Source of the DNA: a virus
Lineage: Duplodnaviria; Caudoviricetes
DNA length: 64,000 bases
Strand: one strand, 5' to 3'
IMG/VR virus record: IMGVR_UViG_2593339134_000001
The notes under the pieces: generated by a model
The model's input: only the letters and a program-made list of their open reading frames with translations
Database searches by the model: none
What the model was told of the DNA's origin: nothing
Shown: piece after piece, positions 1-64,000 of the stretch
Layout of the letters: each line of letters starts with the position of its first letter
How positions within the stretch are numbered: position 1 is the first letter of the stretch
Program-made: the position numbers and the translations under genes

Positions 1-1197
1 ATGGCGCTCACGACGACCAACCCCACACCCCAAGCCGACAAGAACATCGGCTTCATCCTGGACCCCGGCCCGTTCGGCGGGCCGGTGGAATTCCATAACC
101 TCGCCATCCGCCCGGAAGACCTGACCCGGACGGAACCCTCGCGCACCGTGGTCCAACAAACCCTGGGCGGTGCCTTCGTGGATTCCTTCGGGCGGGGCCT
201 GGGGCAGATCACCCTTGCCGGGAACACCGGGTGGAAGCGGAAATTCCCCACCCACCGGGATTGGCTGGAGGAGTACCTGCAACTGCGGGAGCGGGTCTAC
301 GCCGGCTGGCATTATCATCGGGAATTCCTCGCCCTCGCGGGTAAAGACCCCAACGAGGTGAAGTTGGTCTTTGTCGATACCCTGGACCAGATTTGCTCGG
401 TGGTGGTCCCGTCCCAGTTCGTCATCAAGCGTTCGAAATCCCGCCCGCTGCTCATCGCCTACCACATCGTGCTGTCGGTGGTGGAAGCCGAGGCCGGGAA
501 CGCCTACGTCAAGGCGTTCAAGGATTTCACGGATCAAGAGCGCTGGTTCGCGAGCCAGGCCTCGCTGGGCGACGGCATCGATGCGATCACCGCGTTCCTG
601 GACGACCTCATCAACGACATCGACGGCATCGCCACGGCGATCACCCGGTTCGTCGATGCCTACATCGTCGGCCCGATGCGGGCGTTCACCACCTTGACGG
701 CCAGGGTATTGGGGGTGGTGAACTCGGTCAACCGGGTGGTGGACGCCGTGTTCTCGGTGCCGATGGCCCTGGCCCAGGGCTTGACCCAAGCCGCCACCAA
801 TATTTTCCGCGCCGTGGCGAATATCGCCAACCTGCCGAACCGCGTGAAGGCCCGCTACATGGAAGTCGCGGGCGCCTTCCAGAACGCCTATTGCATCCTG
901 ACCAAGCTGGCCCGCAGGGCTCCGGCCACCCTGCCGAACTACCAGGATATCTACGGCGCGTCCAACTGCTCCTCGACCGTGCCGGGCACCGCGCCCCTGA
1001 GTCCGCTGCGCGGCGTGAATCCCTTCTACTCGCTGACCACGCCCGTCTCCACCACGGTTGCGGTGTCGATATCGCCCGAGGCCCAGGCCGGCATCGACGA
1101 CATGGCGAAGAGCGATCCGGTGCTTTTCCCGCGCACCGGGGCCAACCTGCGGCGGGCGCTGGACATCATTTCCTCCGGCGTGGGATTGGCCGCATGA
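1..1197 (+). CDS. Baseplate/tail-tube initiator-like protein
   Basis: 398-aa ORF; N-terminal 'VQQTLGGAFVDSFGRG..ITLAGNTG' resembles myophage tube-initiator proteins; coupled to the baseplate genes downstream. Confidence 0.6.
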   Translation: MALTTTNPTPQADKNIGFILDPGPFGGPVEFHNLAIRPEDLTRTEPSRTVVQQTLGGAFVDSFGRGLGQITLAGNTGWKRKFPTHRDWLEEYLQLRERVYAGWHYHREFLALAGKDPNEVKLVFVDTLDQICSVVVPSQFVIKRSKSRPLLIAYHIVLSVVEAEAGNAYVKAFKDFTDQERWFASQASLGDGIDAITAFLDDLINDIDGIATAITRFVDAYIVGPMRAFTTLTARVLGVVNSVNRVVDAVFSVPMALAQGLTQAATNIFRAVANIANLPNRVKARYMEVAGAFQNAYCILTKLARRAPATLPNYQDIYGASNCSSTVPGTAPLSPLRGVNPFYSLTTPVSTTVAVSISPEAQAGIDDMAKSDPVLFPRTGANLRRALDIISSGVGLAA

Positions 1198-1820
1198 CCG
1201 CCACGATCTACGACCAACCGATCCCGGGCGTCCGCCTCGTCGAACTGCGCCACGGGGAAAGCCTGCAACGGTTGGCCCTGCGGGAACTCGGCGACATGGG
1301 TCGATGGGTGGACATCGCCAACCTCAACGCGCTGAAACCGCCCTACACCAGCGACGACCCCGCCGACGCCGGGCCGGGCATGGCCATCGCGGGCGACAGG
1401 CTGTCGTTGCCGTCGCCCACCGCCCAGGTATCGGCCTCCGACGCGCCGGACGAGGTGTTCTTCCGTGATTTCGACCTGGGCGCGGACGGCCTGCTCCGCG
1501 CCGACGCCACGGGCGACCTCGCCACCCTGTCGGGGGTGCCCAACCTCCGGCAAGCCTTGCGGCACGCCCTCGTCACCGAACCCGGCGAACTCATGCTCCA
1601 CCCGGACTATGGGTGCCATATCCGGCGGCTGATAGGCCGGACCAACGCCCCCACCATCGCCTTGTTGGGCGGCCAGTATGTGCGCGGCACGCTGTTGTCG
1701 GATGCGCGCATCGCGGCGGTGGATAGCGTCCAGGTCGAGGCGTCGGGCGATGTCCTGGCGATCATGGCGGACGCGCGGACCGTCGCCGGACGCACCATCA
1801 CCACGGGGGTGGCGCTGTGA
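1194..1820 (+). CDS. Baseplate wedge protein (gp25/GPW-like) with N-terminal LysM/tail-X-like segment
   Basis: ATG 1194 overlaps the upstream stop (ATGA); 'GESLQRLALRELGD..W..IANLN' then 'NLRQAL..L.T.PGEL..HPDYG...DARI'. Confidence 0.8.
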   Translation: MTATIYDQPIPGVRLVELRHGESLQRLALRELGDMGRWVDIANLNALKPPYTSDDPADAGPGMAIAGDRLSLPSPTAQVSASDAPDEVFFRDFDLGADGLLRADATGDLATLSGVPNLRQALRHALVTEPGELMLHPDYGCHIRRLIGRTNAPTIALLGGQYVRGTLLSDARIAAVDSVQVEASGDVLAIMADARTVAGRTITTGVAL

Positions 1821-2956
1821 CCTTCCAGATCAAGGACGCCGTTTCCATCGCGGCCAGCCATATCAACCTCGCCCGGTCCATGCAGGACCGGGTGACGGAT
1901 TTCGGCGTCGGCAGCAAGGCCCGCACGCTGCTGGAAGCCCCGGCCATCGAGCTGGATATGCTCTACCAGGCCATGTTCCATGGGTTGCTGGAGGCTATCG
2001 AGGTCTCGGTCTACCAGAGCTTCGGTTTCGGCCAGCTTCCGGCCTCGGCGGCTTATAACTTCGTGCGCTTCGCGGTCGATGCCGCGCCGGATGCGCCCAT
2101 CACCATCCCGGCGGGCACCCAGGTCCAGGTGCTGGGCGGAACCGTGAAATACGTCACGCGGACCGCCGCCACCCTCACGGCCCCGGCCACCAGCGTATCC
2201 GTGCTGGCCTATTGCGACACGGCGGGCAGCGTGGGCAACACGGCGGCCGATACCATCACCGAATGGGCCGACACGCCGGTCGATGGCATCGCCGCCATCA
2301 CCAACCCCGCCGCGTTCGTCAATGGCGCGGACCTGGAAACCGCGGATGCCCGCAAGGCCAGGTTCCAAGCCTACATCCAATCGCTCGGCAAGGGGCAGGT
2401 GGCCGCCCTCCGCTATGCGGCCCTGCAATGCGTCCTGGCCGACGACACCGGCACCGTGATCGAGCGCGTGGCCTATGCCTATGTGGATGAGCCGTGGGAA
2501 GCCGAACCGGATACCTATCCCATCGGCCTGGTGAACGTGTACATCCATAACGGGGCCGGGGCCACGTCCGCCGGACTGGTGGCCTTGGTGAAGCGGACCA
2601 TCGACGGCTATTGGGCCGACGCCGACACGCCGGTCATGGGCTGGAAGGCGGCGGGGGCGCATGTCGACGTGTATGCCGCCTCCGAAATAGGCGTGAATGT
2701 CACGGGCGTTTTGGCCCTCGCCGACGGCCATGCCGCAGCCTCGGTCATCGCCGCCGCCCGCGCCGCCACCACCACCTATATCCAGTCCATCCCGCAGGGC
2801 GGCACATTCGTCCTGTCCGAACTCGTCGCCCGCCTCAAGCGCGATATCGCCGGGGTGGCCTCCGTAATCATCTCCCTCCCCGACAACACGGATATCGGGT
2901 TCGCCCCCGGCCAGAAGCCCATGCCGGGCACAATCACCTTGACGGTAGACCCATGA
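1817..2956 (+). CDS. Baseplate J-like wedge protein
   Basis: 'TDF.VGS.ARTLLEA', 'G..GN..A.TI', 'ITNP.AF.NG.D.E' motifs; position after gp25-like gene. Confidence 0.9.
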   Translation: MTFQIKDAVSIAASHINLARSMQDRVTDFGVGSKARTLLEAPAIELDMLYQAMFHGLLEAIEVSVYQSFGFGQLPASAAYNFVRFAVDAAPDAPITIPAGTQVQVLGGTVKYVTRTAATLTAPATSVSVLAYCDTAGSVGNTAADTITEWADTPVDGIAAITNPAAFVNGADLETADARKARFQAYIQSLGKGQVAALRYAALQCVLADDTGTVIERVAYAYVDEPWEAEPDTYPIGLVNVYIHNGAGATSAGLVALVKRTIDGYWADADTPVMGWKAAGAHVDVYAASEIGVNVTGVLALADGHAAASVIAAARAATTTYIQSIPQGGTFVLSELVARLKRDIAGVASVIISLPDNTDIGFAPGQKPMPGTITLTVDP

Positions 2957-3960
2957 CCCAGGTTCAAGTCCTCGACAACGCCGTTTCCCAACTCCAGAAC
3001 AAGGTCGTTGCCGGGGCTGTGGCTCTGGCGCTGCTGCCCGGCATGGGCACCCGGTTCCCGCTTCGGGCGGGCTATCACTCCTATGTGCGCCTGGGCACCG
3101 ACAACGCCAACGAGGTCGTGAAACTCATCAACCGGAACGGCGATGTGCTGACGTGCCAGCCAACCACCCGGGCGTGGCCGGCCGGCACCTATGTCATCGC
3201 GACGATTTGCTCGGCCTTGTTGAACGACCTCAAGTCCAACGGCCAGGGCGATATCCTGGCGGAGGCGAACGCTTATACCGACGCGGCGATAGAGAACCTC
3301 TATTTGGACACAATCGCCGCCGACCATGTGACCTATGGCAATGACGGCTATCCGGCTATCGCCAATGTCCAGCAGGCGCTCGACACCCTGTTGTATGTGG
3401 CCCCCCAGGCATCCATCACGAACAGCGTCGGCACGGTCGAGATCGGCTCGACGGTCGCCGCCGTCACGCTGGACTGGACCGTCAACAAGGCGATCATCGC
3501 CCAGTCCATCGCCGCGCCCGGCCCCGGTACCATCGACCCGGCCCTGCGGACGCTGGCCCTGTCCGGGCTGCACCTCACGGCGGACACCACGTTCACCCTG
3601 GCCGTGGACGACGGCACCCATACCGCCAGCGCCGCGACCCCGGTGCTGTTCCGCCACCGGCGGCGCTGGGGCGTGTCGGCCCAGGCCGTGCCGGACGCGG
3701 CCTTGATCGACGCCCTGGCCGGGGCCGAATTCGCGGCGGGGCGGACACAGAGCCGGAGTTTCTCGCCGTCCGGCCAGTACCTCTATTTCGCCTGGCCGTC
3801 GAGCTTCGGCACCCCGGTTTTCCTGGTCAACGGCTTGCTCAACACCGCCTGGGTCAAGACCACGGTGGGCTACACCAACCCCAGCGGGTACACCGCCAAC
3901 TTCGACGTGTACCGCAGCCAGTTCCTCCAATCCGGCGGCCAGCAGGTGGTGGTCCAATGA
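2953..3960 (+). CDS. Virion structural protein (baseplate/fibre-associated)
   Basis: ATG 2953 overlaps the J stop; beta-rich, C-terminal 'QYLYFAWP..FG...F.VNG' typical of phage structural proteins. Confidence 0.6.
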   Translation: MTQVQVLDNAVSQLQNKVVAGAVALALLPGMGTRFPLRAGYHSYVRLGTDNANEVVKLINRNGDVLTCQPTTRAWPAGTYVIATICSALLNDLKSNGQGDILAEANAYTDAAIENLYLDTIAADHVTYGNDGYPAIANVQQALDTLLYVAPQASITNSVGTVEIGSTVAAVTLDWTVNKAIIAQSIAAPGPGTIDPALRTLALSGLHLTADTTFTLAVDDGTHTASAATPVLFRHRRRWGVSAQAVPDAALIDALAGAEFAAGRTQSRSFSPSGQYLYFAWPSSFGTPVFLVNGLLNTAWVKTTVGYTNPSGYTANFDVYRSQFLQSGGQQVVVQ

Positions 3961-5714
3961 CGGCGATCCAGGGCACCAACGTCGCCGCGCCCATCGTGCC
4001 GGGCGATACGGCGGACACCTTCCCCAGCCACGTCGATATTTACGGCAAAGGCGGCTACCGGGCGGTGGCCGACGACACGGCGCGGGATGCGATTCCGGCC
4101 CCGCGCCGTAGCGCCGGTATGTTGATCTGGCACGAGGCGGACCGGGCCTACTATCGCCTCGCCAGCGATCTGACCTCGTGGGAGGCTGGCCCCGGCGGCG
4201 GCGGCGGCGACATGTTCGGAGCGCACAACCTGAACGAAATCACCGACCCGGCGGAAGCGCGGGGCAACCTGGGTCTGGGCGAGGTGGACAACACCTCGGA
4301 CCTGGACAAGCCGGTTTCGACGGCGACGCAAGCGGCGCTGGATTTGAAGCTGGACGCATCGGCTTATAACGACCGTTTCAAGGGGCTGTACGCCGCGTTG
4401 TCCGCCCTGCAAGCGGCCCATCCTGCGGGGGCGGCGGGCGACTATGCCCAGGTGGACAGCGGGGTCGGCGGGGCGCTGCACATCTATTCGTGGGACGTGA
4501 GCGACGGCGCGTGGGTGCTGACCAGTTCGGACGGCACCGGCGCGGCGAACACGGACCAACTGCCGGAGGGTTCGACCCACCTCTATTTCACGGCGGCGCG
4601 GGCCATCGCGGCCTGTACCGGGGTGTTCCAGCCGCTCAATACCTTATTGACGGCCCTCGCCGGGTTGTCCGGGACGGGATGGCTCAAATTCACATCCGGC
4701 GCACCTTCGGTGTCGGACATCGCCGCTGCGGACGTGTCCGGCCTGGGCACCGCCGCCACCCGTAACGTGGGCACCGGATCGGGCGACGTGGCGGCGGGGG
4801 ACGCTCCGGCGGCGGCGATCACGGCCCATATCACGGCCACCGACCCCCATGGGGATCGCGTCTATGCCGACGCCATCGTGGCGACCAAAGCGCCCCTGGT
4901 CTCACCCGCGTTGACCGGCATCCCGACCGCGCCCACGGCGGCCCTGGGCACCAACACCAATCAAGTCGCCACCATGGCCGCCGTGAAGGCCGCCATCGAC
5001 GCGCTGGTGGCGGGGGCACCGGGAGCGCTCGACACCCTCGACGAAATCGCCACGCAGCTTGCCAACGACGAAAGCGCCGTTGCCGCGCTGACGGCGGTGG
5101 TGGCGAACAAGCAGCCGCTGGACGCCACCCTGACCGCGCTGGCCGCCCTCGTGACGGCGGCGGATAGGCTGGTCTATGCCGATGGAGTGGATTCCTTCGC
5201 CACCACCGACCTCACCGCCTTCGGGCGGACCTTGGCCGGGTTGGCCAATGTGGCGGCGCTGAAAACCCTGCTCGGCCTGGCCGTGGGGGATATTACCGGC
5301 CTGGGCAGCGCAGCGACCCACGACGCCGACGACTTCGCCACCGCCGCCCAGGTCGCGGCGCTGGCGGGCTACGACCTGCCGTTTTGCTTCGAGGGGTCGC
5401 CCGCCGCCTCCGCGCGGCTGGTCGCCATTATCCTGGTCCGGCCCGTGTGGATGCCCTTCGACCTGGACGGGTCGATATTCCGGGTGGACGGGGCGGCGGG
5501 GGATTACGTGCTGGCCGTCCAGCAGGTCCGCGACGGGGAGGTGCTGGTCGCGGGCACGGCCACCCTGCACACCGACGGCACGGCCACGCTTCTCCTGGAC
5601 GGCGACGTGGACGGCTGGACGGGCGACGAGATTTGGATATTCGCCCCGGCCACGCCCGATGCGGGCGTGACCTCGGTCCGGGGCGCGATCAAGGCGGAGG
5701 CCGTCTTGCCATGA
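3957..5714 (+). CDS. Tail fibre protein (shaft repeats)
   Basis: Fibre motifs 'PVSTATQAAL', 'GLGTAATRNVG', 'SPALTGIPTAPT', 'APGALDTL.EIA..L.ND', 'KQPLDATLTALA'. Confidence 0.8.
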   Translation: MTAIQGTNVAAPIVPGDTADTFPSHVDIYGKGGYRAVADDTARDAIPAPRRSAGMLIWHEADRAYYRLASDLTSWEAGPGGGGGDMFGAHNLNEITDPAEARGNLGLGEVDNTSDLDKPVSTATQAALDLKLDASAYNDRFKGLYAALSALQAAHPAGAAGDYAQVDSGVGGALHIYSWDVSDGAWVLTSSDGTGAANTDQLPEGSTHLYFTAARAIAACTGVFQPLNTLLTALAGLSGTGWLKFTSGAPSVSDIAAADVSGLGTAATRNVGTGSGDVAAGDAPAAAITAHITATDPHGDRVYADAIVATKAPLVSPALTGIPTAPTAALGTNTNQVATMAAVKAAIDALVAGAPGALDTLDEIATQLANDESAVAALTAVVANKQPLDATLTALAALVTAADRLVYADGVDSFATTDLTAFGRTLAGLANVAALKTLLGLAVGDITGLGSAATHDADDFATAAQVAALAGYDLPFCFEGSPAASARLVAIILVRPVWMPFDLDGSIFRVDGAAGDYVLAVQQVRDGEVLVAGTATLHTDGTATLLLDGDVDGWTGDEIWIFAPATPDAGVTSVRGAIKAEAVLP

Positions 5715-6118
5715 TGGGACATCGCGTCATCACCGGGATTGCGCGGCACGGGGGCGGCGGTGGCGAAGGGGCGCCGGTCCCGGTGTTCCAGTTCGCCGAT
5801 TATTTCAGCCCCGACTCGTGGTCGAGCGTGTTCCCGGATGGGGAGGGCGGCTGGGTGGTCAACGTGTCCATATCCGCGGCTTCGGCGGTGGTCGGCATCG
5901 ACGCCAGCGGTTCCTACGATCCCGCCGGCGGGACGCTGGAGTTCCTGTGGAGCTTCCCGCCGCCCTTCGCCTTCGACGACCCTACCGTGTCCGCGCCCAG
6001 CGGCCCCTGGCCCGCCAATGGCGGGCAATACCCCGGCGTGACGTTCTTGACGATCACCTCGACCGCCAGCGGGTTGTCCACCGTCCTGACCGGCCTGTTG
6101 CAGATCAATTGGTTTTGA
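5711..6118 (+). CDS. Small PKD/Ig-like structural protein
   Basis: ATG 5711 coupled to the fibre stop; 'IDASGSYDP.GG.L.F.WSF' resembles a PKD domain. Confidence 0.5.
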   Translation: MMGHRVITGIARHGGGGGEGAPVPVFQFADYFSPDSWSSVFPDGEGGWVVNVSISAASAVVGIDASGSYDPAGGTLEFLWSFPPPFAFDDPTVSAPSGPWPANGGQYPGVTFLTITSTASGLSTVLTGLLQINWF

Positions 6119-6144
6119 ATGTCCCCTTTTAACCGGAGGTTTCC

Positions 6145-7059
6145 ATGGCGCTAGAAGGCGCGGGCGCATGGTCGACGATGCAAGCCCGGATGCTGGACTC
6201 CCTGCACCGGGTCTTCAACAAAGACCCCCTTCCGGTCTTGGCCTTCCGCTTGCGCTACGACGGCGACGCCATGACCTGGGCGGTCCAGGATGGGCTGCTG
6301 ACGCTGACCGTTTCGGGCGGCTCCGGCGCGGGCGGAGTTATCGACCTGCGCGGCCATACCCTCGCTACCCTGGCCGATTTCCTGGCCGCGCAGGCGGGCT
6401 ACACGGTCCTGGATGAAAACCCCGCCGTGGGCCATCTCTCGGCGCTGACGCTGTTCGGCGCGGGCGATCAGGCGGCCAGCGAGGGCGACCACCTCTATGC
6501 CTTCACCAACCTGCTGTGGGCCTTTTTGACGGCCTACGCGGTCGAGTTGGGCGCGGCGCGGGACCAGATCGCGGCGGCGCTGGCGCAAATGGTGTTGCAA
6601 ACCGCCGATTTGGATTGGCTGCAAGAGCACAATACCTATTATGGGGTCGCCTGGATTCCCGGCGAGGTGCCGGTCGATTATGCCAACCGCACCGTGGCGG
6701 AGGTATTGCATCAGCGCGGGAATAACGTCGCTCTGGAATCCTTGATACTCAATGCGACCGGGATGCGCTGCGATGTTGTGGATGTGGGCGATGGCAGCAT
6801 CTATTGGGATGGGGTGGAATCATTCGATGGGGATGTGCCGTTCTCTGGCTATCCAGCGGCCTATGGTTTATTCGATGTGATTATCCCGAATATTCCTTCC
6901 ACACCGGACCAAGACGCCATATTGGTGGCGACGATCCGCCGGATCGTGGACGAAAACCGATGCGCTGGGTTCCACGTCCGCCAGATAGGCCGGGTCGTGG
7001 CGTGGAATGGCTCGTATTCATTCGATGGGGCTATCGCTTTCGATAGCGTCCCCGCTTAG
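6145..7059 (+). CDS. Baseplate wedge protein (P2 gpI-like)
   Basis: GGAGG RBS; 'A..DWL.....YGV....GE...Y..R' and two W-[DN]-G-x-x-x-FDG repeats; precedes a fibre gene. Confidence 0.65.
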   Translation: MALEGAGAWSTMQARMLDSLHRVFNKDPLPVLAFRLRYDGDAMTWAVQDGLLTLTVSGGSGAGGVIDLRGHTLATLADFLAAQAGYTVLDENPAVGHLSALTLFGAGDQAASEGDHLYAFTNLLWAFLTAYAVELGAARDQIAAALAQMVLQTADLDWLQEHNTYYGVAWIPGEVPVDYANRTVAEVLHQRGNNVALESLILNATGMRCDVVDVGDGSIYWDGVESFDGDVPFSGYPAAYGLFDVIIPNIPSTPDQDAILVATIRRIVDENRCAGFHVRQIGRVVAWNGSYSFDGAIAFDSVPA

Positions 7060-7080
7060 CTTTTTATAGGGGTTATCCAA

Positions 7081-8031
7081 ATGACAAACTTCACTGGGAC
7101 CGCATCGTTCGATCCCGTCCGCCGGATCGAAATCTCCGACCGCGTCCTCGGGGGCGATCCCGTATCGTCGCCGATCAATGGCACACTGCAATCCCTGGTC
7201 AACCGCGACACCTACCTGCAAAGCGTGGCGGCGTCGGCGGCGGGCTTGGCGATCCGCTACGCCCGCGTGGCCGTGACCGGCAATGTGTCGGCGCTGTCGG
7301 GGTTGTCCGCCCGTGATGGCGTGACCCCGAACGCGGGCGACATTGTCCTGTTGACGGCACAAACCACCGCCGCGCAGAACGGCCTGTGGGTGGCGGCGTC
7401 CGGGGCATGGACCCGGTTCGCGAACGCGAACGGCGATACCGGCCTGCCGCCGGGGTGTCTGGTGTCGGTGTCGGAGGGTACGCTCGGTGGCGGTACGGTT
7501 TGGGGATTAATGACGGTCGCACCCATCGTCGTGGGTACCACCGGACTGGCGTTCCGCCTCGTTGTTGCCAACGATGTGGGCAAAATCGATTTGTTCGCCA
7601 TGGGCACCCCGCCGCTGGGCTGGCTTGAATGCGATGGCACTGCAATATCCCGCACCACGTATGCAAGGCTATTCGCGAGGGTCGGCACTACATTTGGGGA
7701 GGGGGATGGTTCGACCACATTCGGGGTGCCCGATTTGCGCGGCGAGTTCGTGCGCGGCTGGGATCATGGGCGGGGCGTCGATACTGGCCGGGCATTTGGT
7801 TCATCGCAATTGGGCAGCCCTATCGCGGGGGAGGATAATACGGCGAATAACTCGGTGTTCGGGGGCACTATCAACGGCAATACGCCCACGCTATACGATG
7901 CCGTTCTCTCTGGATATAGCAGTTTTAATACCAAATATTTGGAGTCGGGAATTCCTGAGATCGGGAATGCGGGGTCGTTCGGCATCGCTCGGCCACGTAA
8001 CGTCGCCTTTATGTATTGCATCAGGTATTGA
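7081..8031 (+). CDS. Tail fibre with phage tail collar domain
   Basis: 'PPLGWLECDG..ISRTTYA.LF...GT.FG.GDGSTTF.VPDLRGEFVRGWD.GRGVD' and terminal 'RPRNVAFMYCIRY'. Confidence 0.9.
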   Translation: MTNFTGTASFDPVRRIEISDRVLGGDPVSSPINGTLQSLVNRDTYLQSVAASAAGLAIRYARVAVTGNVSALSGLSARDGVTPNAGDIVLLTAQTTAAQNGLWVAASGAWTRFANANGDTGLPPGCLVSVSEGTLGGGTVWGLMTVAPIVVGTTGLAFRLVVANDVGKIDLFAMGTPPLGWLECDGTAISRTTYARLFARVGTTFGEGDGSTTFGVPDLRGEFVRGWDHGRGVDTGRAFGSSQLGSPIAGEDNTANNSVFGGTINGNTPTLYDAVLSGYSSFNTKYLESGIPEIGNAGSFGIARPRNVAFMYCIRY

Positions 8032-8040
8032 GGGCGCGAA

Positions 8041-11000
8041 ATGGCCAATGTCAAAATCGGCGTCGAAGCCGAACTGGATTCCGTCTCCCGCGACGTGGAA
8101 CAACTCGTCGCCCGCGTCCGGTCGGCGACGGAAGACCTGCGGCGCGGCCTCGAAGTCACCCTCGACACCGGCCGCGCCCAGCGGGACATCGACGCGCTCA
8201 TCGCCAAATTGGGCGAGCTCGACGCCAAGATCGGACAGGCCCGCGCCGTCGGCATCGACACGGCGGGCGCGGCCACGCAGTCCACCGAGGCCCGGCAGGC
8301 CCAGGGCGCGTACCAAGCCGAACTGGACCGGGCCAAGCGGGACATGGAGGCATGGCAGAAGTCCATCGGCGGTGGCCCCATGGCGTCATGGCAGGCCAAT
8401 CTTTCCGGCGCGGGCGGCGGCGCTTTCGATTTCCGTCCGGCGGTCCAGATGGCCGAGACCCTCACGGGCAGGGTGGCGGCGGCGACCACCCACACCGACC
8501 GGCTCAGGCGGGCGCAGCGCGAATACCGCGAGGAGGTGCGCGGCACGGCGGAAGAATGGGCGAAGCTCACGGGACAAAGCTTCACCGAGCGACAGGCCGA
8601 GGCGGCGAATACATGGCTGGGCCAGCACATCGCCAGCGAGGGCCGGTTCGCGCCGTTCATGCGCGGCTTCGACGTGGGCGACGTGGGGTCCGACGAGTGG
8701 CGCGGACAATTCGGCACGCCCGGCGCGGCCAAGCGCATCGCCCAGGGTATCGGCGCGGGTGGCCTGGGCGCCGCCGGTATGGACGCGCCCGACCACAAAT
8801 GGGCTTCCAGGATGCTCGGAAGTGCTGCGGGCGTGGCGGCGAACGCCGTTCTTAACGGTGGCGACGGCGGCGCGGCGGGATTGGCGGGGGGCGTCCTGGG
8901 CGGCATGCTCGGCCCGGCGGGCGCGATAGTCGGCGCGGTGGTGGGCGGCGCGGTGGATCGCGGCATGGAAAAGGCCCTGGCCGAAGCCCTGGAGACCTCG
9001 GCGCTCCGCAAGAACCTGGGTGGCCTGTCGGAGGAATTCGACCCACTGCGGGCCGTGGCGCGGGCGGCGTCGGACGGCCTGGGCATGACCGCCACCGAGT
9101 TCATGGGGGCGGAAAGGCGCTTCGCCGGGGTGGCCGGCACGCGCCCCGAGGAGGCCCGCAACCTTGTGGCCGAGACCCGCGGCGCTTCGCAGTTCGCCCG
9201 CTCGCTGGGCACCGGGCCGGATTCGGCCATCGCCTTCTTCGCCAACCAACGGCAGTTTGGCGTCACCCGCGACGAGGAAGGCTCGCGCCGGATGGCCCTC
9301 GTCATCGCCGAGGCCCTCAACAAGGGCGGCCTGTTCGCCAAGGCCGACGAACTCATGCAGGCCGTGGCCGAGTTCACGGTCCAGGCGGCGCGCACCGGCA
9401 GGACCGCGCCAGACGTGGGCGGCTATGTGGACCTGCTGGGGACGCTCACGGCGCGGGGCGGTCCCTATGAGCGGGACATCCAAGGGGCGGTGTCGCTGTT
9501 CCAGCGGATGGACGCCGGGTTCCGGGGGCCGGGCAGTGAAGGCTGGAACGCCTTCATGGTTGGGTCGTACCAGGGCATCGCCGGGCGGGGATTCAACGGG
9601 CTGGACCTACAGGTCGTGAAGGAGGGTGGGCTGCTGGGCACGCTGGCGGGCGCGTGGGACAGCATTAAGAAGGGCGCGGACCCGGCCACGATCCGCCATT
9701 GGAAGGCCATGGAGGCGGCGGCGGGGCCGGGCGCCAACCTGCCTATGATCGATGTGATGCTACCGCGCCTGCTGCAGCGGTTTGGTGGCAATACCGAATG
9801 GGCGGCGCAGGCCATACATGACAACACGGGTATCGGGGTACGGGAGGCGCATGACGTGATCACGCTCGCCAAGCAGCCCGGTGGCGTGAACGGAATCCTG
9901 GAACGGCTGAAGGGCTTCCATGTGGACACGGCCAACGTGCCCATGGGTAACCTGTTGGCCCTGGCCCAACTCGCCACCGGCAACCGCGAAGACCTGATGA
10001 AGCAGGCCCGGCGCTTGATGTCGGGCGACGGCTACGAGGCCGTGGCCGGGACCGACCGCGACCGGCTGGAAAAGGCCATGGGCGGTTCCGATGCCGACCT
10101 CCGGCAAACCGTCATCGACCTGACCGCGAACCGCGAAATGAAGGACATCGCGGAATCGAGCCTGGACACCCAGAAACGCATCGCGCAAAGCATCACGTCG
10201 ATTTCCTCGAACCTGTTGAAGCTCAAGGACGCGGCGCTCGCCAAGATGTTCGGGACTCCGGGGACGTATGCCCAGGCCATGAAGGATTGGGCATTGGCGG
10301 GGGATGTCGCGGATCGGGATAGCGTGGTTGACCCCGTGTTGACCCGGATGAAAGAGCGGGGCGACCGTATCGCCTTCCTGCGTAATGCGTTGGCACATGG
10401 GGAATATCCGAATGGCCCCCATGGAACGCATGTGCCGCCGGAAACCTTGCAGGGTTATAAGACCGAATTGGATCGGTTGCTGGCGGAGCATCAGCGGGAT
10501 TCGGCGCTCGTCAAGGGGGCGTTTGAGCGATACACCAGCAAGGAACAATCCTACGACCGCCAGGAATTCATCCGCCGGATCCAACCGGCGGCGGAGCGTG
10601 CCGCTGAGAAGTACCACATTCCCGCCGATGTGCTGATGGCGCACGCCGCCCAAGAGACCGGCTGGGGTAAACATGTCCACGACAACAACCTATTCAATAT
10701 CACCGGCAGCTATCACGGCCAAAGCGTGGTGCGCGGCGATACCGATGCCGCCGGAAATCGCATCAGCCAGCGTTTCAAAGTCTATGGGTCCATCGACGAG
10801 AGCTTCGAGGACTTGGCCGACCTGTTGAGCCGCAAATATCCGGGCGCGGTCGGCGTGAAGTCGGCCTACGAATATGGCGCTGCCTTGAAAAAGGGAGGGT
10901 ATGCCGCCGACCCTGGGTATGCCAAGCATATTGACGAGCGGGCGCAGGAGGTACGTCGCATTACGGGAACCCCGCTCCCGCCCGGCAAGGCGCAATACGG

Positions 11001-11157
11001 CGCGGACGGGCGCATCAGTGTGGACCCCATGAAGATCGAGGTCACGCATACCCATACCGACCCTTCCGGTGCCCCCATCGCGCCGCCGCAAATCCAAACC
11101 TACACCGCCAAGCCCCGCTTGAATCCGGGCCGTCCGCCGCTTTCGGAGATTTTCTAG
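8041..11157 (+). CDS. Tape measure protein with C-terminal GH73/FlgJ-like peptidoglycan hydrolase
   Basis: 1038 aa, Ala/Gly-rich helical; C-terminal 'AHAAQETGWG..NNLFNI..F.VY.S..ESF.D..L..GGYA.DP.YA'. Confidence 0.85.
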   Translation: MANVKIGVEAELDSVSRDVEQLVARVRSATEDLRRGLEVTLDTGRAQRDIDALIAKLGELDAKIGQARAVGIDTAGAATQSTEARQAQGAYQAELDRAKRDMEAWQKSIGGGPMASWQANLSGAGGGAFDFRPAVQMAETLTGRVAAATTHTDRLRRAQREYREEVRGTAEEWAKLTGQSFTERQAEAANTWLGQHIASEGRFAPFMRGFDVGDVGSDEWRGQFGTPGAAKRIAQGIGAGGLGAAGMDAPDHKWASRMLGSAAGVAANAVLNGGDGGAAGLAGGVLGGMLGPAGAIVGAVVGGAVDRGMEKALAEALETSALRKNLGGLSEEFDPLRAVARAASDGLGMTATEFMGAERRFAGVAGTRPEEARNLVAETRGASQFARSLGTGPDSAIAFFANQRQFGVTRDEEGSRRMALVIAEALNKGGLFAKADELMQAVAEFTVQAARTGRTAPDVGGYVDLLGTLTARGGPYERDIQGAVSLFQRMDAGFRGPGSEGWNAFMVGSYQGIAGRGFNGLDLQVVKEGGLLGTLAGAWDSIKKGADPATIRHWKAMEAAAGPGANLPMIDVMLPRLLQRFGGNTEWAAQAIHDNTGIGVREAHDVITLAKQPGGVNGILERLKGFHVDTANVPMGNLLALAQLATGNREDLMKQARRLMSGDGYEAVAGTDRDRLEKAMGGSDADLRQTVIDLTANREMKDIAESSLDTQKRIAQSITSISSNLLKLKDAALAKMFGTPGTYAQAMKDWALAGDVADRDSVVDPVLTRMKERGDRIAFLRNALAHGEYPNGPHGTHVPPETLQGYKTELDRLLAEHQRDSALVKGAFERYTSKEQSYDRQEFIRRIQPAAERAAEKYHIPADVLMAHAAQETGWGKHVHDNNLFNITGSYHGQSVVRGDTDAAGNRISQRFKVYGSIDESFEDLADLLSRKYPGAVGVKSAYEYGAALKKGGYAADPGYAKHIDERAQEVRRITGTPLPPGKAQYGADGRISVDPMKIEVTHTHTDPSGAPIAPPQIQTYTAKPRLNPGRPPLSEIF

Positions 11158-11172
11158 CCGTTCCGCCCGATC

Positions 11173-12606
11173 ATGACCACCACCCACAACCCCCAAGTCT
11201 CCGTCAAGCTCATCAAGGTCGTGAACCGCTCGGCCATCGCGCCCGGTATCGCCGTCGCCGGGCGCTACAAGAACCTGCTGGAAATCGACCTCACGCCCTA
11301 CCTGGGCGATATGGGCGGCGTCCGCACCGTCAAGGGCGTGCGGGAACCGGCGGGCGGCTTCTCCATGACCTTCGCCGACCAGGCCACCGACCGGAGCGAA
11401 TCGCTCTACGGCCTGATCGAGCCCATGGACCTCGTGGAAATCCGCATGGCCCGGAATCCTTCGGATTATCCCGGCGGGCGGTTGCCCATCGTCATGCGGG
11501 GCTTCGTGTCCCGTGTGTCGAGGCCGGAGCAGGTGGCGCACGATGGCCGGGTCCACCGCTCGGTGGTGGTGCAGGGCCAGGATTTCGGGAAGTTGTGGCA
11601 GATATTCCAGATCGTCTATTTACCGGATACAACGCTGGACGAGTATGTGCTGACGGCGTTCAAATTCGCGGAAAAATACCATATCGACATCACCAAGCCG
11701 CTGCCCGTGGCGCAGTTCATCGGGCAGGTGGTGGCGGCCATCCTCAATCCGCTGGTCCTGCAATTGCAGTGGTCCGGCAACGCCTTGGCTCCCGAATATT
11801 CCCGAATCCGGCCCGATGTCAGCACTATCGGCACGGTGTCGGATTCCACGGTGAACAACTGGCCGGGGAACCAGCCCATCTACAACCTGCTGGCCCTGGC
11901 CTGCGATGTGCAGAACGGCTTCAACGAGATGTTCATGGACGACCGGGAAGATGGCGTCGCCTTGGTCTTACGTCCCACGCCCTGGAAGCGCCCGGATGGC
12001 ACCTATATCCAGACCGGCGTGCCGGACATCCCGACGGTCAAGCTGGACGCCGCGGATGTGGTGTCGCTGGCCGCGAGCCGGTCGGATGAGTGCGTGGCGA
12101 ATTTGTTCTGGGTCTATAACCCACCGTTCGCGTTGTTGACCCAGGACACCATCCGCCTCAACCGGCGGCTCGCGCCCCTGACCGATTATTTCAACAACGA
12201 CCCCAAATTCTACGGGCTCAGGATGATGGAGCAGGTGACGTACCTGGGGCCGCCCAACTGGCCCGCCAGCGACACCAATAGCCAGGAACGGCAGGCGCAA
12301 CTCGACCCCCTGATGGATGCTTGGTTGATGCAAACCGCCGAGGTCATGCAGGCCGCCTCACAGGATGCCGTGGTGTTCGAGCAAGGCCATCTGCGACTGA
12401 AGGGCAACGAGAAGATCAAGGCCGGGAACTTCGTCGGCGTGGCCCGGAATTCGATGGTGGCGGAGTATTACGCCGCCAGGGTGGAGCATGAATTCGCCTT
12501 CGGCCAGCCCTTCATGACCACCGTGCATTTCGAGCGGGGGACCGGGTTTATCCAGCGGGCGCAGTGGACGGCGGGGCCGTATTGGGCGGAGTTGACGCCG
12601 ACCTAG
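11173..12606 (+). CDS. Baseplate hub protein
   Basis: Follows the tape measure gene; hub-like 'VVQGQDFGK' and 'G.LRLKGNE.IK.G...EYY...V.H.F'. Confidence 0.7.
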   Translation: MTTTHNPQVSVKLIKVVNRSAIAPGIAVAGRYKNLLEIDLTPYLGDMGGVRTVKGVREPAGGFSMTFADQATDRSESLYGLIEPMDLVEIRMARNPSDYPGGRLPIVMRGFVSRVSRPEQVAHDGRVHRSVVVQGQDFGKLWQIFQIVYLPDTTLDEYVLTAFKFAEKYHIDITKPLPVAQFIGQVVAAILNPLVLQLQWSGNALAPEYSRIRPDVSTIGTVSDSTVNNWPGNQPIYNLLALACDVQNGFNEMFMDDREDGVALVLRPTPWKRPDGTYIQTGVPDIPTVKLDAADVVSLAASRSDECVANLFWVYNPPFALLTQDTIRLNRRLAPLTDYFNNDPKFYGLRMMEQVTYLGPPNWPASDTNSQERQAQLDPLMDAWLMQTAEVMQAASQDAVVFEQGHLRLKGNEKIKAGNFVGVARNSMVAEYYAARVEHEFAFGQPFMTTVHFERGTGFIQRAQWTAGPYWAELTPT

Positions 12607-12645
12607 GGGAGGGCGGGGCCGCATCCTTGCGGCGGGGTTTCCTCA

Positions 12646-14259
12646 GAGGCTGTGAAAAAACCCCGGAAACGGATATAGCCCCGGTAAAATAGCGTCCTCC
12701 GCAGCGAAACGGCCCAACCGATGACGACCCGACTCCAGCCTTCCCTGTTTGCCTACCCGCCCGAGGACGCCGCCGAGGTGGCCTGCCCGGTCAAGCCGAT
12801 CCCGCGCGGGGTGGCGCGGGTGCTGATGCCGAACCGGACCCAACTGGAACTGCGGGCCACCGATCTGGATTCGCTGTTGCCGGAGGGCCACCGGGCGCGG
12901 ATCGTCTGGGCCTACGTGGCGCGGGCGGACCTCGGCGGGATGTATGCCGGGATCAAGGCGGTGCGGGGGGGCAGCGGGCGCACCCCGATCGCCCCGGAAA
13001 TCCTGTTCGCGCTGTGGCTGTACGCCACGGTCGACGGGGTGGGGAGCGCCCGGGCCATCGCCCGGCTGTGCCGGGACCACGACGCCTACCGCTGGATTTG
13101 CGGGGGCGTCCCGGTCAACCACCACACGCTCTCCGATTTCAGGGCCGACCATGGCGAGGCCCTGGACGGCCTGCTGACGGACAGCGTGGCGGCCCTGCTG
13201 GCGGCGAAGGCGGTGAAGCTCAAGCGGGTGGCGCAGGACGGGATGCGGGTCCGGGCCAGCGCCGGGGCGGCCTCGTTCCGGCGCCGGGCGACCCTGGAGC
13301 GGCACCTGGAGGACGCCCGCGAACAAGTGGCCGCGCTCAAATCGGAGATCGACGCCGACCCCGCGGCGGCGGGTCGGCGCCAACAGGCCGCCCGGACCCG
13401 GGCGGCCCGCGAACGCCAAGAGAAAGTCCAAAAAGCCCTGGACCGCCTGCCGGAACTGGAGGAAATCAAGGCCCGGCAGGGCAAGAAGCCGGAAGAGGCC
13501 CGCGCCTCCGCCACCGGCGACCAGGCCACGGTCATGAAGATGGCCGACGGCGGCTACCGGCCCGCCTACAACGCCCAGTTCACCACCGACACCGAAACCC
13601 AAGTCATCGTCGGCGTCGAGGTCGTCACCACGGGCAGCGACATGGCCCAACTCGAGCCGATGGTCGACCAGGTCGCCGGGCGCCATGGCCAAATCCCCGA
13701 GGAATGGCTGGTGGACGGGGGCTACCCCGCTCATGAGCAATTGGAGGCGGTCGCGGATCGCACCACCGTCTATGCCCCGGTGCCGAACCCCAAAGATCCC
13801 GCAACGGATCCCCACGCCCCCAAGCCCAACGACAGCGAAGCGGTGGCCGAATGGCGGCAACGCATGGGTACCGACGACGCCAAGGAGATTTATAGGGAGC
13901 GCGCGGCCACCGCCGAATGCGTCAATGCCCTGGCGCGGAACCGGGGGTTGCAGCAGTTCCGGGTACGCGGGCCGGGCAAGGTCCGGTGCGTCCTGCTCCT
14001 CCACGCCTTGGCCCACAACCTGCTCCGCACCTTCGCCTTGGCGCCCGGGTTGCTCGGGCTGGGGATACCTGCGCCCGAAATGGCGGGAATGGCGGCCTAA
14101 CCGGTCGCCGCCCCCCCAAAACGCGGCTTCCGGCTTCCCGCCGCTCAACGCCGGGTCGAAAACAAGCGAATTTCGTTGCCCGCCGGGCAATCCGTCCGCT
14201 CGAAAGCCGCTCCGCCGATCCCTCACTCCAAGGCGCTTTTCCGAAAAGTTCACAGGCTC
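12646..14259 (+). mobile_element. IS1182-family insertion sequence
   Basis: Terminal inverted repeats GAGGCTGTGAA / TTCACAGGCTC; TCA duplicated at 12643-12645 and 14260-14262; the empty site is present at 39071-39080. Ends could shift 1 bp inward if the duplication is CTCAG. Confidence 0.9.
12721..14100 (+). CDS. IS1182-family DDE transposase
   Basis: 'LLP.GH.AR', 'LWLYA...GV.SAR.I', 'H.TLSDFR', 'DG....A.A', 'YN.Q', 'VDGGY', 'Y..R....E'. Confidence 0.92.
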   Translation: MTTRLQPSLFAYPPEDAAEVACPVKPIPRGVARVLMPNRTQLELRATDLDSLLPEGHRARIVWAYVARADLGGMYAGIKAVRGGSGRTPIAPEILFALWLYATVDGVGSARAIARLCRDHDAYRWICGGVPVNHHTLSDFRADHGEALDGLLTDSVAALLAAKAVKLKRVAQDGMRVRASAGAASFRRRATLERHLEDAREQVAALKSEIDADPAAAGRRQQAARTRAARERQEKVQKALDRLPELEEIKARQGKKPEEARASATGDQATVMKMADGGYRPAYNAQFTTDTETQVIVGVEVVTTGSDMAQLEPMVDQVAGRHGQIPEEWLVDGGYPAHEQLEAVADRTTVYAPVPNPKDPATDPHAPKPNDSEAVAEWRQRMGTDDAKEIYRERAATAECVNALARNRGLQQFRVRGPGKVRCVLLLHALAHNLLRTFALAPGLLGLGIPAPEMAGMAA

Positions 14260-15069
14260 TCAGTGGAGCGGAAGGGATTCCTGGCGCGGGACACGCGCCG
14301 CCAGGTGGTGGAAGGCCTTGTCGCGGATGGTGAGCGCGGTGCTGCCTTCGCCCAGCTTGGGTTCGGCCACGGCGGCCATGGCTTGCAGGATGGTGGTGGG
14401 CAACTCCCGCCGTGTCTCGTGGACCGGGACGTGCAGGGTTTGCAGCAGGGCCAATTCCAGGTTGAGGCAGGTCCACCACAGGCGGTAGGCCTGTCCGTGG
14501 AAGGCTTCCAGCAGGTTCAGCAATTCGTCGAGGCGGTCGGCGGGGATGTCGCGGACGTTGCCGACGCCGAACTTGGCCCGGAGGTGGGTGTGGATGCGGG
14601 GGCTGATCTGCTGGTTGGATCGGTTGAGGTAGCGCCCGAGGCTGCGGGTGTATTCACCCACCACCCATTGCGCGATCTCGCCCAGGGGGGCGGGGGTGGG
14701 TTGGGCCGCTTGGGCTTCCTGCTTGGCCCGGAAGTAGACCTTCACCAGTTGCCGCTGGACCTGCCACGCCAGATCGTCCGTGAAGCTCTTCACCAGCATG
14801 AGGTAGCCGGTTTCGGTCAGGACGATCAAGCCACGGGGCGGGACGGCGATTCCAAAAGTATGGAATTCATACTTTTAAGCAAAATCAATGCGATGCCAAT
14901 CCTCGCCCTCAATGAAGTGCTTCCGGTTGGAGTTGAAACGATCCTTGGCAGTGCCTTCCGGTCTACCGTGGGCTTTGTCGATCAAGGCGAAGGTCAAAAC
15001 GGGCTGGTCCTTGTAGAAGATCAACGGTAGCGCGGTATCGTCGGTGATTTGGATGACTTGTGCGCTCAT
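14260..15069 (-). pseudogene. ORF6N-domain antirepressor-like gene interrupted by an in-frame TAA
   Basis: ORFs 14875-15069 and 14260-14829 are in the same frame; read-through gives 'FIEGEDWHRIDFA*KYEF..GLIVLTETGYLMLVKSFTDDLAWQVQRQLV..YF', a continuous ORF6N domain. Confidence 0.8.
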
Positions 15070-15740
15070 TGTGTACCCCCTGCCATCGCTTGGAACACCT
15101 CAAAAATGCCGACTTTCTTGGTGCAGCGGATCACATCGCGCAATACCCGGTCCTTGCCTTTGCGCGACTTCGTGGCGTCCCGCAACCTGTCGATGATGAT
15201 TTGACTAACACCGCGCTGCCTTGCCAAAGACATCCATCCATTGAAGATTTCAATGGATTTTGGATTCGGATCGTCCCCGGTGTTGTGCGATAGCGCCATT
15301 TCAATAATCAGCACGCCAGCGCCTTCTTGGGAAACATAAACGACCGGCTCCCCGTTCTCGTCTTTTTGCTCTGTTTCAACGAACAGCGGCCCATCGGGGC
15401 GGGGTCCGGCCTTCAACATGGAAATATGCGGATCGGGCTTTGGGATTTCGCCGCCACGCCGCCTGTAATCCTCCATGAAGGCGTCCAGGCTTTGCTGGGC
15501 CTCGTCCGTGGTCATGCCGTTCCGGCTGGCGTATTCCTCGGGATCAAGCCGGTATAGCGGTTCGCCATCGTTGGAATACGCGGCGGGCTTGTTGGAATCG
15601 ATTCCCAAGATTTCCGCCGCCCGGCGGTCCATTTCTTCGCGGGTATCTAGCGGCAACGCGTCCATAAGCATTTGGAACTGCCCTGCGGTATGCGCTCCAG
15701 CTTTGAACGCATCGAAGGCTTCTTGAAGCTCTTTATCCAT
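15066..15740 (-). CDS. Hypothetical protein in antirepressor operon
   Basis: ATG 15740 overlaps the upstream stop; ends overlapping the next start. Confidence 0.65.
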   Translation of the reverse strand: MDKELQEAFDAFKAGAHTAGQFQMLMDALPLDTREEMDRRAAEILGIDSNKPAAYSNDGEPLYRLDPEEYASRNGMTTDEAQQSLDAFMEDYRRRGGEIPKPDPHISMLKAGPRPDGPLFVETEQKDENGEPVVYVSQEGAGVLIIEMALSHNTGDDPNPKSIEIFNGWMSLARQRGVSQIIIDRLRDATKSRKGKDRVLRDVIRCTKKVGIFEVFQAMAGGTQ

Positions 15741-16546
15741 TACACAGCCTCCCGCAGCACTTCGATGACGGATTGATTCCACAGGATTTGATAGCCCGCG
15801 TGGCCGTTGCGTGTGAAGGGGATGGCCTCCCCATGCGTGGTTCCGGCTTCGGTCAACTCCCAATCCCCGCCTTCCGGCTTGCGCTGGAATCCCAGCAGAG
15901 CCAGCCGCCTGTTCGCGGCGATGGCGGAAATCCCGAGTTCTTTGCCGATTTGGGAGGCATTGAGTTTGCCGACCGCTTCCGGAGCTTCCGCCGGAAGCGT
16001 CTGCCGCATGGTGTCGAGCGCCAAGCCGGTGTTCTCGGCGATGCACGCCAGGGTTGCGGCGGCGACCATGGCCGGTTTGACGCCGGGGACTTCGGCGACG
16101 ATCTTGCCGATCATCGAAATGGCCGCGATAGTGTCTTTCAAGCTGGCCTTGCCGAGCCGGGCCTGCTTCGCAGTCTGCTCGCTCGCGGCCACGGCCATTT
16201 GCTTGCTCAACTCGTCGTCCAGGTGGTGGATGAGTTCAGCTTGGAAGGTGGCGCTGATGAGCATGATCGGCTTGCCGAAAGTGGCTTTGAAAGCTGGCGC
16301 TAAATCTGCGCCAGCTTCGGCCCGAGTTAGCTCTACTATGTCGCCCCGTTCAAGATATAGGGGAAAAGCTTCCACTGAGCGGATTAGGCGATTGAAGTCC
16401 TTTAAGTCGCGATACTTTCCACCGCCCCCGTGGCTACGCCGATAATCGGCGTGGATGCGTTGGGACGCGAGATAGATGCGCTCGTTATGGTGGATGGGTT
16501 CCATCAAGGGGTTGGCCTTGGTGGGAAGGTCTTTGCTATTATCCAT
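15740..16546 (-). CDS. Antirepressor-like protein with C-terminal KilAC/ANT domain
   Basis: C-terminal 'LNASQIGKELGISA..ANRRL...GFQ.K....WELTE.G..HG...QILW'. Confidence 0.75.
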   Translation of the reverse strand: MDNSKDLPTKANPLMEPIHHNERIYLASQRIHADYRRSHGGGGKYRDLKDFNRLIRSVEAFPLYLERGDIVELTRAEAGADLAPAFKATFGKPIMLISATFQAELIHHLDDELSKQMAVAASEQTAKQARLGKASLKDTIAAISMIGKIVAEVPGVKPAMVAAATLACIAENTGLALDTMRQTLPAEAPEAVGKLNASQIGKELGISAIAANRRLALLGFQRKPEGGDWELTEAGTTHGEAIPFTRNGHAGYQILWNQSVIEVLREAV

Positions 16547-16563
16547 AGGGTGTTACCTACTTT

Positions 16564-16770
16564 TTAAGAGCGGTGGGAGTTCACATCGAAGCCTCGGGCG
16601 GTCGCAACGCTCGGGGCTTCATTCTTTTGTGCGTCCATGCACTGCTTCAACCGAAACACGATCTCTGAGTTCAGGGAACGGTAGTTTCGGCTGGCACCAT
16701 CTGCGATCCATTCCTTAATATCGCTCGGCAATCGTACCGGCAATGGCATCACTTGCTTCTTTTTAGCCAT
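16564..16770 (-). CDS. Arc-family ribbon-helix-helix repressor
   Basis: 'VRLP.DIKEWI...A..NYRSLNSEIV.RL'. Confidence 0.9.
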   Translation of the reverse strand: MAKKKQVMPLPVRLPSDIKEWIADGASRNYRSLNSEIVFRLKQCMDAQKNEAPSVATARGFDVNSHRS

Positions 16771-16794
16771 AGAGTCCTCCTGATTGGTTGCGGA

Positions 16795-16860
16795 CTGTGA
16801 GCGCTCACAGTGAGCTTATGATGCTCACATTGAGCTATTGCCGTCAAGCTCAATGTGAGC
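16795..16860. promoter_or_regulatory. Divergent promoter/operator region between arc-like and mnt-like genes
   Basis: GCTCA-N3-TGAGC palindromes at 16803, 16823 and 16848; minus-strand TTGACG-N18-CATCAT. Confidence 0.7.
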
Positions 16861-16873
16861 CATCATTTCTCAC

Positions 16874-17185
16874 ATGAGCAAAGAAGACCCACAAATGAGA
16901 TTTAGGGCCCCGCCTGCCCTGAAAAAACAGATTGAGGATTCAGCCTGGAAAAACAGGCGGTCAGCTAGCGCTGAAATCATTGCCCGCCTTGAGGCGTCCT
17001 TTTCCAAGGATTGGGGCGACGATGAAGAAGTGGAGCGCCTCATGAAAGGTGCCGTACTGACGCTCAGCCCTGAAATGGTGGAGATATTCAAACGCCTTGA
17101 GGAGGAAATACGGAAAAATCCCGTCGATCTCTCCAAGTTACCGCTGGGACCACCGATCAACTCCGACACTTTAGATGACGAATAA
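16874..17185 (+). CDS. Arc/Mnt-family repressor
   Basis: 'DPQMRFR.P..LK.QIE.SA..NRRS..AEIIARLE.SF'. Confidence 0.88.
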   Translation: MSKEDPQMRFRAPPALKKQIEDSAWKNRRSASAEIIARLEASFSKDWGDDEEVERLMKGAVLTLSPEMVEIFKRLEEEIRKNPVDLSKLPLGPPINSDTLDDE

Positions 17186-17274
17186 AAAACCCGGCGCGGA
17201 AAGCATGGCTCAATTTAACTCATGAGTCAAATTAAATCATTGCTCTGAGTCAGAAAGAGTCAGAAAATTCCGGC

Positions 17275-17550
17275 ATGACAACGAAACCAACACAACCCTA
17301 CCCGATTCGGATGCCGCAAGAGATGCGGTCCCAGTTTGAGCGGGCCGCCAAAGAAAGTGGCAGGTCTTTACATGCCGAGATCATGATCCGGCTTGAAAGG
17401 TCACTTGAATACGATAGGGAAAAAGCAATACTCAGCCCCTTAGCGTCCAACTCGATAGGGAACGAACTCCTTGAAAAGCTTGCTGCGGTACTGAGTGAAA
17501 TCTATGGGCAGGCCAACAAAATGGCGGAAGATACAAAAAAAACCAGCTAG
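17275..17550 (+). CDS. Arc-family repressor (third copy)
   Basis: 'PYPIRMP.EMR......A.ESGRSL.AEI..RL'; palindrome ACTCATGAGT upstream. Confidence 0.85.
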   Translation: MTTKPTQPYPIRMPQEMRSQFERAAKESGRSLHAEIMIRLERSLEYDREKAILSPLASNSIGNELLEKLAAVLSEIYGQANKMAEDTKKTS

Positions 17551-17608
17551 GCTGACCCTTTGAACTAGACTAGATCAAATCAATTTAGGTCAACATTGGA
17601 GAACTGTC

Positions 17609-17800
17609 ATGGATAAAGCTTTTCTCGATGGAATGGTGAAAATATTGGAATCCAATAAAAGCCAAGATATTCAAGAAGGATTTTCCAAGATGGTGAAAGC
17701 TATAGAAAAGCAAACAATCGCTTTCGGTACCAAGAAGAAACATATACAAGAGGATATCAAAAGTGGGTCAAGACTTACCAAGCATCGATTATCTTTATGA
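17609..17800 (+). CDS. Small hypothetical protein (moron)
   Basis: GGAG RBS, AT-rich, overlaps the start of the next gene. Confidence 0.55.
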   Translation: MDKAFLDGMVKILESNKSQDIQEGFSKMVKAIEKQTIAFGTKKKHIQEDIKSGSRLTKHRLSL

Positions 17801-18590
17801 CTTCCTATATTTGGATCGGTCACGCATGGGTTCCTATTGCGCCCAACTATTCGATGGCGGCATCCTGACCGGCACTAAGAGCATTAAAAAGAACACCGAA
17901 AGCAAAAGCGCCACTTTTAATGGAGACGCTTTGGTTGCCAAGGCTGGGTTTGGAGGCCAAGAAGCATTGGAGGAATCTTTAGAACACCAATTCGACGCGG
18001 GATGGTCCTTGCCGCTCAATGTATTAGATCGATTGGACGAGCTTGATTTCCTTCATCGAGACTTAGATTCAATACAGATTGGTCAATTACTATTAACGAA
18101 AGGTAGTATCACGGTCATTGATATAAAAATGCTGAAAAGCTTGTGGCGTCCTATTAGCCTTGCGATTACAAGCGAAGGAAAAGCCACCCATGCTAATAAA
18201 AAAGATAAGGAGCAGGCAAAAAAGCGGATGGAGTTGGTGGGAAGCGTATTGGACCAGCTTCCGCCAACAGTTCAGATGTTTTTTGAGGCTGGCAGGAACA
18301 TTATTTGGTCGTCTCTAAGTGCAGATCAAATGATCATCAACCCCGACGACTTGGCCCTGAAATACGGCGGCAAAGTTGATGGAGAATGGCATATGCTTTC
18401 CGTTTTAGATGCTAAACCAGATCAAGCCGTTTTCTCTAGTTTGCCCACCTTCGTGCTGGAACATCAGTTCCTATGCGGGATAGCGGAAATAATAGAAAAT
18501 ATGCGTAAGTGGGTTGGAAGGCCGGGCTATGCATATGGCGCAACACCTATAGCGATATTCCGGGCATTGAAACCTGCTAACCAATCTTGA
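17763..18590 (+). CDS. Hypothetical moron protein (possibly DUF6414-like)
   Basis: 275-aa AT-rich ORF; 'YDFLYLD...SY.AQL..G' start and 'TPIAIFR' end; followed by a terminator. Confidence 0.7.
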   Translation: MGQDLPSIDYLYDFLYLDRSRMGSYCAQLFDGGILTGTKSIKKNTESKSATFNGDALVAKAGFGGQEALEESLEHQFDAGWSLPLNVLDRLDELDFLHRDLDSIQIGQLLLTKGSITVIDIKMLKSLWRPISLAITSEGKATHANKKDKEQAKKRMELVGSVLDQLPPTVQMFFEAGRNIIWSSLSADQMIINPDDLALKYGGKVDGEWHMLSVLDAKPDQAVFSSLPTFVLEHQFLCGIAEIIENMRKWVGRPGYAYGATPIAIFRALKPANQS

Positions 18591-18608
18591 TTCAATTTGA
18601 TTACGCAC

Positions 18609-18634
18609 AAAAACCCGGCCTAGCCGGGTTTTTT
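18609..18634. terminator. Bidirectional intrinsic terminator
   Basis: AAAAACCCGGC-CTA-GCCGGGTTTTTT between convergent genes. Confidence 0.85.
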
Positions 18635-18811
18635 ATGCGCGATGGTTTGGGCGGTAGCACAAACCGGGTGGATTGCAATGGTGAATATTTACATTGAATC
18701 CGGTCGATAATTGGGTGGATTGGCTTTTCATTTTACTTGAATGGCATTTGACACGGGCATTTTGTTGGCTAACTTGTGGTTAGGCATAGACTTCGCGTGA
18801 ATTTCATAGCT

Positions 18812-20197
18812 TTACTTTTCAAGTAATTGTCTGCAGATATAACCAATCACATTGGTCAATTCGTTTTCAAATGGTCTAGTAACGTCGTCATGTCCTGTTT
18901 TGGCATGAACCAATTCATGGATCAATGTGCCGGCATAATCTGAAATTGTTTTCAGATTTTTTCGATCAATGACAATTGAATATGAATTTTCATCCCAGCA
19001 TCCAAGCGTTTCAACCCCAGAAAATAAATCTCTTCTCATCGTAGATGAGATTTTTATCTCCCTGACTTTTTTAGGCTTTCCACCGAAAATGTCAATTATT
19101 TTTTGAGTGTGTTGGTAGACAATTTTTTCTTTTTCGCTAAGATTTTCGAAATCGATAAAGTTGAATGTAAAGCTGTCGTTGTAATTTGAAATAAATTGCC
19201 CAATATCGACTATGGGATTCCCTGATAAATCTCTTGAGTCTTGAATTTTTAGCTTTAGATTTTCTGGTATCGTAATAATTTCATGACCACTATTTCTTGC
19301 TTGGTCAATCATGTCGGGATGCTGCATCGCCTCAAAAGAGGTTATAAAAAGATATTTCCCTTCTTGATTTAAGATTTTTACAGAATGTTCTTGAACATCA
19401 ATCCAACTCAACTCATCGTGGGCCGTTCCTGCGCTGATATTTGTCAAATCATTTGCGAGTATCTCAACAACTTCCTTTTTTGTGGATGACAATAATATTT
19501 TTTTAATTGAATCCGTATATGCGGTGCGTCCAACATTTGTCCGCTCTCTGTTCAGGGCTTTTTTAATTGAAGCATTTAATGTTGTAATGTTGTAGCTAAA
19601 TAAAAAATTTTCCTCTTCGGCAACTTTTACGCCATTTATATAAATATTTCCATGGCCTTTGCTGTGCTTAACGATCTGTCCTTGCTTTGTTGTTTCAATT
19701 ATTTCTTCACCTGAGAACTTTAAAAAAAGCTTTTTTGCGTCATCAATATCTTTGTCAGTAACTCCATTTAATTCAATTTCTGTACCCACAAGGTCGGGAT
19801 CGACCGCATCCTCAATTATTGCATGTAAAGTAACAATATCTTGGAATCCTTGTTTTTGTGATTTTGCAATTGTGATTCTACCATATTTTGATTTAGCGCT
19901 TACTATAATCTCCCTTCTATCAAAAGTTGCTAAAGCATCTTTTAAACCGATTCCAAACTTTCCAATTACGTTCGTACTAGCTAATTTCTCTTCGTTTTCA
20001 TTCTGAGTAAGGTGAGTATATTTTATGCCGCGCCCGAAGTCACGAATTATCCAAGAGTTTCCGCGCTTAAATATTTCTACATCCTTTGTTTTTGTCAAAA
20101 TCTGCTCATCAAGCGCATTAGCAATTATTTCTCTAATTGCATGATACGTTTCCCAATTTTCAAGAATTCTTTCAATATTCAAATCAAATTTTTTCAT
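18812..20197 (-). CDS. GHKL (HATPase_c-like) ATPase fused to an HExxH metallopeptidase-like domain
   Basis: 'REIIANALD', 'DFGRGI', 'IGKFGIGLK', 'GTEI'; C-terminal 'LIHELVH'; strongly AT-rich. Confidence 0.85.
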   Translation of the reverse strand: MKKFDLNIERILENWETYHAIREIIANALDEQILTKTKDVEIFKRGNSWIIRDFGRGIKYTHLTQNENEEKLASTNVIGKFGIGLKDALATFDRREIIVSAKSKYGRITIAKSQKQGFQDIVTLHAIIEDAVDPDLVGTEIELNGVTDKDIDDAKKLFLKFSGEEIIETTKQGQIVKHSKGHGNIYINGVKVAEEENFLFSYNITTLNASIKKALNRERTNVGRTAYTDSIKKILLSSTKKEVVEILANDLTNISAGTAHDELSWIDVQEHSVKILNQEGKYLFITSFEAMQHPDMIDQARNSGHEIITIPENLKLKIQDSRDLSGNPIVDIGQFISNYNDSFTFNFIDFENLSEKEKIVYQHTQKIIDIFGGKPKKVREIKISSTMRRDLFSGVETLGCWDENSYSIVIDRKNLKTISDYAGTLIHELVHAKTGHDDVTRPFENELTNVIGYICRQLLEK

Positions 20198-20466
20198 GTG
20201 TCTGCTCCTTGTTTTTGACGCATATTCTTGGAAACAGGGTATTACATGCCATCGTCCGCCCCATGTGGATAACTGGTGTTATGGCAAACCCAGCACTGGG
20301 TGCTGGACATCCTACACCCGTTCAACAATCCCAACAACTGTCGTCCATCGTATGGCGCACCCAAAACACAACCACCGTCACGAATCCAGGGCCGAAGCCC
20401 CGTTCCTGACCTCCAGGACAGGCGAGATCGCCGACACTGGAACCTCCACTGCCCGGATGAAGCCAT

Positions 20467-20865
20467 TCAGTTCAAAGCCCTATTCCCTACGCTGAGTAGC
20501 GTGTAAAACACGAAATAACCAAGCATTGAGAGAATGAAGAAGGCCGGGATCGTGGCAATCGCCCACTTCACCATCAGGAAAACCATGTCCCAAAATGGAA
20601 TGTCCACGCCAACAAGCACCACATCATTGGCGTTTAGCGGCCTTAGTTGAGTGTTGATTTTGATTGTAGATGATCCCCTTTCTTGGGTGGTTTCCGTATC
20701 CGGCGATTTGCCGCCTTTTGCAAGGGTGACCAATAGCGCCAGAATAACCAAAACTATAAAAATGACCAAGCCGAGCAATGGATTTGCGTGGGATTCGCCT
20801 GTATAGCCATACGAATAAGCCGGGGCTAGCAAAGACGCGATTATAAAAGCGGGATATGTTTTCAC
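20467..20865 (-). CDS. Membrane protein
   Basis: GTG 20865 with AGGAAGG RBS; signal-like N-terminus plus two hydrophobic segments. Confidence 0.6.
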   Translation of the reverse strand: MKTYPAFIIASLLAPAYSYGYTGESHANPLLGLVIFIVLVILALLVTLAKGGKSPDTETTQERGSSTIKINTQLRPLNANDVVLVGVDIPFWDMVFLMVKWAIATIPAFFILSMLGYFVFYTLLSVGNRALN

Positions 20866-21037
20866 GGCGAGCCTTCCTATGTTCGATGTGTCTTTGAATC
20901 CTAGTCGATACAGCGGACTGGTCAAGCCATAGGGACCACTTCCAGGAATAGTCACCAGCCCAACCGCGCCCTGGCGACTATTTGGACGAATAATCACCAG
21001 CCAGTGGTAGGTTCCCGCCGCATGATGCGCCGGCCCC

Positions 21038-21054
21038 GGTCGTGACTTCAAAAT
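21038..21054 (+). promoter_or_regulatory. Putative late promoter 1
   Basis: GGTCGTGAC-tt-CAAAAT; motif starts 47 nt before ATG 21085. Confidence 0.8.
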
Positions 21055-21084
21055 CCCGGCCATCTATCCAGCCGCGCCACGCCC

Positions 21085-24000
21085 ATGCTCTACCTGCTGT
21101 TCACGCCCGCCGACCTCCTGAAGGCCGAACAACTCGGCCTCTTCGACATGCCCACCCAGGTCCGCGCCCACACCCGCAAGGACGGCGCGGTCGTCGCGCC
21201 GCACATCCGCTTGCAGAAAAAGCGCCTGCATCCGCAAGGCGGACAGCACGACCTATTCGGCCACGCCGAGCCCAGGACCGAGGCCCACAAACTGGGGCGG
21301 CTGGGCCAGTTCGTCCACAAGCACGGCGGCTATCGGCGGCTGCTGTCGATCCTGGCGGGCCTGCCCGAGCCGCAGCGCGACAAGCTCCACGAGAGCATGG
21401 CCGAGGTGGCCCGCAAGCCGGTGGCGATGGTGCGGGAGTTTTTGGCGTTGGGGGCGAAGCATGAGGCACCGGCGAAGGGTGGGACGGCGCTGACCGGCGA
21501 GGAGGTGGCGGGGGAGGTCAGCCCGCACGATGCGCCCAGCCGGGGCGAGGTTGGCCCAAGCGAAGGCGACACGAAGGAAGAAAACGGCCATCGCTACGTC
21601 CTGCGCGATAGCCGGTGGCATCGAATCAATGAGGAATCTACGGATGAAAATACTGGACCTACCCAGGGTGATGAAGAACAAGGTGCATCGGCTGGTGCGG
21701 GCGGAACTGCGGACGAGGTCTCTGGCGTTCCATCGGAGGGTGGCGCGGGCGCAGAACCGGAAAGCACTGAACCAGCGCATGACCCAGTGGCCCACGCCGA
21801 GGCCAAGCAAGACCTTGCCGACGAACTCCTGACCAACCCCGACAGCGAACGGGCGGCGGAGTTGGCGCGGAAGGTGGCGGACGGCTTCAAGGCCGGCCAA
21901 CTGGAAAAGTTGCGGACCAAGATCGAGGAGATGGGCGGCAAGGCCAAGGTGGCCGAAGCCATCAAGCACGAAATCGGCAAGTCCGGCGGGTTGGATGCAG
22001 GCGGCGTCAAAAGCCGCGCGGTCGCCCTGGTCGATGGGCTGGCAACCTCCCTCAACCTGTCGCGCGATGAGGTGTTGGCCGAACTCGGCCTGAAGGAGGT
22101 CCGGCGCAAGGCCCGCGCCACCCCCCAGAAGCCCAAGAACACCTTGGAAACCGGCGGCGACTTTTCCGACGACGATCCCAATTCGCCCAACTATCGTTTC
22201 CGCGATACCGGCTACATCGGCGGCAGCCGCAAAGAACTGGCCGCCCAGATGATCCGGCAGGCGGGTCGCGAGGGACGGCAACTCCGCGCCACCGATATTG
22301 ATTGGCAGGAGATCGAACAAAACCCCCGCGAGGCCAAGGAACTCATCACCAAGAGCAACCTGTTCGGCGCCGTCGATTGGGATGCGCTCAAGGCGGGTGG
22401 CATGGAACCGGGGGCCGGGTTCCTTGTGGACCGCGTTTATGCCAGCCTTGCGCCCGAACCCCCCGAAGACAGCGCCCAGGCCCGGCGGGATTATGCCGTC
22501 GGCCTGGAAAGCCTCCGTACCCGCCTTGAAGCCTGCAAAACCCCCGACGAGGTGACGGATGCCCTCAACACCCTGCGCGACGAATACGAGGGTGCGATCC
22601 TGAATGCCCAGGAAGCGGCGGACTACCAGAAGGCGCAGGGGATTTACCGGGGGATCGCCGACCGGCGATGGGCGCTTTCCAAAGAGCGCGATGCGCTGGT
22701 GCAGGCCATGATCAACCCCGGCCACGAGGCCAGCGCCCTGGGGTATAAGCAACAACGCCGATTGGATAAGGGATGGAAGGCCGACCCGGCCTTGGAGGGG
22801 CAAATCCGCCAACTCAAGGCCGCTGCCGAGCAAGCGCGGGCCGACCTGGAAGAGTGGGATGCCCGGCACCCCGAGGTGGCGAAGGGCCGCACCGACAGCC
22901 CGATGGCGCAGGCCGTGGGCCAAGCCTACGGTGTGATGCGCTCCATCGTCGAAAAGGCCAAGGCCCGCAACCAAGAGGAGAACCCGGTCCATCGCGCTTG
23001 GAAACTCATGGGGCCGCGATTCCTGGGCATCCTCAACTACCGGCGGCGCGAGGGGTCGGACGCTTTCCGCGAACACCTGGCCGCAGCCAAAATCGGCAAG
23101 ATCGAGGATTGGTCCTGGGCCGAAAAGGAGCGCAAGACGGTCGATGCGCCCAAAGCCACGAAGGGCCAAGTCCGGTTTCAATTGCAAGTCGCCGAAACCT
23201 TCGAGCGCAAGGGCGGCCAGCCGGTCAAGGTGGCTTCCACGGCGGCGCTCAAGGCGATGTTCGGCCTGCGTGACGTGCAGTCCGGCAACTGGGTGCTGTC
23301 CGACCCGGCTGCGGCGGCATTCCACGTCCAGAAATCGGCGGAGGCATTGTCCGACTTGGCCGACCTGTTGGACGTGGAACCCGGCCAGATCGCGATGAAT
23401 GGTCGCGTGGCCCTGGCCTTCGGGGCGCGTGGGCGCGGCGCGGCTGGCGGCATGGCGGCCAGGGCGCATTATGAGCCTGTCCACCGCACCATCAACCTCA
23501 CGAAGCTGGGGGGCGGCGGCTCGCTGGGGCATGAGCTTTTCCATGCCATCGACAACCTCATCGGTGAAGTTGAAACCGGGCAAGCCAGCAGCAAGGACGT
23601 ATATGCCAGCGAAGACCCCGCGCTACTGCCAGAGGGGGAGTTGCGCGATGCCATGATCGCATTCCGCCGCGCCATGCTGGACGGCCCCCACCGGCTGGGC
23701 GAGAAGATCAGGTACACCGACAAGGACGTGAAGACGGCACGCTACAACATCGACCGATCCATCACGCGGGGCGTGGCCGGGATCATCAAGGCCGCGGGCG
23801 ATATCCATGCCGCCGTGCGGGCGGTGGATGCCCATTTCGCCGGACGCACGGACAAGATGTCCGAGAAGAACCGCAAGGACTGGCGCAAGATGGCCGCCGC
23901 CTATTACGACGCCAAGCCCGCCGGAGGGGAAGCCCTGGTCGAGTCCGGGCCGACCCTGTCCGCGTTCGCCTTCGAGGCCTCCAAACTCGACAGCGACGAC

Positions 24001-24264
24001 CACGGCAAATATTGGAGCAAGCCCCGCGAAATGGCGGCCAGGGCGTTCCAAGCGTGGTGCGAAGACCGGTTGGCGGGGCAAGGGCGGCGCAACGATTACT
24101 TGTCTTCGATGGCCGACAACCGCTACTACCGTCTATTGGATCAAAAACCCTTCCCCGAAGGCGAGGAACGCGACCGTATCAACATGGCGCTGGATGGCTT
24201 GGTGGTGGCGCTGCGGAAGGCCGGGACGCTGGCGAAGGCGTTTGGGCTGCTGAAAGCCGCCTAG
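21085..24264 (+). CDS. Large polyvalent protein with HExxH motif and C-terminal LPD1-like domain
   Basis: 'GSLGHELFHAID'; 'YWS.P.EM.ARAF..W....L......NDYL...PFP.GEER..IN'. Confidence 0.8.
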   Translation: MLYLLFTPADLLKAEQLGLFDMPTQVRAHTRKDGAVVAPHIRLQKKRLHPQGGQHDLFGHAEPRTEAHKLGRLGQFVHKHGGYRRLLSILAGLPEPQRDKLHESMAEVARKPVAMVREFLALGAKHEAPAKGGTALTGEEVAGEVSPHDAPSRGEVGPSEGDTKEENGHRYVLRDSRWHRINEESTDENTGPTQGDEEQGASAGAGGTADEVSGVPSEGGAGAEPESTEPAHDPVAHAEAKQDLADELLTNPDSERAAELARKVADGFKAGQLEKLRTKIEEMGGKAKVAEAIKHEIGKSGGLDAGGVKSRAVALVDGLATSLNLSRDEVLAELGLKEVRRKARATPQKPKNTLETGGDFSDDDPNSPNYRFRDTGYIGGSRKELAAQMIRQAGREGRQLRATDIDWQEIEQNPREAKELITKSNLFGAVDWDALKAGGMEPGAGFLVDRVYASLAPEPPEDSAQARRDYAVGLESLRTRLEACKTPDEVTDALNTLRDEYEGAILNAQEAADYQKAQGIYRGIADRRWALSKERDALVQAMINPGHEASALGYKQQRRLDKGWKADPALEGQIRQLKAAAEQARADLEEWDARHPEVAKGRTDSPMAQAVGQAYGVMRSIVEKAKARNQEENPVHRAWKLMGPRFLGILNYRRREGSDAFREHLAAAKIGKIEDWSWAEKERKTVDAPKATKGQVRFQLQVAETFERKGGQPVKVASTAALKAMFGLRDVQSGNWVLSDPAAAAFHVQKSAEALSDLADLLDVEPGQIAMNGRVALAFGARGRGAAGGMAARAHYEPVHRTINLTKLGGGGSLGHELFHAIDNLIGEVETGQASSKDVYASEDPALLPEGELRDAMIAFRRAMLDGPHRLGEKIRYTDKDVKTARYNIDRSITRGVAGIIKAAGDIHAAVRAVDAHFAGRTDKMSEKNRKDWRKMAAAYYDAKPAGGEALVESGPTLSAFAFEASKLDSDDHGKYWSKPREMAARAFQAWCEDRLAGQGRRNDYLSSMADNRYYRLLDQKPFPEGEERDRINMALDGLVVALRKAGTLAKAFGLLKAA

Positions 24265-24266
24265 CG

Positions 24267-24283
24267 GGTCGTGACATTACGCT
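24267..24283 (+). promoter_or_regulatory. Putative late promoter 2
   Basis: GGTCGTGAC-at-TACGCT; 47 nt before ATG 24314. Confidence 0.8.
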
Positions 24284-24313
24284 GGCTCCAATTTCGCACG
24301 GGAGACCCTTCCA

Positions 24314-24772
24314 ATGTCCGACTCGCCACGGGATAACGCTCCGCTGACCGGGGGGCTCAAGTTCGCCGCCAAGTTCGTGGCCGGTGTGATGCACCTACGG
24401 GCCCTCTGCCAATTCGAGGGCGTGGACGGCATGGCCGACGTGTCGGCTGATAATCCGTTGCCGGTGGCGCTGATGGGCGGCGGCAGTATTGCCGTTTCGG
24501 GCACGTCTGCCTCCATGCCCGCCGTGGTCGATGTGTCCGGCTCGCCCGGCCCGGTCACAGTCACGGTGATTCCCGGCGCGGGCAACACCAGCAAGGCCGA
24601 ATATTCGACCACGCCGGGCGCGGCCACCCACCCCGGTGCCGCGAACTGGCAGGCGTGGCCCCCCGGCACCGTCTCCGTCATCGCCACCGATGTCTTCCTG
24701 GGGCGGCTGGCGGCGCTGCGCTTCACCCGCGTCACCGGGTCCGCCACCGACACCTACGAGGTGCTGGCATGA
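24314..24772 (+). CDS. Putative virion protein
   Basis: GGAG RBS, downstream of the late promoter motif, beta-rich. Confidence 0.65.
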   Translation: MSDSPRDNAPLTGGLKFAAKFVAGVMHLRALCQFEGVDGMADVSADNPLPVALMGGGSIAVSGTSASMPAVVDVSGSPGPVTVTVIPGAGNTSKAEYSTTPGAATHPGAANWQAWPPGTVSVIATDVFLGRLAALRFTRVTGSATDTYEVLA

Positions 24773-25410
24773 ACGGGTGGGCTTCCAGGATGGCGGCGCT
24801 ACCCGCCTTCGCGTGGGCCGCCCGGCCATCGGCCCAGTCCTACGCGGGCCGGATGATCCGCGTCACCGATTACGGCGTGGGCCACGGCTCACTGTGGTTC
24901 TCCGATGGCTCCGCTTGGCGATTGGTCGGCCCCACGGAGGTCTACAACACCACGACCGATTTCGTCGGCACCTACGCCGGGGCCACGCTGGTGGCCCAGG
25001 CCATGTTCCCGGCGGGTCTGTTGCGGGTGGGCGATGTGCTGGCGTTGGTCATCCGCACGCTGAAATCGGGGACCGCCGATGCGTTCGCCCGGAATATCCG
25101 GTTCGGCGGCACCGGGGATATAGGCGTCGATAGCAGCGTGTTCTCGTTGGGGTATGGGTCCACCAATACCCACACCGCCGAGAATCCACGCCTCAAGATC
25201 GTTTCGGCCACGTCGATCCGGGTCACGACCATCGGCTCGACCACTTCGTTCAGCGGCGGCACGTCCGCCGTCGGCGCGACCGATACCACGATCCCGGACA
25301 TCGCCGCGAACAATAGCTACCTCAGTATCACCTTCAACAAGAACGCCGGGTCGGCGGGGGAAACCCTCACCACCAAGGAATTGACGATCATCCACCATCC
25401 CGGACCCTAG
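24769..25410 (+). CDS. Putative virion fibre/receptor-binding-like protein
   Basis: ATGA coupling; 'LWFSDGSAWR' fibre-like motif; Thr/Ser-rich beta C-terminus. Confidence 0.6.
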   Translation: MNGWASRMAALPAFAWAARPSAQSYAGRMIRVTDYGVGHGSLWFSDGSAWRLVGPTEVYNTTTDFVGTYAGATLVAQAMFPAGLLRVGDVLALVIRTLKSGTADAFARNIRFGGTGDIGVDSSVFSLGYGSTNTHTAENPRLKIVSATSIRVTTIGSTTSFSGGTSAVGATDTTIPDIAANNSYLSITFNKNAGSAGETLTTKELTIIHHPGP

Positions 25411-25415
25411 TCGCC

Positions 25416-25769
25416 ATGCAAAACGTCAAGACCCTCCAAGCCCGCGACGCCCTCAAGCCGGTCCTGGCCGTCCACGTGGAGGCCGATGATTCCTGGGATT
25501 GCTACTTGCATGGGGATGAATTGCCACCGGTGGCCGCGCCGATCCCTATCGCGGCCTGCTCGTCTTGGCAGTTGCGCCGGTATCTCAACCAGAGTGGGTT
25601 GAGGAACGCGGTGGATGCCTATATGGCGTCGGCGGACCAAGACACCCAGGATGGCTGGGCGACCGCTTCGGTGTTCCTCAGCACCGATCCTTTTGTCGCG
25701 GCGGCGGCTGGCGCCCTCGGTCTCGACCCCTACGCCATCATCGGCGCCGCCTCGGAAATGGTGGGTTGA
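25416..25769 (+). CDS. Tail-fibre-assembly-like protein
   Basis: 'S.WQLR..L...GL...V..........W..A..F...DPFV......LGL' pattern common downstream of fibre genes. Confidence 0.6.
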   Translation: MQNVKTLQARDALKPVLAVHVEADDSWDCYLHGDELPPVAAPIPIAACSSWQLRRYLNQSGLRNAVDAYMASADQDTQDGWATASVFLSTDPFVAAAAGALGLDPYAIIGAASEMVG

Positions 25770-25782
25770 GCATCGCGTCCCC

Positions 25783-25799
25783 GGTCGTGACTTGAAAAT
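25783..25799 (+). promoter_or_regulatory. Putative late promoter 3
   Basis: GGTCGTGAC-tt-GAAAAT; 47 nt before ATG 25830. Confidence 0.8.
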
Positions 25800-25829
25800 G
25801 CGGGCGGTTTCCCACGGACTGCCCGCGCC

Positions 25830-28800
25830 ATGCCTTCTATCATCCTGGTCTTCCCCTCCGGCAACCGCTATCCCATCCCGCCCGGGCATTACCGCTTCGA
25901 TGACGCCCTGGCCAAGAGCCACGGGGCGGCCCCTGCCGGAAGCCGCTGGATCACGGTCCATCCCAACGGCCACGAAGAAAAGGGCGTCCCGGTCCTGGTC
26001 CAGGAACACAAACCCGGCTCCGGCGTGTACCACGTCATCGGCGGCGCGGGCGGCAAGCTCAACCACCTGCGCTTGCGCGGCCTGAAGCCCCAATCCGATT
26101 ACAAGCAGCACGCCCGCGAACGCCTGAAGGAAAAGCAACTCGTCGCCAAGCAACAGCGCAAACGCGACCAGGAAAGCGGCATGGCCGAGGCCAAGAAAGC
26201 GGCCAAGGCCGGTGTCCTGGACCGCAAGCGACAGAAGCAGGGCGAGTTCATCAATACCGTGGCCCAGGCCATGGGCTGGAAGGACCACGAGTTCAACGAA
26301 GCCGACCATGCCGACCTACCCGAGGCCGCGCAGAAGCAGGCCCGCGAACAGCATCACCGGGAAATGCTCAAGCGCGCCCACGAAGCCGTGAACCTGCAAC
26401 GCGACCGGCTGGTATCGGATCAGGAGGCCCGCGCCGAGGCCGGTCTGGGCGGTGTGCCGCTGACCACCGAGGACCCCGACAAACTATCCGTCGCCGACAT
26501 CGACCCGGTGAAGCCCGAGGGCGCGGGGGGACTGGGTTATTCCACCGATTTCAAGGCCCGCGCCGAGACCATGGGGGCGACCGACGAAGCCGTAAAGACC
26601 GAGGCCGCCCAGGTCAAGGCCGAACGGGAAGCCGGGAAGCCCAGGAAGGCGGAAGGGGAGGGTGGTGGTAAGAAAACCGCCGCCGGTGAAGGTGGGGGTA
26701 CCGCCAAACCCAAGGGGACCGCCGGGAAGATCGCCCAGGCGTTGGAAACCCTCCGCGAGGAACCCGCCACGGCGCCCTTGAAGAAACTGGTGGACGCCAA
26801 GACCGCCGTGAAGCTGATGAAGGCGCAGAAGGCGCTCAAACTCACGGAAAAAGCCGCGGTCGACGCCAACAAGGACATTGATAAATCCGACCGCATCAAG
26901 GCGTACAACCTTGAAGTGTCCGCCGATGATCCCGACCTGGATACCAAGGTCGCCGAAGACTTGGAAAACAACCTGCGCACCGCCGCCACCCGTTCATTCT
27001 TGGCGGAAGTCGCCGACAAGGACGAACAACAACTCCGGCGGCATATCGGTGTCGGCGCGTTCAACTCGATCAATTCCCTGGCCTTGGCCGCCGGGGGCGA
27101 TGCGCTGGTGGACCGCTCCGTGGTGGATGTGCTGGGCATCGCGGGCGCGGCGCAAGTCCTGGCCCGGCGGCTGCACGCCGATATGTCCAAGGCGGAAATC
27201 GAACAACTACAACAAGGCTTTGAGGATTGGCACGTAAACCATTACATGGAGACCTCCCAGGCCGTGCTGGACCAAGCCAAGGAACTACAAAAGCGGGCGG
27301 CGGAAATGGCGCTGGACGAGGCCCACGACGGCCACGACCTCGCCGCCGGGAAGGAAGTTATGCGGCGCAAGCTGGCCGCCCTGGCGGAATCCGACAAAAT
27401 CCTCGGCACCGCCCTGGGCGAGATGGAGGCCAACGCCGCGTTGGTCATGGCGCTGCGGCAGGGCAGGACCGATAAACCAGTCGAGGTGCCCCTGGGCGGC
27501 ATCGGTGACGAGGACGCCATCCGGCAGGTCCGCGCCATCGGCTTGAAGCCCGGCGACTACAGCCTCGACCGGATCGGCACCAACACGGTGTTGACGGTGA
27601 CGCCGGCGGGGCTGGACCGGCTGGCGAAGCCCATGGCCCGCGACGAGTTGACCCGCGTGCGCCGGAACCTGGACATCATCGAGGGCAAGCACGACGAGGA
27701 CGACTGGCTCCCGATGGGCGTGGCGAACCGGCCCGACCTCGGGATGCCGGATTTGAAACCGGGCATCGCGCCCACCCTGGCGGAACCCTTCCGGCCCGGC
27801 CCGGACCTTGCGCGGTCCATGCGCGACTATATCGGCGGGCGGATCGCGGATGGCGACAGCCCGGCGGACATCCTGGCGGACCTGCAATCGCAACCGATGA
27901 TCGACAAGGCCGGGGCCGACCGTTACCGCGACTACATGGCGGCGCTGGATGCGGTGATGCCGCTCAAAGACCCGAAGACCGGCAAACTCCGGCCCGTGGA
28001 AGCACTCAAGCCGGAACTCGAAAAGATGGCCGACGAGTTCACGGCGTCGCGCCATGGCGGCACCCTGGCCCCACTGCACCGGCAACGGTTCGAGGTGGAC
28101 CAGAAGGCGGTGGATGCACTGCATCGGGCATTGGCCGCGCACCCCGAAGGCGTGGCCGCCTACAAGTCCATCGGGGAACTGACGAACCAAGATCAGCGGG
28201 CGCTACGGGAATTCTTCCATGCCAACATCGCCAAGGAGGACGTGGACGCGGCGGACCTGCGGCACCGGTTGGAGCGAGTCCAGGGCGAGGAACCCGAGAA
28301 GGAAGTCGAGGATATGTTCGGGGAGGTTTCCGAGAACCCCGATTGGCGGGAATGGAAAGCGCACCGGGACCAACTCGCCGAAAAGGTCAACGCCGCTTCG
28401 TTGACTTGGGACAAGTACGCCAAGATGATGCGCGGCCACACCCACGCCTACGCCTCGATCCAGGATTTGATCCGGTCGAACGTCGCGCAGAAGTTCGCCG
28501 AGGAACACAACCGCCTGCGCCCCGACGCGCCGCTCAAACTGGGTCGGGAGGTGATCCGCGGCAACCTGAACCACCTGGACGCCGTGGACCCCAAGGCCCG
28601 CGACGAACGGCTGGCGAAGGAACGCGCCCTGGTGGATTCCCTGCGGAACCGCGAGGGCGGCAAATACGCGGCGGGGTCGGTGGCCGACAAGCTGGATGCG
28701 GCGCGGGAACGGCAGGAGGCGTTCGGACAGGCGCAAATCGGCCTGTTCGGCGGGGAGGACGACCTGTTCGGCGATACTTCGCCCGCGATGAAGGCGAAAC

Positions 28801-30497
28801 CACTCGGGGCCGATGAGCGCCATACCCTCGGCCATGCCGCCGAATCGCAAATCGCCCGGATGATGTCGATTGTGGGGCCGAATTTTCGGCCAGGGAAGCC
28901 CACCAAGATTTGGCGGCCCGTGATGGGGAGCCGCGATGCGGAAGGTGGGAAGAACAAGGATTTCGTGCGGCAACGGGCCATCAAGCACATCGTCGCGAAC
29001 GAGCGGACGGTGCTGGCCGCCGGGGTGGGCACCGGCAAGACGCTCGTGGGCCTGGGTGCCTTCACCCACCTGCACGGCCAGGGCAAGGCCAAGCGCGGCC
29101 TATTCTTGGTGCCGTCGGCGGTGCAGTCGCAGTTTTCCGGGGAAGCCCTGCGCTACCTCGAACCCGGCAAGTTCAATTGGCACATCGAACCCGGTGCCAG
29201 CCAGGCCGAACGCATCGCGGCCTACAAAGACCCGTCCAGGCACTTCGCGGTGATGACCCACGCGGGATTCCGCGACGACATGATCCACCTGGGCGCGAAA
29301 CACGCCGGCATCGACGAAAAGGCCATGTCCGAGCGCTTGGGCGCGATGAAACCGGCGGAGCGGCGGGCCTGGGCCAAGGGCGTGATGGACAAGGAAGGGA
29401 TCGATTTCGATTACCTGAACGTGGACGAGGGCGACAACCTCCTCAACCGGCGCGGGAAAGAGAATTCCACCCTGGCGAACGTGGTGGACTCGGTGTCGGC
29501 CCATACGCCCTATTACGTGTCGGCCTCGGCGGACCCGGTGAAGAACGACGTGTCGGAGTCGTTCGACGTGTTGGCGAAGATGGACCCCGAGCGCTACAAC
29601 GACCGCGCCGCGTTCCTGCGCCGCTACGGCCCGAACACGGAAGCCGCGCAGGAGGGCTTGAGGCGCGAAATGGCCCGCTACTGGTTCCCGGCCAGCGTGG
29701 AATCCGGCGTGAAGGCCGATAAGCGCGAGGAGCCAGTCGAGTTGACCCCGGACCAGCACGCCGCGCTCAAGGAGGTGTCGAAGCTGGCGGCGCGGGCCAG
29801 GATCGCCCGCATGGAAGGCAAGGTGGACGTGGACGCGCTCAGGCGGCTGTCGCCGACCTCGTTCCATGGCGTGCCGGAGGAGCGGCACGAGGCGCTTGCC
29901 AAGCAACTACAGGCCGGGCTGGGCATGGTGAAGGCGGCGGCCACGCGGCGGATCATCGACGCGCATCCCCAGGGGGCGAAGGTCGGGCGCATCGCCCAAC
30001 TGGCGAAGGAGCGCAAGGGCAAGCCGGGCGTGGTGTTCGCGCACAGCCTGGACGCCGTGAACGCCATCGCCGACCGGCTCAAGCGGGAAGGGCATCGCGT
30101 GGTGACGCTGACCGGGGTGGATTCCGGCAAGGACAAGGACGCCAAGCGGCTGGCGTTCCAACCGGAGGCCGGGGAGGCGAAGGCCGATATTATGGTGGCT
30201 TCGGACGCGGCGGCGGCAGGGATCAACTTGCAGCGGGGACAATGGCTCGTGCATAGCGACGTGCCCGACACGGCCCGGACCCACGCGCAGAGGTCGGGTC
30301 GGATCGACCGGGTGGGCCAAAGGAACGATGTGGAGTTGATCGACCTCGTTGCGAACCATCCAGCGGAACGGGCAGCGCGGGAACGGCTCAAGACCAAGTA
30401 TGGTTTGCGGGAGTTGATGACTTCGCCGATGGAGGGGCTGGATGATAGCGGTCTGGGTTATTTTCTCAGGCGGAGACAGGCGGAGCAGGGCGGGTAA
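25830..30497 (+). CDS. Large SNF2-family helicase/translocase (polyvalent, DarB-like helicase module)
   Basis: Walker A 'GVGTGKT', 'FLVP', motif II 'VDEGD', 'SADPVKN', 'AAGINLQ', 'QRSGRIDRVGQ'; about 1000-aa N-terminal extension. Confidence 0.88.
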   Translation: MPSIILVFPSGNRYPIPPGHYRFDDALAKSHGAAPAGSRWITVHPNGHEEKGVPVLVQEHKPGSGVYHVIGGAGGKLNHLRLRGLKPQSDYKQHARERLKEKQLVAKQQRKRDQESGMAEAKKAAKAGVLDRKRQKQGEFINTVAQAMGWKDHEFNEADHADLPEAAQKQAREQHHREMLKRAHEAVNLQRDRLVSDQEARAEAGLGGVPLTTEDPDKLSVADIDPVKPEGAGGLGYSTDFKARAETMGATDEAVKTEAAQVKAEREAGKPRKAEGEGGGKKTAAGEGGGTAKPKGTAGKIAQALETLREEPATAPLKKLVDAKTAVKLMKAQKALKLTEKAAVDANKDIDKSDRIKAYNLEVSADDPDLDTKVAEDLENNLRTAATRSFLAEVADKDEQQLRRHIGVGAFNSINSLALAAGGDALVDRSVVDVLGIAGAAQVLARRLHADMSKAEIEQLQQGFEDWHVNHYMETSQAVLDQAKELQKRAAEMALDEAHDGHDLAAGKEVMRRKLAALAESDKILGTALGEMEANAALVMALRQGRTDKPVEVPLGGIGDEDAIRQVRAIGLKPGDYSLDRIGTNTVLTVTPAGLDRLAKPMARDELTRVRRNLDIIEGKHDEDDWLPMGVANRPDLGMPDLKPGIAPTLAEPFRPGPDLARSMRDYIGGRIADGDSPADILADLQSQPMIDKAGADRYRDYMAALDAVMPLKDPKTGKLRPVEALKPELEKMADEFTASRHGGTLAPLHRQRFEVDQKAVDALHRALAAHPEGVAAYKSIGELTNQDQRALREFFHANIAKEDVDAADLRHRLERVQGEEPEKEVEDMFGEVSENPDWREWKAHRDQLAEKVNAASLTWDKYAKMMRGHTHAYASIQDLIRSNVAQKFAEEHNRLRPDAPLKLGREVIRGNLNHLDAVDPKARDERLAKERALVDSLRNREGGKYAAGSVADKLDAARERQEAFGQAQIGLFGGEDDLFGDTSPAMKAKPLGADERHTLGHAAESQIARMMSIVGPNFRPGKPTKIWRPVMGSRDAEGGKNKDFVRQRAIKHIVANERTVLAAGVGTGKTLVGLGAFTHLHGQGKAKRGLFLVPSAVQSQFSGEALRYLEPGKFNWHIEPGASQAERIAAYKDPSRHFAVMTHAGFRDDMIHLGAKHAGIDEKAMSERLGAMKPAERRAWAKGVMDKEGIDFDYLNVDEGDNLLNRRGKENSTLANVVDSVSAHTPYYVSASADPVKNDVSESFDVLAKMDPERYNDRAAFLRRYGPNTEAAQEGLRREMARYWFPASVESGVKADKREEPVELTPDQHAALKEVSKLAARARIARMEGKVDVDALRRLSPTSFHGVPEERHEALAKQLQAGLGMVKAAATRRIIDAHPQGAKVGRIAQLAKERKGKPGVVFAHSLDAVNAIADRLKREGHRVVTLTGVDSGKDKDAKRLAFQPEAGEAKADIMVASDAAAAGINLQRGQWLVHSDVPDTARTHAQRSGRIDRVGQRNDVELIDLVANHPAERAARERLKTKYGLRELMTSPMEGLDDSGLGYFLRRRQAEQGG

Positions 30498-30526
30498 GTC
30501 CCATCCCGATAGTTCCCCACCCCCCA

Positions 30527-30543
30527 GGTCGTGACATCACCTT
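30527..30543 (+). promoter_or_regulatory. Putative late promoter 4
   Basis: GGTCGTGAC-at-CACCTT; 48 nt before ATG 30575. Confidence 0.75.
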
Positions 30544-30574
30544 ACCCGGAAACCAACCGCCATAGCTTCCGGCC

Positions 30575-30793
30575 ATGACCCCCGACGCCCTCCGCCAAGC
30601 CCTCGCCCAAAACGCCCGACACCGCGCCCACGCCTCCGCCAGCCTGGCGAAGATCGACCGCGCCGGACGGGACCGCCTCGCCGCCATCAACCAGCGCTTG
30701 GATGTCCTGCGTCCCATCGCCCTGACCGACCCCGAAGCCGCCGACGAGTACCAAGCCCTGGTCTTCGAGCGTGGCCGCATCCTCGCGATGTAG
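30575..30793 (+). CDS. Small hypothetical protein
   Basis: 72-aa helical ORF lying between two late promoter motifs. Confidence 0.65.
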   Translation: MTPDALRQALAQNARHRAHASASLAKIDRAGRDRLAAINQRLDVLRPIALTDPEAADEYQALVFERGRILAM

Positions 30794-30804
30794 TGCCGCC
30801 GCCC

Positions 30805-30821
30805 GGTCGTGACGCCACCAT
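30805..30821 (+). promoter_or_regulatory. Putative late promoter 5 (leaderless)
   Basis: GGTCGTGAC-gc-CACCAT-N6-ATG 30828; no Shine-Dalgarno. Confidence 0.8.
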
Positions 30822-30827
30822 GGGCTC

Positions 30828-31718
30828 ATGCCAACCGCTCAACAACTCCTATCCGCCTGCCCCGACTTCCTGAGCATCGACCTGATGCTCAAGGCCGAAC
30901 TCGCGACCGAAGGCGGGAAGCGCTTCATCTATATCGAGGCCAGCAACGAAGCCATGGATCAGCAAGGCGAAGTGGTCTTGCAAAAAGCCTTGCGCGATTC
31001 ATCGGACTGGTATTCCCGGTTCGGCAACCTCGATATCGACCACTACACCTTGATCGGCGCTAAAGCCGGTATCCCCGATTACATGCTGTTCGAGATCGGC
31101 CAGCCCCGCGAGGTTTCGTTCCATGGTGTGAAAACCTTCGTCAAGGGCGAGATTTATTCCGGCCAGGGGCCGGCGGCGGAACGCGCCAATTATTTCTGGT
31201 CCAGCCTGACCGATATCAATCCCCCGGCCCGCTGGAAGCCCTCGGTCGGTGGCGCGGTACTGGAAAAATCCATCGCGGTGGACCCGGAAACCGGCATGAA
31301 GAAGGCGATGATCGGGAAAGTGCGCTGGACCAATATCGGGTTCTCCAAGAACCCCGTCAACCAGGATGTCCCCATGGTGTCCACGGTGCCCTTCGACACC
31401 CTGGCGAAAAGCTGGGTGCCGGGCCTGGGCTACGACCTATCGAAGGCCCTGGATTCCACGGGCGCAACCACGAATACAGCCAGCCTGACCGGCGGCGCGG
31501 CCCTTGGGCGGCAGTCCTTGGACCGGAAGGCGCGCGGCTATTGGGACTTCCGGGACGCCTTCGCGGGCGACCTCGGCGAGGACCACCGCAGATTCAAGAC
31601 CCACGCCGATATGGTGCGCCATGCGGCCCACAAGTACGGCCTCGACGACGACCTGGCTTCCGAGTTCGTTGAGCGCTTCATGCACGACTGGAAGACAGCA
31701 AGAGAGAAACGGCAATGA
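30828..31718 (+). CDS. Prohead protease
   Basis: 'AS.EA.D.QGE.V', 'D.DH', 'SVGG', 'PVN' motifs of caudoviral prohead proteases; upstream of scaffold and capsid. Confidence 0.8.
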   Translation: MPTAQQLLSACPDFLSIDLMLKAELATEGGKRFIYIEASNEAMDQQGEVVLQKALRDSSDWYSRFGNLDIDHYTLIGAKAGIPDYMLFEIGQPREVSFHGVKTFVKGEIYSGQGPAAERANYFWSSLTDINPPARWKPSVGGAVLEKSIAVDPETGMKKAMIGKVRWTNIGFSKNPVNQDVPMVSTVPFDTLAKSWVPGLGYDLSKALDSTGATTNTASLTGGAALGRQSLDRKARGYWDFRDAFAGDLGEDHRRFKTHADMVRHAAHKYGLDDDLASEFVERFMHDWKTAREKRQ

Positions 31719-32338
31719 ACTTCGATTTCAACGCGATGATGGAAGAACTGGACCTGCTCAAGTCCCAGCGCGGCGACGGCGACGGCAAGATCAAGAAAGC
31801 CGCCGAAGAAGGCCACGAGGAACTGGATGGCGACGAGGACGGCAGCTACGGCGATGGCGGCGAGGACGACGGCTACATGGGCAAGTCCTTCGAGTTCGAG
31901 GTGGACGGCGAAAAGGTCCGCGGCTTCGACGCCACCGCGCTCGTCAAGTCCTTGCAGGACCGGCAGGCGGGCATCGCCGACGAAATGCAGAAAGGCTTCG
32001 GCCAGGTCGCGGCCCTGCTCCAGGCGCAGACCGACCTCCTGAAGAGCCAGGGCGTGGAGATGGCGTCCCTCCGGGCGAAGGTCGCCGACCTGTCGGGCCA
32101 GGGCAAGGGGCGCAAGTCCGCCGTGGCCGTGCATGGGCGCGAGTCCCTGGACCCGCTCGCCAAGAGCCTGGGCGACGATGGCGGATGGACCGTCGATACC
32201 CTGTTGGCGAAGGCCGACGCGCTGTTCGAGGCGGGCAAGCTGGGCACCACGGAATATCGCCAACTGGATGTCTGCGTCCGCAATGGCATCCAGCCCGACG
32301 CCAAATTGCTCCGCAAGGTCGTGGCCACCCAGCTTTAA
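31715..32338 (+). CDS. Scaffold-like protein
   Basis: Acidic/coiled-coil ORF between protease and capsid with several L-x-K-S motifs. Confidence 0.7.
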   Translation: MNFDFNAMMEELDLLKSQRGDGDGKIKKAAEEGHEELDGDEDGSYGDGGEDDGYMGKSFEFEVDGEKVRGFDATALVKSLQDRQAGIADEMQKGFGQVAALLQAQTDLLKSQGVEMASLRAKVADLSGQGKGRKSAVAVHGRESLDPLAKSLGDDGGWTVDTLLAKADALFEAGKLGTTEYRQLDVCVRNGIQPDAKLLRKVVATQL

Positions 32339-32371
32339 CCAGAACCGATCCCACAGAGAGGAACGACACTT

Positions 32372-33880
32372 ATGAATCCCACCATCATCGCCCAATTACA
32401 GGGCTTGGCCGCCGGTTCGCTCGGCGGTATGGGAGGGCACGGATCGGCTTCCGGTTCGCTGTCCGATTTCGGCGACCTGTTCAAGGCGCTGGACTCCACC
32501 TCGGCGCAATCGGATGTGGCGCAGTTGACCGGCGGCGCGGCCTTGGGTATCCAATCGCTCGACCGCATCATGAAGTCCACGGTGTTCGACCAGAAACATA
32601 TCGTGTTCTTCAAGGATTTGATGGCCACCAACGCCACCAACATCGTGGACGAATATACCCGCATGAATTCGGTGGGCGGGTTCCCCGGTGGTAGTTTCAA
32701 CGCGCAAATGGGTACGGTCCGCTCGGCGACCGGCGACTACCAGCGCGAGGTCGGCATGGTGAAGTTCATCATGCAGCTCCGCCAGGTCGGGTTCGTGACC
32801 AACATCACGAACAACATCGCCGACGCCATGTCGGTCGAGGAAAACAACGGCGCCCTGTCCATCTTGCAGGACTTGGAATACGCCCTGTTCTACGGTCATT
32901 CCGCCGCCTGTCCGGTGCAGTTCGACGGCATCTTCAAACAGATCGACGATAGCATCGCCAGCGGCTACATCTCCGGCGAGCATATCTACGACATGCAGGG
33001 CACCAGCCTGACCGATGTGGAGGCGTTCAACGCCATCAACTCGGCCATCATCGGCTATGGCTCCTGGGGTACGCCCACCGACGTGTACCTGCCGTCCAGT
33101 GTCCAGGGCGACCTCAACAGTGGGTTGGACCCCTCCTACCGCTGGAACCCGGACAACCAGAACCAGCCGATGATCGGCGGCCATGTGCCGGGCATCCGCT
33201 TGACCCATGGCGTGTTGAAAACCCACATCGACACGTTCCTGCATGACGCGAACATGCCGATGATCAAGCCGTTCGAGGTGACGTATTCGGCCTTCGCGAG
33301 CGCGTTGTCCACGATCACCCCGCAAGGCGTGGCCGCCGCCTGTGCATCCGATGCGTCCTCGCAGTTCACCGCTGGCCGCGCCGGTAATTATTACTACGCG
33401 GTCGAGGCCATCGACGCGCAGGGCCAGGGGTATAGCCCGGTGGTGAAGACCACGCAAACCGCCATCTCCGCCGGGCAGAAATGCACGCTGACCATCACGG
33501 CCAGCAGCGCCGGGACCGAAACCGGCTACCGCGTTTTCCGGTCCCGCCAGGATGCGGCCAACACCACCGGCGACATGCGCCTCGTCGCCGTGGTTCCGAA
33601 GGCGGGTTCCACCACGACCTATGTGGACCTGAACCGCAATATTCCCGGCACCTTCTCCGCGCCCATCGTGGACTTGGAGCGGGCCTCCGATGCCATCGGT
33701 TGGCGGCAATTCCAGCCGATGATCAAGATTCCGCTGCCGTTCGGTATCGGGCTGATGCCGGTCTATTCCTGGTTCCAATTCTTGTTCGGCTATCTGCGGA
33801 TCACCAATCCGAAGCGGCACGGGTATATCAAGAACATACTCCCGGCCAACGCGGCTTGGCGCCCGCACACGGACGAGTAA
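32372..33880 (+). CDS. Major capsid protein (SPO1/Twort-like)
   Basis: 'TGGAAL..QSLD', 'E.ALFYG', 'QFDGI', 'G.PTD.YLP'; inserted Ig-like segment; followed by a hairpin. Confidence 0.88.
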   Translation: MNPTIIAQLQGLAAGSLGGMGGHGSASGSLSDFGDLFKALDSTSAQSDVAQLTGGAALGIQSLDRIMKSTVFDQKHIVFFKDLMATNATNIVDEYTRMNSVGGFPGGSFNAQMGTVRSATGDYQREVGMVKFIMQLRQVGFVTNITNNIADAMSVEENNGALSILQDLEYALFYGHSAACPVQFDGIFKQIDDSIASGYISGEHIYDMQGTSLTDVEAFNAINSAIIGYGSWGTPTDVYLPSSVQGDLNSGLDPSYRWNPDNQNQPMIGGHVPGIRLTHGVLKTHIDTFLHDANMPMIKPFEVTYSAFASALSTITPQGVAAACASDASSQFTAGRAGNYYYAVEAIDAQGQGYSPVVKTTQTAISAGQKCTLTITASSAGTETGYRVFRSRQDAANTTGDMRLVAVVPKAGSTTTYVDLNRNIPGTFSAPIVDLERASDAIGWRQFQPMIKIPLPFGIGLMPVYSWFQFLFGYLRITNPKRHGYIKNILPANAAWRPHTDE

Positions 33881-33907
33881 CCGGTTCTGGCCACCGTCGG
33901 ACCTTGC

Positions 33908-33936
33908 GGGCGGGGCTTGCCCCCGCCCCCTCTTTA
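33908..33936 (+). terminator. Putative terminator after capsid gene
   Basis: GGGCGGGG-cttgc-CCCCGCCC stem followed by CTCTTT. Confidence 0.5.
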
Positions 33937-33956
33937 ACCACCGGAAGGATCGCGCG

Positions 33957-34181
33957 ATGCCCTACGTGCTTTGTACCCGCCCGAACGCCTCGGGCAACAT
34001 CAACGGATTCCCATTTGTCCCCCATCCGGGTGGCGGCATGGTCAGCGCCGACGATCTGCCGGAGGACGTGGTCGCCAATTTCCTGGCCATCCCAGGCTAT
34101 TCGCGGGTGGCCCCGGCGGGTGGATCGGCCCCCGAGCCCGTGGCCGCCCCGTCGCCCCAGAAACCCGCCAAATCCAAGTAA
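33957..34181 (+). CDS. Small head-associated protein
   Basis: GGAAGG RBS; 'PNASG.ING..F' ORF directly after the capsid gene. Confidence 0.6.
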   Translation: MPYVLCTRPNASGNINGFPFVPHPGGGMVSADDLPEDVVANFLAIPGYSRVAPAGGSAPEPVAAPSPQKPAKSK

Positions 34182-34192
34182 GGTAAGCCAGC

Positions 34193-34798
34193 ATGGGAAG
34201 CACCACCAAGCGGATTCCGCTCCTCATCCAGCAATTGAACCGCGCCATACTCGCCGCCCGCGACGTGCAACTCGGTACCCTGCTCAACGACATCATCACC
34301 CAGTTCAATGCGCTCCGGGCCGATGTGGCCGCGCTCCGCACGCGCATGAACACGGCTTCCCTGGCATCCGCCGGGCTGGCGATCAAGACATCCAGTTCCG
34401 CCGTGGTCAAGTACACCGGCACCATTTCCGCCATTGTCGCGGGCGTGCCGATCCGCAAGACCGCGGGCGACATGCCCGCCCTGGCCGGTACGCTGGCGAC
34501 CGCCAAGAGCGCGGCCTGGGCGTTCTATATCGACGAGTCCGGCACGCTGTCGGTGTCCGCCAAGACCGCCGACAAGACCACCCACGATCTGGCGTTGGCC
34601 GCGTTGCCCGCCAATCCCGACAACAAGGCGCTGGTGGGCTTCGTGGTCATCGACAACGCCACCGGCTCCAATTTCGTGGGCGGCACCACGGCGCTGGACA
34701 CCGCCAGCCTGACCGTGACCTATTACAACGCCATCGGCATGACGGCTTTCGTCGCCGTGCTGGCTTCGGCGGATTTGGCGGCATTGAACGAGCGTTGA
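34193..34798 (+). CDS. Putative head decoration protein
   Basis: Coiled coil plus beta domain; position in the head operon. Confidence 0.55.
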   Translation: MGSTTKRIPLLIQQLNRAILAARDVQLGTLLNDIITQFNALRADVAALRTRMNTASLASAGLAIKTSSSAVVKYTGTISAIVAGVPIRKTAGDMPALAGTLATAKSAAWAFYIDESGTLSVSAKTADKTTHDLALAALPANPDNKALVGFVVIDNATGSNFVGGTTALDTASLTVTYYNAIGMTAFVAVLASADLAALNER

Positions 34799-34817
34799 TC
34801 GCCGATCCCACCGGGCC

Positions 34818-35585
34818 ATGAGCATCTTCACCAACCCCGACGACGTGGCCAGCCTCCTGGCGATGTCGGTGTTCAAGACGCACCCGGCCTTTTCGGGCGT
34901 GTTGCCCTCCGAAGATGAAGCGTGGGCCGCGCTGCTGGCCGCCGAGGCCGACGCGCAGCGCCGTCTGCGCGTGTTTCTGGAGCCCACGGTCATGGTGCCC
35001 TCGCAGGCGCCGCCGCCGGAAATCGACGCCTTGGAAAACGCCGGGACCAAGTACGCCTTGGAGGCCCCGAGCGAGTACGAGGCGGAAACCTTCTCCAACA
35101 CGTTCTTCGGCTGCGTCGAAACCAAACAGCGGCCCATCGTCCGGGGCTCCATCACCTCGATCCGTTTCGTCTATCCCGGCCCCGGAACGGCGGTGTTCGA
35201 GGTGCCTGCCGAGTGGATCAGGCCGGAACTCAAGTACGGCTTGATCCACCTGATTCCCACGGGGCTGGCGTCCTACGGCCCCATGAACGCCTTCGTGCTG
35301 CAAGCCCTGACCGGGCGGAAGACCGTGCCCATGATGATCGAGGTCCGCTACACGGCGGGCCTCACAGACGCGCACGGCCTCTGGCCGGACGTGGTGGACA
35401 CCGTGAAGAAGATGGCGGTGCTAAGGCTGATTGAGGGAGCCTTCCCGGCGCAATCGGCTTCGATCTCGGCGGATGGCCTGTCGCAATCGGCCTCGGTGGA
35501 TACTTCGAAGTATTCGGACATGATCGACAAGAAAATCTCGACTTTGAAGGATGCCCTGTGGGGCGTCCGAGTGGGTGTTTTGTGA
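34818..35585 (+). CDS. Head-tail adaptor/neck protein
   Basis: 'I.V.Y.AG', 'S.SISADGLSQS' as in SPO1-like neck proteins. Confidence 0.75.
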   Translation: MSIFTNPDDVASLLAMSVFKTHPAFSGVLPSEDEAWAALLAAEADAQRRLRVFLEPTVMVPSQAPPPEIDALENAGTKYALEAPSEYEAETFSNTFFGCVETKQRPIVRGSITSIRFVYPGPGTAVFEVPAEWIRPELKYGLIHLIPTGLASYGPMNAFVLQALTGRKTVPMMIEVRYTAGLTDAHGLWPDVVDTVKKMAVLRLIEGAFPAQSASISADGLSQSASVDTSKYSDMIDKKISTLKDALWGVRVGVL

Positions 35586-35770
35586 TGTGCTGGTGTACCC
35601 CGGACCTCCGAACCCCATCCTGCGGCAAGCCAGGATGCCACCCACCGGGCAAGCCGCAAAACAAAAAGGCGGCGAAACCCATGGAAACCCCGCTCATCAA
35701 GCGCTTCGGGAATGATGAGGGGCTGGGTGTGTTGCATCAATCGCCGCTTCCCGAAGGTCGCATTCCATGA
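35585..35770 (+). CDS. Small Cys-rich hypothetical protein
   Basis: Start overlaps the upstream stop (TGATG) and stop overlaps the endolysin start (ATGA). Confidence 0.4.
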   Translation: MCWCTPDLRTPSCGKPGCHPPGKPQNKKAAKPMETPLIKRFGNDEGLGVLHQSPLPEGRIP

Positions 35771-36495
35771 ATATCTCTCCCGAACAACTCGCCGCCGCCT
35801 GCGGTTGCCGCCTATCGGCCGCCCGGCGCTGGCTCGGCCCCCTCGTCCAGGCCATGGCCCGCTATGGCATCGACACGCCCGCCCGGCAAGCCGACTTCCT
35901 GGCCCAGGTCGGGCACGAGTCCGGCTCGCTGGCCCACGTGGAGGAGATCGCCAGCGGCGCGGACTACGAGGGGCGCAAGGACTTGGGCAACACCCGGCCC
36001 GGCGACGGCAAGCGCTTCAAGGGACGCGGCCTGATCCAGATCACGGGCCGGGCCAATTACGCCGCCGCCGGATCGGCGCTGGGGATCGACCTGTTGGCGA
36101 ATCCCGAGCGCCTGGAGGAACCCGAGTTCGCGGCCCTGTCCGCCGCGTGGTTCTGGCGCTCCAAGGGGTTGAACGAGCTGTCCGACCTGGGCGAGTTCGA
36201 TCAGATCACGCGCCGGATCAACGGCGGCACGAACGGCGCGGCGGACCGCCGGGAACGGCGCAAGCGGGCGCGGGCGGCGCTCGGGCTGGATCCGTCCCCG
36301 GCGTTGCGGCGCGGGGATTCCGGCCCGGAGGTGCTGGCCCTGCAAAAGGCGCTGGCGGCACGGGGCGTGCGGGTCGGCGCGGATGGGGTTTTCGGCCCCG
36401 CCACCGAGTCGGCGTTGCGGGGGTTCCAGGCATCGCACGGGCTGGTGGCGGATGGTATCGCCGGGCCGCAGACCATGCGGGCCTTGGGGCTATGA
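35767..36495 (+). CDS. GH19 endolysin with C-terminal peptidoglycan-binding domain
   Basis: 'FLAQ.GHESG', 'KGRGLIQITGR.NY', 'SAAWFW', 'ITRRINGG.NG'; 'DG.FGP.T..A...FQ...GL.ADGIAGP.T'. Confidence 0.95.
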   Translation: MNISPEQLAAACGCRLSAARRWLGPLVQAMARYGIDTPARQADFLAQVGHESGSLAHVEEIASGADYEGRKDLGNTRPGDGKRFKGRGLIQITGRANYAAAGSALGIDLLANPERLEEPEFAALSAAWFWRSKGLNELSDLGEFDQITRRINGGTNGAADRRERRKRARAALGLDPSPALRRGDSGPEVLALQKALAARGVRVGADGVFGPATESALRGFQASHGLVADGIAGPQTMRALGL

Positions 36496-36523
36496 TTTTT
36501 TGTTCAACGAACGGAGATCGACC

Positions 36524-36724
36524 ATGAAAAGCGCTACTTCATTCTTACAGAACGCGGTCGCTTTCCTTTGGGAACGCCTGAAAGAACCCAGCACTTGGGC
36601 CGGGCTGGCCGCCGCGTGCGCGGCGATTCCTGGATTGCAGACGGGGGCGCTCATTTGCGGAGCCGTGGCGGCGGGCCTGAAGGAAAAGAGCGTTGCCGAC
36701 CAGGGGGCTGCCCATCCAGCTTAG
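36524..36724 (+). CDS. Holin-like small membrane protein
   Basis: GGAG RBS; 'RLKEPSTWAGL' plus hydrophobic stretch, directly after the endolysin. Confidence 0.6.
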   Translation: MKSATSFLQNAVAFLWERLKEPSTWAGLAAACAAIPGLQTGALICGAVAAGLKEKSVADQGAAHPA

Positions 36725-36727
36725 GCC

Positions 36728-37357
36728 ATGCTCCTCAATCCACTCCAATTCAACGCTTTCCTCGCCCATTTGGGCCAGAACTTCGGCTGGCAGAAATCCT
36801 ACGCCTGCCCCTGCCTGAATCCCAATAGCGGCGCGGCCCTGCCGACCTGTCCGCTGTGCGGCGGCAAGGGGCATGCCTGGGATGATCCGGTCGAGGGCGT
36901 GGCGGGCATCTCCGGCCAACAACTCCAACTCCGGTGGGCCAAGATGGACCTCTACGAACCGGGCGACGTGGTGCTGACCCTGCCGTCCGATTCGCCGATC
37001 TATGACATGGGCCAGTTCGACCGGGTGGCGATGCTGGATTCGTCCGCGCCGTTCTCGGACAAGTTCATCCGGGGGCGGGACGATGTGCTGCGCTACCCGA
37101 ATGTCAGCATCGAACGGGTGTTCTGGCTGGTGGACGGGGAAGTGGTCGAGGGCGGTATCCCGGATGTGGGCGACGATGGCGTGCTGACGTGGCTGTCCGG
37201 CGGCGAACCCCCGGCGGGCATGGTCTACAGCATCACCGGGCGGCGCAGGCCGGAATATTTCTGCTGGGGACCGCTGCCGCAGGACCGGGCGCATCATGGG
37301 GGGCGGGATTTGCCGAGGAAGGTCGTGCTGCGGGCTTTCGATTTGTTCGGGCGGTGA
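36728..37357 (+). CDS. Head closure/neck protein with Zn-finger
   Basis: 'W.KS..CPC.......CP.C.G.G' as in SPO1/Twort-like neck proteins. Confidence 0.7.
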   Translation: MLLNPLQFNAFLAHLGQNFGWQKSYACPCLNPNSGAALPTCPLCGGKGHAWDDPVEGVAGISGQQLQLRWAKMDLYEPGDVVLTLPSDSPIYDMGQFDRVAMLDSSAPFSDKFIRGRDDVLRYPNVSIERVFWLVDGEVVEGGIPDVGDDGVLTWLSGGEPPAGMVYSITGRRRPEYFCWGPLPQDRAHHGGRDLPRKVVLRAFDLFGR

Positions 37358-37361
37358 CGCG

Positions 37362-38204
37362 ATGCCAACCTACGCTATCCGGGTGGACCTGTCCGCCCTA
37401 ATCGAAGCCATCCCCTGCGTCATCGACGAAAGCGTGCTGCCGCGCCTGGCCCTAGCCGTCCGTAAATTTGCCGAGCAAGCTGAACTGGACTGGAAAGAGG
37501 ATGTTCTGCGAGCCCACGGCGTCTGGATCGACCATAAGAAGCAGTATGCCGCCTCCATCCAAACCCGCCAACTCGGGCCATTCTCCTACGAGGTGTTCAG
37601 CGACCTCAAACTGGCCGAGGCAATCGAAACCGGACGCCCGGCCTACGACCTCAAGCGGATGCTGGATTCGTCGCTCAAGGTCCGCCGGACCAAGGACGGG
37701 CGGCGCTACCTCATCATCCCGTTCCGCCACAACACGCCGGGTAACGACGCCCTGGCCCGCCCGATGCCCCAGGACATCTACAAAATCGTGGGGAAGAAGG
37801 GTTTTGGGAAGTCGCTTATCACGGGCGTCGGCTGGCGCAATTCCGGCACGGGGGCGTTATCCACCCAAACGCGGCGCGGCCACAACCAAACCAAGGGCGA
37901 AGCGGTGCGCGTGGCGACCCGGAAATATGTGTGGGGCGACCGCCTGCCCGCCGGATTGGCCGGAAAACTCAAGCCGCATCATGCCACGGACATCTACGCC
38001 GGCATGGTCCGCATGAACACCAGCAGCGGCAAGCAAAAGTCCTCGAAGTACCTGACGTTCCGCGTGATGCGGGAGGGCGTTCCGAAGTGGATCATCCCGG
38101 CCCGGCCCGGCCTCAACATCGCCCAGGGCGTGGCGGATCGGCTGCGGCCCTTGGCGGAGGAGGCGTTCAGGGAGGCGGTGGTTCGGTCGGTGGAGGAGGC
38201 GTAA
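37362..38204 (+). CDS. Neck/tail-completion protein
   Basis: 'IE.G...YDLK', 'YL.IPFRH.TPG', 'YLTFR......WI.P' pattern. Confidence 0.65.
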   Translation: MPTYAIRVDLSALIEAIPCVIDESVLPRLALAVRKFAEQAELDWKEDVLRAHGVWIDHKKQYAASIQTRQLGPFSYEVFSDLKLAEAIETGRPAYDLKRMLDSSLKVRRTKDGRRYLIIPFRHNTPGNDALARPMPQDIYKIVGKKGFGKSLITGVGWRNSGTGALSTQTRRGHNQTKGEAVRVATRKYVWGDRLPAGLAGKLKPHHATDIYAGMVRMNTSSGKQKSSKYLTFRVMREGVPKWIIPARPGLNIAQGVADRLRPLAEEAFREAVVRSVEEA

Positions 38205-38236
38205 AGCGTGGCCGCGTCCTTGCGGCTGGCGGCGGA

Positions 38237-38662
38237 TCAAGCCACATGCAGTTCCAGCCGCTTGCCCACGGCGGAAAAAGCCTTAGCCAAGGTGTCGATC
38301 TTGGTGGCGTGGTGCAAATCCATGATCCGGGTCATTTCCTGAGGCTTGACGCCAATCGCCCTTGCCAAATCGGCTGGACGGATTTGCTTTTCGATCATTT
38401 CGTTAAGCAACATTACCTTGGCGCTCATGGAAAGCGGTAGTTCGACCCATTCCTCACCCGCTTCCGCCGGGCTGGGTTCGGGAACGCGGCGGCTGTCCTC
38501 GATATAGAAATCCATCGCCGAGATGAGTACATCCAAAGCCATTCCACGCGCCTCTTCCAGGGTAAGCCCTTGGGTGACGGCTTCGGGAATATCCCGGAAG
38601 CTTACAAAATAAATCCCTTTCTCGTCGGGTTCAAAATGTGCCGGAAATTTAAGCATGGTCAT
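38237..38662 (-). CDS. hicB: HicB antitoxin
   Basis: 'YFVSF.DIPEA.TQG.T.EEA..MA.D.L' plus C-terminal HTH. Confidence 0.92.
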   Translation of the reverse strand: MTMLKFPAHFEPDEKGIYFVSFRDIPEAVTQGLTLEEARGMALDVLISAMDFYIEDSRRVPEPSPAEAGEEWVELPLSMSAKVMLLNEMIEKQIRPADLARAIGVKPQEMTRIMDLHHATKIDTLAKAFSAVGKRLELHVA

Positions 38663-38760
38663 TATATCCTGGTGTTTTTAAGTCGTATCTCTAAATGCCG
38701 GTTATGGTGCCCGGCGGCCTTTGCAAGTAACTCCTCCCCCCTGACGGAGGGAGCATTTGT

Positions 38761-38934
38761 TTAAATACCTAGCTGGCTTAGAATCGCTTTTCGTAGTTTT
38801 TCGTTCAGTTCCTGGCTGGGGTGTCTCGGTAGAAAGGAGACTTGCCCTTTATAGGTTAGTTTCCAGTGGTTGGTGGCGTTTGTCACCACCACACCTTTCG
38901 ACTCAAGCCACCGTTTGAACTCGCTTACTTTCAC
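38761..38934 (-). CDS. hicA: HicA toxin (57 aa, below the ORF-track cut-off)
   Basis: Hand translation from GTG 38934: MKVSEFKRWLESKGVVVTNATNHWKLTYKGQVSFLPRHPSQELNEKLRKAILSQLGI; directly upstream of hicB. Confidence 0.9.
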   Translation of the reverse strand: MKVSEFKRWLESKGVVVTNATNHWKLTYKGQVSFLPRHPSQELNEKLRKAILSQLGI

Positions 38935-38966
38935 ATTACCCCCTTCGTTATTATGTTGGAATAAAT

Positions 38967-38986
38967 TATAAACTAAAAAGTTTATA
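38967..38986. promoter_or_regulatory. Palindromic operator upstream of hicA
   Basis: TATAAACT-AAAA-AGTTTATA. Confidence 0.6.
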
Positions 38987-39045
38987 GCGTGAATGGCTTT
39001 GTTTAAAGCTGGGCGGGTGGGATTTTAAGCGGGGATTGGGGGGTT

Positions 39046-39684
39046 GGGGCCGCGTCCTTGCGGCGGGGGTTCCTCAGTGGAGCGGGAGGGATTCCTGGCG
39101 CGGGATGCGCGCCGCCAGTTGGTGGAAGGCCTTGTCGCGGATGGCGAGCGCGGCGCTGCCTTCGCCCAGCTTGGGTTCGGCCACGGCGGCCATGGCTTGC
39201 AGGATGGCGGCGGGCAGCTCCCGCCGTGTCTCGTGGACCGGGACGTGCAGGGTTTGCAGCAGGGCCAATTCCAGGTTGAGGCAGGTCCACCACAGGCGGT
39301 AGGCCTGTCCGTGGAAGGCTTCCAGCAGGTTCAGCAATTCGTCGAGGCGGTCGGCGGGGATGTCGCGGACGTTGCCGACGCCGAACTTGGCCCGGAGGTG
39401 GGTGTGGATGCGGGGGCTGATCTGCTGGTTGGAGCGGTTGAGGTAGCGCCCCAGGCTGCGGGTGTATTCGCCCACCACCCATTGCGCGATCTCGCCCAGG
39501 GGCGCGGGGGCGGGCTGGGCCGCTTCGGGGTGGACATAGCGCCCGGTCTTGCGGATGGCCGGGAGGACTTCCGCAGTCACCCACTTCTTGAACTTCTTGG
39601 CCTCGGGCTTGCGACTGGTGAGGATCAGGGAGTAGAGGCCGGATTCGTTGATGAGGGTCATTTCCTGGGGGCCGCCAGGGGTGT
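39046..39684 (-). repeat. 639-bp inverted repeat, left copy (partner 49110-49748)
   Basis: Reverse complement matches 49110-49748 almost exactly (one synonymous difference noticed). Confidence 0.95.
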
Positions 39685-39874
39685 GCATAGTATGCACTCC
39701 CTTTTCGTCATCATCTAAACGGCGCAGGTTGCTGGCTGGGTGGGCGAATTCGAGGACGGCGCAGACATCGTTTGCGACGAACCAAGGTTCGCCCTCAATG
39801 ACAAAAACGCGGATTTCGGTAGTGGTGTAGGGAAAAACGGTGGGTGCGGACGCACCTTGGGCGTGGTTGCTCAT
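39074..39874 (-). CDS. BRO-N antirepressor-like protein
   Basis: 'GEPWFVA.DVC..L', 'TPGG.QEM..INESGLYSLIL.SRKPEAK.FK.WVT.EVLP.IRKTG.Y'. Confidence 0.92.
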   Translation of the reverse strand: MSNHAQGASAPTVFPYTTTEIRVFVIEGEPWFVANDVCAVLEFAHPASNLRRLDDDEKGVHTMHTPGGPQEMTLINESGLYSLILTSRKPEAKKFKKWVTAEVLPAIRKTGRYVHPEAAQPAPAPLGEIAQWVVGEYTRSLGRYLNRSNQQISPRIHTHLRAKFGVGNVRDIPADRLDELLNLLEAFHGQAYRLWWTCLNLELALLQTLHVPVHETRRELPAAILQAMAAVAEPKLGEGSAALAIRDKAFHQLAARIPRQESLPLH

Positions 39875-39929
39875 GACAAGCTCCGATTGATTGCTACTTG
39901 GAGCCGCCGCGTCTCGCTGCTAAACGAGA

Positions 39930-40011
39930 TGGCGACGGGATGCACTGGGTTAGCAGACCGGCTCAATCGGACACCGGCAGACCTCGCGATCTCCCAGCGC
40001 ATCCCGCCATA
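39930..40011 (-). ncRNA. c4: C4-type (P1 c4 / P4 CI-like) antisense RNA
   Basis: Cloverleaf TATGGCGGGATGCGCTGGG-AGATCGCGAGGTCT-GCCGG..CCGG-TCTGCTAA-CCCAGTGCATCCCGTCGCCA; its CTGCTAA and CCGATTGA elements have complementary targets on both sides. Confidence 0.85.
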
Positions 40012-40024
40012 GAATGGGACCATA

Positions 40025-40060
40025 GGCACAAAAAAAGCGCCCATGGCAAAGAAGGCGCTT
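40025..40060 (-). terminator. Attenuator terminator in the C4 leader
   Basis: AAGCGCC..GGCGCTTTTTTT on the minus strand between the a1/b1 targets and the RNA. Confidence 0.65.
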
Positions 40061-40121
40061 GCGCACCGATTGAAATCTCAGGCTGCTAAACCCGGCCAGC
40101 GAAATTTACCGTGGCTGGGGT

Positions 40122-40151
40122 AGCGTAAGCGGATTTTTGGATTGGTGTCAA
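40122..40151 (-). promoter_or_regulatory. Sigma70-like promoter of the c4-antirepressor operon
   Basis: TTGACA-N18-TACGCT. Confidence 0.65.
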
Positions 40152-40274
40152 TGTGAATATTTACGTTGACGGGGAGGTGGGGGTGTTGCAGCCTTTTAAC
40201 TGACACATTCGTATAGCACTCCAAATCCGGGTGTTAGACGGCTAGCTAGCTATTATAGTAAGGCGCATTGGAAT

Positions 40275-40736
40275 ATGCCGGAAAACGAAGCTCTGAAATA
40301 TCTTGAAGATGAACTTGCTAAACAGGCTTTAAGCTTTGATGATAGCCGGAAATTCTATAGACGGAACTACTTCTACTATACATTAGCAACCGCCTCCCTA
40401 TCTGCGCTTACAACTATTCTTATTGGAATTGGGCAAAGTTATGAATCTAAATTACTCTCAGTAATTTCTCTTATAACTAGTGCAAGTATTACAGTTGTGG
40501 CGGCTTGGGACGGGTTTTTACGTTCACGAGAGCTATGGGTTCAAAAAACAGATACTTGGATGGCATTGCAGAATCTTGATGCGAATATTAAATACGCCAA
40601 AGCAAAATCTGGAGGGGTTCTCGCTGAGAGTCAAATCGATGATTTTTATCAACGCTTTGATAAAATCCTTATGGGAGAACATGAGCTTTGGAAGAAAGTT
40701 CGCAGCACACAAACTGAAAGCACGAAGAAATCATGA
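40275..40736 (+). CDS. SLATT/DUF4231-like two-TM protein
   Basis: Two hydrophobic helices then 'F....E.W......L..L....Y' and 'I...E...W'; AT-rich. Confidence 0.75.
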   Translation: MPENEALKYLEDELAKQALSFDDSRKFYRRNYFYYTLATASLSALTTILIGIGQSYESKLLSVISLITSASITVVAAWDGFLRSRELWVQKTDTWMALQNLDANIKYAKAKSGGVLAESQIDDFYQRFDKILMGEHELWKKVRSTQTESTKKS

Positions 40737-40909
40737 TGCATCGTAAGTTCGATAGGGTGTACATGTATATATACCCGCCGCATTCTAGCAGGTTAAACCA
40801 GCCTAAAACCCAACCCATACCCACCATGAAAACCGCAGACCTCAAGCGCTTGATGGGCGAGGTGCTGGCCTCCCTTCCGGCCCCCTATTCCGAACACATC
40901 ACATAACCC

Positions 40910-41548
40910 ATGCCAAATATAATCTATGTGCTTACCAATGAAGCCATGCCTAACATGGTTAAAATCGGGCTAACCAACGACAGCGTGGAAACACGGATTG
41001 CCCAACTCAGTTCGCATTCAGGTGTTCCGTTGCCGTTTGAGTGTTATTTCGCCGCTGAAGTCAATGACTGCGTCAAACTGGAAAAAACCCTCCATCAGCT
41101 TTTCTCGGAAAACCGCGTCAATCCAAAAAGGGAGTTTTTTAAAATCGACCCGGAAAAAGTGGTGCTTGCCATAAGCATCGGGGATTTTACGGAAGTCACC
41201 CCCGGAGTGGCCGAATTCGATAAGGAAGAACAAGCCGCCCTTGAGAAGGCAAAGGCGCGTCGTCCCAGGCTCAAGCTCGACGCTTTGGGCATCAAGCCTG
41301 GGGATGTCCTTACCTGCTCGCGGGATGAAACGCTTACCGCCACGGTAGTCGATGGCGGAAAAGTAGACTTCCAAGGGGAAACCCTTAGCCTTTCAGCGGC
41401 GGCCCTTAAGGCGCTCCATAGTCTGGGTTACAAAACACCTTCCGCAAGTGGTTCGGATTATTGGATATTCGATGGCGAATTGCTTGACGAAAGACGCCGC
41501 CGTATGGAAGCGGAGCAATTCGACGAAACTTTGCCCGTCAATGCCTGA
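40910..41548 (+). CDS. GIY-YIG (T5orf172-like) nuclease with RAMA-like C-terminal domain
   Basis: 'IYVLTN.AMP.MVKIG.T....E.R..QL...GVP.PF', 'EK.LH', 'REFF'; C-terminal 'V.F.GE..SLS.AA......SG..YW..DG..L...R'. Confidence 0.8.
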   Translation: MPNIIYVLTNEAMPNMVKIGLTNDSVETRIAQLSSHSGVPLPFECYFAAEVNDCVKLEKTLHQLFSENRVNPKREFFKIDPEKVVLAISIGDFTEVTPGVAEFDKEEQAALEKAKARRPRLKLDALGIKPGDVLTCSRDETLTATVVDGGKVDFQGETLSLSAAALKALHSLGYKTPSASGSDYWIFDGELLDERRRRMEAEQFDETLPVNA

Positions 41549-41760
41549 CTTGATATAGGCGTATATGGGGGACGCATTTTTCCCGTGCGTCGTTATCGCC
41601 GGTCCGCTGCTATTGCGCCGATACCCCTTGGCGGGCTTGATTATGCGGCATTGGAGGCGGGGCTAGATGGCTTTTAGTTTTTTAGCCTTCCCTGTCATGA
41701 GTAAGGTTCCGCCACCCGTCAGCGGTTTTGAAGACTTGTTTTCACATTAAAGGGATCAAC

Positions 41761-42222
41761 ATGCAGGATGGAAAACATGCCGGAAATGTCGTATTGCTCC
41801 GGGGCGCTACATTATGGATATTGATGGCTTTATTGCTGGCGTGGTGCATGGTGGGGCTATATCACAAAACACCCTACCTTGACGTGATATTCGCTGGTAA
41901 ATTCATGAGGCTATTGCAGGCGCACATCGATTTTCTGCTGATGAGCGCTCTAATTCTGGGGTTTTATGCCGCTAAAGTGCCACTGCCCTGGCATGTGTGC
42001 TGGGCCATGGTGGTAGGTGGATTCACCAATTCCAGCCTGTTTCTGTTGCAAGCCATTTTCCCCGCACTTGATCCTACAATGGCCGCTCAAGTGCCTTCGA
42101 TCGGCATCTGGTCGCAGGTGTTCGAAGTCTACCTCTTTGCCAGTCTCATCACGACCAGCTATGGCTTTGGCAAAGGGGCTGTGGTTATTTTTCGATCCAC
42201 GCTCAAGAGCAATACCCATTAA
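41761..42222 (+). CDS. Integral membrane protein (about 4 TM)
   Basis: Four hydrophobic segments, 'QAHID.L.M' His motif. Confidence 0.7.
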   Translation: MQDGKHAGNVVLLRGATLWILMALLLAWCMVGLYHKTPYLDVIFAGKFMRLLQAHIDFLLMSALILGFYAAKVPLPWHVCWAMVVGGFTNSSLFLLQAIFPALDPTMAAQVPSIGIWSQVFEVYLFASLITTSYGFGKGAVVIFRSTLKSNTH

Positions 42223-42243
42223 AAATTACCGAAAGGAAAAAAT

Positions 42244-42636
42244 ATGATAGGTATTTTTGGAGACCATTCTGGCCAATTTTTATCAATCGTGGGCTGGTTG
42301 ATTATGGTGGCTTTTGCCATACCTATCACCCTCTGGCCATTTCAGTGGGCAAAAGCGGTGGGATGGGAGATTCCGAATCAAACCGATTTAGCCCTATACT
42401 TCGGGCGATGTTTGGGTTGCGTGGGGGGCGCCGTTGCGTTATTTAGCATTTTGGCTGCGAACAGCCCGTTGGTGCAACCGTTCTATTTTAAACTCTTACT
42501 TACGATCTGGGCTTTAATGGTCATACTTCATATTTATGGAGCCATTAAGCAAATCCAGCCAGCTCTTGAAACCTATGAGATTGGTTTTTGGTTTGGATTG
42601 TTTTTACTCACGTTATGCTTTTTCCCAATCGGGTAA
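42244..42636 (+). CDS. Integral membrane protein (about 4 TM)
   Basis: AAGGA RBS; four hydrophobic segments. Confidence 0.7.
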   Translation: MIGIFGDHSGQFLSIVGWLIMVAFAIPITLWPFQWAKAVGWEIPNQTDLALYFGRCLGCVGGAVALFSILAANSPLVQPFYFKLLLTIWALMVILHIYGAIKQIQPALETYEIGFWFGLFLLTLCFFPIG

Positions 42637-42762
42637 TCAACAGGATGCCGGTGGATGGCAGGCCTGGAGCCTGGATTTTCCTCATGGGGTATCGGCCTCG
42701 CCTCACAGGCCGTTCCAGGGGACCCCGCTATCGCTCCCCCCCTGAACTCGGTCGTTAGGCAC

Positions 42763-43089
42763 ATGGAAACATCCCTCGTCCAAGCCGCCAAGCTTGCCAT
42801 TGTTAGCGCAACCGGGCTCTCGAAAGACGCGCTCCATATCTACGTCGGCCTGACAGTGTATTGGGTCACTACACTGGCGATTGGCAAACATACACGCGCG
42901 TTCCACCCTCTTCTGATCGTCGTGTTCATCGCCTGTCTCGGTGAAATGCTGGACATGCGCGACGACATTAGCAGCCTGGGGTATTGGCGGTGGAGCGCGA
43001 GCCTACATGACGTCGTCAACACTTCATTTTGGCCCTTCGTTCTATACCTCATCGGGCGCAGAGCTTCGGCTTTTTCTCGCCACGATTAG
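42763..43089 (+). CDS. Small membrane protein
   Basis: 'GLSKDALHIYVGL...GE..D...S..DV.NT.FWP'; start 3 nt after a GTTAGGC site. Confidence 0.65.
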   Translation: METSLVQAAKLAIVSATGLSKDALHIYVGLTVYWVTTLAIGKHTRAFHPLLIVVFIACLGEMLDMRDDISSLGYWRWSASLHDVVNTSFWPFVLYLIGRRASAFSRHD

Positions 43090-43304
43090 AGCGGCTCTCA
43101 TATCACTGTAGGGAATAGCCGCAATGCGCGACCAATAGCGGGCGTCGGCTAGGACGCTGGCGCACCGGGCCAGCGATGCCAAGCCGCCGGGGTTCCACCA
43201 TGCCTCAAGCACCTATCCGGCGGTGGTGCCCAGGATACTGATTTGCTCCCTGGGATACCGCCGGTCCGGGGGTATCCGATACCTGCGGACCGGCCAACAC
43301 ATAC

Positions 43305-43622
43305 TCAAACCTCCTCGAAATCATCCGGCATATCCTCCTCCCCACCGGATGATCCCCCTTCCTCGCGGTCCAATTCCGCGAATTCCGCCTCTAGCGCATC
43401 CGCATCGAAATCCTCGTCCTCGTGAATCTCGATACCCTGCCCGGCATTGAGCCTTTCGGTGAATTGGTGGGCGTAGAACTCGGTGAGGATTTCTTCCGGC
43501 GTAAGGGCCAGAAAACGCGGATCATTGGGCGGGACGCGGTAGAACGCCCGGAACCAAACCTCAGCCGTCCCCGCCAGTCTCAGGGCTTTCCGCTTCGCCT
43601 GGGCATCCTGCCTCCGGCGGAA
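43305..43622 (-). CDS. Frameshift extension of the tail assembly chaperone (gpT-like)
   Basis: Open frame without a usable start: FRRRQDAQAKRKALRLAGTAEVWFRAFYRVPPNDPRFLALTPEEILTEFYAH...DDFEEV*; entered at TTTTTTC. Confidence 0.7.
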   Translation of the reverse strand, partial: FRRRQDAQAKRKALRLAGTAEVWFRAFYRVPPNDPRFLALTPEEILTEFYAHQFTERLNAGQGIEIHEDEDFDADALEAEFAELDREEGGSSGGEEDMPDDFEEV

Positions 43623-43935
43623 AAAAGGCTTCCTGCGCCTCGATCAACGCCCAAAGCTCCAACACCTTGGCGTTGAACCGGCTGTCCCGGCGCGGGAACC
43701 GCTCATGGCCCTCCCAGCCCTTCGGCGTCTTCACCGCGCACACCTCGATCCAGGCCGCGACCTGGGCCATGCGGCCATGCCCGACCGAGGGCACCCTGTA
43801 GCCCACGAGGTTGTTGACGAATGTTTCCATCTGGGCCTGATCTCCCCACCCCGGTCGCCGGAAGATGAAATCGCCCACGCCGGGCAGGGCGACTAGGAAT
43901 TGGCTGTCGGAGAATTGCGCTTGTGGTTGGGCCAT
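43561..43935 (-). CDS. Tail assembly chaperone (gpG-like)
   Basis: 124 aa from ATG 43935 in the sheath-tube operon, with a slippery T6 run near its end. Confidence 0.65.
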   Translation of the reverse strand: MAQPQAQFSDSQFLVALPGVGDFIFRRPGWGDQAQMETFVNNLVGYRVPSVGHGRMAQVAAWIEVCAVKTPKGWEGHERFPRRDSRFNAKVLELWALIEAQEAFFPPEAGCPGEAESPETGGDG

Positions 43936-44219
43936 GCGAGGTATGAATTTGAAGGGTGGAAGTCGGCCCGGCGGCGGTCCACGAGGCCGTGGATCAACGC
44001 GCCGAGCAGGAGCGGATAGACGTGCCAGGGAATCCGGGCGAAACCGTCGAAACAGGGCGATGCGGCCATGATGAACGCGCCCACGGCCATCAGGAGGCAA
44101 GCCATGCGGATCATGGGACTGGTTCCCCCATCGGCCCGGTTGAGTTGGGCCAAGGCCCGGACCATCAGCGGCAGGCCGACGACCTCGGCCAGGACGATGT
44201 GCAGCCAATCAGCGCCCAC
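43893..44219 (-). CDS. Membrane protein adjacent to holin
   Basis: GTG 44219 with GGAGG RBS; three hydrophobic segments. Confidence 0.55.
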   Translation of the reverse strand: MGADWLHIVLAEVVGLPLMVRALAQLNRADGGTSPMIRMACLLMAVGAFIMAASPCFDGFARIPWHVYPLLLGALIHGLVDRRRADFHPSNSYLAWPNHKRNSPTANS

Positions 44220-44553
44220 GGTGCCCCTCCCCCTTGGACGGCAGTCTCCAGACTGCCGAACCGGCCACGATGCGCCGGGCAAGGTTGTGCCCGACCAAGC
44301 CGATCAAGAAGGCCACGCCCAGGTCCGAATGCGGCGGGACGACGATATGGGTACCCACCAGCCTTTCCAGGTTGGCCGTCACCAGCGGCGTGAAATAGCA
44401 GGCGCTGAGGTAGCCGGACGAGATGCTGGGCACCCAGCCCCACCGGCCCTGGAACGGCGATAGCGTGAGGGCCACCGCCGCGCCCAAGAAGGCGGCGATG
44501 GCAACCCCATACTTGACGCCCAGGACGCTGTTGACGCCTTCCATATCCATCAT
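44209..44553 (-). CDS. Putative holin
   Basis: 'A.FLGA.VAL', 'A.YFTP.V', 'AFLIGL.G'; Met-Met-Asp-Met start. Confidence 0.7.
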   Translation of the reverse strand: MMDMEGVNSVLGVKYGVAIAAFLGAAVALTLSPFQGRWGWVPSISSGYLSACYFTPLVTANLERLVGTHIVVPPHSDLGVAFLIGLVGHNLARRIVAGSAVWRLPSKGEGHRGR

Positions 44554-44556
44554 GGG

Positions 44557-44982
44557 CTAGAGGCCGGTGCCCGCGGTCGTGAGGCAGCGGAAACTGGCCC
44601 GGCTCGATATGACGCTGCTCGCCCGGACATCGACGCTGCCGGATTCGAAAGTGGCACCGCGATGGACAAGCAACGGTTCCCCGGTCTCCTTATCCAAGAC
44701 CACGATGTCGAACACCACCCCTTGCAGCGCCGCCGCCCCGTTCTCGGGTTGCAGCCCCTGGTCCTTCAAGCTGGTCCGGCGCAGGACCATCTGTTCGACG
44801 CTGACCCGGTATTCGGCGCGGTTCGGGATGTTTTCCACGGGATCGATGTCGCCGATCTGGTATTGCCCCTCGACGCCGAAATTGGTGTCCAGCGTGACGG
44901 AGCGGAAGCCGCCCACGAGTTTGCCGTCCAGCAAAATCTGGTGGGTATTGGCGTGGCGGAAAATGCGGTTGGTCTGTGCCAT
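44557..44982 (-). CDS. Tail tube protein
   Basis: 'AN...I..DGK.VG', 'FG.EG.YQIG.I.P.E'; directly after the sheath gene. Confidence 0.85.
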   Translation of the reverse strand: MAQTNRIFRHANTHQILLDGKLVGGFRSVTLDTNFGVEGQYQIGDIDPVENIPNRAEYRVSVEQMVLRRTSLKDQGLQPENGAAALQGVVFDIVVLDKETGEPLLVHRGATFESGSVDVRASSVISSRASFRCLTTAGTGL

Positions 44983-44999
44983 GGTGATGATTGCCCCCT

Positions 45000-46991
45000 T
45001 CAGGCGGCCAGCGTGCCGCTATAGGCCCGTGCGTGGACGACGATGGTGATGTAATTGATCGGGATGCCCACCGCCGCATCGACCTGGATCGCCAGCACAT
45101 CGCCGGAAAGGTCCAGCCGCAGGTTTTTCCAGGGCGGGTTTTCCGCATCGCCCACCAGGAGGCCGATACCGTTCGGCTCGGGCTTCGAGAGTTCGTCCAG
45201 CACCGCCGCGCAGCGCGTGCGGGCGTCGGCCATGCGGAACGGGCTCCCGGTGCGGCCGACGATGGGCTGCAAGGCTTCGCGCAGGTTGCGGGCCAGGAAG
45301 TCGTAGCCCGCGCCGACCGAGATTTCCACCTTGTCGTAGTTGTCGTTGATGAGCCAAGCGCTGATCGACTTGCAGACAAAGTAGCCGGTGGGGCGGTTTT
45401 CCAGCGGGATGACGCCGCCCCGGATGAGCGGGTCGGTATCGGTGGGCACGCGCAGCTTGCGTTCCACGCCCTCGACATTCAGGGCGCGGTTGGTCATGGC
45501 CTGGCCGGGGTTCTGCCCGGCGAAGCCGGCGGCGATCATCGCGGCGGCGACATAGGCCGGGTACAGCGTCAGCGCGCCGTTGGCGTTGTAGAGGTAGGCC
45601 CCGAGGTGGACGAGCGCGGTGCGGTCGGAGTTCAGCGCCTTGGCGGCGGCGATGGCGGCGGCATCCGTGGTGCCCGTGGCGGTGCCCACGAAATTCCGGC
45701 GCTCGCTGCGCGCCACCTTGCTCATGTAGGCGCAATGCGCGTCGGCCATATCCCAGACCGCGGGGTTGGACGACAGCGGCGCGACCCACTGCACATCCTC
45801 CGCTTGCAGGGCGGTGAAGGCCGCCGTCCAATCCTGCACGGTGGTCGATCCGTCCGAGCCGCCGGCCAGGTAGGTCCAATCCTGGTTGGCGGGGGGTAAC
45901 GCGCCGGCGCGGCGGGCGTTGACGAATCCCTCGCTGCCCGAGTTGAACCAATCCACGCACGCCTGTAGGTCGCCGGTCACGGTCACCGGGGTGAAACCGA
46001 CGATCGCATAGGCCGAGGTTTTCACATCATGCTGGAGGGTTGTCCTGAGTTGGTACGCGGCCGTGAACGCCCCGAGCGATCCCGATACGGAAGCGGTCCA
46101 GCCCCCCAGTCCGTCGATGGCCGCCACCACATCGGCGATGGTCGGGTTGTCGGTCACGAGGTCCAGCGTGGCGACCGCGGTGCCCGTCGGGGCTTCCAGC
46201 ACGATTTGCGTGGCCGTGATCGTAATCGCCGCCGATGCCGCCCCTCCCGTGAATTGGACGTTGGCGACAGTGGCGGAGGCCAGGGCTTGGTTGGCCAGGG
46301 CATCCAAACCATTGAGGGCGGGCTTGTCCTCGTTGCCGTCCAATACGGTGGCGAGCCAGCCCGGGGTCACGCTGATGCGGTCGGCCAGCGCCTGTACGGT
46401 GCCGAAATCGTTCAGGCCGATGGTCGCCACCGCCGTGCCCACGGGGGCTTCCAACGTGACCTGGGTATTCGTCACCGACAGCCGGGCGTCGGCCATCACG
46501 CCGTGGTACTGCACCGACAGCGCATCCCGGTGGATGTCGTCCTGGGTGTAGTAGCGGGTCCCGACCTGGGTGGTGATCTTCTTGCCCTTGTGGGTGCCGG
46601 ACTCGACCTTCACCTTGTCGGCGTTGCCGCCCAACCCGTACCGGGTCGCGGTCAGGGCGATGGCGTTGCCCGAACCGGCGTCCAACAGCGTCAGCGCCGC
46701 CTGGGTGGACGGGGCCGGGCTCACGAACACGATGGTCGCGGGAGCGCCGGTTTCGGGGCTGGGGTCGAAACAGGCCGTGACCGCCACCAGGGCCTCGCCG
46801 TCCACGCCCGCGTCGATGGCGTCCTGTGGACCGCCGAAGCGATAGGCGGTCTTGGGTTCGAGGGCCGGGGCCGATCCCAGGATGGCAAGCACATTGCCGA
46901 CGGTCAAATTGCGGTTTGCCAGCGCCGTATCGTCGATCCTGGAAACGACGGCAGGGGTTATGTATAGCTGGCCGTCAAAAAAAAACGCCAT
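45000..46991 (-). CDS. Tail sheath protein
   Basis: 663 aa; 'L.GGSDG', 'AH...MS....ERR..VG', 'P...I.YI' sheath motifs; contains an internal duplicated segment. Confidence 0.9.
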   Translation of the reverse strand: MAFFFDGQLYITPAVVSRIDDTALANRNLTVGNVLAILGSAPALEPKTAYRFGGPQDAIDAGVDGEALVAVTACFDPSPETGAPATIVFVSPAPSTQAALTLLDAGSGNAIALTATRYGLGGNADKVKVESGTHKGKKITTQVGTRYYTQDDIHRDALSVQYHGVMADARLSVTNTQVTLEAPVGTAVATIGLNDFGTVQALADRISVTPGWLATVLDGNEDKPALNGLDALANQALASATVANVQFTGGAASAAITITATQIVLEAPTGTAVATLDLVTDNPTIADVVAAIDGLGGWTASVSGSLGAFTAAYQLRTTLQHDVKTSAYAIVGFTPVTVTGDLQACVDWFNSGSEGFVNARRAGALPPANQDWTYLAGGSDGSTTVQDWTAAFTALQAEDVQWVAPLSSNPAVWDMADAHCAYMSKVARSERRNFVGTATGTTDAAAIAAAKALNSDRTALVHLGAYLYNANGALTLYPAYVAAAMIAAGFAGQNPGQAMTNRALNVEGVERKLRVPTDTDPLIRGGVIPLENRPTGYFVCKSISAWLINDNYDKVEISVGAGYDFLARNLREALQPIVGRTGSPFRMADARTRCAAVLDELSKPEPNGIGLLVGDAENPPWKNLRLDLSGDVLAIQVDAAVGIPINYITIVVHARAYSGTLAA

Positions 46992-47008
46992 GTCGGCTTA
47001 CCTCTCGC

Positions 47009-47302
47009 TCAGGCCGGGGTTTGCATGAAGGCATCGAAGCGGGCGCCATACGCCGCTTCGGTATCGCGCAGCCGTCCCGCGCGTTTTTCCGCGCCATAGA
47101 AGGCCGATACCGCCTCCGGGGCGTGCTGGCGGGATAGCGCCCGGCACGCCTCGTCCAGCGACGTGGCGAACCGCTCCGGGGCCATCGCCGTGGACGGCGG
47201 CGGCGCGGGCACGGGGGGCGATGCCACCAGCCCGGCGGCGGTGGCGGAGGGTTCTTCGGGGGATGGAGGAAGAGTCTTTGCCATGTCTGCGTCGTCGCTC
47301 AT
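47009..47302 (-). CDS. Small protein upstream of sheath
   Basis: ATG 47302 overlaps the upstream stop. Confidence 0.6.
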   Translation of the reverse strand: MSDDADMAKTLPPSPEEPSATAAGLVASPPVPAPPPSTAMAPERFATSLDEACRALSRQHAPEAVSAFYGAEKRAGRLRDTEAAYGARFDAFMQTPA

Positions 47303-48219
47303 GATGTGTAAACGTGGTTGATGGCGGTGCCGGTGCGGTCGTCGTCGATGCCCGAGAACACGAGGCCGGCCAGGGTTCCGGCGACGGTATAGACCGGGGC
47401 GTCGAACTCGCCTTCCAGGTATTCCACGGCGGCGGGGTTCCATGCCGCGCCCTGTAGCCCGGCGGTCTCGAAGACCGGCACATTGCCGGCCATCAGCGCC
47501 CGCAAGGCCCGGTGCAAGGTCACGCGCTCATCCGGGTTGAGGCTCCATGCCCCCACCTCGATGGTGACGTTCGCCAGCCAGCCGGTGCGTTCGGTGAATT
47601 CGTCCTCGCCGGACGCCACGTACCACACGGCGCCCATATCCAGGCCGACGGCGTGTTCGGCGGGCGTCTCCGACCGGAGTTGTACCGTCACGACCGGCCA
47701 GCGCGTGTGCGCGGCCTGCGGGGGGCCGGTCAATACGTCGATGCGGGTGGATTGCAGCGTGCCGGCCTGCGGCAGGAGTTCCCCACGGGCCACGTAGACG
47801 GCCAGCCCCTCGTCCAACCGGTCGCGGACCAGGAGGACGGGATTCAGGGTTGCATCGCGGAAGGTGGCACGGGGCGTGGCAACGGTGGTTTCGGCGTCCA
47901 GGGTCCACAAGACGCCGTTCCAGTAGTAGGCCCGGTAGTAATAGGTGACGCCGTTCAGCAGGGCTTGGTAGTCCAGCGCGGCCCGCTCGTCGCCGTCGTA
48001 GACGACCGAGGCGGCGGGGTCCACGGGCAGCGGGTCGCCGACATAGAAGGCGTTCGGGGCATAGGTGTTGGACGCGCCCCAATCGCCGGTTTCGGGCGGG
48101 GCCAGCCAGTCGTCGGTGGTCTTGCGGAGGACGATCCAGCGCCACGCGCCCACCGGGGGCGCGATGTATAGGCGGATGGCGTTGCCTATGGCGAGGGGTT
48201 CGGCGCGGGTGATGCTCAT
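47299..48219 (-). CDS. Tail terminator/completion-like protein with N-terminal FN3-like segment
   Basis: ATG 48219 just after the late promoter; 'L.NG.TYYY.AY', 'WP.VTVQL'. Confidence 0.65.
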   Translation of the reverse strand: MSITRAEPLAIGNAIRLYIAPPVGAWRWIVLRKTTDDWLAPPETGDWGASNTYAPNAFYVGDPLPVDPAASVVYDGDERAALDYQALLNGVTYYYRAYYWNGVLWTLDAETTVATPRATFRDATLNPVLLVRDRLDEGLAVYVARGELLPQAGTLQSTRIDVLTGPPQAAHTRWPVVTVQLRSETPAEHAVGLDMGAVWYVASGEDEFTERTGWLANVTIEVGAWSLNPDERVTLHRALRALMAGNVPVFETAGLQGAAWNPAAVEYLEGEFDAPVYTVAGTLAGLVFSGIDDDRTGTAINHVYTS

Positions 48220-48227
48220 GGGCGGGT

Positions 48228-48244
48228 AGGATGGCGTCACGACC
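48228..48244 (-). promoter_or_regulatory. Putative late promoter 6
   Basis: GGTCGTGAC-gc-CATCCT; motif starts 25 nt before ATG 48219. Confidence 0.8.
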
Positions 48245-48289
48245 CGACGCTGGGTTTGCGGGCATTGACGCCGCGCCGGTTCGGATATG

Positions 48290-48317
48290 AAAAAGCCCGG
48301 TCTAGCCGGGCTTTTTT
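48290..48317. terminator. Intrinsic terminator
   Basis: AAAAAGCCCGG-TCTAG-CCGGGCTTTTTT after the mnt-like gene. Confidence 0.85.
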
Positions 48318-48624
48318 ATTCGCGGTCATCAATGACCAGTGGCGTTCCGGGCTTAAGCTTGGATAGATCAACTGGATTCTTCCGTATCTCTTCCTCAAGG
48401 CGCTTGAAGTCTGCCCTCAGTTTTTCAGCAAGCATGGAGGCCAGGCGCTCCTCCTGATCCTTTGCGTATTCTTTCAACTCGCTCGCGGCGGGGGCATACG
48501 AAGCCTCAAGCCGAGCAACGATCTCGGCGTTCATGCTGCGCCGGTTTTGGTAGGCGGACTCCTCAATTCTTGCCTTCAAGTCTTCGGGCAAGCGGATTTT
48601 CATTTGGGGTGCTTCTCTACTCAT
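48316..48624 (-). CDS. Arc/Mnt-family repressor (paralog of 16874-17185)
   Basis: 'PQMKIRLP.DLK.RIE.SA..NRRSMNAEIVARLE.S'; shares 'FKRLEEEIRKNPVDLSKL'. Confidence 0.88.
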   Translation of the reverse strand: MSREAPQMKIRLPEDLKARIEESAYQNRRSMNAEIVARLEASYAPAASELKEYAKDQEERLASMLAEKLRADFKRLEEEIRKNPVDLSKLKPGTPLVIDDRE

Positions 48625-48713
48625 GCCCGAATAATACACCACGATGGTTCTTGCATGAATGAACCGTCGTGGTTTACGATAAACCACTCTGGTTCACTAT
48701 AAAGGAGCGAATC

Positions 48714-48890
48714 ATGACCACCGCAAAGTCGGCACCGTCAATGTCAGTGCGATTACCAAACGACCTAAAGGAATGGATTGCAGCGGAAGCTGGCCGGAAC
48801 TACCGATCTCTGAATGCGGAGATCGTGGTCCGACTAAAGCAGTGCATGGACGCCGAAAAGAGAAAAGCCCCAAGTGTTGCAACCACTTGA
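48714..48890 (+). CDS. Arc-family repressor (paralog of 16564-16770)
   Basis: AAGGAG RBS; 'VRLP.DLKEWI..EA.RNYRSLNAEIV.RLKQCMDA'. Confidence 0.88.
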   Translation: MTTAKSAPSMSVRLPNDLKEWIAAEAGRNYRSLNAEIVVRLKQCMDAEKRKAPSVATT

Positions 48891-48937
48891 GGCTTCGATG
48901 TGATGAACACTACCACTTCAAAAGTAGGTAACACCCT

Positions 48938-49720
48938 ATGAATCCTACCACAGCCTTCCAATTCCAAGAATCCCGCGAACTCCGCGTCATCATCGTTGAC
49001 GGTGAACCCTGGTTCGTCGCCAACGACGTTTGTGCTGTGCTGGAGCATGGCAACCCACGCCAAGTTATCAGCCGCCTGGATGACGATGAAAAGGGGGTCC
49101 ACAATGTGGACACCCCTGGCGGCCCCCAGGAAATGACCCTCATCAACGAATCCGGCCTCTACTCCCTGATCCTCACCAGCCGCAAGCCCGAGGCCAAGAA
49201 GTTCAAGAAGTGGGTGACTGCGGAAGTCCTCCCGGCCATCCGCAAGACCGGGCGCTATGTCCACCCCGAAGCGGCCCAGCCCGCCCCCGCGCCCCTGGGC
49301 GAGATCGCGCAATGGGTGGTGGGCGAATACACCCGCAGCCTGGGGCGCTACCTCAACCGCTCCAACCAGCAGATCAGCCCCCGCATCCACACCCACCTCC
49401 GGGCCAAGTTCGGCGTCGGCAACGTCCGCGACATCCCCGCCGACCGCCTCGACGAATTGCTGAACCTGCTGGAAGCCTTCCACGGACAGGCCTACCGCCT
49501 GTGGTGGACCTGCCTCAACCTGGAATTGGCCCTGCTGCAAACCCTGCACGTCCCGGTCCACGAGACACGGCGGGAGCTGCCCGCCGCCATCCTGCAAGCC
49601 ATGGCCGCCGTGGCCGAACCCAAGCTGGGCGAAGGCAGCGCCGCGCTCGCCATCCGCGACAAGGCCTTCCACCAACTGGCGGCGCGCATCCCGCGCCAGG
49701 AATCCCTCCCGCTCCACTGA
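48938..49720 (+). CDS. BRO-N antirepressor-like protein
   Basis: BRO-N motifs; C-terminal ~200 aa identical to those of 39074-39874. Confidence 0.92.
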   Translation: MNPTTAFQFQESRELRVIIVDGEPWFVANDVCAVLEHGNPRQVISRLDDDEKGVHNVDTPGGPQEMTLINESGLYSLILTSRKPEAKKFKKWVTAEVLPAIRKTGRYVHPEAAQPAPAPLGEIAQWVVGEYTRSLGRYLNRSNQQISPRIHTHLRAKFGVGNVRDIPADRLDELLNLLEAFHGQAYRLWWTCLNLELALLQTLHVPVHETRRELPAAILQAMAAVAEPKLGEGSAALAIRDKAFHQLAARIPRQESLPLH

Positions 49721-49748
49721 GGAACCCCCGCCGCAAGGACGCGGCCCC
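49110..49748 (+). repeat. 639-bp inverted repeat, right copy
   Basis: Partner of 39046-39684; a shorter diverged third copy lies at 14260-~14710 plus 12615-12645. Confidence 0.95.
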
Positions 49749-49766
49749 TTGCCCAGGCCGCCCACA

Positions 49767-50492
49767 TCAGAGTCCCGCCCCCGGCTTGGGCCCGCCAGAA
49801 TCGCTGCTTCCAATCTGGACACCCTCGTGCTTGTGGTGGCGAAGGCCGATCTCGGCTCCACCATCAACGCCCCCGAGGACGACATCCCCATCCACCACCA
49901 GCGTCTTCGTGATATGCACATCGGCGGCGATGGTCAGGGCGTTGGATAGCGTCATCGTGGCCGTGCCGTCCGGATTCACCACAAGGTCGAAGGCGGGCGT
50001 CTGGATGCGGAAGTAGGTCGGCGTGCCGGAGGCCGGGACATGCCAATTCTTGTCGAAACCCTGGCCCTGGAACTCCCGGAACTCGGTGGACGCGCCCACC
50101 AGCACCTTGATCCCCGCCGGGTGTTGCCACTGGTAGTTCCCGGCGGCATCCACGGCGCTGAACACGCCCGAGGCGTGGCGCTGGATGCGCAGGTTCTTTT
50201 CCTTGAACGCCATCTGCGAAACCGGCGGGAACCGGAAGCCCAGGCAATGGGGCATCCCGTGTTGGTCGGTGGCGATGAGCGCCACCCGCTCCCGCTGGCC
50301 GAGCGGGGCCGTGGCCGGGTCTTGGCCGTGGCCCAAGACCGGGGCGGGCAGATCGATGGTGCCGCCGTCGGACGCGGCGTCCAGGCTGTAGACCGGCACC
50401 CCGACCAGGCGGCGGCCATCGCGCAGCGACACGCAGTCGATGGACGGGCCTTCGGGGTGGACGGCGATGACGCGGGCGTGTTCGAGCTTCAT
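49767..50492 (-). CDS. Baseplate central spike (gpV/gp45-like)
   Basis: N-terminal OB-like region, 'H.SG' beta repeats, C-terminal 'L..H.H.GV..G' metal-binding apex. Confidence 0.8.
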   Translation of the reverse strand: MKLEHARVIAVHPEGPSIDCVSLRDGRRLVGVPVYSLDAASDGGTIDLPAPVLGHGQDPATAPLGQRERVALIATDQHGMPHCLGFRFPPVSQMAFKEKNLRIQRHASGVFSAVDAAGNYQWQHPAGIKVLVGASTEFREFQGQGFDKNWHVPASGTPTYFRIQTPAFDLVVNPDGTATMTLSNALTIAADVHITKTLVVDGDVVLGGVDGGAEIGLRHHKHEGVQIGSSDSGGPKPGAGL

Positions 50493-51889
50493 GCGGCGGC
50501 GCGGACGAACAGGAGGGGAATCGACTTTATCATCTTGGGCCTCCCGGAATGGTCGAGCACCTTATCCTTGAATTCGGCAAAAGGCATCGTGGTCACGGGG
50601 CCGAGGAAGCGCGGATCGTCGTAGTGGCCCAGATAGGCGGCGACGGCGCTTTCCTTGTCGGGAAAGCCGATCATGCACTTATCCTCGTCCCAGTCCTTCC
50701 AATTCCCGGCCTTGCGCTGGTGGACGATATAGACGCTCTCGGCGTCCTCGTCCGGGCCGACGTAGACATCGACAGGGTCGCCGTCCGGGGCCACGCCGAG
50801 GCTTCCCCGGATATATCCATAATCGTGTTTCATCTTGATCGACCACGCGTGGCCGTCCGGGTCCGTGCCGGAGCGGGTGGAACCGGCGGGATTCTCGATG
50901 CTGATGTCTAGACCACGGAAGCGGCGATGCCCTTTTTTGTAATTCCCGGCCTGGATTTGGGCTGCGGTGGGTTGGGCCTTGTGCAGGCTCATGTATTCCA
51001 AAATGGCCTTTGGCATGGGTTCGCCGTTGGCGTCCACGCCGCCTGAAAGCTTTGGCACATGCTTTAGGTTAACCCCATTGAATACGGACAAAAGGCGATG
51101 TATAGTTACGGTAGACCCGGAATGAGAGGGATGTACGACTTCGGCTGGATTAGCTGAAGTATCGAGTCCCGGTCCTACCGGGTCTTCCACCTTGCTTTTC
51201 AGCACAGCCACATCATAAAGCTTCAATCTAGCCATTTCTGGCGGTCCAGCTAACGATTCCCGCACCGTCAGCTTCACAGCATAAAGGTTCCCATTAACCT
51301 TTAATGGTGCCACGAAAGTATGGAATGCCTCCGTATCAGATACCCGTCTAGCATCTGGCGGATTCTTATCCAGCCAAACGGCGCGACGAACCAAGTGAGC
51401 CAATTTTTCCACCACTTGGGCATCCATTGGCGCTTTGATCCCAGAAAAAGATTCTCCCTTGCCCTCCGCAGTAAATCGGATTTTCCGATTCATGTCCAAG
51501 TTTAGAATCTCGTGGCCCTGCAAACGTTCGGCATATACGCGCCGGGCCATATTTTGCAATATCTTTAAATCGCCCTGCCACCCAGGTATAGACAAAGAAG
51601 TAATATAAGCTGATTTTACCGGAATTTCCCAATCCCCGAACCAAACCTTGAACTCGGGCGTCCGAACGAGATTCCACTGCGACTCATTCAAATTCGACGG
51701 CTTGCCATTCGGGGCCAACCGCGCGTGGGGCGGCGGATGACCGAAACCGCCCCTATCGTTGCGCTCGTGCGACGACCAATAGCCGCCATTATTGCGGTAA
51801 TACCCGCGCACATGGGTTTTGAGGAATAAAACGGGTATCACCATCGATTTCCGCAGGGGTAGGGATCGGTCGGGGAAAGGCATCTTCAT
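50489..51889 (-). CDS. Polyvalent protein: LPD3-like domain plus inorganic pyrophosphatase-like (InPase) domain
   Basis: 'LAPNGKPSNL...QW..VRTP.FK.WFGDWE'; 'F.APL..NG..Y.VKLTVRE'; 'PT.AQ..AGNYKKGH...GL.ISIENP.GS.R.G', 'YGYI', 'DGD.VDVY.G', 'DEDK.M.GF'. Confidence 0.85.
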   Translation of the reverse strand: MKMPFPDRSLPLRKSMVIPVLFLKTHVRGYYRNNGGYWSSHERNDRGGFGHPPPHARLAPNGKPSNLNESQWNLVRTPEFKVWFGDWEIPVKSAYITSLSIPGWQGDLKILQNMARRVYAERLQGHEILNLDMNRKIRFTAEGKGESFSGIKAPMDAQVVEKLAHLVRRAVWLDKNPPDARRVSDTEAFHTFVAPLKVNGNLYAVKLTVRESLAGPPEMARLKLYDVAVLKSKVEDPVGPGLDTSANPAEVVHPSHSGSTVTIHRLLSVFNGVNLKHVPKLSGGVDANGEPMPKAILEYMSLHKAQPTAAQIQAGNYKKGHRRFRGLDISIENPAGSTRSGTDPDGHAWSIKMKHDYGYIRGSLGVAPDGDPVDVYVGPDEDAESVYIVHQRKAGNWKDWDEDKCMIGFPDKESAVAAYLGHYDDPRFLGPVTTMPFAEFKDKVLDHSGRPKMIKSIPLLFVRAAA

Positions 51890-51901
51890 GGCCTGGATTC
51901 C

Positions 51902-53053
51902 TTATTTCCGTTTCAACAGGTTATCGAGATAGGCCGCGAACTGTGGATCGTCGTTGGGCTTGGCGTCCGGCAACTTGAGCCAAGTGCCGCGGCAATGGGG
52001 GTGCATGACGCCAGAAGCAAGCCACCAAAGCTCGTCCGGTTCTCGCGCTATCAGCACACCACCCACCCGCTTGCGGGGCGAGGCCGAGCGCCCGATGTTG
52101 GTTTTTCCGGCCCATATCATGGTCTCGCCGTCCAGCGGAACGGTATCGGGCGATACCACCTTCATGATCCGACCATCCACGCGGCGGCAGGCGCTACAAG
52201 CCCCCCGGTACATCTCCACCCGTTTGAGCCGGGCACTGGGCGGGAATCCCGCAACCATGCCCTGGTTCTGCATCTCCGCCGTTTCGGTCACGGCGATCCG
52301 CCGCCAATCGCGGTTCCACCGCCCGAATTGGTCCAGCAGTTCTCCCCGCAGGTCGTCCGCCTTGTTGCCCAGGCTGACCGCCTCCTGGTGCCCGACCAGC
52401 GTTTTGCGGATGGCGCTCCGCATGTTGTTGGTCAACTGGACGATGTTTTCCGCCGCCCTGGCCCGGCCATAGTCCAGCACGGCCCGCTGGACCTTCGTGG
52501 CTTCCAACTGTCGGGCCTGCCGCACCGCGTCGGCATCGAGGAGACGTTGCGCTTGCCGTTCGGTGATGTTCGCCATATTGGCCTGGACCCGCCCCATGAG
52601 CGTGGCCCGCGTCGCCAGCCAGTCGGCCTCGGCCACGAGTTGATCGTGCGGGAGGTAGCGCTGAAAGAGGTAATCCACCACCAGCATCCAGTCATCTAGG
52701 GCGAAGCGCTGGGGTGGGAGGGTTTCGAGGTAAAGCTTGGCGATGGATAGTTCGGCCCGGCTCCAGCGCCCCATCAGGCCGGGCCGTTCGACCGGGGCGC
52801 GGGTACCAGGCCGGTGCGGCTCGAACTTGAGCCAGCGGTCGAGTTCGGCCTGTAGCCCGGCGATTTGCATCAGGCCGCGCCGGGTGAAGCGCTCGATGAG
52901 ATCGCGCAGGAACGGCGAGTGGTGCGGCTCCCAGATGTCGCCGCCGGGCGGTTCATCGGAGATAGCCTTGTAGATGTGTTCAAGCGCCGCGTCGGTTTGC
53001 GCGGGCGTGAGTGTGGAAATGTCGAGAAGCGTGGCGGTGTCGGGGTCGATCAT
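51902..53053 (-). CDS. MuF/gp7-like minor head protein
   Basis: 'RDW.RIA.TE', 'AC..C', 'HPHCRG'. Confidence 0.8.
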   Translation of the reverse strand: MIDPDTATLLDISTLTPAQTDAALEHIYKAISDEPPGGDIWEPHHSPFLRDLIERFTRRGLMQIAGLQAELDRWLKFEPHRPGTRAPVERPGLMGRWSRAELSIAKLYLETLPPQRFALDDWMLVVDYLFQRYLPHDQLVAEADWLATRATLMGRVQANMANITERQAQRLLDADAVRQARQLEATKVQRAVLDYGRARAAENIVQLTNNMRSAIRKTLVGHQEAVSLGNKADDLRGELLDQFGRWNRDWRRIAVTETAEMQNQGMVAGFPPSARLKRVEMYRGACSACRRVDGRIMKVVSPDTVPLDGETMIWAGKTNIGRSASPRKRVGGVLIAREPDELWWLASGVMHPHCRGTWLKLPDAKPNDDPQFAAYLDNLLKRK

Positions 53054-53059
53054 GGCCCA

Positions 53060-53076
53060 AGGGTACGGTCACGACC
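53060..53076 (-). promoter_or_regulatory. Putative late promoter 7 (leaderless)
   Basis: GGTCGTGAC-cg-TACCCT-N6-ATG 53053. Confidence 0.8.
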
Positions 53077-53091
53077 TAAGCACCAGGATTT

Positions 53092-53289
53092 CTAATCGCG
53101 CTCTGCGTCGATTTTTTCCATCATCTTCCTAACTTCCGGTCCATCGATAATATACCCCCAGCTAATCGGTTTTTCCTTCCCGGCATCCGCATAGGGAATC
53201 CAACCTTTCCCGCCACCCACATAAACCTCAGTGGGGTTGCTACGGGATGGACCACGGAATAATGCACCTTCGTTTTCTATGAAAACCAT
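53092..53289 (-). CDS. Small protein coupled to the RelA/SpoT-like gene (candidate immunity protein)
   Basis: ATG 53289 overlaps the upstream 3' end; same lower-GC composition as the RelA/SpoT domain. Confidence 0.6.
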   Translation of the reverse strand: MVFIENEGALFRGPSRSNPTEVYVGGGKGWIPYADAGKEKPISWGYIIDGPEVRKMMEKIDAERD

Positions 53290-54671
53290 TTTCGTTTGCC
53301 TTTTTTCAGAATACACAACAACATTATAGACTTTTGAAGGTTTTGCTTCAAACCTTTCGCCCTATCCCAGGCTTCCGCATATAGCCTCTTTGATTCGCTT
53401 TGAGCATGTCTATACCTAGACTTATCCTCTTCATGCCAATGATCTTCTAGCCCAGTATCCGTCCCATACTTGGCGTGAATATCGCGAATCACATTATAAT
53501 GTTCATGTCCTGCGCTTTTCGCCGCCAATATATGTGACAGATGCAGCTGGATTTCCGCCAACATATCCGAACCTGGAACTTTTACGATCAACAGGGCGTC
53601 CCGATAACCTTCCGGCGTTGGATGCTGGAATCTATCCTTCGGGGCTTTGGCTAATTGGATGCCTGAGGCTTTCAAGCCTTCCACAACCTTATGAAGTTCT
53701 TCCACCGTGTCACATTTGATTGAAGCCCTAAGAACATCGCGGAGTTTTTTCCACTTCCCGGCGTAATCGGCTCGGACCTTTTGCCTAGCCCGCTCCTTAC
53801 CCTTTAATGGAGCAACCACTATCGCTGGCCCTTTAGCGCCCAATGCCTCCTCGACGCTTCCAGAAACTTTGCCCCCTATAATTTCCGCCACGTTTGCCAA
53901 TGCCTTTTTGAATTTTGGAAGAGCTTTTTCTGCCGAGGCATACAACTCGTTTTCGGTGTTATGTGGTTGGAATGCGTCTTCCGGTAAATCACTCACATCC
54001 CCGAACAGCGACTTATCTCTGCCCCCATTACCGGGATCAGCGGGGGGCTTCGATCCGCCACCACCACCATTCCCGGCCTTAAACCCTTTAACATCGTGCC
54101 ACTCGACCTTGTGAATGCCTCCGCGCTCGTCGTGGACCGTGGCGCCCTGTTCACCCACCGAATGCACCCGCCCCGACATGCCGCCATCGCCAAAATGCAG
54201 GGTATCGCCGGGCTCGATGTTGTGCGTGCCGTAGCCGAGTTTGGACCCGCGAGGCGGCTCAAGCTTTTTCTGCCGCTTGTCGTCGTACTCGTGGACATAG
54301 GTGCCATCGCCACGGATATAGCCCTTGACGTGGGATTTCAGGAACAGGATCGGGATAGCCTTCATCATCGCCTTTCCCCCATTGTCGCCGCCCTCTTTCT
54401 CGGCATGCCGCACGAACACCCGCCGCCCGCGCTTATCCTCGGCCAGGAAACCATCCTCACCCCGGTCCACCACCTTGAGGGCGTGTTCGGCCCGTTTGCG
54501 GTGGCCCTGGACATCCTCCCACGGCACCCGGCGCTTGCCCTTGGCGTGGTGGACTACACAGCCAGCGGTCCCGGCGGACAACACCTTGCCGGGCATGACG
54601 CCATGTTCGGGGTGGCGGAAGTAGAGTTCGTCGCCGGGGAGGGCTGTGGGGGTGGATTGCGCTGTCTTCAT
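53277..54671 (-). CDS. Two SH3/Tudor-like repeats plus C-terminal RelA/SpoT-like nucleotidyltransferase domain
   Basis: 'LK...RA..K', 'D..RA.I', 'GYRD', 'EIQ', 'H..Y' synthetase-like motifs; no HD hydrolase domain. Confidence 0.8.
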   Translation of the reverse strand: MKTAQSTPTALPGDELYFRHPEHGVMPGKVLSAGTAGCVVHHAKGKRRVPWEDVQGHRKRAEHALKVVDRGEDGFLAEDKRGRRVFVRHAEKEGGDNGGKAMMKAIPILFLKSHVKGYIRGDGTYVHEYDDKRQKKLEPPRGSKLGYGTHNIEPGDTLHFGDGGMSGRVHSVGEQGATVHDERGGIHKVEWHDVKGFKAGNGGGGGSKPPADPGNGGRDKSLFGDVSDLPEDAFQPHNTENELYASAEKALPKFKKALANVAEIIGGKVSGSVEEALGAKGPAIVVAPLKGKERARQKVRADYAGKWKKLRDVLRASIKCDTVEELHKVVEGLKASGIQLAKAPKDRFQHPTPEGYRDALLIVKVPGSDMLAEIQLHLSHILAAKSAGHEHYNVIRDIHAKYGTDTGLEDHWHEEDKSRYRHAQSESKRLYAEAWDRAKGLKQNLQKSIMLLCILKKGKRKWFS

Positions 54672-56491
54672 ACTTCGATCCGATAAACCGTCATGCCAAA
54701 ACTCTTGCCCATGGGTTCGCCCGACGGTTGTTGGGCACCACCCTTTTTGCCAGCAAATCCGGGCTTTCCGGCGGAATTCCCACCCGGTTGCCCCCCTCCC
54801 TCATCCTCCCCTTGATCGCCCGCCACGGGCCGCCTGGGCGGCTGTTTGCCACCGTCCGCACCACCGTCCGCGCCCTCGTCCGGCTCGCCCTCCCCATCCT
54901 CATCGAACCCTTCCCCGAAGTCCTGGGAGTCCTGCTGCTGCCGGGCCTGCTGCATCTGCACATACAGCCCCATCAAATTGGGATTCACCGGGGCCGCGCC
55001 CATCGTCGGGTCGGGGTGCTTATCCTGACCGTCCTGGGCCCGCATCTCGTCCACGGTCAGGTAGAGCTTCTGCCGCTCCTGCTTGGCCTGCCGATCCTCC
55101 TCGTCCAGGCCGGTCCAGCGGAACACATACTTCTCATCGAAGGTCGGCAGGATGAAATCGGAAAAGGTGTCCTCGTAGAACCGCAGGAGCGGGATCAGCC
55201 CTTTGTCCCGGCTGTTGGCCAGTTTTTCCCCGGTATCGTTGCCGTTGCCGATACCACCATTGCGGGAGCTGAACGACTCGAAGTTGATTTCGTCCGGCGA
55301 CATGCCGAAGATCGCGCACGAGATGGCCGTGAGGAAGGTCATCCATTTCGAGAAGTACATCTCGTTGAAATCGGCATTCAGCGGCGTATAGGTCGCGCCG
55401 GATTCCTTATCCTTGGCGGCCAGCACTGGCAGGGTCCATTTCTGGTTGATCCCCTTGACCATGGCGTTCCAATAGGTTTTGAACGCCAGCATGTCCTGCT
55501 TATCGAAATCCCCGTAGATTTGCAGCAATCCCTTCGGAATCGCGTTGTCCGTGAACCCGGTGATATTGAGGTTCATCGCGTTCAAGAACCCCGTCACCAC
55601 CCGGATCAACAAATCCACCTCCGACAGGCCGTAGCCACCCGAGGCCACGTTCGATACCGGGTTCCGGCACTGGTAGATCAAATCATCATGGGTGTAGGCG
55701 CAGCGGATGCGGGATTGGATGACTTGGAGGGCGAAGATTTCGTCGTGGCCTTGGTAGCCCGCCTCCGTGCAGAGCCGGATCGTGGCCCCGTCGATGGCAT
55801 AGAACCCATCCATCCCCAGGCGGGCATCGCGCTTCATTTCGGTTTCGATGGGCGCGGAATCCAGGGTCAGGCTATCCCGGACGCTCACCGCCATGAAGTC
55901 GCCCAGCGACGTGCGGCCCATGCGCTGGCGGGCGCGGGGATCGAATTCCCAGCCACAATTCGCCATGAACCGGGATAGGAGTCCGATGCCCTGCTTTTCG
56001 GGGCCGGTGAGCTTGTGGTCCTTGTCGCGGTGGCGGATGGCGAAACCCGGCCCCTCCCCGCTGTCGTTCTGGCGGGCGAAGCGGCGGACGTGGTTCAACC
56101 GGGTTTGGATGATGAGGCTGATCGGGGGCTGGGCAGCCATGGCCCGCAGGGTGTCGAAGCCGAGTTGCGAGGGCCGGTCGTAATACTCGCCCTGGATGCC
56201 GATTTGCCAGTCGTCGAGGCGGACGGACTTCATCCGCACGCCCTGGGCGTTCTCGCTCGGGAACGGCACGCGGACGGGGGCGGCGGCTTTCAGCAATTCT
56301 TGCCGGACCGCCTGTTCGCGCAGGTAATCCACCAGGATTTGCATGCTGTCGGGGCTGGAAAGCCCTTTGGCGAGGTCGCCGGCGGTGGGCGCGTAGGTTC
56401 GATGGAGTTCGCCGAGGGCGTCACGTCGCTCGCCGGGCGGGGCGCGGTCGTCGAAGGCTACGGATTGGGGGGGGTCGGGTGGGCGCGTCAT
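54668..56491 (-). CDS. Portal protein
   Basis: 'II.TR', 'RDSL..D', 'DGATIR', 'YGLSE', 'F.....P.G.L', 'M.F.KW..FL....CA.FG..P.EI'; acidic tail. Confidence 0.9.
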   Translation of the reverse strand: MTRPPDPPQSVAFDDRAPPGERRDALGELHRTYAPTAGDLAKGLSSPDSMQILVDYLREQAVRQELLKAAAPVRVPFPSENAQGVRMKSVRLDDWQIGIQGEYYDRPSQLGFDTLRAMAAQPPISLIIQTRLNHVRRFARQNDSGEGPGFAIRHRDKDHKLTGPEKQGIGLLSRFMANCGWEFDPRARQRMGRTSLGDFMAVSVRDSLTLDSAPIETEMKRDARLGMDGFYAIDGATIRLCTEAGYQGHDEIFALQVIQSRIRCAYTHDDLIYQCRNPVSNVASGGYGLSEVDLLIRVVTGFLNAMNLNITGFTDNAIPKGLLQIYGDFDKQDMLAFKTYWNAMVKGINQKWTLPVLAAKDKESGATYTPLNADFNEMYFSKWMTFLTAISCAIFGMSPDEINFESFSSRNGGIGNGNDTGEKLANSRDKGLIPLLRFYEDTFSDFILPTFDEKYVFRWTGLDEEDRQAKQERQKLYLTVDEMRAQDGQDKHPDPTMGAAPVNPNLMGLYVQMQQARQQQDSQDFGEGFDEDGEGEPDEGADGGADGGKQPPRRPVAGDQGEDEGGGQPGGNSAGKPGFAGKKGGAQQPSGEPMGKSFGMTVYRIEV

Positions 56492-56497
56492 GCGCCC

Positions 56498-56514
56498 AGT
56501 GTCATGTCACGACC
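56498..56514 (-). promoter_or_regulatory. Putative late promoter 8 (leaderless)
   Basis: GGTCGTGAC-at-GACACT-N6-ATG 56491. Confidence 0.8.
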
Positions 56515-56837
56515 TGGCGGGCGGGGCCGCGTCCTTGCGGTGGGAATCCCTCAGTGGAACAACCGCTCCTGGACATCGGCTCTCGGATGCTTCTACGGTC
56601 TACCGGGGGTCGTCGCGCATCCGTGCGCTCCTTCTCGGATAAAAATAAACAAAAGGGCGCGGAATGCGCCCTGGGTTTTGTCCCTGGGTTATGGCACGGC
56701 CAAGCCCTTGAATTATCTGGCTTGCCCGGTTGTGCCAAAATTCCTGAGTTTTGACATGAATCATTTTTTATGTAACGTCTAGTTAGACTGGGGTCGAACT
56801 ATTAATTCAAATTGCACTTCTATACAATTTACTACGA

Positions 56838-57647
56838 TTAGTTATCGGTATTATGTTCTTCATTGAAGATGGCTTTTTTATTTTTGTTATCTAAATCTGA
56901 GATCGTTTTTTGATTGTGCAAATAACGTTTTAAAAGCTTAATAAAAAAGTCATCGCCAAACATTCGGTCAAATTCTGTGAAATTCGCCATTCGATTGAGG
57001 ATAAATTTTGCTTCCGCTTCGGATGTTGATTTATATAACCTTGCTAGGTCTTTGCGGATTTGAAACTTAACTTCAAAATTAATTTTGTTTGTATAAGATG
57101 AAAGCGTATAGTCGAAATCATGGTCTCTATATGATAATGAATTAGCTTCATTGTCAATCGGCACTATGATAGCATCTACCCAGTCACTACCATCCAATAA
57201 AATACTATAAGGGTCATTTGTCTTCAATTGATGGCTTTGCGTTAAAGATAAAGGTTCTGATAATAAAGGTCTAGCTGCAATTTTAATAAATTCTCCAATA
57301 TAATTATTTTTTATATTAAACTCGCTAAACTTATTTGAATTCGTCCTTGAACACATGGCAGATAGCCCAAAAAAATATAAGTCAACTTGGCTGATTTTTG
57401 GATTTGGAAGAAAAAAGCTTTGAACTATTTCAACACGCATCCCATAAGATTTATAGCATTTATTATCAAAACCACATACTGCATTATCAATACTTGTGTA
57501 CCCAACAACCTTTCCAATGAAAATATACTCTTCTGGATCAACTTCTTTATGACTTCTGAGTTCGCCTATTTTACATCCATACGCAAGGCAAGGGAGCATT
57601 GCCATTATGGATAATAAAGTTATTATTAACTTAACCATATTTATCAA
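56838..57647 (-). CDS. AT-rich exported hypothetical protein (moron)
   Basis: Signal-peptide-like N-terminus; very low GC; exact start uncertain (ATG 57641). Confidence 0.7.
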   Translation of the reverse strand: MINMVKLIITLLSIMAMLPCLAYGCKIGELRSHKEVDPEEYIFIGKVVGYTSIDNAVCGFDNKCYKSYGMRVEIVQSFFLPNPKISQVDLYFFGLSAMCSRTNSNKFSEFNIKNNYIGEFIKIAARPLLSEPLSLTQSHQLKTNDPYSILLDGSDWVDAIIVPIDNEANSLSYRDHDFDYTLSSYTNKINFEVKFQIRKDLARLYKSTSEAEAKFILNRMANFTEFDRMFGDDFFIKLLKRYLHNQKTISDLDNKNKKAIFNEEHNTDN

Positions 57648-57810
57648 AGTATCTTATCATCCCAAATAGCATGGTTTTAAGCCAGCGTCTAACACCGCCC
57701 CTGCGGATAACGGGCGTTATGTCCAAAAGCGGCGCAGGCTGCCCAATAATCCCACACCCGCCCAACGGTCAAGCTCCGGCCAAACCGCCTAGCCCCGAAC
57801 CAGCCCAGCG

Positions 57811-58041
57811 TCATCCCGCATACCGTATTGCCTCCTCCCGATCCAACCCCAACCGCTCGGCAATCCGTCCATGGTCGTACCCGATGCGGCGCAGGCTCCG
57901 CACCTGGGCGGCGATCTGGACGTGGACGGGAGTTTCGGGCGCGGGGTCCACGGGAATCCCCGTAGCCCCCTTGGAGATTGGTTTGGGCCGGGCCAAGCCG
58001 GATTCGGACGGGGGACGGTGTCTTGGGCGGTTATGGCTCAT
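57811..58041 (-). CDS. Small HTH-like protein
   Basis: AAGGAG RBS; 'VR.LRR.GY....IAERLGL' C-terminus. Confidence 0.55.
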   Translation of the reverse strand: MSHNRPRHRPPSESGLARPKPISKGATGIPVDPAPETPVHVQIAAQVRSLRRIGYDHGRIAERLGLDREEAIRYAG

Positions 58042-58059
58042 GCTTGCTCCTTCGGTGCA

Positions 58060-60141
58060 TTATTCATCTCTCACAAAAAACCCACATCCCCGGTCCCGCG
58101 CCCGGACCTGGAATCCCCGCCAGCCACAGGCCGCGCTTTCCCGCGCCTTGTCGCCATAGTGCCCGCAGCGCCCGCAGAGATCGCCCGCCGGAAGGTCCAG
58201 TTGGCTCAACATGGCCTGGACGGTCGGTGGCAGGGTATTCGACATCGCGTCCATGGCCTCCCGGACTTGGCCCTTCGGTTGCTCGCCCATCGGTTCCGCC
58301 TCCGGCAGGATGAACATGCCGGTCCCGTGGCTCCTGGCCCAGGCCACGTCGCAGAGCATGTTGGCGTAGCTGAAATGGGGGTCGATGCCGACCTTCTTGA
58401 CTACCCGCCGGTACTTGTTCGTTTCCCCGTCCTTCTCGGCCACCAAGGCGGTCTTGGTGAAGTGGTGGAACGCCCGCGGCAATACCGCCACGGTCTGGCG
58501 GACGCCCTTCTCGACCACCTCTTGGACCAGCCCTTGCGGGTCCGGGAACAGGCATAGCGGGGTCTTGGCCGTCAACCGCGCCATGGAAACCTGCATGCAC
58601 TTGTACTGGTCCATCCGCAGGGTATAGCGGTCGCGCTCCGATTCGTCCGTACGCCGGTCGGACGAATCCAGGCCGGCCGCGTCGCCCCAGGCGATCATCC
58701 CTTCCGCGATCTGCCCGAACGAATCGCAGATGAACACCCGGCGCGGCCAGCGGTTGGCGAAGCGCTTGGCGTCGTTGTAGTTGGGGTTGATCTCGACCAC
58801 CGCCACGGCTACGCCGTAGGCCTCCATCAACTCGTCGCAGCGCCCGAACGGGTCGGCGGAGTAGATTTCCTCGACATGGACCACCGCTTGGCGACCATCG
58901 GGCATCCGCTCCTTGACGACCACCACATTGAAGTTGCCCATTTGGTCGATACCCATGAAGGTATCCCGCGCCCGCGTCTTCCAGACCACCCCGGCGGCGC
59001 GGCCCGCTGCGACACACCGCTCCAGGTGTTCCAGCGTGACCGGTACTTGGGTCGGGTCCAGGTAGGGCTTCCCCAGTTTGCGGTTGAAGAAATTCTTCAG
59101 GTCCGTCGCCGTGTTGTAGGCGAACATGATGTCGCCCGGCGAAATCGTGGGGCTCAGGAATTGCGGGAAATGGATGGAGCGGATTCGGAGCGGCCTATCC
59201 GCTTTCGGCACCGACAAATCGACCGTCGGATCGGCCAGGGGATTTTCCGCGATCCACTCGCCACGTTGGCTGTCCGCGATGACCGTCCCGCAGGCTGGGT
59301 TGCCGCACACGTAGCGCCATGCGTCCAAGGCTTCCACCCACCGGATGCAGGCCGGGAAATAGTCGTCCAGCGGTCGCGCCGCGCCGCAATGCGGACATGC
59401 GGTATGGAACCGGTATTGCGCCCCCCGCTTGTACCAATGGTGGATATCGGCATCCGGCCAGTTCGCCGTGGAGCCCATCAGCACGAAGCGCACATCGGAG
59501 GCGGACAGGCGCTCCAGGGTCTTCTCCATTTGCTCCAAGGTCATTTCCTGCACCTCGTCGAAGGCCAGGACATCCATGGGGATGGATTCCGTGGTGGCCT
59601 TGCCCGAGGTCCACGAGAACACGAACATGGCCTCGCCGATGCGGCGGGTGTAGACGTTGCCTTCGCCGGTTTTGCGCCCGGAGCCGTCCGGGGCGTCCAT
59701 CGTCATCAGCTTGTGGATGCCGGGGGCCGAGCGTACCAGGGGCATGAACCGCTCGGACGACTTCAAGCCGGCCAGTTTCATGTCGGGAAGGAACAGGCCC
59801 ACCGTGGCCGGGCCGAAACGCAGTCCGAGGTAGATCGTCGCCAGCATCTCCATGACCGTGAACCCGACCTGGGCGCACTTCATCAGGACCAGGACCAGCC
59901 GGTAGGCCTCGTCTTCGGTGCTGGGTATCTGGTCGTAAATCCAGGCCATCGCCGGGCGGTCGTCCAGGCGGAAGGGATGGCCGTCCACTTTCAAGCCTTG
60001 GGCGGCGAGGCTTTCGCACCATTGGCGGAAGGTTGTGCCTTCGGGGATGGGCTTGGCGAGGTCCGCGCCCTCGATCCTCGCCCGCCTGCGCCGCCTCAGC
60101 TCCAATTCGGCCTGGGCGCGGACGGAAAGGGGAATCCTCAT
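58060..60141 (-). CDS. terL: Terminase large subunit (lambda GpA-like)
   Basis: 'KCAQVGFT' Walker A variant, 'FDEV', 'GST', 'CPHCG...YVC..C', 'FFN..LG.PY', 'MGID'. Confidence 0.88.
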   Translation of the reverse strand: MRIPLSVRAQAELELRRRRRARIEGADLAKPIPEGTTFRQWCESLAAQGLKVDGHPFRLDDRPAMAWIYDQIPSTEDEAYRLVLVLMKCAQVGFTVMEMLATIYLGLRFGPATVGLFLPDMKLAGLKSSERFMPLVRSAPGIHKLMTMDAPDGSGRKTGEGNVYTRRIGEAMFVFSWTSGKATTESIPMDVLAFDEVQEMTLEQMEKTLERLSASDVRFVLMGSTANWPDADIHHWYKRGAQYRFHTACPHCGAARPLDDYFPACIRWVEALDAWRYVCGNPACGTVIADSQRGEWIAENPLADPTVDLSVPKADRPLRIRSIHFPQFLSPTISPGDIMFAYNTATDLKNFFNRKLGKPYLDPTQVPVTLEHLERCVAAGRAAGVVWKTRARDTFMGIDQMGNFNVVVVKERMPDGRQAVVHVEEIYSADPFGRCDELMEAYGVAVAVVEINPNYNDAKRFANRWPRRVFICDSFGQIAEGMIAWGDAAGLDSSDRRTDESERDRYTLRMDQYKCMQVSMARLTAKTPLCLFPDPQGLVQEVVEKGVRQTVAVLPRAFHHFTKTALVAEKDGETNKYRRVVKKVGIDPHFSYANMLCDVAWARSHGTGMFILPEAEPMGEQPKGQVREAMDAMSNTLPPTVQAMLSQLDLPAGDLCGRCGHYGDKARESAACGWRGFQVRARDRGCGFFVRDE

Positions 60142-60629
60142 GCCGGGGCTTTGCCCTTCGCCAGGGCCGCGAGTTGTTCGTCGGTCATCGCGCCCAGGTC
60201 CATCGGGGCATCCAAGCCGCGAATCCGGCGGATATTCTCAATCGCGGTCTTACTGGCTTCGGCGGCGGCTTTATAGGTTTTGAATCCCTTGGCCTTCGGC
60301 AAATCCTCCTCGATCTTTTCCAAGATCAAGCGATTCACCCGGACACCCCGTTCCATATCCTCCACATCGGCCTGGACTTCGCGATCCACTTCGCACGCGA
60401 CCCTTTGCGAAGTTTCTTGCGAAGCCTCCTGCGAACCAGCGGCAAGCTGCGCATTAACCCGTTCCCGCTTGAGCGAGGCCGGATTCCTCACCCATCCATG
60501 TTTTTTAGCCCGCTGACGGATAGCGGCTTCGGTAATATCAAAGTCCCCGGCAATCGCCCGCAGCGGGCGCACCCCCGCCCTAAACTGAACCTCCACCGAA
60601 TCCCAGTCAACGTCCTTGGCCACGATCAA
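60138..60629 (-). CDS. terS: Terminase small subunit
   Basis: 'DW......RAG..PLR.IA....ITE.AIR.RAKK.GW.R'; 'MTDEQL'; directly upstream of terL. Confidence 0.8.
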   Translation of the reverse strand: MIVAKDVDWDSVEVQFRAGVRPLRAIAGDFDITEAAIRQRAKKHGWVRNPASLKRERVNAQLAAGSQEASQETSQRVACEVDREVQADVEDMERGVRVNRLILEKIEEDLPKAKGFKTYKAAAEASKTAIENIRRIRGLDAPMDLGAMTDEQLAALAKGKAPA

Positions 60630-61137
60630 CCCTTACCCCCGCCGCCCCCACAAACTCCCTCAACTCATCATTCCAAGCCCCATACCGCCGCACCACCGAG
60701 GTGAATTCTTCGACGCTATGGCCGGTAAGCTTCCAGATGGGCCGCCCGGTCTCGTCGTCATACCGGGGCTCCCCGTCGCCATCGGTCGCATGGACGCAAT
60801 GGCTCAACTCGTGGAATATCAGGATTTCCCTGTGCCGGTCATCCGCCGCCGTCCAATATTCCCCGTCCAGGACGACGAGGAAGTCCGGCATCGCGCCGAA
60901 CATGCGCTCCACCATCCAGAGGAACACCCGATTCAATTTGCCCTGGACGCGGGGCAAGTGGACCGCGCCAAGGATGCGCCGGTCGGACTCGAACAGGGGA
61001 TCGGTCCGCAGCAGGAAAGCCATGTGCGGCTCGCCGTCCTTCAAGTGGACATGCTCGGGGTATTCCAGGCAGCGGCGATACCAATTCGCGGGATGATCCG
61101 GGCCGGGTTCGGGGATGATGAAGGGGGAATCCATCAT
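60607..61137 (-). CDS. Putative phage metallopeptidase
   Basis: 'PDF.V.LD..YW', 'IFHELSH', 'H.VEEF..VVRRYG'. Confidence 0.85.
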   Translation of the reverse strand: MMDSPFIIPEPGPDHPANWYRRCLEYPEHVHLKDGEPHMAFLLRTDPLFESDRRILGAVHLPRVQGKLNRVFLWMVERMFGAMPDFLVVLDGEYWTAADDRHREILIFHELSHCVHATDGDGEPRYDDETGRPIWKLTGHSVEEFTSVVRRYGAWNDELREFVGAAGVRVDRGQGR

Positions 61138-61152
61138 GGAAGCGCGATCCCA

Positions 61153-61509
61153 TCATTCATCGTCGGGCTCTCCAACATACCTAGTCACAACCCCCTTCCT
61201 CTCCACCACCATATCCACCTCCTCGACCGGCACGACAATAACCTCGTTCGGATTCTGCGGGGTCCGCTCGGGGTTTCGCACACAGCGCAACCCCGCGTTC
61301 TTGCCCGTCGCCGTCTTCGCGCCACACCAGCACAGGTTCCGGGGCTCGCCCACCGCCTTGGTCCCGCACTCGGCACACCGGGCCTGTCCGCCGCCATTCG
61401 GCCCGGGACGCCACAGGAGCCGCCCAGAACATATCCGGCAGGCATGCTCGATCAGGAACCATCCGGCGTCCTCGTGGTTGATCCTACGCGGCTTGGCCGA
61501 GTTCAACAT
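61153..61509 (-). CDS. Zn-finger protein
   Basis: 'H.C..C.GR', 'C.ECG', 'LC.CG', 'LRC..NP'. Confidence 0.65.
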   Translation of the reverse strand: MLNSAKPRRINHEDAGWFLIEHACRICSGRLLWRPGPNGGGQARCAECGTKAVGEPRNLCWCGAKTATGKNAGLRCVRNPERTPQNPNEVIVVPVEEVDMVVERKGVVTRYVGEPDDE

Positions 61510-62102
61510 ACGGCGGCGAACAAATCCGGTTCGGGCGGTTGGGCTGGATGGGCGGGAGCCCAACGGAACGCCACCTTGCGCGGCTCCTTGTGCATCACCA
61601 TCCGCACCGCTTCGAGGGGCGTTGCCGCGGCGATGTCATGCCGGACCACACTGCGGCCTTCAACCACAATGCCCAGGCTCAGGCCACTGTGAACCCGGAG
61701 CAGTTTGCTCTTGACCGCCTCCCGGTCCAGCGACCAGAAAATATCCAGGGGGTGGGGTGGATGGCCGCGCCCGTCGCGACCTTTGGCGATCTCGTACTGG
61801 CGGTTGACGCAGGACTGGCAATAAAGCCCGTGGACATGCCGGGCCACGGCGGGGCCATCGCAGCGCACACACACCCGGCGGTGGTATTCGGAGTTGTCGC
61901 ACGCCTGTCCGGCGTGGACGGCACCGATGGGGCAGTTCCGGCAGGACAGATACGAGGCGGCGGTTTCACCACCCTTTGTCGCGGCGACCCAGCGCGTGGC
62001 GCAAGATTCCACCGACCAGAATCCCGCCAGCCGGTCGCAGCGGAAATAATCGCCGGACAGGCCAGGGGGCGTGCTGTAGTTGATCGATGGATGGCGCGGC
62101 AT
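61503..62102 (-). CDS. Cys-rich hypothetical protein
   Basis: Several CxxC motifs; coupled to neighbours. Confidence 0.65.
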   Translation of the reverse strand: MPRHPSINYSTPPGLSGDYFRCDRLAGFWSVESCATRWVAATKGGETAASYLSCRNCPIGAVHAGQACDNSEYHRRVCVRCDGPAVARHVHGLYCQSCVNRQYEIAKGRDGRGHPPHPLDIFWSLDREAVKSKLLRVHSGLSLGIVVEGRSVVRHDIAAATPLEAVRMVMHKEPRKVAFRWAPAHPAQPPEPDLFAAVC

Positions 62103-62371
62103 CAGGCGTTGAGCGAATCCAACAGGGTTTTGGAAGGCTTGAACTTCACCTTGCGGCTGGCGGGCACGGTAATCACCGCACCCGTGCTGGGATTGCGGCC
62201 TTGCCGCTCCGGCTTGTCCTCGACCTTGAGCTTACCCAGGAACGGTATTTCTCCATCCTGCTGTAAGCCGGTTTCAATGGCCCGTTCCAAATCTTCCAAG
62301 ACCACTTTGGCCTTGGTTTTGGATAGGTCGGATTCCGCCGCAAAGGCGGCGATGAGTTCAGCCCTGGTCAT
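62102..62371 (-). CDS. HU-like DNA-binding protein
   Basis: 'MT..ELI...A', 'R.GRNP.TG..I..PA...VKFKP.K.L'. Confidence 0.93.
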   Translation of the reverse strand: MTRAELIAAFAAESDLSKTKAKVVLEDLERAIETGLQQDGEIPFLGKLKVEDKPERQGRNPSTGAVITVPASRKVKFKPSKTLLDSLNA

Positions 62372-62724
62372 GCGGCGGCCTGCTGCGGCTTGAACTCCGG
62401 CAACAGGAAATCATCCGCGCCGGCCCCGGCATTGATCTTCTCCTGCAACCACTTGGGCTTCATGCCGCGCCCGGACCACTGGTTTTTTGGATTCGCGGGG
62501 TCGCGGTATTTAACCGGCACCTTGGTACCCGTCCGGCCCATCGGGACAACCTTCCGACCCTTCTCGGTCAATTCCACATCCATATTGATGGACGCCGCTA
62601 GTTCCTTGATCTTGGCGATAGTTTCAGCTCGGCTTTCACGGCGCTTGGTTTCCAGCGCTTTTTGGGCATTGGCGATAGTCTCGGCCAGTTCTTCCTCGTT
62701 CATACCTTCCAATGCTTCTGACAT
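62368..62724 (-). CDS. H-NS family nucleoid protein
   Basis: 'KYRDP.....WSGRG.KPKWL...........DFL'. Confidence 0.92.
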   Translation of the reverse strand: MSEALEGMNEEELAETIANAQKALETKRRESRAETIAKIKELAASINMDVELTEKGRKVVPMGRTGTKVPVKYRDPANPKNQWSGRGMKPKWLQEKINAGAGADDFLLPEFKPQQAAA

Positions 62725-62988
62725 AACTTACCCACTTGTTTGTGAAAACCAAATAATACACCAACTCGATTGGCACATAAACCTGAACAAAGCGCATTTA
62801 AAAAATTTCAGGCGGATGCTTGAAAAGCGGCCGCAAATCCTTTTCTAGATGGACCGGATGCCCCGGCTGGCCGCTCCCGGCAATCTTGAAGCATTTGGGG
62901 CCGATGCCTTTCGATACCGGCATCGACAAAACCGCCGCGCCCCGGCCTAGCTGCATGCCGTCATTCCCTCAGCCCGCTTCGTTTCCAC

Positions 62989-63321
62989 TCATGGCCTTGC
63001 CTTGTATGATTTATCGAAAAACCTCGCGACGACGCCTATCGCACGGCCATCCCGGACCATTTCCCCGGTGGCCCGCAATACCACCCAGCCGCCCAGCGCC
63101 GCCTCGTTGTATTTTTCGACATCGTTGGCGAAACCCTGGGCGCGGGTATGCCTTCCCCTGGAATGAATGCCCCCTTCTATTTCCAGGATCAGGCGGTATT
63201 CGGGCCAAGCGAAATCGGCCCGCCAATTCCTGCCGACACGGAACTCCCATTCGCGCACCGGAACCGGCAATTTGAGTGTCAAACACTGGCTTTCAAAAAG
63301 CCGTTCCAATGGGCTGGTCAT
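62989..63321 (-). CDS. PD-(D/E)xK endonuclease (DUF559/Vsr-like)
   Basis: 'E..F...R.WR.DFAWP.....EIEGG.....H......D.EKYN.A...GW.VLR'. Confidence 0.8.
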   Translation of the reverse strand: MTSPLERLFESQCLTLKLPVPVREWEFRVGRNWRADFAWPEYRLILEIEGGIHSRGRHTRAQGFANDVEKYNEAALGGWVVLRATGEMVRDGRAIGVVARFFDKSYKARP

Positions 63322-63328
63322 TGGTTCC

Positions 63329-64000
63329 TCACGCGCAGATGGCCAGGAATTGGGAAGCGCGGGTGCAGGCCACGTACAGCGCCCGGTTGAACTGGTACGC
63401 CTCCACCATCCGGTTCAGGTCGCGGTAGTCCACCAGGGCGGTATCGAACGTGCTGCCCTGGCTCTTGTGGACGGTGATGGCGTAGGCGTGGCGGATGGGG
63501 GCGAAGGCGTTCTTCATGGCCCAGGCCCGTCCCGACGCGCCCTTGGAGTCCGTCAGCAGGCCTTCCTTCAGCTTCGGGTTCATTTCATCGTTGGCCCGGC
63601 GCTTGAGGTCGTTCGCCTGCGTGAACAGTTCGGACACCAGGCGCGCGACCAGGTCGGGATCGTGGGCCACGTGGACCATGATCTCGTTGTCGTCGCCGTC
63701 GTCCAGGTACAGGAGGTCGGCGCGGAGGCTCGGACGCTCGGGCACGTCCGGGTAGTAGCGGTGCCTGACGTCGCGCTCGATGCGCTTGATCGTGAGTTCC
63801 TGGCTGGTGTGGAGTTGGGTGGGGTCCGTGACCGGCGTGGACACCTCCACGCCGTCGATCAAGCGCACCATGTTCTCGGCCACCTTGTCGGCGTCGCAGG
63901 CGCTGTGGACGATGACGGGCTCGCCCACGTCGAACGGGGTGCGCCCGTCCGGCACCGGGCCGTACAGGGCTTCGTGGACGGCCCGGTTGAAGAACTCGAC
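63329..64000 (-). CDS. SF1B (RecD/Dda-like) helicase, C-terminal part; truncated by the window edge
   Basis: 'AYAITVHKSQGSTF', 'LYVA.TRA'. Confidence 0.88.
   Translation of the reverse strand, partial: VEFFNRAVHEALYGPVPDGRTPFDVGEPVIVHSACDADKVAENMVRLIDGVEVSTPVTDPTQLHTSQELTIKRIERDVRHRYYPDVPERPSLRADLLYLDDGDDNEIMVHVAHDPDLVARLVSELFTQANDLKRRANDEMNPKLKEGLLTDSKGASGRAWAMKNAFAPIRHAYAITVHKSQGSTFDTALVDYRDLNRMVEAYQFNRALYVACTRASQFLAICA

Follow-up and report, generated by a model that had tools for sequence, protein, structure and literature searches.

Two unrelated AT-rich genes of a viral window as possible integron-type cassettes in copies of a shared landing pad

Introduction

Integron cassettes are usually viewed as stored beside their integrase. 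The attC site of a canonical cassette is an imperfect hairpin of about 57–141 bp with boxes in the order R''-L''...L'-R'. Cassette insertion elsewhere has reportedly been demonstrated by experiment only recently, and such insertions are said to have looked scattered.

Several described systems come close to the arrangement studied here. Parts of the report by Loot et al. (bioRxiv 10.1101/2022.09.11.507474) describe how the integrase puts cassettes at GWT sites outside integrons, and how the attC can then be lost via replication slippage. Cassettes with a truncated attC or with attI fragments of 14–18 nt appear in sections of another report (PMC12901181), and those attI-fragment cassettes that were tested there were recombined by IntI1. 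For the Tn3-family transposons, a portion of PMC7157771 describes how modules are exchanged at res site I.

We analysed a window of 64,000 nucleotides of viral DNA (IMG/VR record IMGVR_UViG_2593339134_000001), in which two genes lie between like flanks. We lean slightly towards reading both genes as horizontally acquired integron-type cassettes that IntI inserted into two integrase-less copies of a landing pad.

Such cassettes would resemble the attG (GWT) insertions of Loot et al. (10.1101/2022.09.11.507474), as far as those parts of the report go, in lying away from intI and attI with a G|TT junction, in having the integrase elsewhere in the genome, and in the attC loss expected later. Also of a known kind there are lone attC sites, or clusters of them, that lack an integrase. 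Unlike the scattered GWT sites, the target here is one conserved multi-copy pad beside a res-like site, and this pad has been used repeatedly, on plasmids and in a prophage, and can take tandem cassettes.

The truncated-attC and attI-fragment cassettes are alike in that the place of attC is taken by a short site with G|TTRRRY at its end. The cassettes in those sections of PMC12901181 are members of integron arrays and go back to attI1 or attI2, whereas the window sites read RYYYAAC-N5-GTTA, carry the end boxes of the host attCs and have a prophage location. The pdif modules of Acinetobacter plasmids, as portrayed in parts of PMC6449649 and PMC7399989, are likewise small accessory modules between short recombinase sites and are found across plasmids. 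However, pdif sites are XerC/XerD sites, and the junction evidence here points to IntI.

Results

The sequence-only reading had placed the two genes between recurring motifs, and its four flank stretches are correct in letters and coordinates. Pattern scans put the motifs above chance. The pattern TTTGACA-N16-TAAC-N5-GTTAG matches the window twice versus 0.02 expected, and 0 of 100 shuffles reached two; YTAAC-N5-GTTAS has two sites versus 0.04 expected. The 5' palindrome GGATAACNNNNGTTATG, with up to two mismatches allowed, also has two matches, both exact (20267-20283 and 57705-57721). Its shuffles average 0.74 matches and 17 of 100 hold at least two, so it is weak as a sole motif. That count is what could be said for chance matches in AT/GC transition zones, an account that is hardly credible against the empty shuffles of the 3' pattern and the further copies recovered by nhmmer at E 1e-14 to 1e-30.

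Longer conserved flanks extend beyond the motifs. On the 5' side, the likeness between the two loci covers about 75 bp, more than the stretch first noted, and ATCCYACACCCGYYCAAC is present in both (20309-20326 and 57749-57766). On the 3' side, the second locus has an element of about 100 bp common to other replicons (nhmmer). The features of the first locus are as follows, with a strand where one is assigned.

18741..18773, plus strand: right-arm remnant of the landing pad, aligned with 10 other copies
18747-18753: right half of site I, TTTGACA, in this remnant
18758-18773: GTTA-headed half-site CATTTTGTTGGCTAAC of the right arm, read on the other strand
18767..18785: 19-bp short site GGCTAAC-TTGTG-GTTAGGC (sequence and pattern scan)
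18812..20197, minus strand: cargo 1, 461 aa, with a GHKL ATPase domain and a C-terminal HELVH, 34% GC
20215..20283: 5' leader, in common with two plasmid cassettes of the sister genome
20256-20262: CCGCCCC within the leader
20267-20283: palindrome GGATAAC-TGGT-GTTATG in the leader
20284..20440: 'up' element
to about 20330: part A of 'up', half-site TATGGCAAACCC plus ATCCTACACCCGTTCAAC
about 20331-20440: part B of 'up', a separate repeat that is also elsewhere in the genome

The enclosed genes are unrelated and oriented alike relative to the sites, as first described, both being on the minus strand. Their GC content is about 32–34% versus 63% for the genome. The N-terminus of cargo 1 matches Pfam HATPase_c_3 (E 2.3e-6), and its translation has HELVH near the C-terminus; a PADLOC search gave no hit. 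The gene is in one of the 61 genomes searched, the window's own (G000).

Aligned with the 10 other copies, this locus keeps just the cargo-proximal half of site I. Its short site (18767..18785) reads GCCTAAC-CACAA-G|TTAGCC on the gene strand, and the junction of cassette 1 would fall at 18772|18773 (TAA|C). By sequence reading, the cassette has GCCTAAC at its 3' end and no TTAGGC at its 5' end. A leader block from +28 to +54 is common to this locus and the C6up2 copy (blastn-short). The sister genome (G001) has no comparable allele at this position, hence no empty site; there, window positions 14818-20997 are exchanged for other DNA without pad elements. Scanned with Rfam at E up to 1, the two loci (6 kb and 3.5 kb) gave nothing at the flanks and one sub-threshold match, inside the GHKL gene.

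The second locus retains more of the pad.

56654..56672: bidirectional terminator-like hairpin of the phage backbone, adjoining the module
56685..56758: orphan res-like site of about 75 bp with three subsites (nhmmer, site scan)
56731-56758: its cargo-proximal subsite, a 28-bp 12-4-12 inverted repeat TGTGCCAAAATT-CCTG-AGTTTTGACATG
56762-56776: GTTA-headed half-site CATTTTTTATGTAAC, overlapping the short site
56770-56788: short site ATGTAAC-GTCTA-GTTAGAC (sequence and pattern scan)
56838..57647, minus strand: cargo 2, a predicted lipoprotein of 269 aa with no known family, 32% GC
57687..57693: core site GTCTAAC, G|TTAGAC on the gene strand (sequence reading)
57695..57768: 'up' element, with CCGCCCC, half-site TATGTCCAAAAG and the palindrome
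57705-57721: palindrome GGATAAC-GGGC-GTTATG in this 'up'
57749-57766: ATCCCACACCCGCCCAAC in this 'up'

The translation of cargo 2 starts with a lipoprotein-like signal sequence, and Pfam and PADLOC searches assigned it to no known family. It too is in one of the 61 genomes searched, again the window's own. The junction of cassette 2 is at 56775|56776 (TAA|C). The GTCTAAC of 57687-57693 is perfectly complementary to the box 56782-56788 and is likely the 5' end of cassette 2. If these two boxes belong together, the cassette would span 56776-57692 (917 bp).

The 'up' element of cassette 2 ends where the identity with the sister prophage resumes (57769), and the same slot in that prophage is filled with different cargo. 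The entire module differs between the two prophages, including the res-like site (about 82% identical), so the swap is uninformative on the insertion chemistry.

The pad has on its 5' side the 'up' element, 75–170 bp long and ending in TTTGNCATAAC-N4-GTTAT, and on its 3' side ('down') a GTTA-headed half-site and then the res-like site. The flanks had been taken for cassette sites, but most of the sequence common to them belongs to this pad, as the res-like site and the 5' element. The expectation of other genes between the same flank pair is borne out, with unrelated AT-rich cargo bracketed in at least six places on four replicons of the two sister genomes.

Window: 18773-20272 and 56776-57692
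G000:C5: about 13494-14345
G001 prophage L017: about 1176-2433
G001 plasmid contig C6: two in tandem

Sequence comparison places copies of this putative pad on plasmids, prophage and chromosome of this genus. Among the 61 genomes searched, it occurs in the two sisters and in none of the other 59, so its copies are not independent. The 11 'down' copies share homology up to a point within 3 bp of the last half-site's outer edge. For the nine 'up' copies, homology stops 0–3 bp past GTTAT in the three informative pairs (C5-C6up1, C5-G001a and G001a-exp).

One plasmid's pad holds an immune-type array of two dynamin-like GTPases, a TIR protein and a STAND NTPase with a TPR partner. On another plasmid, a retron-type reverse transcriptase adjoins a related site.

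Profile searches of both sister genomes for an empty pad, which a cassette system had led one to expect, found none, and there was no sign of present-day excision or current mobility. A candidate fourth cassette (C8:1554693-1556688) was rejected, its 'down' match being spurious (a terminator and a tRNA fragment) and its 'up' element alone real. A pattern scan for the res-like core had no match in the viral collection. Its 18 genome loci were judged unrelated by the organism names in their titles alone; its six metagenome loci fit the element profile over about 30 bp only, and four of them are a terminator adjoining a tRNA end. Genome-wide scans with single half-sites were too noisy (47 and 20 matches, nearly all in ordinary GC-rich DNA). 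When the pad junction was compared with PLSDB by blastn, one Methylomagnum ishizawai record and a Pseudomonas aeruginosa attC were returned, and nothing else.

Promoter-like sequences occur on both sides of the pad. By eye, part A reads TTGTYG-17-TAGGAT in five of nine 'up' copies, TTGACA-16-TATAAA spans the palindrome of G001a, and the res-like site includes TTGRCA-N15/16-GATAAW. The flanks might accordingly be kept as regulation only, with a promoter and an operator upstream and a terminator and a res-linked promoter downstream, around cargo that came by unrelated events. We hold this to be very unlikely. A strict scan finds a promoter at the half-site in one of nine copies and at part A in one of nine, but at neither window copy, and regulation leaves unexplained the sharp homology ends at GTTA and the recurrence of the flank pair around unrelated cargo on four replicons.

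The TTTGACA of the 3' motif is, judged by its sequence, a half-site of a putative serine-recombinase res-like site. The 12-4-12 subsite I is clear in eight distinct copies (10 hits in the site scan, two of them repeats of one plasmid unit); subsites II and III were read by eye. On C1, C3 and pRS11DPr7, the 'down' element lies directly 5' of small serine-recombinase genes in a res layout, about 100 bp 5' of the gene with the crossover subsite distal. The plasmid recombinase matches Gin invertase (E 7e-45) and gamma-delta resolvase (E 1e-31), and would presumably bind the res-like site. The window copies are orphans without an adjoining recombinase gene. Between the copies at G000:C8:4510612 and G001:C1:387816, homology ends at the centre of site I and a hybrid site is left.

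This arrangement recalls the Tn3 family, where, according to portions of PMC7157771, accessory genes abut res site I and the recombinase gene lies beside subsite III; the C1 and C3 plasmids have toxin-antitoxin pairs at that position. Unlike in that family, the window copies lack the recombinase gene, and none of its transposase or terminal repeats was noticed in the stretches read by eye.

The window cassettes could then have needed no integron integrase. Their flanks would be a res-like site and a second serine-recombinase site, and the cargo would be swapped via res site I or by homologous recombination over the conserved flanks of 80–170 bp. The position of 'down' before recombinase genes, their Gin and resolvase matches, the hybrid site, the half-site-like TATGNCAAA inside the 'up' element and the exchange at res site I described in part for Tn3-family transposons (PMC7157771) all fit this possibility, which we nevertheless find doubtful. 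By sequence reading, the 'up' and 'down' sites have unequal central bases in each of the two window cassettes; the 'up' site has a poor second half; and the canonical attC-to-GTTA junctions and the core-site boxes at the cassette ends are left unexplained. Excision by a serine recombinase between direct repeats was dropped as the main model because the site centres are unequal in both window cassettes.

Both sister genomes encode an IntI (TIGR02249), with 487.6 bits in G000 and 447.7 bits in G001 over a cut-off of 265 that none of the 14 control genomes passed. The IntI of G000 (G000:C8:2846381-2847325, open frame of 363 aa) is 2.07 Mb away from the window, next to a 29-attC array (HMM hits). 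It is a candidate for the recombinase that had been postulated outside the window. Four more attC HMM hits in G000 form a separate cluster without an integrase.

Canonical attC cassettes of the sister genome join 'down' at G|TTA in three of three abutting attC ends (C6 cassette 1, C6 cassette 2b and the last cassette of G001:C1:385-388 kb). The core-site resemblance is more than cosmetic, given that this 3' element takes canonical attC cassettes at G|TT. All three are attC cassettes joined off-platform to non-integron DNA at GWT; the window cassettes share the junction motif alone. The attC of C6 cassette 1 and the dfrA39 attC of p4130-KPC, from a class 1 integron, share 96.4% identity over 55 nt, and the identity stops right after GTTA.

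In the C6 plasmid array, the palindrome precedes the cassette starts (G|TTAGGC) by 78 nt and about 196 nt, so the palindrome is a part of the pad and not a crossover site. The breakpoint first expected in the TAAC-GTTA core does not fall at ATAAC-N4-GTTAT in this array. The spacing of the palindrome, ATAA-N6-TTAT, resembles a Xer-type site.

The short sites of the window are made of the end boxes of the host attCs, GCCTAAC and GTTAGGC, and both (18767-18785 and 56770-56788) end in G|TTRRRY in the place of attC. None of the 33 genome-wide hits of the attC HMM, built from host-type attCs only, falls in the window. Minimum-free-energy folds of the window cassettes have no long hairpin, only small local ones; the C6-1 and L018 attCs as controls fold into long hairpins as expected.

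Discussion

In the integron-type reading that we prefer, an integrase encoded elsewhere in the genome would act in trans and insert a cassette at G|TT beside the res-like site. The insertion would split the pad into the two flanks first noticed. The 19-bp RYYYAAC-N5-G|TTA could be an attC without its inner hairpin, lost after the insertion, or a short attI-like site, and either origin would leave the genes largely fixed. Both the role of IntI in the two window insertions and the origin of the short sites are inferred.

The single-gene cassette idea of the sequence-only reading survives in its cassette behaviour, its link to integrons and its recombinase outside the window. What falls away is a separate system with minimal sites of its own.

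A variant, which we judge rather unlikely, takes the pad for a dedicated portable docking site without an integrase, an attI-like site fused to a res-like one and trans-loaded with cassettes, many of them anti-phage. Such a unit would travel on plasmids and phages, the integrase of the chromosomal integron would load its cassettes in trans, and the serine recombinase would then shift loaded pads between replicons. On this view, RYYYAAC-N5-GTTA would be no decayed attC; its 19 bp would be enough to function as a minimal attachment site.

One and the same conserved target, adjoining a res-like site, appears to serve repeatedly: on plasmids, in the terminase-portal slot of a prophage and on the chromosome. 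A trans-loaded dock, if true, would join the sedentary gene bank of the integron with plasmid resolution systems and the accessory-gene slots of phages, and would give a testable path for cassette genes out of the chromosome. The arrangement suggests a way in which mobile elements could receive foreign genes from a chromosomal integron.

A flank pair around unrelated AT-rich genes

The flanks that the sequence-only reading had described as TAAC-N-GTTA site pairs bracketing two single-gene cassettes are, on re-reading the window, exactly as given in all four stretches. The 3′ pattern TTTGACA-N16-TAAC-N5-GTTAG is above chance: it has two matches in the window where 0.02 would be expected, and none of 100 shuffles reaches two. 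YTAAC-N5-GTTAS falls at the same two places (0.04 expected). The 5′ palindrome GGATAAC-N4-GTTATG is weaker alone because two matches are reached in 17 of 100 shuffles, but ~75 bp of similarity surrounds it, ATCCYACACCCGYYCAAC included. Both window genes have a GC content of ~32–34% versus 63% for the genome.

The claim extends beyond the two window loci. The same flank pair, in the same relative arrangement, encloses unrelated AT-rich genes at six places in the genome holding the window (G000) and its sister genome (G001):

Window 18812-20197 (-), first gene, GHKL ATPase and HELVH protein (GHKL locus)
Window 56838-57647 (-), second gene, predicted lipoprotein
G000 contig C5, cargo with a weak LmuA match
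G001, slot in the prophage
G001 contig C6, twice in tandem

The products of the C6 array are two dynamin-like GTPases, a TIR protein and an NB-ARC/STAND protein with its TPR partner. On a small plasmid, another cargo adjoins an isolated 26-bp site-I-like repeat:

G000:C1:5583-6756 (locus L102, 1084-2257), AT-rich, retron-type VI reverse transcriptase (PADLOC E 1e-98) and HTH protein

PADLOC gives no match for either window protein, and each is confined to G000 itself among the 61 genomes searched. At BLAST sensitivity, the pad composed of the two flanks is present in G000 and G001 and in none of the other 59. Pattern scans of large collections, which may lack records near G000, find no relative. 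An empty pad, the check proposed from sequence alone, was not found.

The 3′ flank

The 3′ flank, or 'down' element, of ~100 bp is a res-like site. In G000, genome-wide profile searches place it also on three plasmid-like contigs (C5, C3 and C1) and at C8:4510612. A small serine-recombinase gene (protein starting MKIGYARVST) lies directly downstream of it on C1 and C3, and the element is likewise directly 5′ of such a gene on a named Methylomagnum ishizawai plasmid. The C3 recombinase is similar to Gin invertase (E 7e-45) and gamma-delta resolvase (E 1e-31), and the upstream regions of the remaining four recombinase genes of the genome are unrelated. Its cargo-proximal part is:

Window 56731-56758, 28-bp 12-4-12 inverted repeat

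The TTTGACA noticed earlier is the outer half of this res-like repeat, of which the GHKL locus keeps the cargo-proximal half alone. Among the copies, homology ends no more than 3 bp from the last half-site's edge. Profile and motif matches recur at constant offsets on C1 (12,020 bp) and C3 (18,650 bp); each contig seems to exceed the unit length of a circular plasmid, with repeated parts not letter-identical.

The 5′ flank

The 'up' element on the 5′ side is found also on C5, C3 and at C8:1554693 in G000, and in G001 in the same prophage and on two plasmid contigs. Its terminus is TTTGNCATAAC-N4-GTTAT, and homology ends 0–3 bp past GTTAT in three informative pairs. Part B, its distal portion, is a repeat in its own right that also occurs elsewhere in the genome, and a ~70-nt leader is common to one subgroup (the GHKL, C6up2 and C7 copies). 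A strict promoter scan of nine copies makes one call at the half-site, one at part A and none at either window copy, hinting faintly at a promoter.

Part B-type repeats of ~60–70 bp (AAAACACCACCACCGTCACCGAATCC...) lie at window 20331-20440 and G000:C8:714424-714474, 3307236-3307284 and 3316116-3316168. They adjoin GC-rich hairpins in prophage-like regions, with one copy ~450 bp ahead of the window start. Between two direct repeats resembling tRNA 3′ fragments lies a 2.1-kb islet (G000:C8:1554500-1556660) with an 'up' element and a gene for a secreted lipase-like protein (GHSLGG motif).

Integron attC sites joined to the pad

The recombinase was expected outside the window, and G000 has a candidate there, an integron integrase gene (intI) at C8:2846381-2847325, 2.07 Mb away. 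It scores 487.6 bits and its G001 counterpart 447.7, where the curated cut-off is 265 bits and none of 14 control genomes passes. Beside the G000 intI, small AT-rich ORFs on the minus strand form an array, with attC sites of ~90 bp between them that start with GCCTAAC and finish with GTTAGGC. This chromosomal integron (G000:C8:2826000-2847325) has an intact intI, attI and 29 attC sites, and beyond the array's far end comes a transposase-like ORF. An HMM trained on 27 of the array attCs finds 33 sites across the genome, 29 in the array and four in a separate cluster, and none of these host-type sites is in the window. Two further arrays are:

G000:C8:3259314-3260778, four-attC cluster without a nearby integrase gene
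G001:C1:384500-388000 (loci L117 plus L018), truncated intI (first ~41 residues), attI and four attCs

The latter ends where its last attC meets a 'down' element, at G|TTATCC. The C6 array also holds attCs by the HMM, which divide its 'cargo 2' into two cassettes. By blastn against PLSDB, the C6 junction matches the attC of a dfrA39 cassette in a class 1 integron on a Pseudomonas aeruginosa plasmid (96.4% over 55 nt). The match spans the attC and ends immediately past GTTA, the canonical crossover point, and from there C6 runs on into the GTTA-headed half-site and then the res-like repeat. In all three cases where a canonical attC end abuts a 'down' element, the join is at G|TT of that element's GTTA.

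G|TTAGGC marks the start of the C6 cassettes and lies downstream of the palindrome, by 78 nt in one instance and ~196 nt in another. The palindrome is therefore part of the pad and not the crossover point.

Short sites of the window cassettes

Read along the plus strand, the four putative junctions of the two window cassettes are all TAA|C. The first gene has GGCTAA|C on one side and GGATAA|C on the other; the second has TGTAA|C and GTCTAA|C (GGATAA|C if the 5′ end is set at the palindrome instead). The 3′ box of the second, GTCTAAC, is perfectly complementary to G|TTAGAC in the 5′ leader, which would give a cassette of 917 bp (window 56776-57692); the chance of a GTCTAAC/TTAGAC match in the ~110-nt leader is roughly estimated at 0.007. 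The 3′ box of the first is the host-type GCCTAAC, and TTAGGC is not present at the 5′ end of its cassette.

By the HMM and folding, a full attC is missing from both cassettes, and what each has is RYYYAAC-N5-G|TTA alone. In the host attCs, the first and second boxes are likewise 5 nt apart. The inner attC hairpin may have been deleted after insertion. Replication slippage is proposed for attC loss by the authors showing off-platform insertion at GWT sites (bioRxiv 10.1101/2022.09.11.507474). One report describes truncated-attC cassettes and cassettes with 14–18 nt attI fragments, and those of the latter that it assayed were recombined by IntI1 (PMC12901181). Binding, promoter activity and mobility at the pad are putative.

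The terminase-portal slot

The window is prophage DNA with tail, portal, large terminase, polyvalent protein, Bro-N and Arc-like genes. Its lower-GC islands at 38000-43100, 48000-49500, 50500-54700 and 62000-63500 carry HicB-like, DUF4231, T5orf172, RelA/SpoT-like, LPD3-pyrophosphatase and H-NS/HU-like genes, and none of these islands is flanked by the motif pair.

The second gene has a 76-aa ORF, which follows the terminase gene, on one side and the portal gene on the other. Up to window 56684 the G000 and G001 prophages match at 100% identity, and similarity is back from 57769; between these points the entire module differs, its res-like part being only ~82% identical. This swap can be explained by ordinary phage-backbone recombination.

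The region at window 56491-58060 was surveyed in 54 IMG/VR loci with a related portal gene (L037-L090), 24 of them also with a terminase match. The terminase-portal gap in these 24 is between 35 and 4358 bp long, with 12 gaps at or below 200 bp and nine above 1 kb. Since its size is so variable, the junction is a general, variable slot for accessory genes, distant phage relatives included.

Follow-up and report, generated by a model that had tools for sequence, protein, structure and literature searches.

The 64,000-nucleotide stretch of viral DNA analysed here (the window) raises the question of why one short signature, a hydrophobic residue, any residue, Lys and then Ala or Ser, recurs in proteins of the phage head and in four large proteins, called cargo proteins below. 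Judged from computational evidence, the narrower signature Leu/Met-x-Lys-Ala/Ser that head and cargo share most likely marks cuts by the head protease, and a very short hydrophobic tag on the cargo probably directs it to the capsid interior. The window belongs, as a prophage, to the PHB04/Jeremy/Dolphis clade of ~90-kb myoviruses, in which the head module is of SPO1 type; the prophage is rearranged compared with its relatives and may be non-functional. The genes concerned are listed below, with "loose" denoting hydrophobic-x-K-[A/S] and "strict" denoting [LM]-x-K-[AS].

21085..24264, + strand: cargo protein 1, 1059 aa, with a C-terminal LPD1 domain (PF18796, E 2.1e-20)
25830..30497, + strand: cargo protein 2, SF2 helicase, 1555 aa (Helicase_C 5.3e-11, DEAD 5.3e-6)
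30828..31718, + strand: prohead (head maturation) protease, 296 aa (phrog_1028, E 1.6e-31)
31715..32338, + strand: scaffolding protein, 207 aa (6 strict [LM].K[AS] sites, 7 loose)
32372..33880, + strand: major capsid protein (MCP) of SPO1/phi812 type, 502 aa (phrog_752, E 5.9e-94)
50489..51889, - strand: cargo protein 3, 466 aa (InPase 1.3e-48 at residues 310-443, LPD3 4.2e-23)
51902..53053, - strand: MuF-like head morphogenesis protein, 383 aa (phrog_2468, E 4.7e-4, weak)
53277..54671, - strand: cargo protein 4, 464 aa (RelA_SpoT sub-threshold, 21-22.7 bits for a cut-off of 27)
54668..56491, - strand: portal protein, 607 aa (PF04860, E 9.6e-12)
58060..60141, - strand: terminase large subunit (phrog_675, E 2.9e-75), head-module context

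Every motif copy named in a preliminary description of this DNA is present in the translations, and the enrichment test proposed there comes out in favour of head over tail and other genes. In per-protein shuffles of 45 window ORFs, which do not keep helical periodicity, the loose motif was observed 19 times in the five head proteins against 3.49 expected (5.4-fold) and 25 times in the four cargo proteins against 9.88 (2.5-fold), whereas the 36 other ORFs showed no enrichment (16 observed, 16.73 expected). The scaffold alone holds 7 copies (0.67 expected) and the terminase large subunit lacks the pattern (1 observed, 1.08 expected). No individual enrichment was seen in the window for the portal (2 vs 0.81), the MuF-like protein (1 vs 0.51) or the helicase (6 vs 4.5); the cargo enrichment holds for the four proteins together but not for the helicase as a whole. 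Among the 4,184 likely coding ORFs of the 5.48-Mb host genome, the scaffold and the protease rank first and second in density of [LM].K[AS], with 29.0 and 20.3 copies per 1000 aa and a genome mean of 0.689.

Family-wide counts were made, after dereplication, over 67 related viral loci from IMG/VR. In these counts, which are not mutually independent as they run over homologous sequences, the strict motif is enriched 15-fold in scaffolds (297 vs 19.9 expected, 49 sequences) and 11-fold in proteases (165 vs 14.8, 44 sequences), and is also in excess in MCPs (47 vs 13.2, 41 sequences), portals (21 vs 7.0, 15 sequences) and InPase proteins (9 vs 2.0, 7 sequences). At the same loci, the helicase family is not clearly enriched (81 vs 58.2), the MuF family is without enrichment (6 vs 7.2), and tail and neck families stand at 0.45-0.67 of expectation. 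When all a.bc patterns were enumerated in scaffolds, the top three were L.KS (129 vs 5.0), M.KS (69 vs 2.0) and M.KA (55 vs 3.7); 297 of 816 scaffold lysines lie inside the motif, and L comes next in 50-65% of sites. In scaffolds the pattern recurs 7 times in PHB04 (0.74 expected), 6 times in Jeremy (0.62) and 5 times in Bacillus phage SPO1 (0.46), whose MCP reads ALNKA; the proteases of PHB04 and Jeremy hold 5 (0.82) and 6 copies (0.94). It is also seen in Yersinia phage fHe-Yen8-01. The true site is narrower than the loose motif, namely [LM]-x-K-[AS] and then preferably L, M or F, and copies inside the cargo that start with I or V probably reflect chance.

In the scaffold, copies begin at residues 14 (LLKS), 55 (MGKS), 76 (LVKS), 108 (LLKS), 148 (LAKS) and 164 (LAKA), with IKKA at 26, and the site lysines are invariant in the homologous scaffolds of PHB04 (gp021) and Jeremy. 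The MCP carries LFKA at residues 36-39, and its residues 1-38 are a predicted propeptide ending DLFK↓ALDST (nt 32477-32488; ↓ marks a presumed cut here and below); this N-terminal site is found in 41 of 41 dereplicated relatives. In Gp6.1 (PDB 9vel_C, E 7.6e-32), ALNKALEAG aligns to the site, and the first residue of PDB chain 9row_B (439 residues) aligns close to the residue that follows the motif lysine, a coincidence that is suggestive only. The portal has LLKA at 66 and MGKS at 594, 11 residues before its end (PMGK↓SFGMTVYRIEV, nt 54701-54712), and PHB04 and Jeremy both have a C-terminal tail of the form K[SA]FG[LM]P, as do 11 of 15 dereplicated relatives. The MuF-like protein, 51% identical to PHB04 gp030, has a conserved site HIYK↓A at residues 27-30, with h.K[AS] at the same position in 18 of 18 relatives.

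The protease has no match in PDB by sequence. An AlphaFold model built with 44 sequences as input (pLDDT 80.8) has a T4 gp21/assemblin-like fold, its best PDB matches in Foldseek being three T4 gp21 chains (5jbl; E 1.3e-6 to 5.3e-6, prob 1.0), at 13-14% identity in the structural alignment. H72, S139, K22, K194 and K206 are invariant across the 44 sequences, and His72 and Ser139 are candidate catalytic residues of a serine protease. Motif copies begin at residues 20 (MLKA), 51 (LQKA), 145 (LEKS), 157 (MKKA), 192 (LAKS) and 204 (LSKA), with lysines K22, K53, K147, K159, K194 and K206; the copies at 51 and 157 are additional to those named in the preliminary description. In the model, K194 and K206 fall within a low-confidence linker (residues 178-235), and K53 and K147 lie in a helix and a strand, respectively, neither in a loop. 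Protease residues 203-236 resemble the N-arm of the capsid protein (68% identity to MCP residues ~35-68).

The cargo belongs to "polyvalent protein" families, namely InPase, LPD1, LPD3, helicase and, weakly, RelA/SpoT; Pfam built the first three of these families from polyvalent proteins, which passages of Iyer et al. 2017 predict to be packaged and injected (PMC5512222). Of the domains considered, Pfam confirms InPase, LPD3, LPD1 and Helicase_C, and RelA_SpoT stays sub-threshold. The "peptidase-like" label of the preliminary description goes back only to an HELFH string in gene 21085, and Pfam gives that protein no metallopeptidase domain (best match Peptidase_M91, E 0.21, not significant).

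Cargo protein 1 runs from the leader MLYLLFTPADLLK↓A through a hairpin-like VRAHTRKDGAVVAPHIR, the HELFH string and LPD1 to the tail LRKAGTLAKAFGLLKAA, with strict sites at its two ends only (LLKA 11 and the C-terminal tail). Its leader and hairpin are common to PHB04 gp027 and IMG/VR LPD1 proteins, and its homologue in the congeneric prophage G001 has 1613 aa. Cargo protein 2, 58% identical to PHB04 gp025, has a degenerate leader (MPSIILVF...ALAK↓S, LAKS at 27) followed by RWITVHPNG; its relatives begin MKPILFLK[AS]...RWITVHPNG. In cargo protein 3 the order is a leader (LRKS)MVIPVLFLKT, with LRKS at 12 and an end in K-T rather than K-A/S, then a hairpin HVRGYYRNNGGYWSSHER, LPD3, LHK↓A (LHKA at 302, five residues before the InPase match), InPase and the tail PKMIK↓SIPLLFVRAAA, with the terminal copy MIKSIPLLFVRAAA. 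G001 retains both leader and tail, although the protein is just 57.6% identical, but it lacks LRKS at 12. Sites flank the InPase domain in cargo protein 3, three IMG/VR loci (L018, L051, L013) and PHB04 gp028, whether the domain stands alone, lies at the C-terminus or precedes a helicase in a fusion. In cargo protein 4, the start of which overlaps the portal stop codon (ATGA), a ~100-aa N-terminal domain is followed by an internal junction AMMK↓AIPILFLK↓SHVKGYIRGDGTYVHEY (nt 54282-54368); the C-terminal region beyond it is RelA/SpoT-like, and the tail reads NLQK↓SIMLLCIL... (LQKSIMLL at 445). Since MMKAIPILFLKS of this protein lies at residues 102-113, it is internal and not N-terminal; PHB04 gp034, L053 and G001 share this conserved junction.

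Tags of two forms, M-K-P-I-L-F-L-K↓A-like leaders at the N-terminus and K↓S-IP-LLF tails at the C-terminus, are almost confined to the cargo. A leader, taken as a hydrophobic run ending K[AS], is present in 3/3 LPD1-type and 18/27 helicase-type proteins, and in 0/49 scaffolds, 0/41 MCPs, 0/30 sheaths and 9/374 unassigned ORFs; the first motif residue of a leader is often F instead of L/M. Tails at the C-terminus were seen in 3/7 InPase, 1/6 RelA and 1/4 LPD1 proteins compared with about 0-1% of most other families, the non-cargo exceptions being portals (11/15) and scaffolds (2/49). A six-frame scan of the 5.48-Mb genome gives just three occurrences of the hairpin motif, each within one of these cargo genes. 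It is more likely that the targeting element is the hydrophobic IP-h-LF peptide bounded by sites, rather than the four-residue motif.

That the motif is a cleavage/targeting signal linking head and cargo, as the preliminary description proposed, agrees with every computational test run. The motif with its enrichment and conservation, the protease fold, the cargo families and the tag's cargo specificity are computed results, from which we infer cleavage, the bond cut, packaging, targeting and injection. The signal reading is supported because enrichment and position are conserved family-wide in scaffold, protease, capsid propeptide and portal tail, because a protease of gp21/assemblin fold is encoded next to these, because the cargo domains were already predicted to be virion-packaged, because the terminal tag is cargo-specific, and because relatives have the cargo genes within the portal-protease interval (all of them in PHB04; in G001 they are collinear with head genes). 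Head-protease sites combined with a cleavable capsid-targeting tag on the cargo, as in T4, are accordingly regarded as the probable arrangement. The protease would recognise [L/M]-x-K then A or S, usually then L, M or F, and most likely cut between K and A/S. During head maturation the scaffold would be chopped at about six places, the capsid protein would lose its 38-residue propeptide, the portal would be trimmed of its last 11 residues and the MuF-like protein of its first ~29, and the protease would cut itself in the linker ahead of its C-terminal helical domain. The LPD1 protein, the helicase, the LPD3-InPase protein and the RelA/SpoT-like protein would be packaged as "polyvalent-type" cargo, each with a short, site-bounded hydrophobic peptide (consensus IP-h-L-F-L) at its N-terminus, C-terminus or a module junction that may act like the T4 capsid targeting sequence (CTS). 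The protease would then free the enzyme modules inside the head, and their ejection with the DNA would follow.

Other explanations have to be weighed against head-protease cleavage with cargo targeting. It is unlikely, in our estimate, that the motif is a true protease site only in scaffold, protease, capsid protein and portal, with the cargo enzymes acting unpackaged in the producing cell and their motif copies and leader serving, for example, folding, oligomerisation, membrane association or docking outside the capsid. The lack of clear enrichment in the helicase family and the frequent I or V at the start of internal cargo copies fit such a division, as does the position of the leader-bearing genes of phage Jeremy, at 86-91 kb and outside the portal-protease interval. 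In favour of packaging, two leader-bearing proteins of fHe-Yen8-01, a NUDIX protein and an ADP-ribosyltransferase, are marked "particle associated" in GenBank, but these labels are not stringent because they are also given to terminase, protease and scaffold. However, leaders nearly confined to cargo families finish with this same K[AS], the portal bears the same kind of C-terminal tail, PHB04 and G001 have their cargo genes within the head module, and the cargo domains come from families defined on virion-associated polyvalent proteins. A non-proteolytic interaction or structural element, such as a helix feature for scaffold-coat or scaffold-portal binding, is quite improbable: scaffolds are helical proteins with abundant L, K, A and S, the shuffles lose helical periodicity, and two protease copies sit in predicted secondary structure, but the same four residues occur in unrelated contexts (capsid propeptide boundary, portal tail, protease linker, cargo ends) with little-conserved neighbours, and the capsid site has a propeptide-like position, adjoining the gene of a gp21-fold protease, with the 9row_B start as a further hint.

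Processing of the cargo by a cargo-borne zincin-like metallopeptidase (MPTase) or a host protease, instead of the prohead protease, is given very little weight. MPTase-mediated processing of polyvalent proteins is proposed in passages of Iyer et al. (PMC5512222), and HELFH in gene 21085 would suit it; against it stand the Pfam result for that gene and the motif being densest in scaffold and protease, also where the ORF maps assign no LPD1-type protein upstream of the protease (for example L008, L014 and L016, with unannotated upstream flanks). Chance has next to no probability as a general account, even though the motif is short and degenerate and was picked after reading the same proteins, and its loose version occurs in other window ORFs about as often as expected (~17, 16 seen). 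For head proteins the chance reading is refuted by replication in sequences outside the first data, the top rank in unbiased pattern enumeration and the genome-wide ranks.

Known systems resemble the proposed cleavage and targeting scheme in different respects. The T4 prohead protease site is L/I-x-E, with Glu before the cut, the phiKZ/SPN3US consensus is S/A/G-x-E, and herpesvirus assemblin uses V/L-x-A↓S (hydrophobic, any residue, cut residue, then Ser or Ala); a hydrophobic-x-charged pattern fits T4 and assemblin, and we know of no shared PILFLK-type leader reported in phiKZ/SPN3US. Assemblin, with weak Foldseek matches to the window protease (prob 0.3-0.54), follows the same site logic as the window motif, but has Ala, not Lys, before the cut and belongs to a eukaryotic virus. 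T4 gp21 with its targeted cargo (IPIII, Alt) shares the protease fold and, as T4 maturation is generally understood, multiple scaffold cuts and loss of the capsid N-terminal propeptide, which are predicted here. Passages of PMC5512222 and PMC12991175, together with general knowledge of T4, also describe an N-terminal leader of ~8-14 residues ending in the protease's own site and packaged enzymes delivered with DNA, as we infer here. Unlike T4, the window has Lys before the proposed cut, a strongly hydrophobic leader (PILFLK) where that of T4 is amphipathic, tags also at C-termini and internal junctions, cargo made of polyvalent-protein modules, and a protease without sequence similarity to gp21. 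In phiKZ/SPN3US, with genomes of 240-280 kb, one head protease trims many packaged ejection/inner-body proteins at a short consensus, as is proposed here (PMC10052503, PMC7411985 and PMC5694885 for the giant phages). Full-text literature searches on related terms returned no experimental cleavage, packaging or injection data for the present clade.

The polyvalent proteins described in passages of PMC5512222 comprise the same families (InPase, LPD1, LPD3, RelA/SpoT, SNF2 helicase), encoded beside virion genes and predicted to be packaged and injected; those passages assign processing mainly to MPTase domains and name no cleavage motif or leader, whereas in the window the modules are mostly split over individual genes that each bear a tag. 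MuF-fused polymorphic toxins similarly have variable effectors, including RelA/SpoT, attached to or encoded next to MuF (relevant passages of PMC5512222), but MuF is a separate gene here and the effectors have their own leader. The P1 Dar system (DarA, DarB, Ulx, Hdf, DdrA/B) packages large methylase/helicase cargo in the head, tied to head morphogenesis; its head module is different, and a domain search detected no methylase domain in gene 21085. At the equivalent place, PHB04 has an annotated 2097-aa methyltransferase, a "Ulx-like" protein and a 1518-aa helicase, and locus L053 encodes an N6_Mtase + SNF2 fusion.

The window belongs to a bacterial genome of 5.48 Mb, in which it lies on a 4.63-Mb contig, and it encodes prophage genes from its first bases on. 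Blastn relatives of two head-gene stretches include myoviruses of ~90-95 kb, namely PHB04 (Bordetella), Jeremy and Dolphis (Pseudomonas) and ST4 (Aeromonas), and kinship with PHB04 was confirmed by tblastn against its proteome. The structural genes and putative cargo genes considered here are the following:

30828-31718, +, head maturation protease (PHROGs/Pfam)
31715-32338, +, scaffold-like gene, 207 aa, adjoining the protease
32372-33880, +, major capsid protein, SPO1/phi812-type (PHROGs/Pfam)
51902-53053, -, MuF-like protein (PHROGs/Pfam)
54668-56491, -, portal (PHROGs/Pfam)
-, terminase large subunit, sheath and tube (PHROGs/Pfam)
49767-50492, -, spike-like protein with GpV apex motif (PF18946, E 2.5e-4), homologue of PHB04 gp006
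21085-24264, cargo, LPD1 (Pfam, E 2.1e-20)
25830-30497, cargo, Helicase_C (Pfam, E 5.3e-11) and DEAD
50489-51889, cargo, LPD3 (Pfam, E 4.2e-23) and InPase (E 1.3e-48)
53277-54671, cargo, RelA-like

The protease gene lies directly upstream of the scaffold and capsid genes, an order shared by PHB04, Jeremy, Yersinia phage fHe-Yen8-01 and Bacillus phage SPO1. Immediately downstream of the InPase cargo gene, and overlapping it by four bases (ATGA), is the spike-like gene, whose PHB04 counterpart belongs to the tail module.

The preliminary description had proposed that a hydrophobic-x-Lys-[Ala/Ser] motif is shared by the head proteins and the four large cargo proteins. The copies it listed are all present at their places in the translations, except that MMKAIPILFLKS in gene 53277-54671 is internal (residues 102-113) and not N-terminal. 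When the loose form of the motif, [LMIVF].K[AS], was counted in the window ORFs against 2,000 shuffles per protein, the expected enrichment in head genes was borne out, with 19 copies (3.49 expected) in the five head proteins and 16 (16.73 expected) in 36 other ORFs. The four cargo proteins hold 25 copies against 9.88 expected. Taken individually, the helicase, MuF and portal of the window have no loose-motif enrichment over shuffles.

Loose motif in individual window proteins, observed and expected
Scaffold: 7, 0.67
Protease: 6, 0.82
Helicase: 6, 4.5
MuF: 1, 0.51
Portal: 2, 0.81

Because the motif was picked after reading these same proteins, a genome-wide control was also run. Over the 4,184 likely coding ORFs in the host genome, the strict form [LM].K[AS] has a mean density of 0.689 per 1000 residues; the densest ORF is the scaffold (29.0), followed by the protease (20.3).

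The motif recurs in two phages that were unseen when it was first described. The scaffolds of PHB04 and Jeremy hold 7 and 6 copies (~0.7 expected), their proteases 5 and 6 (~0.9 expected), and the motif lysines are invariant in three-way alignments, the scaffolds being only 32-36% identical. Used as a single-sequence query for related loci, the protease returned no relatives; with an alignment as query, 67 IMG/VR loci with a related protease were obtained. The strict motif was counted in the plus-strand ORFs of these loci, which were grouped into families by blastp and dereplicated.

Strict motif in protein families of the 67 loci, observed and expected (counts from homologues, not independent events)
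Scaffold (n=49): 297, 19.9
Protease (n=44): 165, 14.8
Capsid protein (n=41): 47, 13.2
Portal (n=15): 21, 7.0
InPase family (n=7): 9, 2.0
Helicase family: 81, 58.2
MuF family: 6, 7.2
Sheath family: 5, 10.1
Tube family: 1, 2.2
Adaptor family: 6, 10.1

The stronger point is that the motif is repeated within each scaffold and persists where identity is low. When all patterns of the form a.bc were counted without bias in the scaffolds, L.KS, M.KS and M.KA came out as the top three, and the site logo reads acidic or small, T/E/D, L/M, A/I/V, K, S/A, then L (50-65%), M or F. A site is found ahead of the mature capsid protein in all 41 sequences (29 by anchor pattern, 12 by reading the N-termini) and in 18 of 18 MuF sequences, and a C-terminal K[SA]FG[LM]P tail in 11 of 15 portals. 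Chance is excluded as an explanation of the pattern in head proteins. The motif is also 8.8-fold in excess (22 vs 2.5) in the gp014-like family (window copy 47299-48240, -), where it stems from one or two conserved L-R-K-A sites, e.g. RIALRKALRR; the window's copy reads LRKT.

The pattern reaches fHe-Yen8-01, and in SPO1 (locus L084) the scaffold gp3.3 (41927-42661) carries ~11 h-x-K-S copies, 5 of them strict (0.46 expected), while ALNKALEAG of the SPO1 capsid protein aligns with DLFKALDST of the window's. Because gp3.3 is so studded with h-x-K-S, the Lys-type site seems ancestral to SPO1-type head modules.

Searched by sequence against the PDB, the protease gave no match. Its AlphaFold model, made from a 44-sequence alignment (mean pLDDT 80.8), has chains A-C of T4 gp21 (5jbl) as sole confident PDB matches in Foldseek (E 1.3e-6 to 5.3e-6, prob 1.0), with TM scores (target) of 0.54-0.60 that indicate an assemblin-like fold; herpesvirus assemblins are weak further matches. 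H72 and S139, invariant in the 44 sequences, are the candidate catalytic pair, and that of T4 gp21 is given as H85/S140 in PMC12991175. Protease residues 203-236 (nt 31434-31535) are 68% identical to capsid-protein residues ~35-68 (nt 32474-32575), a segment just behind the capsid motif; the common sequence, DLSKALDST...LTGGAALG.QSLDR, was a second match in a genome search (E 9.3e-6). This resemblance suggests that the protease may imitate the N-arm of the capsid protein and in this way ride into the prohead.

The T4 prohead protease cuts at L/I-x-E and that of herpesviruses at V/L-x-A|S ('|' marking the cut), sites which the hydrophobic-x-charged-small pattern found here parallels. The most economical reading is a T4-like arrangement with a different chemistry, in which [LM]-x-K|[AS] would be cleaved behind its Lys by the assemblin-fold prohead protease, which would thereby digest the scaffold and mature the capsid protein, portal, MuF and itself. 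Cargo would be drawn into the prohead by short hydrophobic end-peptides, and its modules would then be released by the protease.

The InPase, LPD1 and LPD3 Pfam families derive from the proteins that Iyer et al. 2017 call 'polyvalent' and predict to be packaged and injected (PMC5512222). The cargo genes resemble this class in their signature domains (LPD1, LPD3, InPase, Helicase_C) and in being encoded among virion structural (late) genes. Each window cargo protein has at most two recognised domains (LPD3 and InPase), and relatives have fusions of InPase with helicase (locus L018), InPase with RelA_SpoT (L072) and methylase with SNF2 (L053). Pfam detected no DNA methyltransferase domain beside the SF2 helicase in the window, so the helicase does not qualify as P1 DarB-like; among the relatives, L007, L053 and PHB04 gp027 have methylase domains. 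The name 'RelA/SpoT-like' for gene 53277-54671 holds at the level of motif resemblance (EIQL) but not of the PF04607 profile, for which scores of 21.0 and 22.7 bits fall below the cut-off of 27; L072 has a full RelA_SpoT match at 62.2 bits. The product of gene 21085 has 1059 aa vs 1613 aa in the congeneric prophage G001, the ends being near-identical, and relatives of ~1600 aa carry a methyltransferase (L007). Being shorter than these, the window's LPD1 cargo copy may have lost the methyltransferase module.

The cargo families share an element longer than the four-residue motif, consisting of leader, hairpin and tail pieces. The leaders are N-terminal hydrophobic peptides ending in K[AS]:

MKPILFLK|A, helicases
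MLIFFSK|A, LPD1/methylase proteins
METKILFFK|S, Zeta-toxin-domain protein
MLK|A, NUDIX protein

After the leader there is mostly HV.GY.R.DG..V..H, the hairpin, or RWITVHPNG, and C-terminal tails take the mirror form, e.g. PKMIK|SIPLLFV. Leaders were counted by the rule that at least three of the four residues ahead of K[AS] are hydrophobic, within the first 45 residues.

Proteins with a leader, by family
LPD1-type: 3/3
Helicase-type: 18/27
Scaffold: 0/49
Capsid protein: 0/41
Sheath: 0/30
Portal: 0/13
Unassigned ORFs: 9/374

A short N-terminal leader ending in K[AS], comparable to the T4 type, is carried by cargo families, and its end is a putative protease site. A Sec-type signal peptide is judged unlikely, because the hydrophobic run has only 4-6 residues and begins at most 1-2 residues after the initiator Met. 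The hairpin pattern occurs three times in the six frames of the 5.48-Mb genome, every copy in a window cargo gene; in the 67 loci its strict form proved too narrow, giving 2 true copies and 1 false match (tube protein). In all the arrangements observed, the InPase domain has motif sites on both sides, whether it is free-standing (PHB04 gp028, L013), C-terminal (window) or preceding a helicase (L018, L051). The internal junction of gene 53277-54671, AMMK|AIPILFLK|SHVKGY, holds both halves of the element and recurs in PHB04 gp034, L053 and G001. Pfam has no family for leader or hairpin, a word-indexed protein search with the first 60 residues of the InPase protein returned itself and one other protein only, and tblastn searches of phages with the junction peptide yielded seven weak records (E 4e-3 to 0.8), useful as leads only.

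All equivalent cargo genes of PHB04 lie between portal and protease; among them are genes for an HD phosphohydrolase, a phosphatase, MuF, a 2097-aa methyltransferase, an 'Ulx-like' protein and a 1518-aa helicase. In Jeremy this interval holds only a MuF-like gene, and leader-bearing genes are found at 86-91 kb instead. The protease is present in 2 of the 31 related genomes searched, the window's own and that of G001 (C1:2770724-2838046), in which portal, cargo, protease, capsid and sheath are collinear on one strand. The head module of the window is split over two strands because a block of ~22-38 kb (LPD1 to capsid and neck genes) is inverted and moved compared with G001, PHB04 and Jeremy; the genes in the rearranged region (13000-49800) all look intact. 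Paralogous anti-repressor (Ant) genes at 39074-39874 (-) and 48938-49720 (+), inverted to each other, flank the gp014-sheath-tube block and could have mediated one of the inversions.

Structural proteins of the window and G001 are 82-100% identical, mostly at least 90%, the lowest being a baseplate-region protein (11173-12606), whereas the InPase protein is 57.6% identical and the RelA-like protein 66.8% over only 238 residues. Leaders, junctions and tails are kept in G001 despite this divergence of the cargo, which suggests that the tags may double as conserved borders of cassettes that can be exchanged.

Rivals to cleavage by the prohead protease concern the role of the motif, the enzyme involved and the fate of the cargo. 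The motif could be an interaction element: K53 and K147 of the protease fall within predicted secondary structure (a helix and a strand), unlike K194 and K206, which the model places in a low-confidence linker (178-235) between the protease domain and the C-terminal helical domain, a position that would fit self-release of the protease. A metallopeptidase could do the cutting, and the processing of polyvalent proteins is ascribed mainly to metallopeptidase domains in PMC5512222. In the window, gene 21085 had been called peptidase-like, a name that is not sustained, since it offers a HELFH string only and Peptidase_M91 as best zincin profile at E 0.21. The cargo might also not be packaged at all. 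A weak experimental hint of packaging comes from the GenBank record of fHe-Yen8-01, in which a NUDIX protein and a 2146-aa ADP-ribosyltransferase, both with a leader, are labelled 'particle associated'; this label is not stringent, because terminase, protease and scaffold carry it too. Neither a publication on fHe-Yen8-01 nor PHB04 proteomics turned up in the literature search.

More broadly, it is conceivable, though we lean towards doubt, that [L/M]-x-K|[S/A]-I-P-h-L-F-L-K|[S/A/T] is a portable capsid-loading tag, usable at either end, and a cassette boundary for injected effector modules, that polyvalent proteins are processed by the assemblin-fold prohead protease (Lys before the cut) and not by their own metallopeptidases, and that this logic spans proteobacterial ~90-kb myoviruses to Gram-positive SPO1-type head modules. 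If true, arbitrary proteins could be brought into the capsids of these phages by a tag of eight residues.

To our knowledge, the signals that package phage-delivered proteins have been worked out in hardly any system but T4 and, in part, phiKZ-like phages and P1. Capsid targeting and prohead-protease processing are known already; the Lys-type motif and the leader variant appear to be new. In the literature searched, including the available portions of PMC5512222, PMC9503643, PMC12282133 and PMC12991175, no description of motif or leader and no statement on the mature N-terminus of SPO1-type capsid proteins was found; older papers on capsid processing in SPO1, A511 and phage K might report the capsid site. 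Phage 7-7-1 was set aside as a comparison, its paper concerning a different, HK97-type head. Across a whole clade of ~90-kb phages and prophages, head-protease cut sites and the choice of proteins for loading appear to follow one simple sequence rule; the hosts of named phages are Bordetella, Pseudomonas, Aeromonas, Yersinia, Escherichia, Enterobacter and Morganella, and metagenomic relatives are many. If confirmed, this rule would make injected effectors predictable from sequence alone, equip the polyvalent-protein hypothesis with a processing mechanism that is concrete and can be tested, explain the exchange of effector modules between related phages (cargo 57-67% vs structural proteins 82-100% identical, tags kept) and provide a very short tag for putting foreign proteins into capsids.

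Two further features of the prophage were observed. Within the head-neck gene row, ORF 35767-36495 (+) has ~69-70% nucleotide identity to phage genes that are annotated as GH19 endolysin or glycoside hydrolase. Islands at 16000-20400, 40000-42000 and 56500-58000 have a GC of 0.385-0.505 vs ~0.65 nearby, and their ORFs include 18812-20197 (461 aa) and 56838-57647 (269 aa, between portal and terminase, without a PHROG match); these islands are likely later insertions (morons).

Follow-up and report, generated by a model that had tools for sequence, protein, structure and literature searches.

A putative head-associated effector with a RelA/SpoT-like synthetase domain and a cognate partner gene beside a phage portal gene

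We found that the gene next to the portal gene in a 64,000-nucleotide stretch of tailed-phage DNA (IMG/VR record IMGVR_UViG_2593339134_000001; hereafter the window) probably encodes a head-associated polymorphic effector that has a cognate neutralising partner, akin to MuF-Apk2/IapK/Aph1 and placed on a non-MuF carrier. This reading is carried by the fold and the conserved catalytic motifs of the effector domain, the boundaries of an exchangeable cassette, the linkage of the two genes and a natural fusion between them. From this context, the protein would be packaged in the virion, delivered by ejection from it, and toxic through its nucleotide product, and its partner would neutralise it by binding.

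Gene order at the portal locus

The genes discussed here are arranged as follows.

54668..56491, minus strand: portal gene (PF04860, E 9.6e-12; phrog_12, E 3.5e-29)
53277..54671, minus strand: target gene, 464 aa, carrier plus RelA/SpoT-homologue (RSH) effector
53092..53289, minus strand: 65-aa partner gene (putative immunity), overlapping the 3' end of the target gene
51902..53053, minus strand: MuF-like head-morphogenesis gene, distinct from the carrier (phrog_2468, E 4.7e-4)
50489..51889, minus strand: LPD3 plus InPase protein (PF18798, E 4e-23; PF18823, E 1e-48)

The original prediction had described translational coupling of the target gene to the portal gene, a GC-rich 5' half followed by a lower-GC 3' half, and a 65-aa ORF of similar composition overlapping the latter; these features were all recovered. 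The portal ORF ends with '...gta tga' and the target starts at the 'atg' in 'gtATGAag', so that the portal TGA stop and the target ATG share a 4-nt ATGA overlap. GC3 fell from 0.76 in the carrier to 0.47 in the RSH-coding half, with 0.50 for the small ORF, and the portal, MuF-like and terminase genes had values of 0.80-0.85. The ATG of the small ORF is at 53289, 13 nt inside the 3' end of the target. Orthologues of the MuF-like gene gave sub-threshold PF06152/PF04233 matches, and the PHROGs search assigned neither the target nor the small ORF to a family.

The order of portal, carrier-effector, MuF-like and InPase genes is shared by viral contigs and Bordetella phage PHB04, the one organism with the target gene in the phage GenBank collection (two records). 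Judging by titles and abstracts, the papers found to name PHB04 do not have this gene as their subject.

The RSH synthetase domain

53352..53999, minus strand: Tas1/Apk-like RelA/SpoT-homologue synthetase domain, residues 225-440

A RelA/SpoT-like domain had been proposed for the 3' half, and both profile and structure comparisons upheld it. The target matched Pfam RelA_SpoT (PF04607) with an E value of 4.3e-4 and 21 bits, below the gathering cutoff of 27; its PHB04 orthologue scored 30.6 bits, and 24 of the 51 family members matched at E<=1e-3. The sub-cutoff score of the target is a limit of the sensitivity of the model, not of the fold. Searching PDB chains with a profile of 56 domain sequences gave Tas1 (6ox6) as the top match (E 4e-16), then SaSAS (1.2e-3), and no CapRel or FaRel2 chain at E<=0.01. 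Tas1 was also the best match in a phmmer search (E 7e-4).

The RSH domain was modelled with pLDDT >95. Foldseek matched this model to RelP, RelQ, Tas1 and CapRel with E values of 1e-7 to 1e-5 (9.5e-8 for RelP, RelQ and Tas1). VIA-align against small alarmone synthetase (SAS) enzymes gave Z 13.8-15.1 over 164-180 residues, Tas1 having both the smallest rmsd (2.6 A) and the greatest identity (23%), and the comparison with CapRel gave Z 11.1-11.8. The modelling confirmed membership of the RSH superfamily, the predicted fold being the Pol-beta-like nucleotidyltransferase one seen in small alarmone synthetases. By sequence, the closest characterised relative is the Apk enzyme Tas1.

Ten residues were invariant in the 51 family members (K290, K298, D312, R315, Y356, D358, E373, Q375, H389 and Y392), and they line up with the synthetase motifs of Tas1 and RelP; among them are the Asp of syn2 and, in the EIQ of syn4, the Glu. 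The Apk signature given in the passages of PMC12226406 on specificity consists of syn2 R-x-T, syn3 G-x-N and syn4 Y-H, and the same passages state that signature motifs are insufficient to fix specificity. In the target, syn2 is R-A-S, close to R-x-T, and syn4 is L-H, close to Y-H. Its syn3, D-A-L, is neither G-x-N nor S-x-H and departs from both the Apk and the (p)ppGpp patterns. Since the Apk signature is only partly present, the product could differ from that of Apk. Sequence similarity tentatively favours an alarmone branch of the (p)ppApp type over a tRNA-modifying one.

The domain is widespread. We found it in 2125 representative clusters, most of them unannotated phage proteins and many of them proteins of 1000-3000 aa. 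Its relatives also occur in multi-domain proteins together with InPase, Acb1, eCIS_core, Helicase_C and ART-PolyVal domains.

The carrier and the junction motif

The remainder of the target protein is divided as follows.

54492..54653, minus strand: Tudor/SH3-like barrel 1, residues 7-60 (AF2 strands E15-59, pLDDT >90)
reaching 54396, minus strand: three-strand beta extension after barrel 1, to about residue 92
54258..54362, minus strand: junction motif MMKAIPILFLKSHVKGYIRGDGTYVHEYDDKRQKK, residues 104-138, within a low-confidence linker (motif HMM E 2e-16)
54072..54224, minus strand: Tudor/SH3-like barrel 2, residues 150-200 (internal repeat E 5e-9; strands E157-198)
54000..54071, minus strand: Gly-rich linker, residues 201-224, left break-point of the swapped cassette (family alignment, blastn against L108)
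53280..53351, minus strand: C-terminal tail with half-motif LQKSIMLLCILKK, residues 441-464 (pLDDT 46-70)

The two SH3/Tudor-like repeats expected in the 5' half were found in the sequence and in the model. Residues 12-56 and 154-199 are 42% identical over 48 positions (E 5e-9 in a single comparison), and both repeats form five-stranded barrels with pLDDT >90 in the AlphaFold2 model. Residues 7-60 matched Tudor domains with Z 7.4-8.2 and an rmsd of 1.5-2.2 A over about 50 residues. The motif that had been read as separating the repeats, MMKAIPILFLKS, does lie between the two barrels (residues 104-115), and it was found again in other proteins. Searched against the ESM Atlas, the carrier had no usable feature match and only structure rows of TM<=0.35.

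The junction motif (ILFLKSHV) is also located at the N-termini or junctions of effectors, InPase proteins and SAH proteins. The LPD3 plus InPase protein carries it at residues 15-42 (E 8e-9), with a half-motif at its C-terminus. In phage HD_4 proteins the motif likewise occurs at the N-terminus, as it does in the cargo proteins. The passages of Iyer et al. 2017 (PMC5512222) on cleavage, processing and packaging do not describe this motif.

We considered the carrier as a MuF protein and rejected this assignment, in keeping with the earlier suggestion of a carrier separate from MuF. The Pfam search of the carrier found no PF04233 or PF06152 match at E<=0.1, its N-terminus was modelled as all-beta and Tudor-like, and the locus has its own MuF-like gene at 51902-53053. 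The distinction is drawn by Pfam (PF04233/PF06152) and fold; the carrier could conceivably correspond to one of the MuF3/MuF4 domains in the passages of Jamet 2017 (PMC5576092).

A swappable cassette with alternative payloads

The C-terminus is exchanged among homologues, as had been thought possible: 13 of the 23 non-self homologues carry Zeta_toxin instead of the RSH domain on the same carrier. P0004 and G025 are 74-76% identical in the carrier only. The flanks of a same-genus prophage in G025 are 89-95% identical to those in the window, and blastn found no match in it for 53077-54054, which holds the RSH domain and the small ORF. Identity to this prophage stops at 54055, marking the left boundary of the cassette, and at the swap site the prophage has a Zeta-kinase domain and a different small ORF. 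In GC3 the cassette stands out as an island, at 0.47-0.50 versus about 0.8 around it.

Polymorphic toxin systems were reportedly set out by Zhang et al. in 2012. A conserved N-terminus joined to unrelated C-terminal toxin domains is one criterion for such toxins, and a small downstream gene that changes with the toxin domain is another; we observed both at these loci. Criteria of this kind, and MuF polymorphic toxins themselves, are treated in passages of Jamet 2017 (PMC5576092). An acidic small ORF specific to Zeta effectors was seen after 13 of 53 Zeta clusters and after none of the 13 RSH clusters. Since the Zeta effectors have small downstream ORFs of their own, the pattern is one of toxin and immunity.

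The 65-aa partner gene

Homologues of the small ORF begin at an identical MVFIENEG. Four homologues are 56-69% identical to it. In the scan of genome contigs with a 5-sequence alignment, one of four loci was good (L001). The small protein was modelled with an AF2 pLDDT of 92.6, and it is a real, conserved and confidently folding protein. Pfam has no family for the small ORF or its L001 homologue, and its profile gave no match to a solved chain among PDB sequences (best E 0.9). Foldseek found nothing at E<=1e-3, and the best matches of a wide VIA search were generic SH3/Sm/chromo-like barrels (Z 3.8). Tis1 (6ox6_B) was at rank 10 with Z 2.7, within noise given a top row of Z 3.8. A sigma-70-like site (TTGAAG-17-TATAAT; 53323..53351, minus strand) lies 34 nt upstream of the small-ORF ATG; it is at most a lead, with one site found where chance predicts 1.1 +/- 1.0.

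In several respects, the small ORF behaves like a partner that is cognate to the RSH domain. It adjoins 11 of 13 non-redundant RSH effectors, and of 53 Zeta effectors it adjoins one (Fisher p 8e-10, with kin that are not independent). In the reverse test, which started from the small ORF, 21 of the 22 loci that could be assessed had an adjacent RSH domain. The partner is adjacent even where it lies on the opposite strand and is convergently transcribed (L013-16 and L018). One phage (L017) encodes the partner and the RSH protein as a single in-frame fusion (hhalign probability 94%, E 9.5e-8). An orphan copy follows a Zeta effector in L022, and the partner does not have the junction motif borne by other putative cargo proteins.

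The strict co-occurrence in both directions and the in-frame fusion would fit equally well with an obligatory accessory or regulatory subunit of a packaged RSH effector, such as an activator, a substrate-recognition subunit or a loading adaptor, and the partner has no detected homology to Tis1. However, the partner occupies the immunity position, directly downstream and overlapping, and it swaps along with the toxin domain. Its persistence as an orphan beside a Zeta effector, its convergent transcription in L013-16 and L018, and its lack of the cargo motif also argue against a subunit, as does the toxin-immunity pattern of the distinct small ORFs of Zeta effectors (13/53 vs 0/13). We therefore consider an accessory role unlikely and prefer that of a cognate neutraliser.

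An HD_4 small alarmone hydrolase follows the partner in 7 of 13 sibling RSH loci, and no HD_4 hydrolase gene was found within the window. We rejected this hydrolase as an RSH-specific immunity factor; it is also present at 8 of 53 Zeta loci. Because HD_4 proteins bear the cargo-type junction motif, a role as a pure immunity enzyme would be odd.

The cargo-like motif of the SAH proteins, the InPase and LPD3 nucleotide-metabolism cargo encoded nearby and a syn3 unlike the Apk signature could also be read as non-toxic signalling. An injected (p)ppGpp synthetase would then induce a stringent-like host state that favours takeover, with the small protein and SAH tuning the level; a stringent-like signalling role is predicted for the RelA/SpoT domains of polyvalent proteins in the passages of Iyer et al. 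2017 (PMC5512222) that concern them. We find this improbable. Tas1, the closest relative that has been characterised, is bactericidal, a Zeta-toxin kinase domain can stand in place of the cassette, and each payload has a dedicated small partner gene, which points to self-harm that needs neutralisation.

Head association in relatives

L013-L016 have the RSH domain as the C-terminal part of a Phage_portal_3 protein (E 4.9e-88), and in L019 it is carried on a MuF-like protein. Synteny is kept in a lytic-type 94-kb myovirus. Another improbable alternative is a prophage toxSAS toxin-antitoxin or abortive-infection module (FaRel/CapRel-like), located in the head operon by chance, unpackaged and acting on tRNA CCA ends: the match of the RSH fold to CapRel, the adjacent small neutraliser-like gene and the fused L017 form reminiscent of CapRel agree with it, but the target is translationally coupled to the portal, its Tudor-like carrier is common to unrelated payloads, direct portal-RSH and MuF-RSH fusions and the conserved synteny speak for the head, and Tas1 is far closer by sequence than any tRNA-acting RSH.

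Discussion

We propose that the two-barrel N-terminal carrier, expressed in step with the portal, would keep the protein in the head-assembly pathway. The payload would be the C-terminal Tas1/Apk-like RelA-SpoT pyrophosphokinase, most likely moving pyrophosphate from ATP to the 3'-OH of ADP or ATP. The resulting (p)ppApp synthesis may drain ATP in the cell that receives the effector together with the phage DNA. The 65-aa cognate protein would bind the RSH domain and hold it inactive in the producing cell, possibly also in lysogens, and payload and partner would move as a single exchangeable cassette.

To our knowledge, phage-packaged (p)ppApp synthetases with immunity genes have so far been known only on MuF (Apk2). 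The logic of a toxin and antidote cassette is known from other phage head proteins; the carrier found here has not been described before. The same payload logic would thus extend to another carrier, even to the portal itself, and to a new partner-protein family. The congeneric prophage pair is a very clean natural swap, with the RSH domain and its partner in one and the Zeta domain and its partner in the other. The two genes form a compact, testable putative toxin-neutraliser pair, and Bordetella phage PHB04 (gp034/gp033/gp032) offers one cultured phage for tests of packaging and of a role in infection. With 2125 representative clusters, the domain would add to the tally of alarmone-based weapons used in conflicts of phages with hosts and with one another.

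The junction motif is a candidate head-loading tag common to several cargo enzymes. A bolder and tentative reading, which we hold to be possible rather than probable, is that the tandem Tudor-like carrier and the junction tag (ILFLKSHV.GY.R.DG..V..H) make up a cargo-loading system that is general in PHB04-like myoviruses and was not described before, that the tag DNA is a recombination joint, and that the 65-aa protein represents a new fold class of RSH inhibitor. If so, tagged RSH toxin, Zeta kinase, alarmone hydrolase, InPase and LPD3 would be loaded into the head next to the portal and leave it with the DNA, and the tag-encoding DNA would double as the joint at which cargo modules are shuffled. 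The inhibitor would be unrelated to Tis1/IapK and able to work in cis, as in L017.

Comparison with known systems

Apk2 proteins, polymorphic toxins in which MuF carries a (p)ppApp synthetase and which are accompanied by IapK and Aph1, were reportedly described by Bartoli in 2023. The target resembles them in several respects, going by the passages of Paulet 2025 (PMC12226406) on the apk2-iapK-aph1 arrangement and those of PMC5576092 on MuF toxins. Both are head-module genes beside the portal with a conserved N-terminal head part and a C-terminal RSH toxin. A small binding-type immunity gene lies directly downstream of apk2, as the putative partner gene does here, and an HD small alarmone hydrolase comes next, here in sibling loci only. 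In contrast to Apk2, the carrier is a tandem Tudor/SH3-like module in place of MuF, with a MuF-like gene coming separately after it. The partner has no detectable similarity to Tis1 (the comparison being with solved Tis1), the window has no hydrolase gene, and the alternate payload is a Zeta-kinase domain.

Tas1/Apk1-Tis1, a type VI effector pair of Pseudomonas aeruginosa (PDB 6ox6), is the nearest solved sequence relative, and its immunity protein is similarly small (76 residues in the structure). Tas1 differs in being delivered by PAAR/T6SS and not by a phage head, in its syn3 motif, and in the low fold match of Tis1 to the partner noted above.

Polyvalent proteins, according to the passages of Iyer et al. 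2017 (PMC5512222) on their domains, also contain RelA/SpoT, InPase, LPD3, ART-PolyVal and Acb1 domains and are predicted to be packaged and injected. They combine 2 to 15 disparate domains, whereas the target has one enzymatic domain, a dedicated carrier and a cognate small gene. One variable C-terminus with immunity follows the logic of polymorphic toxins and not that of many fused activities.

The toxSAS enzymes (FaRel, FaRel2, PhRel and CapRel) are likewise toxic small alarmone synthetases neutralised by an adjacent or fused protein, and SAH can act as their antitoxin. However, they form defence modules of two genes that stand alone and have no head-module carrier, and several act on tRNA. 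The Bxa-Bsi-BAH prophage polymorphic toxin, as far as the passages of PMC11699363 on it go, is found in Bacteroides and differs in its ADP-ribosyltransferase payload and in having another N-terminal domain.

Gene order in the head block

The minus strand of the window carries the head and packaging block of a myovirus-type prophage. Its genes, and three further features of the plus strand, are as follows.

Annotated features of the window
60607-61137, minus strand, transposase-like ORF just past the large terminase gene (phrog_513, E 3e-36)
58060-60141, minus strand, large terminase (phrog_675, E 2.9e-75)
56838-57647, minus strand, insert ORF of 269 aa and 31.6% GC between terminase and portal
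54668-56491, minus strand, portal (PF04860, E 9.6e-12; phrog_12, E 3.5e-29)
53277-54671, minus strand, target, 464 aa (two-barrel carrier plus RelA/SpoT-homologue, or RSH, domain)
53092-53289, minus strand, small ORF, 65 aa
51902-53053, minus strand, MuF-like head-morphogenesis gene (phrog_2468, E 4.7e-4; orthologues sub-threshold for PF06152/PF04233)
50489-51889, minus strand, LPD3 + InPase protein, 466 aa (PF18798, E 4e-23; PF18823, E 1e-48)
within 48316-49720, plus strand, anti-repressor Ant gene (phrog_130, E 1e-55)
45000-46991, tail sheath gene, after the LPD3 + InPase gene
25830-30497, plus strand, 1555-aa DarB-like helicase/methyltransferase-type protein (phrog_62, E 4e-158)
21085-24264, plus strand, 1059-aa protein with a junction-motif variant at residues 24-40 (phrog_29900, E 1e-89)

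The portal TGA and the target ATG overlap as ATGA. The ATG of the small ORF lies 13 nt inside the target 3' end, and its homologues begin at the same MVFIENEG. All elements described in the original prediction (coupling to the portal, repeats, motif, synthetase half and overlapping small ORF) were found in the sequence.

The insert ORF matched nothing in Pfam or PHROG. In the orthologous prophage of a same-genus genome, G025, the terminase-portal slot holds different low-GC ORFs, and blastn is blank over 56754-57782. At 48316-49720, Ant and two Arc/CopG-like ribbon-helix-helix ORFs break the minus-strand structural operon between its InPase and tail-sheath sides. The 1059-aa and 1555-aa proteins add to the polyvalent-type proteins of this element (compare gp027 of Bordetella phage PHB04, below); upstream of the 1059-aa gene, GC falls to 34-47% over 17000-21000, against ~65% around it.

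The C-terminal domain is a predicted alarmone synthetase

The target matched Pfam RelA_SpoT marginally (E 4.3e-4, 21 bits; cutoff 27), and the PHB04 orthologue scored 30.6 bits, above the cutoff. At E<=1e-3 the RSH domain has 2125 representative clusters, of which 103 reach E<=1e-30; RelA_SpoT was matched by 24/51 scanned family members (best E 5.2e-8). Among solved sequences, a profile of 56 domain sequences matched, at E<=0.01, only Tas1 (6ox6, 4e-16) and the exported synthetase SaSAS (8vx3, 1.2e-3). Foldseek returned RelP, RelQ, Tas1, CapRel and Rel at E 1e-7 to 1e-4. VIA-align against small alarmone synthetases gave Z 13.8-15.1; Tas1 had the lowest rmsd (2.6 Å, 164 residues) and, at 23%, the highest identity. 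By profile and predicted fold, the C-terminal domain belongs to the RelA/SpoT-type synthetases and stands closest to Tas1. The enzyme looks active, since its motif residues (K290, K298, D312, R315, Y356, D358, E373, Q375, H389, Y392) are invariant in 51/51 family members.

The residue signatures of Apk-type and (p)ppGpp-type enzymes at syn2, syn3 and syn4 have been summarised by Paulet et al. 2025 (PMC12226406). The target syn2 (R-A-S) and syn4 (L-H) are similar to the adenosine-specific pattern. Syn3 (D-A-L) departs from both the adenosine and the guanosine patterns, and the syn motifs alone are, according to the same source, insufficient to fix specificity. The product may be (p)ppApp, at roughly an even chance and ahead of (p)ppGpp and tRNA modification.

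The same RSH domain was also seen with tetratricopeptide repeats in two 577-672-aa proteins from ENA assemblies (P0021, P0023); P0021 is lysine/glutamate-rich and eukaryote-looking.

Carrier structure and junction motif

The target was modelled with AlphaFold2 from a 69-sequence alignment (mean pLDDT 84.3). In the model, residues 15-59 and 157-198 each form one five-stranded small barrel (pLDDT above 90), and the two barrels share 42% identity over 48 positions (E 5e-9, single comparison). Barrel 1 resembles the Tudor domains of PHF1, PHF19, PHF20 and TDRD3 (Z 7.4-8.2, rmsd 1.5-2.2 Å, ~50 residues); an ESM Atlas search with the carrier gave no firm addition. The low-confidence inter-barrel linker (residues 93-147) contains the motif MMKAIPILFLKSHVKGYIRGDGTYVHEYDDKRQKK. 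A Gly-rich linker (residues 201-224) leads into a ~215-residue domain with pLDDT above 95.

An HMM of this junction motif found 75 domain matches, 26 N-terminal and 49 internal. The motif is common to the effector, the starts of phage HD_4 proteins, InPase proteins and the 1059-aa protein of the window. The LPD3 + InPase protein carries it at residues 15-42 and a half-motif, KMIKSIPLLFVRAAA, at its C-terminus. It is absent from the treatment of polyvalent proteins in the available portion of Iyer et al. 2017 (PMC5512222).

Payloads and head-protein contexts

A homologue search with the target returned 23 non-self proteins. Carrier and RSH domain occur together in seven of them (P0002-3, P0005-9), with an additional ART-PolyVal domain in one homologue of this set, while 13/23 carry Pfam Zeta_toxin/AAA_33 in place of RSH. 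P0004 matches the target in the carrier alone, at 74% identity, and diverges directly after the common GGGGGKKPP linker. A scan of viral contigs yielded 17 RSH-domain loci and 110 carrier-Zeta loci, 80 of the latter being retained. Both groups repeat the gene order portal, carrier-effector, MuF-like, InPase. Among cultured phages in the GenBank phage set, the gene was found in Bordetella phage vB_BbrM_PHB04 alone (two records).

Gene order in phage PHB04
gp035, portal
gp034, carrier-RSH, annotated as hypothetical
gp033, 69-aa small-ORF homologue
gp032, HD_4 hydrolase (L105:7688)
gp031, metallophosphatase
gp030, MuF-like
gp028, InPase
gp027, giant "DNA methyltransferase"

Other head proteins bear the RSH domain as well. 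In four loci (L013-L016) it forms the C-terminus of an 898-904-aa Phage_portal_3 protein (E 4.9e-88; ORF L013:3919-6633), and in L019 it sits on a MuF-like protein. Further partners in the family set are InPase, Acb1, eCIS_core, Phage_Mu_F and Helicase_C domains. These domain contexts point to proteins inside the head that would leave with the DNA, a role argued for RelA/SpoT, InPase and MuF fusions by Iyer et al. 2017.

The small ORF is linked to the RSH domain

The small ORF has four database homologues (56-69% identity) and ten more in fetched loci. Its model (pLDDT 92.6) has five strands and a C-terminal helix. Linkage was counted from 103 sources (L001-L101, L105 and the window). We excluded 11 (L002-4, L012, L021, L077, L079, L081, L086, L094, L099) that had no complete effector ORF matching at E<=1e-5, mostly cut by locus ends, leaving 18 RSH-type and 74 Zeta-type loci, 92 in all. 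The small-ORF family was found at most 1.5 kb downstream in 15/18 RSH loci versus 1/74 Zeta loci. When effectors at least 95% identical were collapsed into 66 clusters, the counts were 11/13 versus 1/53 (Fisher p 8e-10, which overstates the significance because related phages are not independent). In the reverse search with the small ORF, 23 viral loci had RSH adjacent in 21, Zeta in one (the L022 contig) and a contig edge in one.

Two RSH clusters have no separate small ORF: the MuF-fused form (L019/L020) and L017. The 451-aa RSH protein of L017 (1492-2847) ends in ~55 residues homologous to the small ORF, an in-frame fusion (hhalign probability 94%, E 9.5e-8 over 54 columns). Where the small gene is on the opposite strand, in L013-16 and L018, it is still adjacent, and in L013-L016 it lies directly downstream of the portal-RSH ORF. 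On these comparative grounds, the small ORF is a real gene tied to the RSH domain. The fusion and the linkage would be equally compatible with an inhibitor and with an accessory subunit. No relation to Tis1 was detectable: the best sequence match to any solved chain had E 0.9, Foldseek gave no match, and VIA placed Tis1 at rank 10 (Z 2.7; top row Z 3.8). A sigma-70-like site (TTGAAG-17-TATAAT) 34 nt upstream would suit independent expression of the small ORF, at a count equal to the chance expectation of about one for the region.

Payload and partner were exchanged as one cassette

Of 64 genomes of the family, two carry the carrier, the window's own and G025. We compared window 48000-60200 with the orthologous G025 prophage by blastn. 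The terminase is 95% identical, 54055-56753 (portal plus carrier) 89.5%, 51625-53076 (MuF-like gene) 92% and 49724-51028 89%. There was no match for 53077-54054, exactly the RSH domain and small ORF; in G025 this slot is filled by a Zeta-kinase domain together with another, different small ORF (L108:5955-6212). GC3 is 0.47 for the RSH domain and 0.50 for the small ORF versus 0.76 for the carrier and 0.80-0.85 for the neighbours. Payload and partner were swapped as one cassette, because both are replaced jointly in G025, with joints at the Gly-rich linker and at the spacer that precedes the MuF-like gene. The exchange of C-termini among homologues, raised by the original prediction, is thus borne out here and by the Zeta forms on the same carrier.

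The middle part of the LPD3 + InPase gene (51029-51624, GC3 0.53) is, by this comparison, a second swapped module in the operon, since it finds no match in the G025 prophage, which is otherwise 89-92% identical.

Zeta-type partners and the HD_4 hydrolase

Acidic 55-62-aa ORFs lie downstream of Zeta-type effectors (L022-L101) in 13/53 clusters versus 0/13 for RSH (p 0.056). They share with the G025 small ORF only a short RE.P..FDY.D.R stretch (E 1e-4). A gene for an HD_4 small alarmone hydrolase comes after the small gene in 7/13 RSH clusters. Such a gene also follows 8/53 Zeta effectors, which hints that the product of the Zeta-like kinase may be a phosphorylated nucleotide reversible by the HD enzyme. 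No HD_4 hydrolase gene was found in the window; the window's genome encodes a chromosomal small alarmone hydrolase in non-phage surroundings (G000:C8:103860-104354), 45% identical to the phage enzyme. The phage N-termini (L006:6959, L007:3171, L010:1933, L011:1423, L027:6781, L105:7688) are the junction motif (ILFFKGHV.GYTR.DG..V.PH), which the chromosomal protein lacks. Were the motif a tag for head loading or processing, the hydrolase itself would also count as cargo.

Proposed mechanism

The fold with its intact motifs, the head-operon position, the payload polymorphism, and the co-inheritance and natural fusion of payload and small gene are observations. In our model, the target would be expressed late alongside the portal, enter the head by means of its carrier, and pass into the next host along with the DNA. 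There the RSH domain would pyrophosphorylate adenine nucleotides and drain ATP, like Tas1 and Apk2. In the producing cell, the 65-aa protein would bind and block it, as Tis1 and IapK do with their toxins (PMC12226406). RSH clusters with both the small gene and HD_4 would have double immunity, "binding plus enzymatic".

Comparison with known systems

As read here from sequence and models, the system would work like MuF-Apk2/IapK/Aph1 and Tas1-Tis1. The small gene with HD_4 in 7/13 RSH clusters parallels the double immunity of Apk2 (IapK and Aph1) and, as described in the available text of PMC11699363, of Bxa (Bsi and BAH). Since neither Pfam (PF04233/PF06152) nor the fold shows the defining MuF domain in the carrier, the target falls outside the MuF toxin family. 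A survey of exported Apk1-like synthetases (PMC12691689) gives Sec, XopAD, MuF, DUF4157 and Rhs/PAAR as delivery domains, and its figure legends add a type VII secretion-associated enzyme; neither a Tudor-like portal-adjacent carrier nor a portal fusion is among those in the available sections. At title and abstract level, we found no description of the carrier or the small protein in the literature. The principle of a polymorphic toxin in the phage head, with an alarmone synthetase as payload and with immunity, was established before; new here are the carrier, the partner family and the very clear cassette swap.
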